Below are positions 1-35,968 of a DNA stretch of 35,968 nt, one piece after another (the stretch's first letter is position 1; the number at the start of each line of letters is the position of its first letter). Location of the stretch: the NCBI GenBank assembly GCA_001443395.1, contig LDXK01000005.1:1-35968 (forward strand), in the 5' to 3' direction. The position numbers were made by a program, and so were the translations under genes. The stretch comes from a candidate division WWE3 bacterium CSP1-7. GTDB lineage: Bacteria; Patescibacteriota; WWE3; 9FT-COMBO-53-11. A model generated the notes under the pieces. It saw nothing but the letters and a program-made list of their open reading frames with translations, was not told where the DNA came from and made no database searches.

Positions 1-1170
1 GCCGGACGCTTTATGCGAGACGAAAAGGGAACAGCGATTGTTTCTACTCCCAACGACTACACCCAATACCGAGTGATCCTGACCACCACCAACACTGTCT
101 ATCGCCCGACCCTCTACCACGTCAATTTCAGCTACGAAACGGGATACAAGACCGTCCAGGTCGATACCAACACCGTCCGCCTTTACAACTACACCGGCGA
201 GACCCAGAACGTGAGATTGGAAGCGATCGTCTTCGGGGCGGACCTGGCGGAATGGTATCCGACGAGTGATCTTTCGATCGAAGCGGGAGACGTCGTTGCG
301 ATCGCCGGAACAAAGGATGATGCCGGGGTGCCGAAGATCAAAAAGTCATCAGTGATCAGTGATCAGAGAGCAGTTGGAATCATTTCCACCAAGGCCGGTC
401 TGGAACTGGGGATTCCCCGAGAAGACCGCCGATTGGTCGGACTGGCAGGGGGAGTTCCGGTCAAGATCGCTCCCGATTCCGCCGCCATTACGGCCGGCGA
501 CCTACTGACCTCCTCCGGTACATTCCCCGGAATGGCGACCAAACTCACCCAACCGGGATTCGCGGTCGCAAAAGCGTTGGAAGACTGGAGCCTGGAGTCT
601 GGATTTGGGAGGATCGATGCTTTCTTGAGCGTGAGCTGGGGCGATCCGGGAGTGGTAGTCGACGACGAAGGAGATGCGGCGGAAACCGTGGAAGCTCCAC
701 CCACCGAGGATCCGACCGTTGAAACACCTTCAACACCGGTTGAAGAAACCCCTTCTGAACCGGAGCCGATCACCCAAAAGATCCTTCCTCCCAAGATCGA
801 GGCCGAAGAGGGGGTTTTCCAACGGTTAACGGCGACAATCGAAGCGATCTTTGAGAAGATCACGGTCAAAATTGCCCAGATCGCCGAAGCTTTCATCCAG
901 AAACTAACCGTGGAAAGCCTAGCGGTCAAGGGAAAGTCCATTGGGCAGGTGGTGATTGAACCGGGAGAAACCGAACACGCCGTCGAATATCCCAACCTCA
1001 CCGAAAGCTCCAAAGTCTTCTTCACCCTGGATCGGGCGGTCGCGGTCGGGGTCGAGAAAACCGTCGGAGAAGGTTTCAAGTTCATCCTCGCTACTCCTAC
1101 CGATCTCCCAATAACCATCGACTACTGGGTGGTGGAACAATATCTCTATCAGTTGGATATACTAGACTGA
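1..1170 (+). CDS. C-terminal part of a large surface/fibre-like protein with a peptidase G2 (IMC autoproteolytic)-like domain; 5'-truncated by the window edge
   Basis: Frame is open from base 1. Motifs GADLAEWY, IEAGDVV, VGIIST, LAGGVPVKI, GDLLTSS, VAKALE, then a Pro/Glu/Thr linker and a tail similar to that of 10678-12795. Confidence 0.7.
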   Translation, partial: AGRFMRDEKGTAIVSTPNDYTQYRVILTTTNTVYRPTLYHVNFSYETGYKTVQVDTNTVRLYNYTGETQNVRLEAIVFGADLAEWYPTSDLSIEAGDVVAIAGTKDDAGVPKIKKSSVISDQRAVGIISTKAGLELGIPREDRRLVGLAGGVPVKIAPDSAAITAGDLLTSSGTFPGMATKLTQPGFAVAKALEDWSLESGFGRIDAFLSVSWGDPGVVVDDEGDAAETVEAPPTEDPTVETPSTPVEETPSEPEPITQKILPPKIEAEEGVFQRLTATIEAIFEKITVKIAQIAEAFIQKLTVESLAVKGKSIGQVVIEPGETEHAVEYPNLTESSKVFFTLDRAVAVGVEKTVGEGFKFILATPTDLPITIDYWVVEQYLYQLDILD

Positions 1171-2249
1171 TAAATTCCGCCTCCCAAATGACGGACCAAA
1201 CCCTTCATTTCCATCGTGGTTAAGAGAGAAGAGACCTTAGCAGTATCTAGTTCTGACTGATTAAAGATTTCGTCCACATGAAGTTCGTTTGGGCCCAGGA
1301 TGGTCAGAATCTTCTTCTCCTCCGGATCGGGAGCGATAGTTTCCCGCGCTTTTCGAATCTGAATTTGGTCTCCCACCTGTAGTTCTTCCAGAATATCCCC
1401 CGCCCGAGTGACAGGTTTGGCGCCTTTTTCAATCAGTTTGGCCGTGCCGGCGGAGTAGGGAGAGAAAATCGAGCCGGGCACCGCGAAAACATCTCTTCCC
1501 TGGTCCAGAGCCGAAGCGACCGTGTGGAAGGTTCCGGAGCCCTCCGCCGCTTCAATGACGAGCGTCCCAAGGGATAAACCCGAAATCACCCGGTTCCTAA
1601 TCGGAAAATTCGCTGGGTAGGTCGGGGTTTCTGGAGGAAACTCCGTCACAATCGCTCCCTTTCCGCTCTCCAGCATTTCCCGGGCGATGGAGGCATTGGA
1701 GGGCGGGTATATTTGATCGATCCCGCAGGCCAAAACCGCGATTGTTCTTCCACCAACCGAAAGGGCGGCCCGGTGGGCTTCAGCGTCGATCCCCAGAGCC
1801 AATCCCGAAACAATCGTTAATCCGGCCGAAGCGAGCTCCGGAACGAGCGCCCGCGCCACTTCTTTACCATAATTGGTGGCTCGCCGAGAACCAACCACGG
1901 CCAAAGAGAGATTATCCTGAGGAAGCAACTCTCCCCTCACGTAGAGCAGGGGCGGGGGAGCGGGTATCTGGAGAAGATTTACCGGGTAAATCTCTTCCTC
2001 CCGTGTTATCACCGTCGCTTTGTGTTTGATAATGGTTTCTAATATTGGCTCAACTGTGAGATTTTCTCGCTCTTTGAGTAAAGACAGCTCGTTTGGTCCC
2101 CACCCAAGCCGAGAAAACTGTTCCGCCGGCGCTTTCCAGGCTTTTTCGGCGCTGCCAAACGCCTTTATGAGCTGTTCGAAGCGGATCGGGCCAATTTGAG
2201 CGTAAAACTGATTCCACAAAATCCAATACTCTTTTTCTTTGTTGCTCAT
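1149..2249 (-). CDS. dprA: DNA-protecting protein DprA
   Basis: AVVGSRRATNYG, IVSGLALGIDAEAH, NFPIRNRVISGLS, GRDVFAVPGSIF, C-terminal winged helix. Confidence 0.97.
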   Translation of the reverse strand: MSNKEKEYWILWNQFYAQIGPIRFEQLIKAFGSAEKAWKAPAEQFSRLGWGPNELSLLKERENLTVEPILETIIKHKATVITREEEIYPVNLLQIPAPPPLLYVRGELLPQDNLSLAVVGSRRATNYGKEVARALVPELASAGLTIVSGLALGIDAEAHRAALSVGGRTIAVLACGIDQIYPPSNASIAREMLESGKGAIVTEFPPETPTYPANFPIRNRVISGLSLGTLVIEAAEGSGTFHTVASALDQGRDVFAVPGSIFSPYSAGTAKLIEKGAKPVTRAGDILEELQVGDQIQIRKARETIAPDPEEKKILTILGPNELHVDEIFNQSELDTAKVSSLLTTMEMKGLVRHLGGGIYQSSISN

Positions 2250-2264
2250 TTGATTCCTTCAAAT

Positions 2265-2290
2265 GCTAGGCTGTTTCCATCAGCCGTCCA
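2265..2290 (+). repeat. Hairpin element, beta module
   Basis: GCTA-GGCTG-tttccat-CAGCC-GTCCA in the dprA/priA intergenic region; same tags as the other copies. Confidence 0.7.
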
Positions 2291-2310
2291 TTTCCCTTAT
2301 TATAAAGTCG

Positions 2311-3651
2311 ATGTCTACATTTGCCGAAGTTGTTATCGACAGCTACCAAGATCCCACCAAGCGACTCTTTACCTACCAAGTGCCGGAGAATCTAATCGGT
2401 TCTGCTAGGGAAGGGGTAAAGGTGGTCGCACCCTTCGGGAAACGGGTGGTGGAGGGATACATCTGGAGTATCACCCCCACCAAACCCCCCTTCCCCACCA
2501 AGCCAATCCAAGAAATTAAGGAATCCGGCTTTAGCAAAATTCAACTAGAGCTTGCCAAATGGATGGTGAAGCACTATTTGGCCTCCCCCCTCGATTGCCT
2601 AAAATGCCAGATCGGCGGAAAGGGCGAAAAATCGGCCAACTCTCCGGTGGAAACCGTTGCCACCCTCCTTCTGGTTCCCTCCGTCTCTCAAGTAAAGTTC
2701 CGTGCCAGCACCGAGAAGCAAAAGAATTTGATGATCGGTTCCCGCTCTGCGGTCTTCGCCCAGCTCCCCAACTTGAAAAAAATCATCATCGAGGAGCCCG
2801 ATAATTGGAATTACAAAGATGAACGCACCCCCTACTACCACGCCGTTGAGGTTGCCCAAAAAAGAGCCGAGATCGAGGGTCTGGAGATTGAGATGCTTCC
2901 CCAGAATCCCAAAATCAAACCGAGCCGGATCGCTGATCTGGACCTGGAAAAATTGGCCGGTAATTTTACCCTCATCTCTCAACCTCTAGAGGGTGCTCTA
3001 ACTTCCGGAAAGTACACGATAGTCTATGTTAATTCCAGAGAATTACAGGATAAAATAAGGGAGGAAATTCACAGAATTGGCACAGATAAGAACCAGTATG
3101 AGATCATCGGACCGGAACTTTTTTCCGCGCTGGGAAAGGAGTCCCACTACACCGTCTGGGCCGACGTTGATACCCTTCTAAATCTGCCGGATTTTCGCGC
3201 CCACGAAAAGATAATTTGGACGGTTCAAAAGCTGTCGCAGATCACCAAAGGGGAGCTGATTCTTCAAACCTCATCGCCCCAGAACCCGCTTTTTGCGGAT
3301 CTGGCCGCCGGAGATCTCACCGATTTCTACCAGCGGGACCGAAAAGCCCGGCGAGAACTTGGTTACCCCCCCTTCTCAACTCTGGTTAAGCTCAGTTTCT
3401 CCGCCAAGAGCTCCGCTAAAGCCAATTCGGGAACAGAAAAGCTCTTAGAAAAACTTAAAAACCTCGACTCTCGGCTGATCATCTCTCTCCCGTATGAATC
3501 CTACGCCAAAACCCCGGGAAAGATTCAAATTAACGTCGCCATTAAGTTGCCGCTCCCGACCAAGGCGGGTCAGCCTTGGGCTGGTGCTAAACTAGCAAGG
3601 GCGATTCCTCCCGAATGGAAAGTGGAGGTCGACCCGGAGTCGCTGTTATGA
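2311..3651 (+). CDS. priA: Primosomal protein N' (PriA)-like, shortened and helicase-degenerate
   Basis: N-terminal LFTYQVP...VVAPFGKR 3'-DNA-binding domain, IGSRSAVFA, LNLPDFRAHE, RRELGYPPF, VEVDPESLL. No Walker A and no Cys-rich region. Start moved to ATG 2311. Confidence 0.85.
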   Translation: MSTFAEVVIDSYQDPTKRLFTYQVPENLIGSAREGVKVVAPFGKRVVEGYIWSITPTKPPFPTKPIQEIKESGFSKIQLELAKWMVKHYLASPLDCLKCQIGGKGEKSANSPVETVATLLLVPSVSQVKFRASTEKQKNLMIGSRSAVFAQLPNLKKIIIEEPDNWNYKDERTPYYHAVEVAQKRAEIEGLEIEMLPQNPKIKPSRIADLDLEKLAGNFTLISQPLEGALTSGKYTIVYVNSRELQDKIREEIHRIGTDKNQYEIIGPELFSALGKESHYTVWADVDTLLNLPDFRAHEKIIWTVQKLSQITKGELILQTSSPQNPLFADLAAGDLTDFYQRDRKARRELGYPPFSTLVKLSFSAKSSAKANSGTEKLLEKLKNLDSRLIISLPYESYAKTPGKIQINVAIKLPLPTKAGQPWAGAKLARAIPPEWKVEVDPESLL

Positions 3652-4166
3652 AAATCGTTACCAACCCTAATAAAATCCTCAATCAGCCCACCCGAAAGGT
3701 GGCCAAATTCGATGATAATCTCCACCGAACCGTCCGGGAAATGGAAGAGATCCTCCGAAATCAGCGCAATCCGGAAGGGGTTGGGCTCTCCGCCAACCAG
3801 GTTGGGTTGGATCTGCGGTTGGCCGTCGTTCGCTTAAATCCGGATGAACAGGACAGCGCCGCCCACTTCCTGACCATTATTAATCCCGAGATTACCTCCC
3901 GATCGACGGGTCAAGAGGGAGAGTATGAAGGCTGTCTTTCAATTCCCAATCAATACGGACCGGTCGTCCGTTCCAAAGCCGTCACCGTCCGATTCCAAAA
4001 TCTCAAAGGAGAAACCCTCACGATCAAGGCCACGGACTTTCTTGCCCGGATATTTCAGCATGAAATTGACCATCTGGATGGGGAGTTAATCACGGCAAGG
4101 TCCGCCGGCCCTTTCCTCACCGAAACCGAACTGGAAGAGAAATTTCGCGAAAAGAAATCCGGTTAA
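3648..4166 (+). CDS. def: Peptide deformylase
   Basis: GVGLSANQVG, EGCLSIP, QHEIDHLDG; ATGA overlap with the priA stop gives start 3648. Confidence 0.97.
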   Translation: MKIVTNPNKILNQPTRKVAKFDDNLHRTVREMEEILRNQRNPEGVGLSANQVGLDLRLAVVRLNPDEQDSAAHFLTIINPEITSRSTGQEGEYEGCLSIPNQYGPVVRSKAVTVRFQNLKGETLTIKATDFLARIFQHEIDHLDGELITARSAGPFLTETELEEKFREKKSG

Positions 4167-4184
4167 AATGCTAAGCTGAATCCG

Positions 4185-5078
4185 ATGCGGCCAAGAATCA
4201 TTTTCTTCGGCACTCCCGTATTTGGTCAAATTGTCCTCCGAAAGTTGTCGGACGACAACTTTAATGTCGTCGCCGTGGTCACCCAACCGGATCGACCGGT
4301 CGGCCGAGACCAAAAACTCACCCCCTCTCCCGTAAAAACTTTCGCCAAAGAGAACAAAATAAAAATCTTTTCCCCCGCCGACAAGGGTGAGCTATCAACT
4401 ATTAACCGTAAACTGGCAAAGCTCAAACCCACCCTCTTCGTTGTCGCTTCCTATGGAATGATTGTTCCCTCCGAAACCCTCCTGATACCGGAGAAAGGTG
4501 CCCTAAACGTTCATCCGTCTCTGCTTCCCAAGTACCGGGGAGCTTCGCCGATCCAAGCGGCGATCCTGAACGGAGACACGGAGACCGGAGTGACCATTAT
4601 GCTGATGGATGAGCAGATGGACCATGGGCCGATTGTTTCCCAAGAAAAAATAGCCCTTAGCCCCGCCGAAACCACGGCCACCGCCATGGCCAAACTCGCC
4701 CAGGTCGGGGGGAAAATCTTGGTCAGAACCATTCCGGTCTATCTGGAAGGAAAGCTCAATCCCCGACCGCAGGACCACACTCAAGCCACCTACACCAAGC
4801 TGGTCAAAAAGGATAATGGGCGCGTCAACTGGCAAGATAACAACATCCAGGTGGAACGAATGGCCCGAGCCTACAATCCCTGGCCGGGAGTCTGGACCAC
4901 CGTTGGAGAGATGGCCGAACAGTTGGATCGGGAACTCAAAAACCAGCGCCATCAAAACCTTAGGCTTAAGATTCTCCAAGCCCATCTCGAAAACGGAACT
5001 CTCTCGCTCGATGCGGTCCAGGTCGAAGGGAAAAAACCTATCGGCTTCGATGACTTCACTAAAGGATATCTCACTTAG
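4185..5078 (+). CDS. fmt: Methionyl-tRNA formyltransferase
   Basis: FFGTPVF, VVTQPDRPVGR, NVHPSLLPKYRGASPIQ, MDHGPI, RAYNPWPG; adjacent to def. Confidence 0.97.
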   Translation: MRPRIIFFGTPVFGQIVLRKLSDDNFNVVAVVTQPDRPVGRDQKLTPSPVKTFAKENKIKIFSPADKGELSTINRKLAKLKPTLFVVASYGMIVPSETLLIPEKGALNVHPSLLPKYRGASPIQAAILNGDTETGVTIMLMDEQMDHGPIVSQEKIALSPAETTATAMAKLAQVGGKILVRTIPVYLEGKLNPRPQDHTQATYTKLVKKDNGRVNWQDNNIQVERMARAYNPWPGVWTTVGEMAEQLDRELKNQRHQNLRLKILQAHLENGTLSLDAVQVEGKKPIGFDDFTKGYLT

Positions 5079-5110
5079 TGAATTGCAACCAAGCACAGCG
5101 AGGACGGCAT
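5064..5110 (-). repeat. Hairpin element, alpha/TTGCAATT module, overlapping the fmt stop
   Basis: 5081-5110 aattgcaaccaagcacagcgaggacggcat matches the reverse complement of 34497-34526 at 25/30 positions. Confidence 0.7.
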
Positions 5111-5174
5111 TTTACCAGAGGGTATCTGAGCTGATAAAATTCTAATCGTCGAATCAGAAGGAGAGGAGGAGAGA

Positions 5175-5558
5175 ATGCCCATTCGGCGTCCCAAACTTGT
5201 TCAAGGGGATATCCATCGGCAGGTGGCGGTCGGAGAGAGAGTTGTCGTCCGGGGACCATGGGTCTACAAGCTCCCCAACTACCCCGGCTGGGTCAGGAAC
5301 GGCATGGATAAGAAGCGATTGATGGAGAAACTGATCGACGGCCTCTTCTACCGTGGTTGGTTCAAGAGTTCGGACATCTACATCCGAATCAATCTTAAGG
5401 ATGCGCCGGCCGGCCACCCACTAGCGTATGTCATTCCCTCAATCAGAGGGGAAGACACCATCATTCTCAACGGGGTTGACGCACATGATCTGATGGAAGA
5501 CGCAAGGATCTTTGACCGGCTTCGGGACGGCGCTCTGTTTCTTAAGATCAGTCCCTAA
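5175..5558 (+). CDS. Hypothetical protein
   Basis: Strong SD (gaggaggag) before the ATG; followed by a terminator. Confidence 0.75.
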   Translation: MPIRRPKLVQGDIHRQVAVGERVVVRGPWVYKLPNYPGWVRNGMDKKRLMEKLIDGLFYRGWFKSSDIYIRINLKDAPAGHPLAYVIPSIRGEDTIILNGVDAHDLMEDARIFDRLRDGALFLKISP

Positions 5559-5560
5559 AT

Positions 5561-5588
5561 ACCCGCTTTATCTAAAAAGCGGGTTTTT
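5561..5588 (+). terminator. Intrinsic terminator
   Basis: acccgcttt/aaagcgggt stem plus T tract. Confidence 0.75.
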
Positions 5589-5591
5589 ATT

Positions 5592-5624
5592 AAAAAAACC
5601 CTCCCTGGTTTCCCAAGAAGGGTT
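5592..5624 (-). terminator. Intrinsic terminator (near-duplicate of 5936-5966)
   Basis: Minus strand aacccttcttgggaaaccagggagggttttttt. Confidence 0.75.
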
Positions 5625-5632
5625 GGTGGTCT

Positions 5633-5812
5633 TCAGCTCTTGGGAGGGCGAATCATCCACCCCACCAGAGCCATCAAACCGAAAAGCACGACAACCACGG
5701 CCACGATCAGACCCCAGAATATCCCGGCCTGATTCGCAACCTCCATCCCGGCTCCGAGCGCAACGACCATGATGATCGCGCTCAGAAGCGCACTCACAAC
5801 CTTTCCCATCAT
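5633..5812 (-). CDS. Small two-TM membrane protein, 59 aa (absent from the ORF track)
   Basis: Translated by hand: MMGKVVSALLSAIIMVVALGAGMEVANQAGIFWGLIVAVVVVLFGLMALVGWMIRPPKS. SD aaggagg upstream, TTGCCC-17-TAGAAT promoter, terminator downstream. Confidence 0.75.
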   Translation of the reverse strand: MMGKVVSALLSAIIMVVALGAGMEVANQAGIFWGLIVAVVVVLFGLMALVGWMIRPPKS

Positions 5813-5840
5813 CTCCGGCCTCCTTCTCCTGAAGAGTAAG

Positions 5841-5890
5841 TGCTGTCCTAGCTAACACTAGGTTGCAATTCGGCAGATGTGCCGATGTGC
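5841..5890 (+). repeat. Hairpin element, alpha/TTGCAATT module
   Basis: TGCTGT-cctag..ctagg-TTGCAATT-cggca..tgccg-atgtgc; same layout as 8933-8985 on the minus strand. Confidence 0.7.
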
Positions 5891-5935
5891 TTTTATTCTA
5901 CCATGCTATAGGACTTAGGGCAAGGTAAGGGGGAC

Positions 5936-5966
5936 AAAAAAACCCTCCTCGGTTTCCCAAGAAGGG
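5936..5966 (-). terminator. Intrinsic terminator
   Basis: Minus strand cccttcttgggaaaccgaggagggttttttt. Confidence 0.75.
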
Positions 5967-5974
5967 ATAGTGAA

Positions 5975-6340
5975 CTATTGCAGCGATGTCGAGACAGCCG
6001 CTTCGCAAAAGAGTTCTCCCTCCACCGGAATCTCAATCGAACCAGAGACTCCGACGGGAAGATGGCTGCGCAGTTGAATCGCCGCCAGTGTGATCACTGC
6101 CCCCCAGTCCTCGTCCAGACGATCACGATCCTCGGTTTCGATCCGCACCCGGAAATCATCTCCCCTGGGAGAGACCCACTCCTCCCCAGATCCGTAGCGA
6201 ATGATCACATCTTCCGGCACCAATTTGTCGCCCGGAACCGACAGCGCCTCCGCCAAGATCCTGGGGAGAAACGCGACGAGCCGGTCCCGCAACCCGGTTT
6301 CTATCGCCCGATCGGCACAGTCCAGAATCACGAATAACAC
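5975..6340 (-). CDS. Hypothetical protein
   Basis: SD aggaggag before GTG 6340; followed by a terminator. Confidence 0.7.
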   Translation of the reverse strand: MLFVILDCADRAIETGLRDRLVAFLPRILAEALSVPGDKLVPEDVIIRYGSGEEWVSPRGDDFRVRIETEDRDRLDEDWGAVITLAAIQLRSHLPVGVSGSIEIPVEGELFCEAAVSTSLQ

Positions 6341-6396
6341 GTCTCCTCCTCTCATGTCTGAAACCGGTAGATTTTCTTAAATAGTAATCGCGAACG

Positions 6397-7809
6397 GTGA
6401 AAAAGTCAATCGGACGACTTTTGGACGGCTCGCTTTGCGAACCTAGCAATCTCGTTTCACTCGATTGTGCGAAAATGGCCTTGATGTACTTGACTAAATC
6501 TCGGGAGAGATTTTCGATTTCCTCTCTCCTTTCTCCAAAGTTTTTTTACTTTTTAGCGGTACTGGCCGTGGTTACGAGTGCTTTGAGCGTCTACACCAAT
6601 CTACGCTCCGAGAAAAATACTCCCAAGAACGAGCCCGTTACCGAGGAGATTGACTCGAATGAAAAAGCGCTGACCAAGGCCGAGGATAAAGTCCTTCCCA
6701 AAACTACCCCCCAGCCGGAACTGAATGTCGGGTCAGAACCAACGCCGACGCCGAAAACTAAACCCACCCCAAAACCCCTGCCGGCCAGCACCGTCACCCG
6801 AAAAGTCCTGGTGCTGGATTTCGATCCAATTGTTAACGGCCAACGGCTCCACAATCTTTTGGGTTGGGAAAATCCGCAAGCACTGGAGACGCAGTTCGTC
6901 GTTGATGTCAAAAGCGCCAGCGGGAACTATGTGAACTACCAAATTGTGGAACACCGTCAGCTGGACGATTTCCCCGTTCTCAACAGCGGATTTGATTTCG
7001 ACGGTGACAGCTTTCTCGACTGTTGGAATGACCTTGATCGTCCCGAATCTAAGTGCCATACGTCGGTGGGGGTGGATTACAACAAGCTTCTCACTGATTA
7101 CGGTTCAGACGTCTGCGCAGCGCGCAACAGCGGAGCAATCCATGAGGTATGGGTCTGGGGTGGCCCCTACTTCGGCTTCTACGAATCGCGCCTGGCCGGC
7201 CCGGGCGCTTTTGAGTACAACTCGCCCCCGCTCACGGGAACATCCTGCAACAAACAGCTGCCGATCATGGGGTTTAGCTACGAACGGGGGGTGGCGGAAA
7301 TGTTGGAGGATCTTGGCCACCGAACGGAAGCGGCGATGTCCCACACCTACGGGGGGGGGGCGGAAAACCGGACCAGCCACAACTGGGACCGGTTTGGTTT
7401 GGTCAAAGCCCAATCACCAGATTATGACTACAGTGGTTGCGGTTCGGTCCATTACGCTCCCAATTCCCTTTCCGACTATGACTGGAGCCGCTCCAGTCCG
7501 GCAAAAAGCACCTGCCAGGATTGGTTGAATTACCCTTACCTTACCGGGGCAACCCAGCAGATCGGCTGCTCCTCCTGGGGCTGTAGCGGTTACGGTTACC
7601 TCAAATGGTGGTTCTCTCACCTCCCCCACTTCACCGGCGTGGCTCCGGACGGCAAGTGGAACAACTGGTGGCGCTATGTTCTGGATTACAAAGAGGCGAC
7701 CGCCCTCAATCCCTGGCAGGAATTGCTATCCAGATTTCTGGTCTTTTGGGGAAACATCACCACCGCCCTTAGGAGTGGCTTCGGGTCAGCGGCTTTTGAG
7801 AAAAATTGA
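6397..7809 (+). CDS. Membrane-anchored secreted protein with a possible zincin-like domain; start uncertain (6397, 6475 or 6484)
   Basis: TM segment, Pro/Thr linker, globular domain with HEVWVWGGPYFGFYES and EMLEDLGHRTE, several Cys. Confidence 0.75.
   Translation: MKKSIGRLLDGSLCEPSNLVSLDCAKMALMYLTKSRERFSISSLLSPKFFYFLAVLAVVTSALSVYTNLRSEKNTPKNEPVTEEIDSNEKALTKAEDKVLPKTTPQPELNVGSEPTPTPKTKPTPKPLPASTVTRKVLVLDFDPIVNGQRLHNLLGWENPQALETQFVVDVKSASGNYVNYQIVEHRQLDDFPVLNSGFDFDGDSFLDCWNDLDRPESKCHTSVGVDYNKLLTDYGSDVCAARNSGAIHEVWVWGGPYFGFYESRLAGPGAFEYNSPPLTGTSCNKQLPIMGFSYERGVAEMLEDLGHRTEAAMSHTYGGGAENRTSHNWDRFGLVKAQSPDYDYSGCGSVHYAPNSLSDYDWSRSSPAKSTCQDWLNYPYLTGATQQIGCSSWGCSGYGYLKWWFSHLPHFTGVAPDGKWNNWWRYVLDYKEATALNPWQELLSRFLVFWGNITTALRSGFGSAAFEKN
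6421..6470 (-). repeat. Hairpin element, alpha+beta modules
   Basis: Reverse complement cgagattgctaggttcgcaaagcgagccgtccaa matches 9064-9097 at 30/34. Confidence 0.85.
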
Positions 7810-7845
7810 GAGAATCGGGAAAAGATAACGTTTTCCAACCGGCGC

Positions 7846-7882
7846 AAAAAGAAAGGGCCGGATCCCGTTAAGAATCCGACCC
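7846..7882 (-). terminator. Intrinsic terminator
   Basis: Minus strand gggtcggattc/ggatccggccc stem plus tttcttttt. Confidence 0.7.
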
Positions 7883-7906
7883 CGAACACAACTTGCCGAT
7901 CCTCGA

Positions 7907-8209
7907 CTACCAAGGGACGCCGAACAGCATTCCAAAGAGCTTTGGGTTCTGCATGAAAGACAACACCATACACACGAAAGGAGAAGCCATCACTGACACG
8001 AAGAGCAGGATTACCAGCAGAAATCCCGAGAACTCGGTCCATAGACCCCACTTCCGCAACAGAGCCCGGATCAGCACAAAGACCCCGGACACCAACAGAA
8101 CTGGGAGTCCAATTATTAGAAAGAGCACAACCCCCAAGCAGCCCTGCTCGAACACTCTCGGAAATGGTCCCCACAGATCACCAGAGAGCCTTTCATAAAA
8201 ATCTTCCAT
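7907..8209 (-). CDS. Small membrane protein
   Basis: SD gaggaggag before ATG 8209; two hydrophobic segments; own promoter and terminator. Confidence 0.7.
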   Translation of the reverse strand: MEDFYERLSGDLWGPFPRVFEQGCLGVVLFLIIGLPVLLVSGVFVLIRALLRKWGLWTEFSGFLLVILLFVSVMASPFVCMVLSFMQNPKLFGMLFGVPW

Positions 8210-8315
8210 CTCTCCTCCTCTATAGGTTTTATCGTACTGTTTCAAGTATAAACCTGAATAATGTCAAGTCAAATGCTATAGGACAATATAAGGGGATAGG
8301 GTTTCCAAACGGTGT

Positions 8316-8389
8316 TGGCAGGCCCGGGAGGAGTCGAACCTCCAAAGCTCGCTCTGGAGGCGAGCGGTTTGCCATTAGCCTACGGGCCT
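8316..8389 (-). tRNA. tRNA-Trp (CCA)
   Basis: AGGCCCG/CGGGCCT acceptor stem, CTCGC-ctCCAga-GCGAG anticodon arm, GGTTCGACT T-loop, encoded CCA. Confidence 0.95.
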
Positions 8390-8549
8390 AGATCTTCGTC
8401 TCTTTGTGGAGCGTATACTTCCGCTCCTTCGGACAGAACTTCTTAAACTCCAGCTTTTCGGTAGCGTTTTTGTTCCTGCTCGTGGTGTAGTTGATACTGC
8501 CGCACTCGCTACACTTTAGTCTGATAAAAATTCTTAAACTTTTTGCCAT
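8388..8549 (-). CDS. rpmG: 50S ribosomal protein L33 (Zn-binding type)
   Basis: [19 protein letters not shown]...[18 protein letters not shown]; start ATG 8549. Confidence 0.95.
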
Positions 8550-8558
8550 TTTATTATC

Positions 8559-8634
8559 TGGAGCCGACACCCGGGGTCGAACCGGGGACCTCATTCTTAC
8601 CAAGAATGCGCTCTGCCAACTGAGCTATGTCGGC
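8559..8634 (-). tRNA. tRNA-Thr (GGT)
   Basis: Canonical 76-nt cloverleaf, anticodon loop ttGGTaa, CCA end. Confidence 0.96.
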
Positions 8635-8639
8635 ACTGT

Positions 8640-8726
8640 TGGTGCTAGGGGAGGGATTCGAACCCCCGTAGCCACAAGGGCACCTCGTCTACAGCGAGGC
8701 GCATTTGACCGCTCTGCCACCCTAGC
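8640..8726 (-). tRNA. tRNA-Tyr (GTA)
   Basis: Long variable arm, anticodon loop ctGTAga, CCA end. Confidence 0.96.
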
Positions 8727-8733
8727 AAACCTC

Positions 8734-8808
8734 TGGAGCCGGTGACAGGGATTGAACCTGTGACAACCTGTTTACAAAACAGGTGCTCTACCGCTGAGCT
8801 ACACCGGC
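8734..8808 (-). tRNA. tRNA-Thr (TGT)
   Basis: CCTGT-ttTGTaa-ACAGG anticodon arm, CCA end. Confidence 0.96.
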
Positions 8809-8810
8809 CT

Positions 8811-8992
8811 GCGGTTTATTTCGCGCTAGCGAAAGTAGCGATCTCCGATCGCGTCTAAAACAGCTGCTCTGCCGTTGTATCGTCCTCGCTAACGCTCGAA
8901 CGACCGGTAGTGCTCCTTGCGTGTGCACTACCTAGCTACCTCGACACGAACTGCCGAATTGCAACTCGCCACAGGCGAGACAGCACCTCGGC
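8811..8992 (-). repeat. Cluster of about four hairpin elements interleaved with tRNA-Thr-like 5' fragments
   Basis: Beta modules at 8835-8858 and 8902-8935, alpha-type at 8876-8903 and 8933-8985. Interspersed minus-strand pieces GCCGAGGT, AGCT, CAACGGCAGAGCAGCTGTTTT, TAAACCGC. Confidence 0.6.
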
Positions 8993-9038
8993 GAATATTA
9001 ACATTTTAACACGGGAATACTGCTAAAATGCCTCTAAG

Positions 9039-9593
9039 ATGCCCAATCACAACCAAGCACCAGCGAGGTTGCTAGGTTCGCCCAGCGAGCCGTCGAATGT
9101 TCGCCAGCAGATAATCCAAACCGCCATTGAGAGCATCGAGACCAAGATGCGGGCGCGCCGCTCCTGGATCGAAAGGCTGGAGGACCGGATTGCGGCGGTC
9201 TTCGGAACGACCGAGTTCCTCTTTCTTAATATTGCCTGGTTTGGGACCTGGCTGTTGCTCAACTCGGGGGTAATACCCGGGGTGAAGCCGTTTGATCCCT
9301 TCCCGCACATCTTTCTGACCACAACGGTTTCGCTAGAAGCCATCATTCTGGCCATCTTTGTCCTCATCACCCAAAACCGACAGGAACGGATTAATAGCCT
9401 GCGGGAGGAGATGGGACTGCAGATCGACACCATCACCGAACAGGAAAATACAAAAATTCTCAAAATCCTGGCCGAAATCCTGAAAAAAATGGGGGTGGAT
9501 GTCACCCATGACCCTGAACTCAAGCAGATGCTGGAGCCTCTCAACCAGGAGGAGATTGAACGTCAACTCGAGAATCAGCTTAAGAGGAAATAG
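9039..9593 (+). CDS. DUF1003-family membrane protein with a repeat-derived N-terminal segment
   Basis: FDPFPHIFLTTTVSLEAIILAIFVLITQNRQ signature; TGCTAAAAT extended -10 just upstream of the ATG. Confidence 0.85.
   Translation: MPNHNQAPARLLGSPSEPSNVRQQIIQTAIESIETKMRARRSWIERLEDRIAAVFGTTEFLFLNIAWFGTWLLLNSGVIPGVKPFDPFPHIFLTTTVSLEAIILAIFVLITQNRQERINSLREEMGLQIDTITEQENTKILKILAEILKKMGVDVTHDPELKQMLEPLNQEEIERQLENQLKRK
9050..9097 (+). repeat. 48-nt alpha+beta hairpin element inside the DUF1003 ORF
   Basis: 44/48 identical to 15794-15841. Confidence 0.92.
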
Positions 9594-9606
9594 GTAATAA
9601 GGTAAA

Positions 9607-9651
9607 TGGGCGGCCCAACGTTGTCGGACCTAGCTTTTTGCTGAGGCAAAA
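9607..9651 (-). repeat. Hairpin element (small alpha hairpin plus beta module)
   Basis: Minus strand ttttgc-ctca-gcaaaa-a-GCTA-GGTCCGAC-aac-GTTGGGCC-GCCCA. Confidence 0.65.
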
Positions 9652-9807
9652 AAAGAAGCCCACCCGGGCGTCGGCTCTTTGAGCTGAGCAAATCCCACGT
9701 AAAGAAAAGTGGGTCCCCGCATCCCCGGTCCAAGGACCGAGGAGATTGAGGGTCCCTGCTAAGCAAGTTTGCGGAATTGCTCACCGGCCAAACGAACCAG
9801 GCAGGCC
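9648..9807 (-). ncRNA. Rod-shaped ~160-nt RNA, candidate 6S RNA
   Basis: TGCTATATT -10 about 7 nt upstream. Closing stem GGCCTGCCTGG/CCGGGTGGGCT, TGAGCAATTCC/GGATTTGCTCA helix, central bubble, terminal TCCTCGGTCC/GGACCGGGGA stem, ends in a T tract. Confidence 0.6.
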
Positions 9808-9848
9808 AACCCGAATATAGCACATCTGCGGTGGGTGTTTCTCTGGAT

Positions 9849-10460
9849 TTAGATGCCTCTAAAGAAGAGTACCGCCGAGACCACGAAGAGAACCGCCCAC
9901 ACCCTCCGGTCCCACTTCAACACCTTCGCCCCGTCCAGAATCCCCAACGGCAGAAGATTAAAAAGAGCCAGCCAGGCGTTGATTTGATAACTGGAAGCGA
10001 CCAGGTCAATTCCACGGGTTTCATAGAGCGGCAGAACCAGGGAGACCCCGGCGAGGGAGAGCAATCCAAAGAACACCGCCAGAATAATGTTGACCACCGC
10101 TCCGGCCGCGGCGATCTTCCCGTAGGTGTCGACGCGCGTCACTCCTCCGATCACCACCGCCCCGGGGGCGGCGAAGACAAAACCGGTGAAAGAAAGGAGA
10201 ACCGCAAGAAGCAGGAACAGATCATCGGCGCGAAATTCGGCAAAAAGATGGTAACGCTGGGCCAGGAACTTGTGACCCAAGACCTCGTGCGCGATGAAGG
10301 AAAAACCAACGGTGATGGAGTAGATCGCAAAGGCCCGGATCAGAACCGGCAGGCCCAGGGTGGAGATGGATTCGAATCCCAGAATCGCGATCGCAATCGC
10401 CAGCGAAACCGCCACCCAGGCCTTGATCAAATCGCGAATTTCTTCGGGAGAAAAATTCAT
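9849..10460 (-). CDS. Site-2 protease / peptidase M50 family membrane protein
   Basis: AHEVLGH, IAAAGAVVN, FNLLPLGILDG motifs; multiple TM segments. Confidence 0.88.
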   Translation of the reverse strand: MNFSPEEIRDLIKAWVAVSLAIAIAILGFESISTLGLPVLIRAFAIYSITVGFSFIAHEVLGHKFLAQRYHLFAEFRADDLFLLLAVLLSFTGFVFAAPGAVVIGGVTRVDTYGKIAAAGAVVNIILAVFFGLLSLAGVSLVLPLYETRGIDLVASSYQINAWLALFNLLPLGILDGAKVLKWDRRVWAVLFVVSAVLFFRGI

Positions 10461-10525
10461 CAGTACAGCTTAGCGCAGAAGAACCTTCTGAAGCAATAAA
10501 CACAGTATGTTAAACTCTTCGAGTC

Positions 10526-10735
10526 ATGGCAAGAAAATGTGAAAATTGCAGCAAGGGATTTATGGCCGGACACGCCGTTGCCCACTCCAAACTGAGTTCG
10601 AACCGGAAATTTAGACCAAATCTCCAAAAATATTTGGGGAAATGGTTCTGTGCCTCCTGTCTGAAAAAGCTAAAAAGCTACTCGCAAACGCCGGCGGTCG
10701 TGACCACGGTTCCTTCATTAACAGCGACACAGTAG
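10526..10735 (+). CDS. rpmB: 50S ribosomal protein L28
   Basis: MARKCENCSKG..GHAVAHS...NRKFRPNLQ...CASCLK. Confidence 0.92.
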   Translation: MARKCENCSKGFMAGHAVAHSKLSSNRKFRPNLQKYLGKWFCASCLKKLKSYSQTPAVVTTVPSLTATQ

Positions 10736-12795
10736 GGTTCCCCATTTGCTCTATCGTATATTGTGATCCCCGTTGGAACTTCCGAATCACCCACCGTTAA
10801 GAACTTAACTTTGAGATTTTCAACGATGGCGGAAGCGATTTCAGCCATCTTAGTGATTAGCTTTTCGAACCATCCTTCTTCAGCTTCCACACCTATGAGT
10901 TTGAGCTGATCTGGAATCTCAACACTGGCGGTTCCTTCAGGAGTGATCTCCGTACCTGGATCCCACCATCCGGGGTTGACGAAAACTCTGATCTTGGAAA
11001 CCGAGTCCCCACTGTGAGAACCGAGAGCAACACCCACGATCCTTCCTTTTTCGGTCGCCTCGATACCAACACCGGGAATATCGGAAGCGGTAATCAAATC
11101 CCCGGGCTGAACATTACCGGTAACTTTTGTTAGAATCTGCCCCAAGAAACCCACAATCGCTTGATCTGCCTCGGGTTCCTCGGACTTAGCGTTCCCCACA
11201 AATCCGGCGGTATCAGACACTACTCCAATGGTATGTTCCCCGGTCACCGCTTTCTTCCCTGACCCTGAGATTGAGATGATGTCGCCTTGGCTAACCGGGG
11301 AAGAAACATCGACGTACTCGGCGTAGTCCGCCCCGCCCGTTTCGTAAGCTACCCCGCCACTATTGAGCCGAATCCTTCCCACTCCTGTTCCATCGTCCTC
11401 CCCGGTTGCACTCGCATAGAACGATATAAACCTCGAGCTGGCCCCGGACGTATCGTCGGTACCAAGACCCAATCGCAGAACTTGGACATCGGCATCATCG
11501 GTCGTCGTCAGATCCACTACCCGAGCGATTCCGTCCGAGCCGTAGTCCTCCAACACGCTGAGATAACCGAGAGTGCCGGTTGCCAAGCCAGTGAAAACTC
11601 CACTCTCAAAGAAGGAAGGCTGAATGGTGCGTAGTTCGCTGTCGTCCACCGTAAATAGCTCGATTGACGCCCCGTCCATAAGAACCCGAAAAGCCTCCCC
11701 AGTATCGTCATTATCATTATCGAGAAAGACGCCCACGTCAAAGTAAGATTCCAAACTAATCCCGTTGTTGAGCAGATTAAGCGCGTTAGTGGAATTGGCA
11801 GTAGTCCTAAGCTGCTCCCCGATCGTCAGGTTGCCGTTCATGTAGCTATCCCCAGCCTCCGCATAGACCGCCCAGATGTTGGTACAACCGGCACAGCTCT
11901 GGTTACCGATGAAGATACCGTAGTTGTCGGTGATGGTTCCTCCCCCGCTGTTGATCGGGCTGCCAATCAAAAGGCCGTAGGCCTCATTGATCGTCCCGGT
12001 GGAGAGGTTGGCGATCGCGGGGTTGTAGAAACCGATGGCGCGGTCGATCGTTCCCGTGCTGTTGTTCCCGACCGACGTATAAACCCCGACCGCTTCGGTG
12101 ACGTCGCCGGAGCTCATGTTGAGGAAGCTCCCCCGCACCCCCGCAACGGCATAGGCCGTCTCGCCGGAAACACCGTAGTACCGGGTACGGCCCTGAACTC
12201 CCATATAGATATTGGTACCAGGAGTGGCGTCGTCGGCATAGAGGAAGAGATCGAAGACACCGGATTTCACCAGAGAATCGGTTCCGGTAGTATCGGAGCG
12301 AAAAACGTGCAGGGGTTCCTCGGGAGCGGTGGTGCCGATTCCGACTCGATCCGTCACCGTCGTTAGCCGAACCGTTGCCCCGTCATCCGTCCAACCGGTG
12401 GCAGGAAATGTGTCGATGTAGTAGCTGCCAGACTGGCCGTCCAGAAGATCGGCATTTAAATTGTCAACCAGGCTGGTGCTGTTAACGACAAGAGGATCGG
12501 AGTCGGTGGCGGTCGAGATCAGTTGAGATCCCTCCAGATTTCCCACCAACGAAAGATTGAAATTTTCGTCCAGAACTCTGTCCAGAGTGACGGCGCTTCC
12601 CCCTTGCGTCAAAACCCCCCGAACCTCTCCGATCAACGGATAAAAACCGGACAGAATTCCGGAAACTACCAAAATGGAGAGAAGAATTTTGAGCTTGGAT
12701 TGGAATTTGGACCGTCTCTCGGGTGGAAGAGAACCAACCACCGAAACAGGCTGCGGTGCGTAAATCGTAACCGGACCCTGGGCAGGGACAGACAT
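10678..12795 (-). CDS. Membrane-anchored surface/fibre-like protein with a peptidase G2 (IMC)-like domain
   Basis: TM anchor, NLNADLLDG, RVGIGTTAP..LHV fibre motifs, GGADYAEY...IGVVS...GQILTKV...GDLITAS. Start ATG 12795 lies 7 nt after TGCTATGAT. Confidence 0.8.
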   Translation of the reverse strand: MSVPAQGPVTIYAPQPVSVVGSLPPERRSKFQSKLKILLSILVVSGILSGFYPLIGEVRGVLTQGGSAVTLDRVLDENFNLSLVGNLEGSQLISTATDSDPLVVNSTSLVDNLNADLLDGQSGSYYIDTFPATGWTDDGATVRLTTVTDRVGIGTTAPEEPLHVFRSDTTGTDSLVKSGVFDLFLYADDATPGTNIYMGVQGRTRYYGVSGETAYAVAGVRGSFLNMSSGDVTEAVGVYTSVGNNSTGTIDRAIGFYNPAIANLSTGTINEAYGLLIGSPINSGGGTITDNYGIFIGNQSCAGCTNIWAVYAEAGDSYMNGNLTIGEQLRTTANSTNALNLLNNGISLESYFDVGVFLDNDNDDTGEAFRVLMDGASIELFTVDDSELRTIQPSFFESGVFTGLATGTLGYLSVLEDYGSDGIARVVDLTTTDDADVQVLRLGLGTDDTSGASSRFISFYASATGEDDGTGVGRIRLNSGGVAYETGGADYAEYVDVSSPVSQGDIISISGSGKKAVTGEHTIGVVSDTAGFVGNAKSEEPEADQAIVGFLGQILTKVTGNVQPGDLITASDIPGVGIEATEKGRIVGVALGSHSGDSVSKIRVFVNPGWWDPGTEITPEGTASVEIPDQLKLIGVEAEEGWFEKLITKMAEIASAIVENLKVKFLTVGDSEVPTGITIYDRANGEPYCVAVNEGTVVTTAGVCE

Positions 12796-12843
12796 TAGGA
12801 AAATCATAGCAAAAATCAATAGCAAAATGCTATATGTAGAGTA

Positions 12844-14568
12844 ATGCGTCGGCTTGCCCAAACCTTAATCTTCCTCCTTTCCATTTCGTTTTTATCAGGA
12901 TTGGCCTTTGCCCAAACCCGAGGGGAGGGTGTTGGCACTCTCTTTTCTAACACCCAAGGGGACACCATCATTTCCATCACCGACGTAAAAACCGCCCCCT
13001 GGTCAGAGGTAATCGTGGAAAACGGGGCGGAAGAGATTCAAGCCGTTGCCAAGCTAGACGAAAAGGGACGGGTAAACTTCACCTTCGAAGCCGAGAGCGC
13101 AGACGTCGGAAACCTTTATATCTACGCTGTGGATGAGGCCGGGGTTACCAACAAAATCCTAATTACGGGGACTTCTCTGAGCGATGAAGTCCTTCCACCG
13201 ACGCTCGTCTCTAGAGATGAGGAAGGGTTGCCGGAAGACTCCATCAAACTAACCGGATTTAGCTATCCGGGTACGGTCATCAGTGTTGTCCTCACCTCCG
13301 ACCGCGGTTACAGCCAAACTCTAAGTGCCATCGCCGATACGACATCGGGATCATGGGGGATTTCCGCCGATTCACTCGTGAGCGGGAACTACACTGTCAA
13401 AGCAACGGCGGATCTTTTTGGAAAAATCAGCCAGGAGAGCCAGGCCCTCACCTTTGAAATTCCCTCCAGCGGCATCATCGATGACATCATCAAGCTGGTC
13501 GGGCTGCTCACCGCCGCCCTGACCTCCGGAGTTTCCAAGGCCCTGGAAAGTCTCACCCAATTCGTCCAAAACCTTCCCGAACCGGTCAAGCGCGCCGCCG
13601 ATACCGCCTCCAAAGCCGCGATCCCTCTCTCCCTGCTGGGACTCCTACTTCAATCCGGAGTGTCGACTCTCGAGGATCTGCTGGCGTTCTTCAACCGCTA
13701 CCTCTTCACCCTCGTCCGAATTCCCCTTTTCCCCCTCCTGCTCAAAAGGAAAAAAAGAAAGAAACCCTGGGGAGTTCTCTATGATTCTTTCACCAAAAAT
13801 CCCCTCACGGGCGGCCTGGTTCGTCTGCTGGGAGAGGCGGGCAATTTCATTGATATGGAGATAACCGGGGAATCCGGCGCCTTCTCCTTCGTACCGACTC
13901 CCGGGAAATACAAACTGGAGGCCTTGAAGGCCGGATATCTCTTCCCTTCCCAAGAGATCGTTGTGGAAAGAGACGGAGAGTACGACCGCATCTACCGAGG
14001 CGGGGTGATTGAGGTTATCGAAGACCAGCCTGTCATCGGAACCAACATCCCGATTGATCCGCGCGATATTCCCGAAGGAGCTCACATCCAGCGACTCTTT
14101 CGAAAGCACGGGCCGGTGTCCAATCTATTAATCCTAATTGGAGGATTGGTTCTCGCCGGCATTGCCTATCTCGCCGCTCCCGCCATTTACAACCAGCTGA
14201 TCGCCGGGTTCTATGTGGTAACCCTCTCACTGGTCACAGCCGATACCGTCAAAATTGAAAGAACCTGGGGGGTCGTCAAAGACGACGCCGGAAATCCCGT
14301 CGAAGCGGTGGCGCTGTCTCTGATTGAGATCGACTCGGGAAGATTGGTTAATCGCCGGGTTACCAACACCGTCGGCCACTACCAATTCGTCGCGCCGCGA
14401 GGGCGCTACAAAATCCTCATCGCCTCTTTCGACTGGGAAAGATTCGACCAGAGCGGATACTACGACGGCAGCGAGATCGCCGTGATGGAAGAAACCGAAA
14501 TCCTAAACCTCCCGATCGGTGTGAAGAAGAAACCGATCACGGCCCTGAAACGAAGGGAAACGATCTAG
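12844..14568 (+). CDS. Membrane protein with Ig-like and carboxypeptidase-regulatory-like domains
   Basis: Signal peptide, Ig-like segment, KKPWGVLYDS..T..PL, G.FSF...PGKY.L, and a second WGVVKD...TN..GHYQF repeat. Confidence 0.8.
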   Translation: MRRLAQTLIFLLSISFLSGLAFAQTRGEGVGTLFSNTQGDTIISITDVKTAPWSEVIVENGAEEIQAVAKLDEKGRVNFTFEAESADVGNLYIYAVDEAGVTNKILITGTSLSDEVLPPTLVSRDEEGLPEDSIKLTGFSYPGTVISVVLTSDRGYSQTLSAIADTTSGSWGISADSLVSGNYTVKATADLFGKISQESQALTFEIPSSGIIDDIIKLVGLLTAALTSGVSKALESLTQFVQNLPEPVKRAADTASKAAIPLSLLGLLLQSGVSTLEDLLAFFNRYLFTLVRIPLFPLLLKRKKRKKPWGVLYDSFTKNPLTGGLVRLLGEAGNFIDMEITGESGAFSFVPTPGKYKLEALKAGYLFPSQEIVVERDGEYDRIYRGGVIEVIEDQPVIGTNIPIDPRDIPEGAHIQRLFRKHGPVSNLLILIGGLVLAGIAYLAAPAIYNQLIAGFYVVTLSLVTADTVKIERTWGVVKDDAGNPVEAVALSLIEIDSGRLVNRRVTNTVGHYQFVAPRGRYKILIASFDWERFDQSGYYDGSEIAVMEETEILNLPIGVKKKPITALKRRETI

Positions 14569-14573
14569 AAAAG

Positions 14574-14604
14574 TTACTTAGGAGACTTAGGTTACTTGGG
14601 TTTC
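14574..14604 (+). repeat. 9-mer tandem array (NNNCTTAGG), left flank of the four-helix-bundle gene
   Basis: ttacttagg agacttagg ttacttggg tttc. Confidence 0.8.
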
Positions 14605-14948
14605 AAGGAGTTAGCTAAACCGAAGGTGAGAGAACCGACGTTGCTTCGCAAAATTTCCAGACTTTCGTACTCTTTCGGATTGAGATAATCTAGATCTAGC
14701 GCTAACTCAAAATAAACCTCTACTTCCGCTAGAGACCCGCGCGATATGGCAATGAACTGGGCAAACTCTTTCTTTGAATTTCGAGCCTGGCCTTCAACCA
14801 GATTCGCTAAAACAGAAACAGCGGCTCGCCGTAGTTGAGAGGTAAGACCGAACTGTTCGGAATTAGGAAATTTTTCTGACAAGCGGTAGGTCAGGATTAC
14901 TAGCTCGTATGCTTTTTGAGCCGCCTTAAGTTGTTTGTAACTTTTCAC
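14592..14948 (-). CDS. Four helix bundle protein (23S-IVS protein / Avd-like family)
   Basis: FPNSEQFGLTSQLRRAAVSVLANLVEG, F..ISRGSLAEV; probable GTG start at 14948 after gggag. Confidence 0.92.
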   Translation of the reverse strand: MKSYKQLKAAQKAYELVILTYRLSEKFPNSEQFGLTSQLRRAAVSVLANLVEGQARNSKKEFAQFIAISRGSLAEVEVYFELALDLDYLNPKEYESLEILRSNVGSLTFGLANSLKPK

Positions 14949-15019
14949 TGACTCCCTAGCATAAACCGAGAAAGCCACAAAATCAATCTAGGGGCGGGCG
15001 GAACCGCTACCTCGGGTTT

Positions 15020-15056
15020 CCTAAGTCACCTAAGCAACCTAAGAAACCCAAGTAGC
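15020..15056 (-). repeat. 9-mer tandem array, right flank, inverted relative to 14574-14604
   Basis: cctaagtca cctaagcaa cctaagaaa cccaagtag; 15043-15056 is the reverse complement of 14591-14604 at 13/14. Confidence 0.8.
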
Positions 15057-15057
15057 A

Positions 15058-15489
15058 TTACTTCAGTTCGACCTTCGCACCGGCATCCTCCAGCTTCTTC
15101 TTGGCGGATTCAGCGTCCTCTTTCTTCGCTCCCTCTAGGATCGCTTTTCCGGGATTATCGGCGAGACCCTTGGCCTCCGCCAGTCCCAGGTTTTGGTTGA
15201 TCTCGCGCAGAGCCTTGATCACCGAAATCTTGTTTGCCCCGGAATCCGCTAGAACAACATCGTAGGCGGCCTTCTCTTCCGCCGGAGCGGCTTCCCCTCC
15301 CGCCGGAACAGCACCGGCCGCAGGAGCGGCCATCGCTACCGGAGCCGAAGAGACACCAAACTTCTCTTCCAGAGCTTTAACCAATTCGTTCAACTCCAGA
15401 ACCGAAAGCTCCTCCACCGTTTTCAAAATATCCGCGGTTTTCTTGGAGAGCTTAATTTCCTTTTTTTCTTCTTGTTTTTCTTCAGCCAT
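15058..15489 (-). CDS. rplL: 50S ribosomal protein L7/L12
   Basis: [48 protein letters not shown]. Confidence 0.97.
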
Positions 15490-16054
15490 TATCGACACCC
15501 CCTCTCGTTTTTGAAATCTGACTCAGAGCCATCACCAGCTTTCGCTGTGACGCTGATAAAACATACGCTAGTTTGTATATCGGGGAGAAAAGTTGCGAGA
15601 CCAAAATGGACTGCAGGACGGTTTTTCCGGGGAGCATCGCCAGTTCGGCAAATCCCTCGGCGGTCATTGGTTTTTTCTCAAAAAAGCCGAACTTAACTTC
15701 TCCCTTGGCCTTTTCCTTTAGATAAGAAACCATTACTTTGATGCTCTCGATGGGATCGGCGGAGCGGGAGAAAAGAGCCGCGGTCGGACCCTTCAACCGA
15801 ACACCAGCGAGGTTGCTAGGTTCGTCCAGCGAGCCGTCTAATCCTCCGTCTTTGAGTTCAGCTTTTTCCAAAGCCAAGCCAAGAAGGGTGTTCTTGACTA
15901 CGCGCAGGTCGGCTCCAAGAACCGCCAATCTCTTGCGGAGTTCAGACATTTCGACTACCGTTAATCCGGAGTAATCGGAAAACATCACCGCTCCTGACTC
16001 GGCGGCTTCCTTCGCTAGTTTCTCGACTTGGTTTATCTTTTCTTCGTTAACCAT
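15482..16054 (-). CDS. rplJ: 50S ribosomal protein L10 carrying a repeat-derived in-frame insertion
   Basis: [27 protein letters not shown]; operon position. Confidence 0.96.
15794..15841 (+). repeat. 48-nt alpha+beta hairpin element inside rplJ
   Basis: 44/48 identical to 9050-9097; read on the rplJ strand as [16 protein letters not shown]. Confidence 0.92.
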
Positions 16055-16059
16055 CGCAA

Positions 16060-16157
16060 TAAAAAACCTCGGCTGTCCCGAGGAATTTAATCAACTAAGT
16101 AACTTAGCTATTCCTCGGTGGGATGATTAAGTCTTGCGACCCCCACTGTCTTCGGAC
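16060..16157 (-). promoter_or_regulatory. L10 leader (rplJL autoregulatory RNA) with attenuator-like hairpin
   Basis: Minus strand ccgaagacagtggggg...ttaat..cccaccgagg fits the L10-leader layout, then cctcgg/ccgagg plus T tract just before rplJ. Confidence 0.75.
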
Positions 16158-16174
16158 ACTTCAATATACCTGAT

Positions 16175-16984
16175 TTACTTCAAACTTTCAAGATCAACTC
16201 TGACCGACGGCCCCATCGTCGGTGCCAGAAAGACCGACAGAATGAAGTTTCCGGTGATCTTCGCCGGTTTGAGGCGGTTGACCTCTGCCACCACCGCTTT
16301 GAGATTGGCGATGAGATCTTCGTCCGGAGTGGAAACCTTCCCGATCGAAACGTGCACGATCGAAGAGACCTCGGTTCTGATTTCGATTCTCCCCTGCTTA
16401 AACTGTCCCACCAGATCGGCCGGATTATCCGTCACCGTTCCCGCTTTGGGAGTAGGCATCAGCCCCTTCGGACCAAGAAAACGAGCGATTCGGGCTAGCT
16501 TCGCCATAAAAAGCGGGGTGGATACGACGGCGTCGACATCGGGAAGTTTTCCCTGCGCGATGCTTTCGATTAGGGCGTCGTCCCCGATCGCATCGGCGCC
16601 CGCTTCCTGAGCTTTCTTGGCCACCTCTCCCTCCGCAAAGACTAAAACCTTCACGGTCTTTCCAGTGCTGTGGGGAAGTGCCAAGAAACTGCGGAGCTGA
16701 TGCTCCGGTTTGTCTCTTTCGAGATCCAGATTGATGTGGGCGTCAATTGCGGCGTCAAACTCGGTCGTAGAAGCCCCTTTCACCAGTTTTACCGCCTCCC
16801 CCAAAGGATAAGCGCGCGGCTCCATTTTCTTCTTGGCTTCCTGATACTTCTTTCCTCGAACCTTTTTGGGACGATGGGAAACGGATTTCTTGACCTTTTT
16901 CGACGGCTCTTTTTTGTCCTCCGGCGAATTTGCTTTGGGAGTTTCTTCTTCAGCTGGGATTACTTTTGGTTTTCTTCCGCCCAT
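16175..16984 (-). CDS. rplA: 50S ribosomal protein L1 with a Lys-rich N-terminal extension
   Basis: LPHSTGK, LGPKGLMPTPKAGTVT, VHVSIGK, TMGPSV. Confidence 0.97.
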   Translation of the reverse strand: MGGRKPKVIPAEEETPKANSPEDKKEPSKKVKKSVSHRPKKVRGKKYQEAKKKMEPRAYPLGEAVKLVKGASTTEFDAAIDAHINLDLERDKPEHQLRSFLALPHSTGKTVKVLVFAEGEVAKKAQEAGADAIGDDALIESIAQGKLPDVDAVVSTPLFMAKLARIARFLGPKGLMPTPKAGTVTDNPADLVGQFKQGRIEIRTEVSSIVHVSIGKVSTPDEDLIANLKAVVAEVNRLKPAKITGNFILSVFLAPTMGPSVRVDLESLK

Positions 16985-16985
16985 T

Positions 16986-17408
16986 TTATTCGACGTCAAT
17001 CCCCATGCTGCGCGCCTGGCCCTCGATGATCTTGACGGCGGTTTCGATGTCCTTCGCGTTCAGGTCCACCATTTTCTGCTCGGCGATCTCCCGCGCCTGT
17101 TGGCGGGTGATTTTGCCGGCCTTCTCTTTCGGAGTGACGCCCGAACCCTTCTCTACCCCCGCCGCTTTCTTAATCAGGGTCGCCGTGGGTGAAGTCTTGG
17201 TCACGAAAGTGAAGGTGCGGTCCTCGTAGATCGTCACCACCGCCGGGATGACCTGACCTCTCAAACCGGCCGTCTTCTCGTTGTAGGCCTTGCAGAACTC
17301 CATGATCGCCACCCCGTACTGGCCCAAAGAGGAACCCACCGGCGGGGCGGGGGTGGCCTCTCCGGCCGGAAGGTTTAGTTTTAGCGTTGCTTTAACTTTT
17401 TTTGCCAT
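16986..17408 (-). CDS. rplK: 50S ribosomal protein L11
   Basis: [23 protein letters not shown]. Confidence 0.98.
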
Positions 17409-17935
17409 TAGAGTCTACTGACTTGAAGGAAATCTAGCTCAATAGGAGTTTCACGGCCGAAAACGGAGACCAGCACTTTAACTTTCCCTTTTTCCTCATC
17501 GATTTCGTCCACCTTGCCCAGGAAGTCCGTGAACGGCCCATCAATCACCTTGACAGTTTCGCCCACTTTGAACTTGAGCTCAAACTTGGGCGCCTCCAGC
17601 TTGGTGAACTTCAGGATTGCATCGACCTCGTGTGCCGGCAGGGGCGTCGGTTTCGCTCCTGCGCCCACAAATCCGGTCACACCGGTGGTGTTGCGCACCG
17701 CTCCCCAGGTTTCATCGGTGAGCATCATCCGCACCATCACGTAACCCGGAAAAAGCCGCTCCCGAATGGTTTTCTTCTTGCCGGCATCAATTACGATCTT
17801 CTCCTGGGTCGGCACGAGAATATCGGTGATCTGTTCTTTGAGGCCGAAGGCCTCCAGCCGCTGTTTCAGGGCGTCCGCTACCTTCTGTTCGTGTCCCGAG
17901 TATGTGTGAACAACGTACCACTGCAGTTCAACCAT
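17408..17935 (-). CDS. nusG: Transcription factor NusG
   Basis: [25 protein letters not shown] domain, FGRETP. Confidence 0.98.
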
Positions 17936-18120
17936 TATTTTGATACCAAGAAATTCAACATCCGGCTAAAAACATAGTCCAGTAACGCCGCAAAACCGGC
18001 CACCCCAAAGGTGATTGCCAACACCGTTAATGTGAGCCGGACGGCCTGTTTTCTGGTGGGCCAAACCACGTTCTTCAGTTCTGCCCAAGATTCTCTCAAG
18101 AAACCAAAAATTTTTCCCAT
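17935..18120 (-). CDS. secE: Preprotein translocase subunit SecE
   Basis: ELKNVVWPTRK plus one TM segment; directly upstream of nusG. Confidence 0.95.
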   Translation of the reverse strand: MGKIFGFLRESWAELKNVVWPTRKQAVRLTLTVLAITFGVAGFAALLDYVFSRMLNFLVSK

Positions 18121-18169
18121 CTAAATAAAAAAGACTCTTTGCGCAAGCCGTCAAGAGTCGACTGTTGAG

Positions 18170-18198
18170 AGTTTAACGCGAATGACGGCAAGAGTCAA
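18170..18198 (-). promoter_or_regulatory. Sigma70-type promoter of the secE-nusG-rpl operon
   Basis: TTGACT-17 nt-TAAACT. Confidence 0.7.
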
Positions 18199-18200
18199 TA

Positions 18201-18254
18201 GGACGCTCGCCTTAGGCGAGCTATCTATTGTTAGCGATCTTCGATCGCGTCCAA
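18201..18254. repeat. Inverted doublet of beta-module hairpin elements
   Basis: GGAC-gctcgcc-tta-ggcgagc-TA then TA-gcgatc-ttc-gatcgc-GTCCAA; the second is nearly identical to 8836-8858. Confidence 0.75.
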
Positions 18255-18305
18255 TAGTCACCCGTGTCCAATTGTGTTAAGGGAACGTGAGCCTGCGCGA
18301 ACACC

Positions 18306-19199
18306 TTATCCAATCGTTTCCAAAATACAATTGCGGAAGAACTTCTCACCCCTTAGAACCGGCAGCCCCAAATTGCCGAAATTCTGGAGAATCTTTTCCA
18401 CCCCAAAAAGAATCTCGAAATCACTATCCTCCAGACCAACCTGGGCGCGGAATTCAGCCAGAAAATCCCTCTGCCAAGCCGGGTGTTGGAAGGAGCGGAT
18501 CCAAAGATTCGCGAAGTCGCGCAGGGGATGCCCCCACCCGACGTTCTCCCAATCGGCCAGTTTGAAGCTTGCGTTAGACGATAGTATCTGCGAACCGTAA
18601 AATTCGTGGTGGGCGATCGTCGCTTTATTGAGGCGATTGTAGGCCGGTTCAGCTCTGTCCAAGAAATCGATGATCTTTTCCCAAACCTCATTTTCAAAAA
18701 ATTTTCGGCCCTGCGGCTCCAAAAGTTGGCGGTAAGATGAGAGATCGTAGGCGGTCTTGTCTAGGTCAAACCTAAGTGCGTTCGGCAGTTCCGATGAGAA
18801 CCGGCGCAGGCCTCCCAAAACTTTCAAAACCCACTCCAAATTATCGGGAGTAAAGAATGTATCCAACATCAGGAAATCACTGGATTCTGAGCATTGCGGT
18901 TTACCGGGATTAACCCACTCGATCAGATACCAAGATCGCCCCTCCCAAACACCGTCGCTGTAGAGAGTCGGGAGGTGCAGAGAGAGATATTCGGGAGCGT
19001 CCTTTAGGAACGTCGCTTCGCGGTGAAGATGCTCGTCCAGCAGGGTTTGTTTATGCTTCTTTTCTTTTTCAAAGGGGGTTTTGAAAACCGCTTTTTTACC
19101 ATCAAAGTCTCCCCCCACTACCCAAACTCGGGGACCCTCTCGAAAAGCCTTCTGCGGTCTAAAATCTATATTTTTGAAAAGCTCTTTAAACTCATCCAC
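18306..19199 (-). CDS. APH/choline-kinase-like phosphotransferase fold protein with a variant catalytic loop
   Basis: VFK, REATFL, P.LY, LIEWV, IAHHEFYGSQIL, LADWE..GWGHPLRDFA. Confidence 0.75.
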   Translation of the reverse strand: MDEFKELFKNIDFRPQKAFREGPRVWVVGGDFDGKKAVFKTPFEKEKKHKQTLLDEHLHREATFLKDAPEYLSLHLPTLYSDGVWEGRSWYLIEWVNPGKPQCSESSDFLMLDTFFTPDNLEWVLKVLGGLRRFSSELPNALRFDLDKTAYDLSSYRQLLEPQGRKFFENEVWEKIIDFLDRAEPAYNRLNKATIAHHEFYGSQILSSNASFKLADWENVGWGHPLRDFANLWIRSFQHPAWQRDFLAEFRAQVGLEDSDFEILFGVEKILQNFGNLGLPVLRGEKFFRNCILETIG

Positions 19200-19218
19200 G
19201 GCTTCAGTCTAGTGTATG

Positions 19219-20544
19219 TCAGAGATATCTTTCGAGCTCTTTAATGCGGTCGCGCAGCAGGGCGGCTCGCTCAAACTCGCGGTTGCCGGTCACTTCTTTC
19301 AGCTCTTCTTCCAAGTGAGAGACCATCTTCTTGATCTCTTCTTTTGGCAAACCAGGGAGAGAGGCGTCGGTGTGCATCCGCAACTCCTCGTCCTCGCTCT
19401 GTGCCAACTCCTCCACCTTTCCGCTTCTCTGCCAAGCAAAGCCGGTCGTGATGATCGAGTAGTAGAGTTCTTGTGCCTTTCTCTTACTTTCTTCTGCAGC
19501 GTCGGGGGTTGCCAATACCGCCTCCTTCAGTTCAAACGCCCCTCTTTCGATCATCTCCAACGACCACCAGGGCCGGGCCGAGGCCCACCAGAACTGGTCG
19601 GAATGGATTGCCCGATCCAGCATCTCCCGGGCCTTCCCCGGATCTTTCGAGTCTCGAACCGCCTTAATCGCCAGCTCGGTCAGCTCCCACTGCATCTTAT
19701 GGATCTCATTATCCGGGTCATCCCAACGCGCAAAGGGTACCTTTTTCTCCAGATCCTTCTCCATCAGCGCCCAAGTGGAAGGCCGCGGTTCCACCCTCTC
19801 CACCTGCGGGAACTTCTCCGGAAGTTCAGAGATGAGAACGGTCGGGACGGATTCGAGGGAGAGAAGCTCCATCAACGCCCGATCCATTCCGGGGCGATGA
19901 TGACCAAAAGTCTCCCCGTCCATTCCGGTTAAAAGATATTCGTTCTTTTGCAACCGGTCCCCCAGCACATCTAAAAAGAGCTTCCCCGTTCCCAGCTGGC
20001 CGGAGAGAATCTTGTAAGAGGTCTCTCGCTCCCGGAAGAATAGGGTGACTCCGGTTTCCTGCTCCTGGTAAATCCGGTCGTACTGGACCTTCCCGGGACA
20101 ACTCAATTCCTCGGCGATGATCCAGGAAAAGCCCATCTCCTTCGCCGCTTTTGCGACCACCGCATCGTAAGCCATCTCGGGAGGAAAGAAACCTTGGGGC
20201 TGATATTCTCCGAAGTATTTCTTAATGGTCAGGGCATTGAGCTCGATCTGGCGCTTGATTTCATCTTCGGGGATTTTCGGCAAGAGGGGGTGGTACTTGG
20301 CCGAACCGGTCAGTTCAATCTGCTTTTTATCAAGTAATTGCCCCACCATCTCGATCACATCTTTGTGGCCAAATTCTTCCCAAAGATCCAACAGAACCCC
20401 GTTGATATTGAAAGTGATCCGCGCAGACGGATGATCCAACAGCCCTTTCAGCACCGGCCGATAGGCCTCGGTGGTGATCCGGTCCACCCAAACTCTTTTC
20501 TGGGTCGGCGGCTGGTAGAAGTGTAAGAAGTTTGCCCAAAGCAT
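19219..20544 (-). CDS. Glycoside hydrolase family 57 protein with a C-terminal UVR coiled coil
   Basis: LHFYQPP, YHPLLP, GFFPPEMAY, DGETFGHH, SDQFWW; tail EFERAALLRDRIKELE. Confidence 0.9.
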   Translation of the reverse strand: MLWANFLHFYQPPTQKRVWVDRITTEAYRPVLKGLLDHPSARITFNINGVLLDLWEEFGHKDVIEMVGQLLDKKQIELTGSAKYHPLLPKIPEDEIKRQIELNALTIKKYFGEYQPQGFFPPEMAYDAVVAKAAKEMGFSWIIAEELSCPGKVQYDRIYQEQETGVTLFFRERETSYKILSGQLGTGKLFLDVLGDRLQKNEYLLTGMDGETFGHHRPGMDRALMELLSLESVPTVLISELPEKFPQVERVEPRPSTWALMEKDLEKKVPFARWDDPDNEIHKMQWELTELAIKAVRDSKDPGKAREMLDRAIHSDQFWWASARPWWSLEMIERGAFELKEAVLATPDAAEESKRKAQELYYSIITTGFAWQRSGKVEELAQSEDEELRMHTDASLPGLPKEEIKKMVSHLEEELKEVTGNREFERAALLRDRIKELERYL

Positions 20545-20606
20545 TGCTACTGAAGTATAACCAATTTTGCACTAAACTGATATAAAAGAAAGTATCCGAT
20601 AGTTCC

Positions 20607-20634
20607 TTGACAATAACGCGGGGGGTGGTAAAAT
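20607..20634 (+). promoter_or_regulatory. Sigma70-type promoter of the precursor/radical SAM locus
   Basis: TTGACA-16 nt-TAAAAT with a TG extension. Confidence 0.65.
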
Positions 20635-20673
20635 TTCAGCTAGAACTAAAACAGAGGAAAGGAGGGTCCTGCC

Positions 20674-20868
20674 GTGGCTTCTGGAACTGGAGCGACTGTG
20701 GTTTGCGCACCGGAACCGGGGACTGTCCCGGGCCTGCGTATTTTGGCACGCGAGAAGGAAGTTCTTCAGCGCCGTCAAGCAGCTGTCGATACCGCTTACG
20801 GCAACTACGAAGACGTTGACCACCCTTACGACAACTACGACAACGGCCTTTACCACGACGCCAAGTAA
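20674..20868 (+). CDS. Putative RiPP precursor peptide with five Tyr-X-Asp/Asn motifs
   Basis: AGGAGG 8 nt before GTG; core YGNYEDVDHPYDNYDNGLYHDAK; directly upstream of a radical SAM/SPASM gene. Confidence 0.8.
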   Translation: MASGTGATVVCAPEPGTVPGLRILAREKEVLQRRQAAVDTAYGNYEDVDHPYDNYDNGLYHDAK

Positions 20869-20872
20869 TCTC

Positions 20873-20908
20873 AGGGGTGCTTCGCATTCTGTGCAGGCAC
20901 CCCTTTTT
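20873..20908 (+). terminator. Intergenic hairpin / leaky terminator between precursor and maturase
   Basis: aggggtgc/gcacccct stem plus tttt. Confidence 0.65.
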
Positions 20909-20937
20909 CAAACCTGCAAAAGAAAGGAGAGAGCATA

Positions 20938-22044
20938 GTGAGTACCAAAACGGTAATCGTTAAACCGGTTTCCTCACGTTGTAATATTCGCTGCTTCTAT
21001 TGCTACAACGCTACGGAGTTCAGGAAACACGATCGAATTCCGATGATGTCCGTTGAGCTGATGGGGCAGATTCATGAGAAGCTGCCTGAATTTGGGGTTG
21101 ACGATGTCACCCTCATTTGGCACGGTGGAGAACCACTCATCAGGGGCTTGGCCTTCTACGAAGCTGTTGTTTCGATTCAGAAGCACCTTCGGCAGAGGTT
21201 CCCAAACCTGCGCATCGTGAACAACGTTCAGACCAACGCCACCCTAATGACGGAGGAGTGGGCACGTTTCTTCGCCACCAACGGTTGGCGGGTGGCGACA
21301 AGTCTAGATGGACCGGAAGGTCTGCACAACACCTTTCGGGTAGATGCGAAAGGAAGAGGCACATTCGACCGGGTCATGGCAGGAATCAGATGCGCCCAAG
21401 CCGCCGGAGTTTCGATCGGCTTCATCGCAGTGGTGACGTCCGAAACTCTGAAGTACTCGCCGAAAGAACTCTACGACTTCTGGACGTCTGTTTCTCCCCA
21501 CTTCGCGGTCTCGCCTTGTTGGGAAGCTTCCATAAACGGCGTAAGTCCTCGGTACGTCGTCGATCCTCAAGGGTACCTAGCGTTCCTCAAGGCGCTGTTC
21601 GACATATGGTGGAAAAACGATGACTCCGAGGTGACCATCCGGCCATTCAACGGCTTGATCCAGGCTATCTTGGGCGGCTGTGGGCCAACATGCGCCTACA
21701 ACGGGAGCTGCAGTGACTTCCTATCGGTAGAGGCCGATGGCAGCGTCTACCCGTGCGGAAAGTTCGCGGGAGTTTCAGAGCTCCAGCTAGGTAACATCTC
21801 CAAACAGTCATTCCCAGCCATCAACTGCTCTCGGGTTCGTCAGGATCATCTGACAATCGCGGGCTTCAGACCCGAGGAGTGCCGAAGCTGTCGATGGCTT
21901 AAGGTATGTAACAACGGATGCCCCTACGATCGGTACAGGAGCAATGGAGAGTTCGAAGCGCTCTCGCCTTTTTGCACCGTGCGCAAGGGGATCTTCGAGT
22001 ACGTGGATACCGCGATCCGTAAGACCGCGGAATGGACAAAGTGA
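20938..22044 (+). CDS. Radical SAM/SPASM protein, candidate peptide maturase (cyclophane-forming type)
   Basis: CNIRCFYC, IWHGGEPL, QTNATL, SLDGP..LHN..R; SPASM cysteines C..GSVYPC..CRSCRWLKVCNNGCP..C; SD aaaggag. Confidence 0.9.
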   Translation: MSTKTVIVKPVSSRCNIRCFYCYNATEFRKHDRIPMMSVELMGQIHEKLPEFGVDDVTLIWHGGEPLIRGLAFYEAVVSIQKHLRQRFPNLRIVNNVQTNATLMTEEWARFFATNGWRVATSLDGPEGLHNTFRVDAKGRGTFDRVMAGIRCAQAAGVSIGFIAVVTSETLKYSPKELYDFWTSVSPHFAVSPCWEASINGVSPRYVVDPQGYLAFLKALFDIWWKNDDSEVTIRPFNGLIQAILGGCGPTCAYNGSCSDFLSVEADGSVYPCGKFAGVSELQLGNISKQSFPAINCSRVRQDHLTIAGFRPEECRSCRWLKVCNNGCPYDRYRSNGEFEALSPFCTVRKGIFEYVDTAIRKTAEWTK

Positions 22045-22045
22045 G

Positions 22046-22092
22046 GGGCTGGATGTATCCTTTAAGTCAGAGGATGCTCCGGCCCTTTTTTT
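22046..22092 (+). terminator. Intrinsic terminator after the radical SAM gene
   Basis: gggctgga...tccggccc stem plus T7. Confidence 0.7.
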
Positions 22093-22647
22093 ATGGAAGA
22101 AATTAAAAAATACCTTAAGCACGGGAAGCAGACGATCCCATCCGATAAAATTACTAAATTAGCAAACGCTGTACCCGGCGACGGCTTCGATTTTGTCGTT
22201 GGGACACTAGATTGGCTCGACAAAAATCTAAGAGTAGAGAGGAACCGTCCCGATTGGGACAAAACATTTCACAAACGGACCGCTGCTCAAATTGTCGATG
22301 ATGGCTTTTCTACCGGCTGTACGGACGTAGCGCTGGTTTTTGTGTCTCTATGCCGGACAAAATCTATTCCGACAAAATACGTGGAAGCAATCGGAAAAGA
22401 CTGGTTGGAAGATCGGTACAAAGAAGGTAGAATCCACGGTCACGCCTTTGCTGAAGTCTACCTGAATGACAGGTGGTATGTTGTTGATCCGGAAATGGGA
22501 ACAATCTACGTCGCGAGCACCCCTTACCGATTCTTCGAGATTTACGGCACCGGATTGGATACTTGGGATGTGGGGCTGCACTCTTTCGAAGAAATGCGGG
22601 ACAAATTTTTAGATTTCAAGAAGAATTACGAATCTACCCATCTTTAA
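22093..22647 (+). CDS. Transglutaminase-like (Cys-His-Asp) protein
   Basis: GCTDVALVFVSLCRTKSIPT, HGHAFAEVY, WYVVDP. Confidence 0.85.
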   Translation: MEEIKKYLKHGKQTIPSDKITKLANAVPGDGFDFVVGTLDWLDKNLRVERNRPDWDKTFHKRTAAQIVDDGFSTGCTDVALVFVSLCRTKSIPTKYVEAIGKDWLEDRYKEGRIHGHAFAEVYLNDRWYVVDPEMGTIYVASTPYRFFEIYGTGLDTWDVGLHSFEEMRDKFLDFKKNYESTHL

Positions 22648-22665
22648 CAATTATCGCTGAAGCTC

Positions 22666-23181
22666 TTATTTCTGTTCTTGCCATAATTCAATCGCATCCC
22701 GAAACATCGCCGCGCCGGTTTTTCCCCATTTGGCGTGTTCAATAGCTTCATCTACGGAAACGAACATGCGGGGGTTGGTAATCCCGGTATCCGGATCCGG
22801 CGTCTGAGCGAGCAATCGATCTAGTAAGCAGACGTAACGGTACTGGAAGTACAACTCCCCCTCCTCTTTGTTTGGATTGTTGGGATAGTCGACGCGCTGG
22901 ACTCCCAGAGGAATAGCTTTTGAGATTGTGACATCGGCCTCTTCAAACAACTCCCTTTTGAGCGTCGCCAAACCGGTTTCACCTTCCTCCGGCGTGCCGC
23001 CGGGTATTTTCCATTTCCCCTCCTCCTGTATCAGTAAAACTTCTCCCTTATCGTTGAAGACGATTCCGTAAACCTGGAAGAATGGCTGGTAATTCTGAAA
23101 GTCATCAGTTCTGATCCAAGTTAGAGTAATATCTCCCGTTGGGGATTTAAGAATTGTTCTTGGGTAATTGCTTGGGTCCAT
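22666..23181 (-). CDS. NUDIX hydrolase
   Basis: WKIPGGTPEEGETGLATLKRELFEEAD Nudix box. Confidence 0.92.
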   Translation of the reverse strand: MDPSNYPRTILKSPTGDITLTWIRTDDFQNYQPFFQVYGIVFNDKGEVLLIQEEGKWKIPGGTPEEGETGLATLKRELFEEADVTISKAIPLGVQRVDYPNNPNKEEGELYFQYRYVCLLDRLLAQTPDPDTGITNPRMFVSVDEAIEHAKWGKTGAAMFRDAIELWQEQK

Positions 23182-23191
23182 GTTTCAAGCC

Positions 23192-24418
23192 TTAACCAAT
23201 AATCGGCTCGGTACCGTAGAGCTTAATCCCTTCCGTCGTAATTTCCTGATAAAGCTCCTTGGCGCGGGTCGCCTCCGATTCCGAAATTTCGGGCGTGGCT
23301 AAAATCGCTTTCAGCAGGAGATCCGCCCCACGTTCGACCATCGCCGGATGCCAGTGGGGATTGTGGGAGGCCCACCAGAACTGGTCGGAGTGCAGGCCCC
23401 TATCCAGAAGATCCCGTGCCTTGAGCCATTTCCGCTGGTCGGGGGTAAGATGGTCCCTTACCTTTCCTCCCAGCATCTTCGGAGGGATCTGGTGCACATA
23501 CCCCTCAACCACGGTCAGAGCGAGGCGATAGAGCTCCCACTGCTTTGGATGCAGAGGACTGCCGGGATGATCCCAGCGAGGGTAGATCGCCCCTTTCTTA
23601 CACTCGGCGTGGTTCGCCGCCCAGGTGGACTCCATCGGATCGTTCTCTTCTCCCTTGGGATAACGAGAGACCAGTTCGGAAATCGTGACGCTCTCGAATT
23701 TTCCGTACATTCCCTCCAAGATCTCGAAACCGTCCTTGTGGTGGTGGCCAAAAGTCTCTCCGTCCAAGGCGGTGAGGATAAAATCTGAATCCTTTAGCTC
23801 TTTCTTCGCCAACTCCTCAAACTCCGTGGCGTTTTGGACCTGTTTGAAGGCAATCGCCAAGGAGAGTTTCCGATTGCGGAAGAGAACCGCGAGATTCAGC
23901 TTGTCCAACCGGTAGACCTTATCAAAACTCAAGGGCTGGACCGAGGAGCAGGCATCCTCCACCAGAATCCATTCATATCCCAACTCCGCGACGGCGTCGC
24001 CGACCTTCTTGGAGTAGGCCATCTCGGGAGGAAAAAAACCCCGCGGTTTGTAGACCCCCCCGAAAAACTCCCTGTTAATCTCCTCGTTCAGCTGCACCTG
24101 TCGGCTGATTTCGGAGAAGGGAATCCGGGAGAGAAGGGGATGGTAGGCCGCCGAACCGGTCAACTCCACCTGTCCTTTCTCCGCTAGGCGCCGGAGACCA
24201 GCAAGGACATCTTCGTATCCGTGCTCCGCCAGCTGGGAGGTGAGAGAAGCATTGATATTGATGGTGGTTTTGGCGTGGGGGTTTCTCTCCAGAAAAGAAA
24301 CCAGCGGGACGTAGGATTCTTCGGCAATCTTCTTAAGGACCGCCGGAAGCTGGGTCGGGGGCTGGTAGAGGTGGAGGAAAGGGGCCCAGACCAGTGGTGA
24401 GCTCGTCGAATCCATCAT
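23192..24418 (-). CDS. Glycoside hydrolase family 57 protein
   Basis: LHLYQPP, YHPLL, GFFPPEMAY, DGETFGHH, SDQFWW; paralog of 19219-20544. Confidence 0.9.
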   Translation of the reverse strand: MMDSTSSPLVWAPFLHLYQPPTQLPAVLKKIAEESYVPLVSFLERNPHAKTTININASLTSQLAEHGYEDVLAGLRRLAEKGQVELTGSAAYHPLLSRIPFSEISRQVQLNEEINREFFGGVYKPRGFFPPEMAYSKKVGDAVAELGYEWILVEDACSSVQPLSFDKVYRLDKLNLAVLFRNRKLSLAIAFKQVQNATEFEELAKKELKDSDFILTALDGETFGHHHKDGFEILEGMYGKFESVTISELVSRYPKGEENDPMESTWAANHAECKKGAIYPRWDHPGSPLHPKQWELYRLALTVVEGYVHQIPPKMLGGKVRDHLTPDQRKWLKARDLLDRGLHSDQFWWASHNPHWHPAMVERGADLLLKAILATPEISESEATRAKELYQEITTEGIKLYGTEPIIG

Positions 24419-25998
24419 TCTTCCAGTGATGCCAATCGAACCGGCCCTTTCGATTCTCTCTCTTTCAGTTGGATCGCGCGGCGATAAAGATCGGCGTAGT
24501 GGCGGGCGGCTGCTTTCCAGGAAAAGTCCGCCTGCATCGCCCGTTTCACCAGTCCCTCCCAGACCTTGGGGTGGTGAAAGTTTTCGTAGGCTCGAACCAG
24601 CGCCCCGTACAGCGCCCAGGGGGTGTACTCGCCGAAAACAAATCCCGTCCCGGTCTCTCCAGAGATATCCAAATCGGTGACGCTGTCGGCGAGACCACCG
24701 GTCTTACGAACGATCGGCAAGCAACCGTAGCGCATCGCCTCCAGCTGAGTCAGTCCCGCCGGCTCGAAGCGGGAAGGAATCGTCAAAACGTCCGCGCCCG
24801 CGTAGACCAACCTCGGTAGAGTGAAGTTCAGCATCAGGTGCGATCCAATCTGTTTCGGAAAACGCTTCTGCAGATCGCGGAAACCCGACACGTACTTTTC
24901 CTCGCCCCCGCCCACGACGATGAACTGGACATCGAGTTCCGAAAGAAAGGAAGGCAAAGCCTCCAAAAGAATATCGAGACCCTTCTGCTCGGTCAGCCGC
25001 GAGACCATCCCGATCACAAAATGCTGCTCCCCCTCCGGAAGACCGAACTCCTTTTGGAGGGCTCTCTTGTTGATGACTCTACGATCTATCGTATGGAAAT
25101 TGTATGGTTTGGGAACGAGAGGATCGGTTTCGGGGTCGTAGTCTTCGTAGTCCAGGCCGTTGGTAATTCCGAACAACTTCGAACGCACCTCCATCAAGAG
25201 ACGGTCTAATCCTTCCCCATATTCGGGGGTGAGAATCTCGCGAGCGTAGGACTCGGAGACGGTGTTGACCGCATCGGCGTAGATGATCCCCCGCTTCATG
25301 AAGTTTTGTTTCTTGAGCTGGTCGGAAAAAAGTGACACGATCCGTGATTTCCCATCATCAAAATCAAGTTCGGAGACCTGGCGGTGATCGAACATCCCCT
25401 GGTAGAAGAGGTTGTGAATCGTAAAAACGCTCGCGATCCCGTGAAGATCGGGACTCTTAGCATAGACTGTCTTGAGAAAGTTGGGAACGGATCCGGTTTG
25501 CCAATCGTGGGCGTGGATTACCTGCGGCTTCCATTCGAAGTGACGGAGAAACTCCAACGCGGCGCGGGCGAGAAGGGTAAATCGGACCGGATCATCAGAG
25601 TAGCCATAGACGTTGGCGCGCTGCTCGTAGTATTCCATGTTCTCCAGAAAATAGGTTCGAACGCCGTCCTCGCTCATGTGAGTTTTGACGTTGCAGACCA
25701 GTTCTTTCGGTCCGTCGCCTTCGGCGTCGGTGTAGACCTTGAGCCCCTCCACCACCATCTCCAAAGGGTACTTCTCTTCGTCAATGAAGCCATACTTGGG
25801 CATAAAGATCCGGATATCGTGGCCCATCTTGACCAACTCCCGCGCCAGATAGGCCCCCACCCGGGAAACTCCTCCGACCGAAGCGTAGGGAAAAACCTCC
25901 GGCAGAACCATCATCACTCGGAGGGAGGCGCCGGGATGACTCAACGGGATAAGTTTTGTCAACGGCTCCAGAAACGTGGTCGTTTTGATGTCCGACAT
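24415..25998 (-). CDS. glgA: Glycogen/starch synthase (GT5)
   Basis: HAHDWQT, FTIHNL.YQG, NTVS..YA.EI, GITNGLD, SRLTEQKG, PSRFEP.GL, RKTGGLADSV; probable start ATG 25998. Confidence 0.92.
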   Translation of the reverse strand: MSDIKTTTFLEPLTKLIPLSHPGASLRVMMVLPEVFPYASVGGVSRVGAYLARELVKMGHDIRIFMPKYGFIDEEKYPLEMVVEGLKVYTDAEGDGPKELVCNVKTHMSEDGVRTYFLENMEYYEQRANVYGYSDDPVRFTLLARAALEFLRHFEWKPQVIHAHDWQTGSVPNFLKTVYAKSPDLHGIASVFTIHNLFYQGMFDHRQVSELDFDDGKSRIVSLFSDQLKKQNFMKRGIIYADAVNTVSESYAREILTPEYGEGLDRLLMEVRSKLFGITNGLDYEDYDPETDPLVPKPYNFHTIDRRVINKRALQKEFGLPEGEQHFVIGMVSRLTEQKGLDILLEALPSFLSELDVQFIVVGGGEEKYVSGFRDLQKRFPKQIGSHLMLNFTLPRLVYAGADVLTIPSRFEPAGLTQLEAMRYGCLPIVRKTGGLADSVTDLDISGETGTGFVFGEYTPWALYGALVRAYENFHHPKVWEGLVKRAMQADFSWKAAARHYADLYRRAIQLKERESKGPVRLASLEE

Positions 25999-26025
25999 AA
26001 CGAAAATATTATCGCATAACAAGGG

Positions 26026-26053
26026 GTTAACAGTTCACGGTTGACAGTTAACG
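26026..26053 (+). repeat. Heptamer tandem array (4 units)
   Basis: gttaaca gttcacg gttgaca gttaacg. Confidence 0.7.
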
Positions 26054-26431
26054 GTAGGAAACGCCGGATCGCGCGCAGGGCAATGATTTTGAGGAACATC
26101 CCGCAGGAGCGGGGGCGACGAGGGAGAAGCGGCTCGACCGCAGGCGAGAACGGTGTTTCCGAAAAAGCATTGGCCGAGCGGCTGAAAGAACAGAGAAAGG
26201 CCTCGAACGGGCGAAGTTCCGCATTCGAGGCCTTGAGGGCAGAAACGAACGATCTGGGCAGATTCTGATCAGCGACAGATAACCTCCCGACATAGGACGG
26301 GAAAAGAGCGTCGCAGAACTATTCACTTTTGAAACGTGCCAACGAAGAATCAGCTCCTTCCTCTACAGGAACGGTAGCAAAATCCAAATGCCCAAGTCAA
26401 GCCCGTAGTATTTCTTCACTTTTCACAAAAA

Positions 26432-26457
26432 GCTAGGTTCGGCAAGCCAAACCGTCC
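26432..26457 (+). repeat. Hairpin element, beta module
   Basis: GCTA-GGTTCGGC-aa-GCCAAACC-GTCC. Confidence 0.75.
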
Positions 26458-26534
26458 TTTACAACCCTATAGTTATGAGTTATAATTACGGTTATCTAAA
26501 AAGCCGGCGGCGGCAAAGCCGCAAAGGAGAGAGC

Positions 26535-27077
26535 ATGAAATCCTGTCCGTTCTGCGCCGAGGAGATCCAGGACGCCGCTGTTGTTTGCAGACACTGTGGC
26601 CGGGAGCTTGTTCCCCAGACGACTCCTGAAAAGGAGGCGCTCGCCAAGAGCGCAGGCGTGCTGGAGCAGTCCATCCTGAACTACACGAACGTCGGCTGGA
26701 TGCTGGTGAGTCGGACCGATCGAATGGCCCAGCTCAAGAAACCCAAGAAGTTCAACTGGGGCTGGTTCCTCTGGTGGCTCCTGATCGGTATGATCGCCTT
26801 CGCCCTGCCGGTCATCCTCTACCTGATCTACTACGCGGCCAAGAAGGACGAGCTCGTCACTCTTTCGATCAATGACGCCGGCGAGCTGCTGGTCAACGGG
26901 GGGAAGCCGGCAACGGCGGCGATCACCAACACCGTGTCAGCTCCACTGCCGAGCCCTGAGCAGGTCGCCAAGAATCGGCGAACGCTCCTGATAGTGCTCG
27001 GCGTCCTGGCCATAGTGTTCGTAGTTCTGCCGACGGCCTGCGCCATCTTCGGTGCCATCGCCAACAGCTTCAATTAG
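26535..27077 (+). CDS. Zinc-ribbon domain membrane protein
   Basis: CPFCAEEI...CRHCG, hydrophobic segments; SD aaaggag before ATG 26535. Confidence 0.85.
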   Translation: MKSCPFCAEEIQDAAVVCRHCGRELVPQTTPEKEALAKSAGVLEQSILNYTNVGWMLVSRTDRMAQLKKPKKFNWGWFLWWLLIGMIAFALPVILYLIYYAAKKDELVTLSINDAGELLVNGGKPATAAITNTVSAPLPSPEQVAKNRRTLLIVLGVLAIVFVVLPTACAIFGAIANSFN

Positions 27078-27085
27078 CTGAAGGC

Positions 27086-27118
27086 AGCCCCGATGCTAAC
27101 AAGCAACGGGGCTTTTTT
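27086..27118 (+). terminator. Intrinsic terminator
   Basis: agccccg/cggggct stem plus T tract. Confidence 0.75.
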
Positions 27119-27185
27119 ATTAGTAATTACCTGCTATACTATAGGGTTAGAAAACAAACTATCCGCCTGGGGCGGGGAAGGAGAA

Positions 27186-27404
27186 ATGCTGATGAGGATA
27201 TCGGTAAGAGCGCTCTTCTATGGTGTTCTGCTCTACCTCGCCTTTGAAGCCTGGGTAGAATTCCTCTTCGTCTTGGAAACGGCCAACCAGAATCTGTATC
27301 TGACAATCCTGGGAGTGACCCCGTGGGTGATGTTTGTAGCGGTACTGATGATCGCGGTGCTGGTAGTGATCGTCCCCTGGGATTGGTTGGAGGAAGGGAT
27401 GTAG
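27186..27404 (+). CDS. Small two-TM membrane protein
   Basis: SD gaaggag before ATG 27186; own -10 and terminator. Confidence 0.7.
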   Translation: MLMRISVRALFYGVLLYLAFEAWVEFLFVLETANQNLYLTILGVTPWVMFVAVLMIAVLVVIVPWDWLEEGM

Positions 27405-27406
27405 AT

Positions 27407-27444
27407 AAGCCGATCGCGCGTCAAACGCCGATCGGCTTTTTTTT
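27407..27444 (+). terminator. Intrinsic terminator
   Basis: aagccgatcg/cgatcggctt stem plus T tract. Confidence 0.75.
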
Positions 27445-27530
27445 GCGCCTCCCCCTCTTTGTTGCCATAAATTTGGATGCTAAGGGATAGTTTCTGCAAA
27501 CCAGAGATCAAAGTAACAAAATTATCTCTT

Positions 27531-27550
27531 ATAGTATACTATATATAGTA
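27531..27550. repeat. 20-bp AT-rich palindromic box, copy 1
   Basis: atagtatactatatatagta, identical to 33813-33832. Confidence 0.8.
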
Positions 27551-27651
27551 TAACAAAACATTTTCACACTTTTGCGGTTTCTCTTCCAGTCTGATACACT
27601 ATAGGTATAACCTAAAATTACAGTCGCCTGAGGCGACAAGGAGAGATTTCG

Positions 27652-28494
27652 ATGAATGCCAAGCTGATGTTTGCCCTGGTTCTTGCGTTTGCGCTGGCCG
27701 GGTGCAACGGGACGGTTCCGCCGGTCACGGCCGAACCCACCGCGGTAATCCCGACGGAGGTTCCCCCGACCGCAGTTCCCTCCCCGACTCCCACTCTTGA
27801 GCCGACGACGATCCCGACCGAGGTCCCGCCTACCCCGACCTTGGAACCGTCCCCCACTCCCACGGTGACACCGATTCCGTCGGTCTGGGAGATTGCTGAG
27901 AAGATGTTAGCGGAGTGCTCTCTAGTTTTTGACATGACACAGACGCCCCCATCTTGGATGAGAGCGGACTTCTCCTACGGCGAAGCGTCCCGGTGGTATA
28001 TCGAGGAGTTTTTCTGGCGCCAATGGTGGCGGGGAAATCCTACCCCCAGCCCAGACGAATATCCAACGACCGCTGGCCCGAACACGTTCTCGCCAACCTT
28101 GGCTCCTTTGGGAGAGTACGAGCTGGAGATCGCGGTTCAGATTATCGCCGTCCATCCGGAATTCGTCCAGGTAGGCCCAAGGGGATTGCGACTTTGGAGT
28201 TTCGCAATCGGTACCCAGATGTTGCGCAACAACGGCAAGTACCACAATCCCTTCGGCGAGGTCGACCAGCTCTTTGTTACAGCACCTTCCGGAGATTTCT
28301 TGCCGGACGAATACGAGAACAGCTTTTGCCCGTTCTCCTTTCTCTTCACCGAGTTTCCGCCGGAGGAGAACGGAGATGGGGATGGAATTCTTGTTGGGAG
28401 GGCCTATCTCTTCTACGAGGTAGGTGGGACCGATCCTTTCAAGCTCGATGGCGAGTTGCGTGAAGTCATCTTTACCTTCCCGCCCGTTCCGTAA
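27652..28494 (+). CDS. Putative lipoprotein with a Pro/Thr linker (paralog 1)
   Basis: LAGC lipobox, PT-rich repeats, C-terminus shared with 29190-29861; SD aaggag. Confidence 0.85.
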   Translation: MNAKLMFALVLAFALAGCNGTVPPVTAEPTAVIPTEVPPTAVPSPTPTLEPTTIPTEVPPTPTLEPSPTPTVTPIPSVWEIAEKMLAECSLVFDMTQTPPSWMRADFSYGEASRWYIEEFFWRQWWRGNPTPSPDEYPTTAGPNTFSPTLAPLGEYELEIAVQIIAVHPEFVQVGPRGLRLWSFAIGTQMLRNNGKYHNPFGEVDQLFVTAPSGDFLPDEYENSFCPFSFLFTEFPPEENGDGDGILVGRAYLFYEVGGTDPFKLDGELREVIFTFPPVP

Positions 28495-28501
28495 GTTCGT
28501 G

Positions 28502-28537
28502 AGCCGCTCAGCTTTCTCAAGCCGAGCGGCTTTTTTT
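28502..28537 (+). terminator. Intrinsic terminator (duplicated at 29872-29906)
   Basis: agccgctc/gagcggct stem plus T tract. Confidence 0.75.
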
Positions 28538-28553
28538 GTTACCATCAAATTGA

Positions 28554-29093
28554 ATGCTGAAAAGAATTCTCAAAAGCTGGAAATTTTGGCTAGTCGTTCT
28601 TATCTTGACCGCCGCCGCTTATTTTTATTTCAACGGAACAATCGACAGATGGATTTCTCAAATACAGATTCGCTTAGGAAAAGAACTCACTTTCGACGAA
28701 GCCCTGCAAAACCAAGCCACCAAGGATTGGGATTTTGAAACTGATCAAGTTACCGCCAACGTGATCGGCACCGATCCTGAAAAAGAAACCCTAACACTTT
28801 CTTTCGTCTGGCCACCTGGATTTCTCAATTTGGTTTTTGGATCGGAGAGACCGGTACCAGAAAAAACCGTTAAAATCACCTGTCCTAAAGAGGAAAGTGA
28901 CCTGTATGCCACCCGCGTACCTAAGGACCAACAAGACCCCAGCCCAATGGAAACAGAACTTCTTGAAAGCGGCATTAATATTGTTAGCACCGCTCAATCC
29001 GGTGACTCACTCATTGGATTCTGCAACAATCAAGACTGTGCGGAAATCAGCCGCGGATGTGAGTTGCGGCAAACAATCCTTGTGGAAGAATAG
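28554..29093 (+). CDS. Membrane-anchored hypothetical protein
   Basis: N-terminal TM segment, four Cys, long ORF between two terminator/promoter units. Confidence 0.75.
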   Translation: MLKRILKSWKFWLVVLILTAAAYFYFNGTIDRWISQIQIRLGKELTFDEALQNQATKDWDFETDQVTANVIGTDPEKETLTLSFVWPPGFLNLVFGSERPVPEKTVKITCPKEESDLYATRVPKDQQDPSPMETELLESGINIVSTAQSGDSLIGFCNNQDCAEISRGCELRQTILVEE

Positions 29094-29189
29094 ATTTTTC
29101 TAAATTTAAACTTGATTTTTCCCGTTTTTTCTGTTATCCTATAGCTATAACCTAAACTATATCCCCCAAGGGGGAGAGGAGAGATCGAG

Positions 29190-29861
29190 ATGAACCGCAA
29201 GCTGATCTTCACCCTGTTCGCGCTTGTTTTGACCGGGCTACTGACGGCCTGCAATGGGACGGTTCCGGTGACGGTCGAATCCACCGCGGTGATCCCGACG
29301 GAGGTTCTCCCGACCGCAGTTCCCTTCCCGACTCCCACTCTTGAGCCGACGACGATCCCGACGGAGGTTCCTACTCCTACAGCCACGCCAGATCCGGTGA
29401 TGGCGATCGTTTGGGATATTGCCCAGCAGATGCTGGCGGAGTGCACCGGGGCGTACACCATCTATGATTTTAAGCCTGAGTACTCGATAGAAGCTCAGCA
29501 GGCTTACATGGATCAACTGTGGACACGCGTCTCGGAGCACCCTGAGATCTGGAGAGAGGTGGGTGGGGGTTCTTCCCAGGTAGTGTCTTTACTCTCCGAA
29601 ACATGGGTGCTTGCCAACGATGGCGTGAATCCCAACCCGTTCGCTCTGGCAGAGGACCGAAGCGAATCACCGTCTGATTCCGAGATGATGTTCTGCGAAG
29701 GGTATGTTCTGACCTACGACGGAACAATCGCAGAAAACAAGGACGGGGACGGCATCTTGGTCGGAGAAGCCTACCTCTTCTATGAGGTCGGTGGAACCCA
29801 ACCGTACGTGCTGGATGGGGAGCTGAAGGAAGTCATCTTTACCTTCCCGCCCGTTCCGTAG
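29190..29861 (+). CDS. Putative lipoprotein with a Pro/Thr linker (paralog 2)
   Basis: LTAC lipobox, PT-rich linker nearly identical in DNA to paralog 1, same EVIFTFPPVP end. Confidence 0.85.
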   Translation: MNRKLIFTLFALVLTGLLTACNGTVPVTVESTAVIPTEVLPTAVPFPTPTLEPTTIPTEVPTPTATPDPVMAIVWDIAQQMLAECTGAYTIYDFKPEYSIEAQQAYMDQLWTRVSEHPEIWREVGGGSSQVVSLLSETWVLANDGVNPNPFALAEDRSESPSDSEMMFCEGYVLTYDGTIAENKDGDGILVGEAYLFYEVGGTQPYVLDGELKEVIFTFPPVP

Positions 29862-29871
29862 TGTGTTAGTG

Positions 29872-29906
29872 AGCCGCTCAGCTACCAAGCCGAGCGGCTT
29901 TTTTTT
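29872..29906 (+). terminator. Intrinsic terminator
   Basis: agccgctc/gagcggct stem plus T tract. Confidence 0.75.
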
Positions 29907-29941
29907 GCACCAGCAAAACTAGGTTCGCGGAGCGATCCGTC
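29903..29941 (+). repeat. Hairpin element, alpha+beta modules
   Basis: ttttgc-acca-gcaaaa-CTA-GGTTCGC-gga-GCGATCC-GTC. Confidence 0.8.
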
Positions 29942-29985
29942 TTTTGCTTGCTCTCACTTACTTCAGCTATATTGATACTGAATAA

Positions 29986-32109
29986 ATGTCCCGATTATCC
30001 TTGCCGAAAATCATCCGGATTTTGTCTCTCTTTGCAATTACTCTTTTCATCACATTTCTTTCGCAAAGCAAACCATCCACTACTTACGCTGCCACATGTT
30101 ATTCGGGGGAATGCAAATCTCCCAAGTACGCTTGTCAGAACAACACAATGTGTTGCACCGGCGGGGGGTGTCCAAGCTGGGTTTGCGTACAAAACAACTG
30201 CAAGTTCAAGATCGGAAACGGGTGCTACGGACCGGAGTATTGTGTGGCATGGGGCAACGTTTATTGGGACTCAACATGCACTCAATATTGGGACTCAACC
30301 TGTACATGGCACAACGGATATTACCATCGACACTGTCCTACTTGTAACGTCCACTATCATGCCGGGTATTGGACCGGCTGTTATAAATGGAACGGTTGTT
30401 GGAAACGAGATTGTATAGATAAGACCCGCGACCGTTGCGGCGATGTTTACAACACCGGAGGAACCTGCGGCTGGTGCACCGGCAATCCCCCCGATGATGG
30501 CGGGGGTCCCGGCGGCGGCTGCAGTTGGGGAGCCAACGTCGCTTCCGGCAGCTGCACTCAAGCCAATGGGTTGGAAGGAAACTACTATCGTGACAACCCC
30601 GTCGGGGAACCGCGCTTCGACGGCGGACTAAAGATGCAGCGCAACGATTCCACCGTCGACTTCGACTGGGGCTCCGGTTCTCCCCAGTGCACTCCAGTTG
30701 ACAACGACAACTTTTCGGTTAACTGGACCGGCTATGTCAGCATTCCTGCCAGCGGGACTTGGACCTTTTACATCCGGAGCAATGATGGAATGATGGTAGA
30801 CGTTGAAACCACTCCCGGCAACTGGAACACCATTGTTACCGATTGGTCCGATCACAGCGCCCGCGAGCGCTCCGGTACCGTGGCTCTTAACTCCGGCTGG
30901 TATGGCATCCGCGTTTGGTACTACGATAACAACGGCAACGCCGAAGCCAAACTCTCCTACTCCGGTCCGGGTTTAGCCAAAACGATCATTCCTTCGGCGA
31001 ATATGCGGACCTGCACGGTCCCGACCAGTACGGTGCAGGGATCGAAGGTCCTGATGCCCGGCAACACGCCGGCCGCCCCCGCCTCCGGACAGAGCGTTTT
31101 TCTGGACGGCGGCTCGGAAACCACCAGCAATCCTTACTCCCTAACCAGCACCGCCGGCAGCCACACGGTCTCCGTGACCGCTCCGGGCGGATACTTCGTT
31201 CAATCCACTCTCTGCTACAACCGAACCGATTGCCACACCACCGCTTGCGTGAACGGCGACGCGAGTTGTCCGGTCGCGGGTGCCGTCTCCAACGGCAACT
31301 CTCGGTCAGTCAACGTTCCTTCGGAAGGATACGCCGATCTCAATTGGCACTACACCCTGATAAACTCTTGGGTCCAGGCGCTGGGAGGAAACATCTTCGC
31401 CAACCACTTGGTGGGATTACGGACTGCTCCCACCGGTTTGTTCAACGCCCGCTGGGGAATCTTTGGGCGGGGTTCGGTCACCGGTTCTTCCCAGGAGAAC
31501 TGGCGCGCCCAATACTATCCCGAAAGAAATTTTGATCTGACTCAAAACACGCCGGTCAAAGCTCCGGATTACGATACGCTCTTTAAACGGTTTGGGGGCG
31601 GGGCCGCCACTTACTCCGGCCCGACTCTCCCCAACGCCGACGGGGTTTATCTCATTTCCGGCAATAAAACCGTCAACGGAGTCTTCAACCAGGCGGCCGG
31701 AGCGAGCACCCTGGTCTTCGTCGATGGAAATCTGACGATCGACGCCGAGATTCGGACAGCGGTGAACGGCACGCTGGCTTTCATCGTTTCCGGAAACATC
31801 AACTTCTCGAAGGACTTTGCGGGAGGCGGGCCGGCCGATGACTTCGCGGGAGGGGTATACATTGCCGAGGGTCGGATCAACACCGCCTATGACAAGTCCG
31901 CTCCTGACGAAGTTACTCGTCAGTTGGTTGTGGAAGGAGCACTGATCTCACTGAAAGACACCATCTCTCTCGACCGGAACCTCTCTCTGGCCGACAACAC
32001 CACCACCCCCGCCGAAAAGATCGATCTCACCGGCAAATACTACGTTCTCCTGAAATCGGTCCTCGGCCGGCCGAAGTTCTTCTACCGAGAGGTACCGGCC
32101 GGGTTCTGA
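29986..32109 (+). CDS. Secreted protein: Cys-rich N-terminus, PA14 domain, beta-rich C-terminal domain
   Basis: Signal/TM; GLEGNYY...VDFDWGSGSP...DNFSVNWTGY...SNDG...Y.IRVWYY PA14 pattern; LVFVDGNLTI...FIVSGNI...LVVEGALI tail. Confidence 0.85.
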   Translation: MSRLSLPKIIRILSLFAITLFITFLSQSKPSTTYAATCYSGECKSPKYACQNNTMCCTGGGCPSWVCVQNNCKFKIGNGCYGPEYCVAWGNVYWDSTCTQYWDSTCTWHNGYYHRHCPTCNVHYHAGYWTGCYKWNGCWKRDCIDKTRDRCGDVYNTGGTCGWCTGNPPDDGGGPGGGCSWGANVASGSCTQANGLEGNYYRDNPVGEPRFDGGLKMQRNDSTVDFDWGSGSPQCTPVDNDNFSVNWTGYVSIPASGTWTFYIRSNDGMMVDVETTPGNWNTIVTDWSDHSARERSGTVALNSGWYGIRVWYYDNNGNAEAKLSYSGPGLAKTIIPSANMRTCTVPTSTVQGSKVLMPGNTPAAPASGQSVFLDGGSETTSNPYSLTSTAGSHTVSVTAPGGYFVQSTLCYNRTDCHTTACVNGDASCPVAGAVSNGNSRSVNVPSEGYADLNWHYTLINSWVQALGGNIFANHLVGLRTAPTGLFNARWGIFGRGSVTGSSQENWRAQYYPERNFDLTQNTPVKAPDYDTLFKRFGGGAATYSGPTLPNADGVYLISGNKTVNGVFNQAAGASTLVFVDGNLTIDAEIRTAVNGTLAFIVSGNINFSKDFAGGGPADDFAGGVYIAEGRINTAYDKSAPDEVTRQLVVEGALISLKDTISLDRNLSLADNTTTPAEKIDLTGKYYVLLKSVLGRPKFFYREVPAGF

Positions 32110-32127
32110 TTTTGCCATAATACTTCC

Positions 32128-33777
32128 GTGAGTCCAAAGGTTGCCTATATCAGCTCCGAATTCGCCCTCTCCGACGAACTGCCGACCTACGCCGGCGGGT
32201 TGGGAATTCTCGCCGCCGATCTGCTCTACCAAGCCGCCGAAAGCCAATTTCCTCTCTGCGGCATCAGCGTTTTCTTCCACGAAGGATTCTTCCAGCAAAA
32301 GGTTGGTCCGGAAGGGAAGCAGGAACACTTCTATGACCGGATCGATCCGCTGAAGGCCGGGCTGGTGGACACCGGCCAGTCGGTCAGAATCCCCCTCACC
32401 GACCACGAAATCACCCTCAAAATATGGAGAAAAGATGTTTCCCCCACCAATAAACCAAACAACCAGTCAACCAGCCCACTGTACCTTCTCGATGCCGATA
32501 TTCCCGAAAACACTCCCGAAGACCGCAAGTTCACCGACCGGCTCTACGAACGGGTCTGGGCCCCCCACCTGATCGACGACCTGGTGCTGGGAGTCGGCAG
32601 CGTCCGCGCCGCCCGCAAGCTGGGGCTACCGATCAAGGTCTGGCACATCAACGACGACCACGGCACCTTCAACATCATGGAACGGCTCCGCGAATATCTG
32701 GAGAAAGGTCTTTCATTTCCGGAGGCAAGAGAAAGAGTAAAAGCGGAAACCATTTTCACCACTCACACTCCCGTCGCCGGCGCGGAGAGCAAGTTCAGCC
32801 GGGAAGAGATCTCCTTTACCATGAACGCCCTCTTCAACGGTCTGGATGTGGACCCGGAAGAGATCTGGAACCTCGGCAAAAGAGAATGGGAAGGAGAAGA
32901 AGTTTTCTCGCTGACCGTTTTTGCAATGCGCCACGCCCGGGCCATCAACGCCGTTAGCCGAAAGCACTTCGATATCTCCAGAGAACTATGGAAATTCGTC
33001 AACGGGGAGATCCCCACCGCCTACGTCACCAACGCCGTTTACGCCCCCCGCTGGACCGCGAAGGAGCTTGGGAAAGTTTCAGCTGAATCGACCGACAAAG
33101 AAATCCGGGAGGCCAAATTACAAGCCAAGAAAAGCGCTGCTGAGACGCTCGGACATCTCGCCTACGACAAGCGCCGCTTTGATCCGAAAGCGCTGGTTTT
33201 GGTCTGGGCAAGGCGCTTCACCGAGTACAAACAGCCCGCCCTTTTGGTCTCTGATTTGGACCGGCTCGTTAAGGTTCTCATCAGCAACGATAAGCCAGTG
33301 TATCTACTTATGAGCGGAAAGGCCCACCCCGAAGATCCGCAGGGACGGAGCTTCGTCAAGCAGGTGATCGACGCCAGCCGCGACCCGCGGTTGGAGGGAC
33401 ACCTGATCTATTTCCCCAACTACAGCCTGTCGTTGGCGAAAGAACTTTTTGCCGCCGCTGATGTCTGGCTGAACACGCCAAAAGTGGGATGGGAAGCCAG
33501 CGGCACCAGCGGGATGAAGGCCGTCTTTAACGGTGCTCTGAACGCCTCCAGCCCCGACGGCTGGTGGGCGGAGGGATTTAATGGAAAAAACGGCTGGGAG
33601 ATCGATCCTCCCGATGCCGAGAACGTCTACGGCCTCCTGGAGAAAGAGATTGTCCCTATTTTCTACGACCAGAAAGAGAAGTGGGCGGCGATGGTCAAGG
33701 AATCCCTCCGGTCCTGCGGCCCGCGGTTCAACACCCCCCGCATGCTCGAGGACTACCGCAAACTCTACAAAATATAG
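32128..33777 (+). CDS. glgP: Alpha-glucan (glycogen) phosphorylase
   Basis: YAGGLGILAAD, FTTHTPV, ARRFTEYK, GKAHP.D, DVWLNTP, EASGTSGMKA, DGWW.E. Confidence 0.93.
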   Translation: MSPKVAYISSEFALSDELPTYAGGLGILAADLLYQAAESQFPLCGISVFFHEGFFQQKVGPEGKQEHFYDRIDPLKAGLVDTGQSVRIPLTDHEITLKIWRKDVSPTNKPNNQSTSPLYLLDADIPENTPEDRKFTDRLYERVWAPHLIDDLVLGVGSVRAARKLGLPIKVWHINDDHGTFNIMERLREYLEKGLSFPEARERVKAETIFTTHTPVAGAESKFSREEISFTMNALFNGLDVDPEEIWNLGKREWEGEEVFSLTVFAMRHARAINAVSRKHFDISRELWKFVNGEIPTAYVTNAVYAPRWTAKELGKVSAESTDKEIREAKLQAKKSAAETLGHLAYDKRRFDPKALVLVWARRFTEYKQPALLVSDLDRLVKVLISNDKPVYLLMSGKAHPEDPQGRSFVKQVIDASRDPRLEGHLIYFPNYSLSLAKELFAAADVWLNTPKVGWEASGTSGMKAVFNGALNASSPDGWWAEGFNGKNGWEIDPPDAENVYGLLEKEIVPIFYDQKEKWAAMVKESLRSCGPRFNTPRMLEDYRKLYKI

Positions 33778-33812
33778 AGCTTAATTTCTTTAACCTCCAA
33801 AATTTGTTTATC

Positions 33813-33832
33813 ATAGTATACTATATATAGTA
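33813..33832. repeat. 20-bp AT-rich palindromic box, copy 2
   Basis: Identical to 27531-27550; lies between two convergent gene ends. Confidence 0.8.
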
Positions 33833-33842
33833 AAACAGACCT

Positions 33843-35948
33843 CTACCTCTTGAAAGATTCTTTGAAGGTTAAAAAGATAAACGGTAGGAGCGCCAGCTGG
33901 CGCCTAATTCTCCATGACTGTTTCGGTTGTTTTTTGACCAACCGATAGAGCCATTCAAAACCTAATTCCCGAATCTTTTCCGGAGCCCGTTTTTGCACCC
34001 CGGCGGCGAAGTCAAGCGCTCCTCCCACCCCCATTGCCACCTTCACGTTGAGCTTCGGCAAATTCCGTTTGATCCATTTCTCCTGCTTCCCGTGACCGTA
34101 GGCCACAAAAAGCAGATCGATCGACTGCTTGGCCGACCGGTTAATTAGTTGAACGGTTTTGGCATCGTTTTCCGGCGAATCATCAGCAATTAGAGTACCG
34201 GCGACTTTGAGCTTGGGATAGCGGCGCTTGAGTTCCCTGGCCGCTCTTTCCGCGGAGTGTAAACCGGCTGATCCTTCCAACAGAAAAATCTGACCGCCGC
34301 GCCGTGCCGCCTCCTCGCAGAGGCGTAAAAAGAGGTCCGTACCAGCGACCCGCTCCTTAAGTGGAGTTCCCCAAATGCGGGACGCCCAAACCAGACCAAC
34401 CGTATCGGGAACCGCAAGGTCAGCCTGGTTCAATATCCGAGTAAATTCTTTATCCTGATGGGCAGCGATGATCATCTCGGAGTTTGGGGTAACCACATAC
34501 CGTCCTCGCTGCACTCGGTTGTAATTTGCTGTCGCAAAGTAAGCCCTTCGATCGGCTTTAAAGAAATCCCTTACCCGCTCCACCGCCTCATTCATCGTCA
34601 CATTGTCAACCTTGATCCCCAAAACATCCAACTTCGACGTATTGGTTATTACTTCCAACTTGGCTTGATACCAACAAGCCACCGCCAAGCCCATCAAAAC
34701 CCACGTAAACTCCAAGCCGTAGTGGGCGTGGAAGATATTGGAAAAGAGCAGGGCGACATAGGCCGCGAGCAAACCCGCAATGCGCCATTTCCAAACGTTT
34801 TCGCGCTTCAGTCTATCGAAAAGACGATAAAGAAAGTAAATTACGACCGTCGCCAGAAAAAGGTTTGCCGCCAAACCCAGTATCCCCATCTCCCCCAACC
34901 AAGTAAGGAGGATCGAATGGGAATAGCAGGCCGGGCTTCCCGGATTTAGAACACTGCGGCAGTAGGGCTCAAAGTTTCCGACCCCCACTCCAAACAACGG
35001 ATTCTTGATAAACATCTGCCCGGAGTCCTGGACGTAGGTCAAGCGGTTCAGGGTCGATCCCAAGCGATTGGTGACGGTAAAGAAAATTCCTAACCCCAAG
35101 ACCGCGACCGCGACGGTGATAATCGCGACCCTAATAACCCGCGGATTGAATCGATCCTTCAGATAGAGATAGGCAAAAAGCCCCACTCCGGCGAGTAGTC
35201 CCAGGGCAGCGCTCCGAGAGACCGCCATCAGAAAGTAGAGAGAGGAAACAGCCAGCAGCATCCCAATCAACACCCGCCGCAGGTCCTCTCTCTTCCAGCT
35301 CAGGAACCAACCAAACCCCAGAATTAGGAAAATCCCGACGAAGGATGCTCCGGTAGTGACGTCAATAAAGGTGGAAGGCGGCCGCAGGAAGTGGTCGAGC
35401 ATCCCGATATCCCAACGGGCCCGCCAACTTATCAGGCCGTAGAGGGACTGGAGAAAGGTATCGGCCGGGAGAGTCTTCGCCGAAAACCACCGTTCAAAAA
35501 ATAGGGTCGGATCTCCCCCCAGAGCATAGTGGAAAAACTGCCAGATACCAAGCAGGGCCACGGTGGCGGAGCCGATTCCCCACCCCCAAACCAGCCGCGC
35601 CAATCCTCGCTCGCTTCGCACGCTCCAGATGATCAAGTAAAAGAGGCCGATCATCAGCAGATGGAAAACCACGACCTGAAAGCTCTGGAACCGGTCGAAA
35701 GAGAAGATAATTGAGAGAATCTCCGTGGAAACCACCGCCGCCAGGGCCGGAAAAAGAAAAGTCGGGGTGGGGGTTAAGCGTGTCTTGAGAAGAAGCGCCA
35801 GACCGACGATCGGGAGAAGGATCAGAGAGATTTTCAAAGAAAAATCCAGAGAGGGAACAAAGATGTTCAGGCGCTCGAAGATTGTCGAAAAGACCAGCAA
35901 AGCCAGGAGCCATGAGCCAGGAGCCCGAAGACTAGAAAATTGAGCCAT
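33843..35948 (-). CDS. O-antigen ligase/polymerase-like membrane domain fused to a WecB/TagA/CpsF glycosyltransferase
   Basis: Multi-TM region with SRSA, NPLFGVGVGNF, YSHSILL..LGEMGILG; C-terminal VVTPN, ERVAGTDL, G.GKQEKW, GVGGALDF, EWLYRL. Confidence 0.88.
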   Translation of the reverse strand: MAQFSSLRAPGSWLLALLVFSTIFERLNIFVPSLDFSLKISLILLPIVGLALLLKTRLTPTPTFLFPALAAVVSTEILSIIFSFDRFQSFQVVVFHLLMIGLFYLIIWSVRSERGLARLVWGWGIGSATVALLGIWQFFHYALGGDPTLFFERWFSAKTLPADTFLQSLYGLISWRARWDIGMLDHFLRPPSTFIDVTTGASFVGIFLILGFGWFLSWKREDLRRVLIGMLLAVSSLYFLMAVSRSAALGLLAGVGLFAYLYLKDRFNPRVIRVAIITVAVAVLGLGIFFTVTNRLGSTLNRLTYVQDSGQMFIKNPLFGVGVGNFEPYCRSVLNPGSPACYSHSILLTWLGEMGILGLAANLFLATVVIYFLYRLFDRLKRENVWKWRIAGLLAAYVALLFSNIFHAHYGLEFTWVLMGLAVACWYQAKLEVITNTSKLDVLGIKVDNVTMNEAVERVRDFFKADRRAYFATANYNRVQRGRYVVTPNSEMIIAAHQDKEFTRILNQADLAVPDTVGLVWASRIWGTPLKERVAGTDLFLRLCEEAARRGGQIFLLEGSAGLHSAERAARELKRRYPKLKVAGTLIADDSPENDAKTVQLINRSAKQSIDLLFVAYGHGKQEKWIKRNLPKLNVKVAMGVGGALDFAAGVQKRAPEKIRELGFEWLYRLVKKQPKQSWRIRRQLALLPFIFLTFKESFKR
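34497..34544 (+). repeat. Hairpin element (alpha/TTGTAATT module) inside the TagA domain
   Basis: ataccgtcctcgctgcactcggttgtaatt-tgc..gca-aagtaagc; 25/30 match to the reverse complement of 5081-5110. Confidence 0.7.
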
Positions 35949-35968
35949 ACGTTGTATTCTATCGCGTC

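Follow-up and report, generated by a model that had tools for sequence, protein, structure and literature searches.

Several described systems consist of short hairpins with conserved unpaired bases. REPIN-RAYT systems comprise non-autonomous hairpin repeats whose movement in trans is attributed to a HUH Y1 transposase present in single copy, with no obvious target duplication. IS200/IS605 ends and integron attC sites are recognised as folded single strands, with structure and a few unpaired bases conserved and the helices not, and IS200/IS605 elements insert next to a short target motif without duplication. Among Rickettsia palindromic elements, RPE-1 measures approximately 100-150 bp. The Allomyces work listed as reference 12 of the paper on mitochondrial double-hairpin elements is presumably that of Paquin and colleagues. 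In the accessible part of that paper, mitochondrial double-hairpin elements are described as not removed from transcripts, and no flanking duplication is reported for those of Allomyces (PMC2800124, citing its reference 12). Bacterial REPs include GTAG- and CGTC-tagged sequences, the mosaics of which are BIMEs; the CGTC families, RPE-4 and RPE-6 among them, combine a terminal CGTC with stems of 8-9 bp (A-T at positions one and two), loops of 4-5 nt and a CCA tail (Di Nocera et al. 2013, PMC3733652). The window analysed here, a 36 kb stretch of DNA from a small-genome, WWE3-like member of the Patescibacteria, probably holds a dense family of mobile, non-autonomous DNA elements that are very small and of the REP/BIME/RPE kind.

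Architecture and placement of the units

The main (alpha-beta) unit runs hairpin A, CTA, hairpin B, GTC, with fixed unpaired bases joining two adjacent hairpins. It is exactly 45 nt long in three copies and 44-45 nt in the best-defined copies. Hairpin A is often closed by CAAY/RTTG and hairpin B usually by GG/CC, and nearly every copy has a CGTC motif at the 3' foot of its hairpin B. A second (gamma) type reads TRC-YGT-hairpin-TT-GYA. Nine alpha-beta and four gamma units were counted, in intergenic DNA and in frame within three genes; they occur on both strands, as the first-pass annotation had noted. All 11 sites that it had assigned to a beta module, and all four assigned to a second context, carry tagged hairpins as described. 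Its beta module and alpha hairpin are both present, but are better described as a single composite unit of ~45 nt with two hairpins; of its 3' tag GTC(C/T)(A)A, GTC belongs to the element, but the YAA that follows is target sequence at rplJ. The units are listed below, with bit scores from R1, a covariance model built from nine beta copies.

2247..2291, plus strand: alpha-beta unit upstream of priA; hairpin A (7-bp stem) overlaps the dprA start codon and precedes CTA, hairpin B and GTC; descriptor match, 31.6 bits (training sequence), fold z = -4.9
5084..5109, minus strand: gamma unit, TGC-CGT-hairpin-TT-GCA with tandem G.A/A.A mismatches in the hairpin, directly 3' of the fmt stop codon (first annotated at 5064)
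5841..5888, plus strand: gamma unit accompanied by another hairpin, antisense to the minus-strand ORF 5568-5858 and within its leader region; fold z = -3.1
6421..6467, minus strand: alpha-beta unit spanning 44 nt (CAA to GTC), upstream of ORF 5975-6355; repeats I1 and I2; 40.4 bits (training sequence)
8819..8858, plus strand: alpha-beta-like unit of a GCGATC stem subtype, adjoining tRNA-Thr (first annotated at 8835)
8902..8935, minus strand: hairpin of doubtful membership, first annotated as a beta copy
8960..8985, minus strand: gamma unit flanked by a further hairpin (first annotated at 8933); identical in relative L001; fold z = -3.9
9050..9094, plus strand: alpha-beta unit spanning 45 nt (CAA to GTC), lying in frame close to the start of a DUF1003 gene and adding 15 residues; repeat D6
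9606..9652, minus strand: alpha-beta unit between the convergent ends of the DUF1003 and an M50-like gene; identical in L001; 28 bits (training sequence)
15792..15838, plus strand: alpha-beta unit within the minus-strand rplJ gene, its 45 nt encoding 15 residues
18196..18254, plus strand: dimer consisting of an inverted and then a forward beta hairpin, separated by a spacer, with CAATAG direct repeats on either side; fold z = -5.4; inverted half 16.2 bits (non-training sequence)
26419..26459, plus strand: alpha-beta unit upstream of ORF 26475-27077; 29.2 bits (training sequence)
29903..29944, plus strand: alpha-beta unit just 3' of an intrinsic-terminator-like hairpin and upstream of a PA14 gene; repeats D8 and D18; 31.9 bits (training sequence)
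34498..34544, plus strand: gamma unit inside a minus-strand Wzy/WecG fusion gene, forming an in-frame insert of 42 nt that encodes YFATANYNRVQRGR; repeat I3

Near-identical copies are clear only for 9050/15794 and partly for 6421 and 29919, most stems being unique, and fold z-scores (-0.7 to -6.0) are modest for several copies. The dimer was first described as an inverted doublet at 18201-18254. The doublet is real, but an equally good reading is a single unit with an inverted beta hairpin enclosed by its first hairpin. The sites at 8835 and 8902 read as annotated, but both are conserved beside the tRNA operon in more distant relatives (L002 and L003, respectively) and may be functional RNA or DNA structures rather than recent insertions. 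The former, at 8819..8858, is perhaps an old conserved or functional hairpin; the latter is kept in L003 with a compensatory change and without the CTA tag, and probably belongs to a conserved leader or ncRNA of the tRNA operon.

Enrichment, covariation and insertion polymorphism

Neither shuffled sequence nor 1.24 Mb of unrelated genomes gives a density similar to that of the window. The core pattern, CTA-hairpin-GTC with a GG-closed stem, occurs seven times against 0.52 +/- 0.73 in shuffles (maximum 4), and such GG-type matches occur at 0.17 per 36 kb in control loci from other phyla (L004-L080; 1,237,662 nt). Enrichment of the generic CTA-hairpin-GTC pattern is only modest, at ~3-fold (11 versus 3.5 +/- 2.0 in 200 dinucleotide shuffles, maximum 10), and a hairpin directly upstream is found with ten such matches against 1.7 +/- 1.4 (maximum 7). 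The motifs GCTAGGT (8 versus 1.8 expected) and TTGYAATT (7 versus 1.6) reach these counts in none of 100 shuffles. The gamma descriptor gives four matches against 0.06 +/- 0.24 in 300 shuffles, an optimistic figure because it was written after those four copies had been seen. An independent repeat search also recovers the family, yielding D6 (49 nt, 9050-9098 versus 15794-15842, 92% identical), D8, I1/I2 (6421-6454), I3 (5081-5110 versus 34497-34526) and I10.

Compensatory changes diversify the helices, whereas the unpaired bases at the junctions remain the same, in agreement with the covarying stems claimed at first pass. In hairpin B, five of seven pairs have changed on both sides and 93.5% of cells are paired, as counted in an alignment fitted to the covariance model's own structure; none of 500 shuffles reaches its covariation score, and slid controls are at most 58.6% paired. 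The gamma outer stem likewise covaries (TGC/GCA versus TAC/GTA). R1 scores of 28-40 bits in the window and L001 belong to training sequences or an identical L001 orthologue. Outside the training set, R1 detects a complete unit, its stems entirely different, in the distant relative L003 (9800-9851, 18.1 bits, E=0.0025), but among the annotated copies it recovers 18201 weakly (16.2 bits) and 8835 at 8.9 bits (E=4), and 18231 and 8902 are not among its window matches. The best score in the 1.24 Mb from other phyla is 12.3 bits.

Empty sites, the signature of mobility sought in relatives, are present at both DNA and protein level. The DNA comparison covered 72 kb from four genomes, including the syntenic relative L001, which is 85-100% identical to the window. 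L001, L002 and L003 all lack the 45 nt in rplJ, the unit at 18196-18254 is present in the window and absent from L001, and L001 alone has a 44-nt unit with quite different stems at window position 10504. All three units in the diverged part of the window/L001 synteny are lineage-specific, and three units within a block identical in both are uninformative on turnover. By protein alignment, the 15-aa insert in ribosomal protein L10 occurs in 2 of 34 sequences and is lacking in the 94%-identical P0005, that in DUF1003 occurs in 2 of 23 homologues and is lacking in the 96%-identical P0180, and a 14-aa insert in WecG occurs in 3 of 43 sequences. Clusters P0004 and P0060 hold 11-13 member sequences each, so the inserts are not single-assembly artefacts. 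In the L10 structure model, pLDDT falls below 50 only at residues 70-84 (the insert) and the C-terminus. The elements, with copies inserted or absent between close relatives, are mobile.

Candidate mechanism and alternative explanations

Recognition would occur on the folded single strand, through the hairpins and conserved internal-loop bases, and movement in trans by an enzyme encoded elsewhere, most likely a HUH Y1 (RAYT / IS200-type) transposase or another structure-specific recombinase. The first-pass annotation had placed no mobilising enzyme in the window, and Pfam searches with 37 + 14 ORFs and NCBIfam searches with 12 likewise found no transposase or nuclease family there; no RAYT was found in the window or three related loci. 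The first-pass proposal of a non-autonomous family, possibly undescribed, is supported by the enrichment, the empty sites, this lack of an enzyme in the window and the lack of any Rfam family matching an element at gathering or E<=1 thresholds; phage and plasmid records gave no match to the elements. Insertion may prefer sites with NAA on the 3' side. Units within genes presumably persist only if their length (45 or 42 nt) and frame leave the protein undisrupted; four of six frames of the 45-nt unit are open. No target duplication of at least 2 nt is present at rplJ, the one site resolved at DNA level, where the flank repeat is at most 1 nt; placement of the junctions carries an uncertainty of 1 nt, with a one-base difference between the rplJ reading (DNA) and the DUF1003 reading (protein). 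The flank repeats CAATAG and TTTTGC, and the TA on either side of the wecG insert, could be target duplications.

Those repeats, CAATAG around the 18196-18254 dimer, TTTTGC around the 29903 unit and TA around the wecG insert, would also suit classical MITEs, moved by a DDE transposase making a fixed target-site duplication, as would the 5-nt inverted ends (GACGC/GCGTC) of the dimer. This origin is nonetheless very improbable: the flank repeats vary from 3 to 6 nt or are absent, empty and filled rplJ alleles align with no more than 1 nt of repeated flank, and the alpha-beta ends (CAAY... and ...CCGTC) are not inverted repeats of each other. MITEs are, moreover, generally longer than the 42-45 nt of these units. 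Bases after GTC tend to repeat the first bases of the unit, a feature that mobility of a structure-recognised element leaves without explanation. It would be accounted for if the 3' arm of hairpin A (X') were copied from the target, or picked the target by base pairing, in which case hairpin A would be partly target-derived and the stems therefore almost all different. The six nucleotides after GTC match the first six of the unit at a mean of 3.8 against 2.8 in mismatched pairs (85 of 20,000 permutations reach 3.8, for the 11 units tested), the repeat is 6/6 at 18196 and 29903, and part of the downstream repeat of the L001-only unit (GTGTTT) already exists in the empty allele. Such templated or guided insertion is still quite unlikely, since shared CAA/NAA accounts for part of the signal, the test covers 11 units only, and hairpin A arrived with both its arms in the inserts at rplJ and DUF1003, where the flank holds no repeat of them.

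Selection rather than spread could maintain the hairpins if they were mainly functional cis elements, such as promoters with leader hairpins or RNA-stability or protein-binding signals, with spread secondary. The central tag TTGCTAGGTT matches the extended -10 pattern TGnTAnnnT, and TGCTA-N3-T precedes three start codons that are probably leaderless (4167, 9022 and 12826) by 7-10 nt. Judged from sequence and gene map, six of nine alpha-beta units (2247, 6421, 9050, 9606, 26419 and 29903) point toward or along a neighbouring transcript, G.T wobbles fall on the canonical strand in 9 of 77 cells, and 8819-8858 and 8902-8935 are conserved in distant relatives. Against a mainly cis-acting role, which appears unlikely, units lie antisense inside rplJ and wecG, three of four gamma units are antisense to local transcripts, units within coding sequence add peptide, and presence varies among 85-94% identical genomes. 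A promoter role and mobility are mutually compatible, and the element may also drive transcription. The probability that these are chance hairpins and terminators of a 53% G+C genome, grouped by eye, is negligible. It is true that one shuffle reached 10 with the loosest, ~3-fold enriched pattern, and that its matches at 17420, 22131, 33751 and 8855 are clearly unrelated, but a chance origin is already contradicted by the identity of the 49-nt copies, the enrichment of tighter descriptors, the covariance-model scores and the insertion polymorphism.

Relation to known palindromic repeats

Within the accessible text of PMC3733652, GTAG/CGTC REPs share with the units short palindromic repeats with conserved unpaired tags, sub-families whose stems show complementary changes and G.T pairs, and occurrence as singletons and inverted dimers, some copies lying in ORFs or giving stop codons; the CGTC REPs have no associated transposase gene, and their CGTC motif recurs in nearly all copies of the present family. 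Here, in contrast, CGTC follows a hairpin with G-C closed stems of 5-10 bp. With (G)CTA as its other tag, the present family has a mobile unit in which two hairpins form a fixed composite of 44-45 nt, its stem diversity within one genome is extreme, and Patescibacteria are not among the eight phyla reported for REPs in that text (PMC3733652). REPINs are likewise non-autonomous hairpin repeats, and the 18196-18254 dimer resembles one; however, eight of nine units are two unlike hairpins rather than inverted dimers of one REP, their copies are highly diverse whereas REPINs form a near-identical sequence cloud, and REPIN systems come with a RAYT.

Rickettsia palindromic elements, compared by description, share in-frame palindromic repeats in protein genes of a small-genome bacterium and short added peptides (translation being predicted here), although RPE-1 is longer. 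IS200/IS605 ends and attC sites share the conservation of structure and a few unpaired bases over helices, but the present unit totals 45 nt without a transposase gene, and lacks the core sites RYYYAAC / GTTRRRY, gene cassettes and a nearby integrase. As far as the accessible text of PMC2800124 describes them, mitochondrial double-hairpin elements and yeast GC clusters also make two adjacent hairpins one short mobile unit, intergenic and within genes, with insertions differing among closely related species; they belong to fungal and sponge organelle genomes rather than a bacterial chromosome, and the likeness comes without evidence of homology. Palindromic repeat elements as such are already known from other bacteria, and the present family is a new small variant of them.

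Recurrence and anatomy of the hairpin units

The tagged hairpins form a family that is real and mobile, represented in the window (~53% G+C) by nine alpha-beta units and four gamma units, or about one unit per 2.8 kb. By the source names attached to homologues of its L10 and DUF1003 proteins, the host is a Patescibacteria bacterium close to candidate division WWE3. All sites named in the first-pass annotation read in the sequence as described there, and the family was also recovered independently by repeat finding, which aligned 9050-9098 with 15794-15842 (92% identical over 49 nt), returned 6421-6454 as the reverse complement of this repeat (85-88% identical), showed 23 nt of the 29919 copy to be held in common with the family, and paired 5081-5110 with 34497-34526. 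The genes among which the units lie are as follows:

dprA, priA, def and fmt; a DUF1003 gene; glycogen genes; a PA14 protein gene; a Wzy/WecG fusion gene
8316-8808, minus strand: tRNA/rpmG cluster
secE-nusG-rplKAJL cluster, with an Rfam L10 leader
19219-20544 and 23192-24418: two GH57 genes, a paralogous pair
27652-28494 and 29190-29861: paralogous pair of lipoprotein-like genes, with segments 76-93% identical and similar terminators

The anatomy of the units was derived from alignment of the copies and from folding. The alpha-beta unit is a two-hairpin composite in which hairpin A is followed by an unpaired CTA, hairpin B and GTC. Hairpin A has 5-9 bp, is often closed by CAAY/RTTG and carries a tandem G.A/A.A mismatch in one sub-family; hairpin B is usually closed by GG...CC and spans 22-29 nt including the tags (stems of 5-10 bp, loops of 2-5 nt). 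The distance from CAA to GTC is exactly 45 nt in the copies at 9050, 15794 and position 9366 of L001, the locus of a close syntenic relative, and 44 nt in 6424-6467. The segment 18196-18254, earlier taken for an inverted doublet, does contain hairpin B twice, first inverted and then forward, with a spacer between, but can equally be read as one unit whose hairpin A encloses the inverted hairpin. In the gamma unit (TRC-YGT-hairpin-TT-GYA), an outer 3-bp stem and a conserved YGT/TT internal loop surround a variable inner hairpin, and the outer stem covaries, three copies having TGC/GCA and the wecG copy TAC/GTA. The gamma descriptor, composed after the copies were known, matches these four copies against 0.06 in shuffles. 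Fold z-scores range from -0.7 to -6.0 across copies and both strands behave similarly under DNA parameters, so thermodynamic stability alone was dropped as a discriminator.

A loose scan for CTA, any hairpin and GTC gave 11 matches against 3.5 +/- 2.0 in 200 dinucleotide shuffles, which is weak by itself; because this descriptor showed low enrichment and caught unrelated sites, tighter descriptors and a covariance model were used instead. With the stem closed by GG, the pattern occurs seven times against 0.52 +/- 0.73 in shuffles (maximum 4), and the pattern with a hairpin directly upstream occurs 10 times against 1.7 +/- 1.4. The GG type is found at 0.17 per 36 kb in control loci L004-L080. 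Among the tags, GCTAGGT (eight occurrences, 1.8 in shuffles) and TTGYAATT (seven occurrences, 1.6 in shuffles) each exceed all of 100 shuffles. Tagged REPs are small palindromic repeats (20-40 bp) that recur many times in a genome; hairpin B with its tags lies in this size range and has 7-9 copies in the 36 kb of the window against 0.5 expected.

Relatives were obtained by a profile search of genome contigs with an L10 alignment; L001 and the more distant L002 and L003 were the useful loci among the matches listed, and the other 77 (L004-L080, 1,237,662 nt, from other phyla) served as negative controls only. A covariance model of nine tagged copies of hairpin B (R1) was run without filters against the window and L001-L003. 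Beyond the training copies and their orthologues it matched the window at 18199-18225 (16.2 bits) and L003 at 9800-9831 (18.1 bits), compared with a best score of 12.3 bits under default filters in the 1.24-Mb control set. In context, the L003 match proves to be a full alpha-beta unit that shares the tags and differs entirely in the stems, with 6 bp in hairpin A (closed by CAAT/ATTG) and 10 bp in hairpin B. Across 12 aligned matches (11 distinct), 93.5% of hairpin B cells pair and five of seven pairs have changed on both sides; the covariation score of 0.561 was reached by 0 of 500 column shuffles and sliding the partner by 1-3 columns left at most 58.6% paired, in an alignment that was fitted to the model structure, has two rows orthologous to others and yields counts inflated by kinship. 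R1 misses the copies with GCGATC stems and the copy at 8902, which are thus uncertain members.

Elements and known RNA families do not coincide: Rfam returned no match overlapping any element at the gathering score or E <= 1 across the window, or at E <= 10 across 8780-9830. Its matches in the window were confined to tRNAs, the L10 leader and sub-threshold chance matches, and ARAGORN found four tRNAs and nothing else. A blastn search of phage and plasmid collections with one unit matched nothing.

Two hairpins near the tRNA operon proved to be present as first described but old. That at 8902-8935 is kept in L003, together with ~60 nt to its left (84% over 62 nt) and beside the same tRNA operon, with a compensatory stem change and no CTA tag; the unit at 8819-8858 is kept in L002 with a different loop, and is hence old. 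A conserved block (8857-8950) lies upstream of the tRNA-Thr/Tyr/Thr-rpmG-tRNA-Trp operon, and the loop of the 8902-8935 hairpin displays an AAGGAG-like sequence on the minus strand. Rfam and ARAGORN returned nothing at the 8819-8935 hairpins or the conserved block, and an inspection of 8810-9040 by eye for hammerhead-like cores and tRNA-like folds yielded nothing convincing. These conserved hairpins may belong to a leader or to a small RNA not yet described.

Other hairpins and repeats are also present. Short G+C-rich hairpins stand immediately 5' of the Shine-Dalgarno sequence of four genes, several of them lipoprotein-like paralogues (~26500-26530, 27160-27185, 27618-27645 and 29158-29185), and may be leader stabilizers or translational control elements. 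A 38-nt A+T-rich repeat in two promoter regions (27518-27555 and 33800-33837, 84% identical) has a palindromic, ATAGTATACTATATATAGTA-like core and looks like an operator.

Gain and loss of units between related genomes

Mobility is evident from orthologous DNA. The entire 11.3-kb contig of L001 is syntenic with window 8586-20490, and the empty sites sought in relatives do exist, as 45 nt in the window rplJ are absent from L001, L002 and L003. Only two placements of the rplJ gap are possible, 1 nt from each other, which leaves no target duplication of 2 nt or more. The 3' tag stands as far as GTC, but the TAA that follows it at rplJ pre-exists in the empty alleles and hence is not part of the element. 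Reciprocally, a 44-nt insertion found only in L001, at window position 10504, is an alpha-beta unit that shares the tags but not the stems, and the unit at 18196-18254 is absent from L001, the spacer around it having diverged too. By these comparisons, each of the three units that lie where the synteny has diverged is lineage-specific. Flank repeats amount to 0-1 nt at rplJ, TA at wecG, and CAATAG and TTTTGC elsewhere (overall range 0-6 nt).

Three further units are common to the window and L001 within 8586-10100. This block is identical between the two save for 9082-9084 (CCA versus GTG, in a hairpin B loop) and base 9981, while identity in the rest of the shared DNA, taken per 500 nt and leaving aside two hypervariable stretches, is 70-91%; given this near-identity, the shared units are uninformative on element age. 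Possible explanations are recent recombination, a chimeric assembly, and change or conversion of the element restricted to its loop.

L001 carries two additional insertions relative to the window that lie outside the alpha-beta model, namely 29 nt that form a hairpin, in the N-terminal extension of rplA (3434-3462), and 39 nt in rplL (5053-5091). The window in turn has a 448-nt cassette (14574-15021), absent from L001 at the orthologous site downstream of rplL, that contains a gene of the 23S-rRNA-intervening-sequence-protein family (14592-14978, minus strand) and is flanked by inverted repeats of ACTTAGG-like heptads. Between its rplJ and rplL, L001 instead has a long hairpin of 85 nt made up of similar heptads (4942-5026). 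The cassette looks like a second, IVS-like mobile element.

The units are also traceable as in-frame inserts that leave the reading frame intact, as in RPEs (rplJ, 45 nt; DUF1003, 45 nt; wecG, 42 nt). The 15-residue L10 insert is present in the window protein and a 99%-identical cluster of 13 member sequences and missing from the other 32 aligned homologues, one of which is 94% identical outside the gap; in an AlphaFold2 model of L10, confidence is lost only across the insert (residues 70-84) and at the C-terminus. The 9050 unit encodes 15 residues of the DUF1003 protein that are absent from a 96%-identical homologue, and a 78%-identical homologue has a related 15-residue insert in the same place; 19 homologues are without it and two are truncated and uninformative. 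Compared with the empty protein, the 9050 insert spans CAA to GTC, a placement that differs by one base from the most parsimonious one at rplJ. The gamma unit at 34498-34544 encodes the insert YFATANYNRVQRGR of the Wzy/WecG protein, which recurs in an identical cluster and one 75%-identical protein; at this site 39 others have no insert and one has a different insert of 5-6 residues. The 45-nt unit is open in four of six frames, which helps to explain its survival in genes.

The distribution of inserts is patchy, in that the 75-78%-identical P0185 (DUF1003) and P0076 (WecG) have them and the closer or equally close P0180 (DUF1003), P0061 and P0062 (both WecG) are without. Such a pattern could arise by repeated insertion at a single site, by precise excision or by recombination. 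Within the L10 alignment (A1), eight of the 32 other homologues (P0006, P0010, P0012, P0023, P0026, P0028, P0032 and P0037) contain short inserts of other kinds, 7-25 residues long and placed at five further positions, among which AKGGPASGG-like and DPPTLKA...AQ-like segments recur. On these alignments, short in-frame insertions look common in the clade.

Recognition, flank repeats and significance

Fixed bases of both unit types sit in internal loops (CTA opposite GTC; YGT opposite TT) between freely varying helices. Recognition of this kind is how RAYTs read REPs, how TnpA reads the ends of IS200/IS605 and how integron integrases read attC sites. By analogy, the element would be recognized as a folded single strand and mobilized in trans. 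A HUH Y1 enzyme is favored by the lack of duplication and the REP-like tags, and is proposed tentatively. Among the 51 ORFs of the window there is no Y1_Tnp or other transposase family, and no integrase family was found in the window; a small ORF between two elements (5975-6355) was considered as the enzyme and set aside, having no family match and no HUH motif by eye.

Copies occur in both orientations. Relative to local transcripts, six of nine alpha-beta units are sense and three of four gamma units antisense, and this mixed orientation speaks for an element at the DNA level. The central tag TTGCTAGGTT conforms to TGnTAnnnT, as found before several leaderless-looking starts in the window, and outward transcription is plausibly a side effect of this tag. 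TGCTA-N3-T motifs resembling an extended -10 occur at 4167-4187, 9022-9041 and 12826-12846, each with an ATG 7-10 nt on and no Shine-Dalgarno sequence, an arrangement that suggests leaderless mRNAs.

The six bases after GTC tend to match the first six bases of the same unit. All six bases match at 18196 and 29903, and five of six do so at 2247, at 26419 and in the L003 unit; the mean match is 3.8 versus 2.8 in mismatched element/flank pairs, the observed mean being reached by 85 of 20,000 permutations. The near-identical copies at 9050 and 15794 show no flank match. Owing to the repeat, the 3' arm of hairpin A can pair with either copy, extending hairpin B across a 3x3 internal loop. The repeat may come from a variable target duplication with fold-back copying, from pairing that guides the choice of target, or from selection that favors the extended stem. 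It is also conceivable, though improbable, that the units are a new minimal class of mobile element, 45 nt long and gene-less, with a hairpin A partly built from, or pairing with, the target and an enzyme new to such repeats. Here the internal segment complementary to both the upstream and the post-GTC sequence would mean that base pairing or fold-back copying governs where the element goes or how it inserts, and the result would be a self-contained, re-targetable hairpin element decorating even ribosomal proteins in a streamlined CPR genome.

Units at this density that turn over between 85-94%-identical genomes are an active source of variation. Patescibacteria genomes are small and streamlined. 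The elements add loops of 14-15 residues to L10, a glycosyltransferase and a membrane protein and, given the inserts in other L10 homologues, such insertion may be widespread across the clade. Gene calling, protein alignment and phylogenomic markers in CPR would be affected. With variable helices around fixed internal-loop bases, the units offer a clean substrate in the search for a structure-specific enzyme of single-strand DNA, and the flank repeat gives a concrete handle on mechanism.

Comparison with known systems

The units differ from several established classes. A REPIN comprises two inverted REP copies and a spacer, whereas here an inverted dimer can be read in only one of nine alpha-beta units (18196-18254, with unequal stems) and the remainder are two unlike hairpins in tandem. 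They are likewise unlike MITEs, which have terminal inverted repeats and duplicate a target site of fixed length, as the unit ends are not inverted repeats, at most 1 nt of flank is repeated at rplJ and flank repeats span 0-6 nt. Mini-elements derived from IS200/IS605 have subterminal hairpins at both ends and insert beside a short conserved target motif with no duplication. The units, compared with three empty sites, have two hairpins, no duplication at rplJ and NAA 3' of five units, and no TnpA was found in the window; a derivation of this kind may or may not apply. Integron attC sites have R''/R' core sites (RYYYAAC ... GTTRRRY), adjacent cassettes and an integrase; the tags here are CTA/GTC and YGT/TT, and the window has no integrase. 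In-frame insertion into protein genes resembles that of RPEs, a likeness by description. Mitochondrial double-hairpin elements are an architectural parallel without sign of homology (PMC2800124). Full-text literature searches, largely outside subscription journals, returned no report of REP-like or hairpin repeat families in CPR/Patescibacteria.

The closest described class is the tagged REPs of Di Nocera et al., comprising 24 + 4 families (GTAG / CGTC; PMC3733652). As described there, tagged REPs have terminal tags, sub-families with complementary stem changes, dimers and intragenic copies, the latter including rickettsial RPE-4/RPE-6, and the CGTC class is without an associated transposase (PMC3733652). 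The same traits are found here, including the lack of a transposase in the window. CGTC REPs are described in that text as having a stem of 8-9 bp whose first two positions are A-T, a loop of 4-5 nt and a CCA tail (PMC3733652). The layout of the units departs from this description, with CGTC 3' of the hairpin, at the foot of hairpin B, (G)CTA as the 5' tag, G-C closed stems of 5-10 bp and loops of 2-5 nt; GTAG...CGTC can be read only in the 8819-8858 copy. Relative to tagged REPs as so described, the present elements are set apart as two-hairpin units that are far more diverse within one genome.

Follow-up and report, generated by a model that had tools for sequence, protein, structure and literature searches.

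A palindromic repeat unit of 45 nt that has expanded within a genus of Patescibacteria was very probably copied into rplJ, the gene for ribosomal protein L10, after the lineage under study split from its closest sequenced relative. The probable source is a second copy located 6.7 kb away in a DUF1003 gene, or a lost sibling of that copy. We analyzed the genome that carries the insertion (G000; 572 kb in seven contigs, 80% complete), with emphasis on one entire contig of 35,968 nt, referred to here as the window. For comparison, we used three congeners (G001, G002, and G003) and further relatives from the same family (G004 to G009). Positions given without a contig label refer to the window.

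The insertion in rplJ

The host gene, rplJ, lies on the minus strand at 15482-16054. Its product of 190 aa has the L10 fold and scores above the cut-offs of two L10 profiles (PF00466, 69.3 bits with a cut-off of 22.8; NCBIfam NF000955, 119 bits with a cut-off of 85). The gene is single-copy, with one match in a search of G000, and its neighbors are rplL on one side and an L10 leader on the other, with rplA beyond the leader. The leader RNA (16052-16173, minus strand; Rfam RF00557, 63.4 bits, gathering score 44) is part of the ordinary context of rplJ and lies outside the repeat element.

The initial annotation had described 48 nt of rplJ, equal to 16 codons, as a copy of a repeat present elsewhere in the window. 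Pairwise matching confirmed the similarity, with 44 of 48 bases identical between 15794-15841 and 9050-9097, and the L10 profiles confirmed that the first of these segments is inside rplJ. A repeat finder extended the same pair to 49 nt at 92% (family D6). When we searched the window for a 37-nt stretch of the repeat, allowing up to three mismatches, only the copies at 15794 and 9050 were found, compared with 0.00 matches expected from 100 shuffles. The inserted segment itself, however, is 45 nt rather than 48, and therefore 15 codons rather than 16: the gap in the DNA alignment with G002, G001, G008, and G005 falls at 15794-15838 (plus strand, antisense to rplJ), which corresponds to codons and residues 73 to 87. 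The boundary is ambiguous by 1 nt, with 15793-15837 fitting equally well, and because the boundary slides by one base, the L10 DNA alignment allows a target-site duplication of 1 nt at most. The reading frame is kept exactly, and there is no stop codon in the frame used.

We gathered L10 from 60 related genomes, obtaining a match in 55 of them, and aligned 17 of these matches with the G000 protein. The spacing from NTL to GPT is 31 residues in G000, exactly as had been claimed, compared with 16 residues in G001, G002, and G004 to G008 and 17 residues in G009. The loop is thus short in eight of the nine same-family relatives. In the ninth, G003, the spacing is 28 residues, reached via an unrelated 12-residue insert; we considered this insert as a candidate member of the repeat family and rejected it, given that no other copy was found in G003 or its congeners. 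The closest relative is G002, whose L10 protein is 87% identical to that of G000 and whose rplJ lacks the 45-nt segment. The empty site in G002 reads GACCCT followed directly by CTAATTC (in the plus-strand orientation of the window), and G000 adds 45 bases at this junction. Among the aligned relatives, the insert-bearing loop was found in only one species-level genome, G000. Aligning L10 from close relatives, which had been proposed as a check for an empty site, therefore found one, and the relatives are not equally long-looped. Together with dispersed copies that are present in some congeners and absent from others (see below), the empty site in G002 supports the earlier proposal of a mobile-element insertion.

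Misassembly had also been raised as an explanation, but gap-free contigs from other public runs span the insert. Logan contigs from runs X17 (15617-16200, 0 differences), X19 (15487-16200, 1 difference), and X1 cross the whole insert without gaps; X1 is flagged as a possible source run for G000, while X17 and X19 are not flagged. In addition, 20 listed public runs contain at least half of the sampled words of 15400-16200; the listing for this segment included no RNA run. One observation could favor a repeat-induced chimera that put 45 nt into rplJ during assembly or binning: the contigs from run X18 stop at the repeat, with loose ends that run into the flanks of the 9050 copy. A break of this kind is expected because the sequence is present in two copies. 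Given the contigs that cross the insert with zero or one difference, the sampled words in the 20 runs, and the exactly preserved frame of rplJ, we give an assembly or binning artefact almost no weight. The contig evidence leaves room for a rare insert-free allele.

To place the insert in the protein, we used an AlphaFold2 model of L10 built on a 17-row alignment. The mean pLDDT of the model is 80. Residues 65 to 90 are coil, residues 70 to 81 fall below a pLDDT of 50, and the 10-residue blocks flanking the low-confidence coil average about 89 to 95. The insert sits in the N-terminal domain of the model, in the coil between a helix (residues 55 to 64) and a strand (residues 91 to 95); structure prediction thus agrees with the loop position that had been claimed. 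Comparison of the model with solved structures using Foldseek matched Thermotoga L10 (1ZAX and 1ZAV, E about 5e-13; 5.4e-13 for 1ZAX_A), and the best matches among ribosome-bound L10 N-terminal domains had target-normalised TM scores of 0.82 to 0.89. The sequence alignment to 1ZAV has gaps totalling 13 residues in the insert stretch. As modeled, the insert lengthens a loop and leaves the L10 fold intact, and the loop would face solvent on the ribosome, away from rRNA and L11. Because rplJ is intact, single-copy, and essential, we infer that translation proceeds through the insert and that L10 with the insert is probably made and working.

A repeat family with a two-hairpin unit

The rplJ insert corresponds to exactly one repeat unit, which consists of a 22-nt variable hairpin and a 23-nt core. 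The variable hairpin (15794-15815, plus strand), identified by a scan for upstream hairpins, has the arms CAACC (15794-15798) and GGTTG (15811-15815) around a 12-nt loop, and the same arms occur in the 9050 copy. In the conserved core (15816-15838, plus strand; covariance-model match of 33 bits), 15819-15825 forms a stem with 15829-15835 around the triloop CCA (15826-15828). The core is made up of CTA, a 7-bp stem with a triloop, and GTC, and its conserved pattern is CTAGG-stem-loop-stem-CCGTC. The element had been called a palindrome, which holds in the sense that it forms hairpins; it is not a single palindrome, however, but two adjacent hairpins, and the unit ends, CAACC and CCGTC, are not inverted repeats of each other. 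A G002 copy has the same layout of 22 plus 23 nt, and its site is empty in the window near 10,500.

A strict search for the 23-nt core detected 12 copies in G000, one of which has G before TAGG. Scanning for TAGG followed by a hairpin (6 bp or more) and CCGT detected 32 matches in G000 versus 1 in the reversed genome; two of the 32 (C1 233331 and C2 10495) were judged to be chance matches and were dropped before we calculated flank statistics. We then aligned 40 copies of the core from five genomes. TAGG and CCGTC are invariant in all 40 aligned copies, and C precedes TAGG in at least 90% of them. Half of the rows (20 of 40) came from the scan that requires pairing, therefore the covariation figures are inflated. 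With this preselection, pairing holds in 98.2% of cells of the 7-bp helix, both sides change in five of its seven pairs, and the covariation score was reached by none of 500 shuffles. One helix pair is U.G in 35 of the 40 copies. A covariance model matched 34 sites in G000, 22 in G001, 57 in G002, and 77 in G003, whereas six other genera of the family had 0, 2, 3, 4, 5, and 12 matches, and 51 genomes of 17 other families had none. Rfam families detected in eight copy-bearing loci (24,315 bases, E up to 1) were limited to tRNAs and the L10 leader, with no family for the motif.

Variable hairpins and pairing with the flanks are characteristic of the family in G000. A variable hairpin of at least 5 bp adjoins the 5' side of the core in 23 of 30 copies, compared with 20% of random sites, and in 14 of 30 copies, compared with 10% of random sites, the foot bases could pair with the 3' flank as well. 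Sub-families share a variable hairpin, including CAATCGAGC...GCGAGATTG, CATTTTG...CAAAATG, and ATTCGGC...GCCGAAT. Copies are single or in direct tandem (such as C2 103299/103344), and the only nearby inverted pair is approximately 210 nt apart (C2 54843 and 55077). A crude ORF call placed 18 of the 32 matches from the scan between genes, many of them 5 to 30 nt from a gene end, and three overlap the last codons of genes. Several assignments to the inside of an ORF were judged to result from spurious or over-extended ORFs; for example, the match at C1 81984 is intergenic (rpsK/rpsD). Copies located between co-directional genes comprise five in sense and nine in antisense orientation. Within the window, the repeat search and the covariance model also detected two intergenic core copies. 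One (6424-6446, minus strand), with its variable hairpin at 6447-6468, lies at the edge of a segment of approximately 580 nt that is absent from G002 and G003. The other (29919-29941, plus strand) directly follows a terminator-like hairpin and T-run, upstream of a gene encoding a PA14 domain.

The segment inside rplJ could in principle be kept for a function of the nucleic acid itself, whether as structured mRNA, as an antisense RNA signal, or as a DNA hairpin that binds a protein. The conservation of the core hairpin, with covariation and a strand-specific G.U pair, is consistent with such a function, and the many intergenic copies 5 to 30 nt from gene ends recall the transcript-acting REPs described in a survey of these elements (PMC3733652). 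However, the rplJ-sense strand folds in an ordinary way (z -0.2; 71 of 200 shuffles fold equally well), which leaves the alternative mRNA-structure reading of the initial annotation unsupported. For the DUF1003 copy, two hairpins form when the motif strand is folded (z -3.0). The mixture of sense and antisense copies between co-directional genes indicates that no single RNA orientation is kept, relatives do without an insert at the rplJ site, and the eight loci searched in Rfam yielded no family for the motif. We therefore consider a nucleic-acid function inside rplJ very unlikely. Overall, the behavior of the family fits a DNA-level repeat, not a cis-acting RNA of fixed orientation.

In-frame copies and recent movement

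The 9050 copy is not intergenic but is a second in-frame 45-nt insertion. Its host (9039-9593, plus strand) is a DUF1003 gene (PF06210, 88 bits), and comparison of N-termini places the copy (9050-9094, plus strand; core at 9072-9094) near the gene start, where it is read in the sense orientation and gives NQAPARLLGSPSEPS. The N-terminus of the DUF1003 protein is MPNH-TGRR-QIIQTAIES in G001 and MPNQ-HGRR-LTIQTAIES in G003; in G000 and G002, it is MPNH-NQAPARLLGSPSEPSNVRQ-QIIQTAIES, which is 15 residues longer. This closest sister copy is common to G000 and G002, with identical flanks, and G001 and G003 are without it.

Copies in three more genes for ribosomal proteins are likewise present in some genomes and absent from others. 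The C-terminal tail of L13 (rplM) contains a copy, ...GKVK-MDGSANAEPSIL-KK, in G000 and G002, which is absent from G001, G003, G008, G007, and G005. An N-terminal extension of L1 (rplA), NRASERLLGSRSEPS, is present in G003 and absent from all five other genomes compared, and a C-terminal extension of L4 (rplD), NRASARLPGSRSEPS, is present in G003 and absent from G000. Outside coding sequence, three sites with clean boundaries contain repeat sequence in G002 and none in G000; at one of them, it is an 88-nt direct dimer. The repeat unit is open in four of the six frames. All five coding copies are read in two frames that give small polar peptides (GS..EPS), which, given two open frames for each orientation, has approximately 1 chance in 32 of occurring in this small sample.

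Within G000, the nearest relative of the rplJ copy is the 9050 copy (E 1.3e-14, versus 2.1e-5 for the next), and among the listed copies, the triloop CCA occurs only in the rplJ and DUF1003 copies of G000. Given this shared triloop and close similarity, and because G002 has the DUF1003 copy without the rplJ copy, the rplJ copy appears to have originated within the G000 lineage, with the DUF1003 copy or a lost sibling of it as the source. The two copies differ at 3 of 45 positions, and each difference alters the amino acid encoded in L10 (G to D, A to V, and W to R); these changes could reflect later smoothing or chance. The DUF1003 source region shows almost no differences between G000 and G002. 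Because the rplJ copy has diverged at 3 of 45 positions from a source region so little changed between these genomes, its real donor may be an unseen copy.

The 15 extra residues might instead have been co-opted for a lineage-specific function of L10, which is located at the base of the L7/L12 stalk. The three residue-altering substitutions point in this direction, as do the independent 12-residue insert in the same L10 loop of G003 and the consistent use of small-polar-peptide frames by the five coding copies examined. However, three nonsynonymous changes out of three often arise by chance, the G000 insert is predicted to be disordered and is present in one species-level genome only, and the G003 insert is neither related to it in sequence nor repetitive. 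Co-option therefore seems improbable to us. We prefer an explanation in which the repeat element has no role in L10. Under this explanation, the unit, with its variable hairpin and core, would have landed between codons 72 and 88 of rplJ, and L10 translation would run without interruption through the repeat in antisense orientation, where the frame used has no stop codon. The protein would gain 15 residues in the coil between the helix at 55 to 64 and the strand at 91 to 95, and the insertion may persist because this loop tolerates added flexible, polar sequence.

Possible routes of copying and relation to known repeats

For the copying of the unit, the route we tentatively prefer, with low confidence, is a single RAYT-like HUH/Y1 transposase acting in trans on a single-stranded hairpin. 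G000, G001, and G003 each contain one Y1 (IS200-like) gene. The G000 gene (C1:146028-146675) encodes 215 aa, matches PF01797 with 33.8 bits (cut-off 23), and has HFH and YIHLNP motifs in its translation; against the NCBIfam model REP_Tyr_transpos, the protein scores 56.9 bits, under the cut-off of 80. No repeat copies were found within about 1.5 kb of the Y1 genes in G000, G001, and G003. Two unrelated hairpins that precede the G000 gene are not dispersed; beyond this site, contig C6 has a single similar hairpin, with one mismatch. In G002, despite its 57 repeat copies, the 83%-complete assembly yielded no Y1 gene. Across 61 related genomes, Y1 genes occur in 34, with or without the repeat, and the genomes that carry the repeat are not exceptional in this respect. 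In its invariant unpaired tags, its conserved wobble, and the pairing between foot and flank, the repeat resembles HUH-enzyme substrates.

A transposase may also have been dispensable. A template switch or short-patch gene conversion between hairpin sequences on the same strand could have copied these 45 nt into rplJ from the DUF1003 locus, and several features of the rplJ event are compatible with this origin. The rplJ and DUF1003 copies are on the same strand, 6.7 kb apart, and the rplJ site has no target-site duplication beyond the single ambiguous base. The sequence C-AAT just after the unit is common to both loci and was already in the G002 empty site, so that short homology was available. 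Furthermore, no REP-flanked transposase gene was found at the Y1 loci of G000, G001, and G003. The family as a whole fits this origin less well: 22 to 77 copies per genome at non-orthologous sites, dimers included, exceed what sporadic template switching usually produces, the two-hairpin layout is found in 23 of 30 copies, and invariant unpaired core tags with a G.U wobble in 35 of 40 copies are as expected of a protein recognition site. We regard a transposase-free origin as possible, although doubtful; for the rplJ event itself, we rate a replication template switch, or gene conversion between hairpins, on a par with the Y1 route.

In the IS200/IS605 family, a 4-nt guide next to the foot of a subterminal hairpin pairs with the cleavage or target site, as in IS608. 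The repeat is similar in that the 5 to 8 nt just 5' of the core hairpin could pair further upstream in 23 of 30 copies and just 3' of the core in 14 of 30 (random sites, 20% and 10%). It differs in that the element carries no transposase gene and in its pairing segments, which exceed the 4-nt guides of IS608 in both length and variability. On this analogy, we can speculate that the repeats are minimal single-hairpin HUH/Y1 substrates in which the foot bases act as a guide by pairing with the flank, each sub-family having its own address. The family might then still be active in genomes of 0.5 to 0.7 Mb, rewriting the surfaces of L10, L13, L1, and L4 with the same short polar peptide. We think this rather unlikely; if it were true, such repeats would offer Patescibacteria a source of new sequence from which lineage-specific features of the ribosome could arise.

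The comparison with Rickettsia palindromic elements (RPE), suggested in the initial annotation, is apt for behavior. RPE are selfish DNA found inside protein-coding genes, and RPE-1 is about 100 to 150 bp long. Like RPE, the repeat described here is dispersed and palindromic, occurs in a small, reduced genome, and has in-frame copies in known proteins that it does not break, with insert-free orthologues in close relatives; in both cases, the encoded segments are at termini or in loops. The in-frame, present or absent copies in rplJ, DUF1003, rplM, rplA, and rplD carry the analogy, and we do not claim membership in the RPE family. Compared by description, the repeat is from another phylum (Patescibacteria), has a 45-nt two-hairpin unit, and has other end tags. 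The hosts in its genus also include four ribosomal proteins.

REPs have been divided by Di Nocera et al. (2013) into two super-families with GTAG and CGTC tags (PMC3733652). According to that paper, REPs have G.T pairs in their stems and sites near the 3' ends of genes, with some inside ORFs; CGTC REPs have no adjacent transposase; and RPE-4 and RPE-6 of R. conorii are CGTC-type REPs inside ORFs. The same text gives CGTC stems of 8 to 9 bp whose first two pairs are A-T, with a loop of 4 to 5 nt and a CCA tail.

The repeat resembles GTAG REPs in having an unpaired 4-nt tag beside a G+C-rich stem of 5 to 13 bp with a short loop, G.T pairs in the stem, and sub-families with compensating stem changes. 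It is also mostly intergenic near gene 3' ends, with some intragenic copies, and there is one Y1 (RAYT-like) gene per genome (PMC3733652; Bertels and Rainey). However, its tag is CTAG, with C in at least 90% of the 40 aligned copies, whereas the variants described in the literature retain the first G of GTAG. A second invariant tag, CCGTC, is located on the opposite side, and in G000, G001, and G003 the Y1 gene is not flanked by the repeat as in a REPtron. The G000 units are mostly single or in direct tandem rather than inverted doublets. We also considered REPINs and MITEs: the G000 copies are not inverted doublets with a short spacer, as REPINs would be, and with a target duplication of 1 nt at most at rplJ and ends that are not terminal inverted repeats, the unit is not a MITE.

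With CGTC REPs, the repeat shares an invariant CGTC beside the stem (CCGTC in 40 of 40 copies), the lack of a dedicated adjoining transposase, and intragenic members. It differs from them in its stem, which is usually 7 bp and starts with G-C, G-C in all 40 copies, in its loop, which is mostly a triloop, and in its opposite end, CTA. The repeat is thus a REP/RPE-like family in a genus of Patescibacteria that fits neither published REP tag class, which exposes a gap in REP classification. Rickettsia and other bacteria already provide examples of the phenomenon; what is new is the family, with its tags and two-hairpin unit, and its host phylum. Our search of the literature on Patescibacteria and the candidate phyla radiation turned up no description of such repeats.

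Patescibacteria genomes are among the smallest and most streamlined of free-standing bacterial genomes, and this genus still carries one selfish hairpin repeat per 9 to 25 kb. The entry of the repeat into essential, highly conserved ribosomal proteins, which it leaves unbroken, shows the degree of insertion that can be tolerated by the loop of L10 and by the tails of L13, L1, and L4. Because the rplJ insertion is lineage-specific, it is a marker for strain tracking. More broadly, short in-frame protein "extensions" in metagenome-assembled genomes may be repeat insertions, and such extensions should be checked for dispersed copies before an adaptive reading is given to them.

Lineage-specific inserts in ribosomal protein L10

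The L10 proteins of two relatives carry lineage-specific inserts of their own. In the congener G003 (rplJ at L011, 1486-2085), a 12-residue insert occupies the same loop as the insert that the repeat encodes in the source genome, and its sequence is not repeated within the G003 genome. A second insert of 10 residues (SAKGGPASGG) lies after FGFF. In G004, a relative of the same family (rplJ at L018), L10 is lengthened by 17 residues inserted behind residue 66 as well as by a long extension at the N-terminus.

We also observed that a minus-strand gene for a 23S rRNA-intervening-sequence protein, or bAvd-like four-helix protein (14592-14978; PF05635, 114.7 bits), adjoins rplL, directly downstream.

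Differences between relatives at repeat copies in the window

An intergenic repeat copy (6424-6468) forms one boundary of a segment of approximately 580 nt (about 5835-6465) that is missing from G002, the closest relative (contig C24), and from G003 (contig C13), both of which have approximately 60 nt there instead. The segment contains a 125-aa ORF on the minus strand (5975-6355), for which we detected no match in Pfam or NCBIfam.

A stretch of approximately 1.5 kb (8586-10100), which includes tRNA genes and the DUF1003 gene and runs on past them, is nearly identical to G002 C7:1-1515; the only differences are one base and the triloop of the repeat's hairpin at 9082-9084, where three clustered changes distinguish CCA in the source genome from GTG in G002. 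Over the remainder of the contig common to both genomes, identity is 77-90%. The two lineages may have exchanged this stretch recently, or the start of the G002 contig may be chimeric.

Elsewhere in the window, direct repeats that have diverged to 72-93% identity form two sets, one at 19580-20546 and 23367-24396 (spacing ~3.85 kb), the other at 27721-28549 and 29265-29917 (spacing ~1.4-1.5 kb) and adjoining a PA14-domain gene (29986-32109). Both sets suggest tandem paralogous genes.

Hairpins and repeat copies at gene boundaries

The hairpin AGGGGTTGAACCCCT occurs twice in tandem at C1:145881-145920, upstream of the RAYT-like Y1 transposase gene (C1:146028-146675); the source genome has only one further similar site, on contig C6, with one mismatch.

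In G002 (C18:2209-2273), two repeat copies in direct tandem take the place of the last codons of the upstream ORF and provide its stop codon, so that the ORF ends in ...VDRRI* rather than in ...VDHHL* as in the source genome (about C1 61200). Copies of the CATTTT sub-family lie at gene starts (C1 57385, 75792, 79721, 126661 and 185850; C2 79177), where the variable hairpin's outer arm falls on the AAAATG start-codon region of the neighboring gene, which is transcribed away from the repeat. Relatives conserve this start for rpsI, so the apparent hairpin there is partly native, with the repeat's own arm mirroring the native part.
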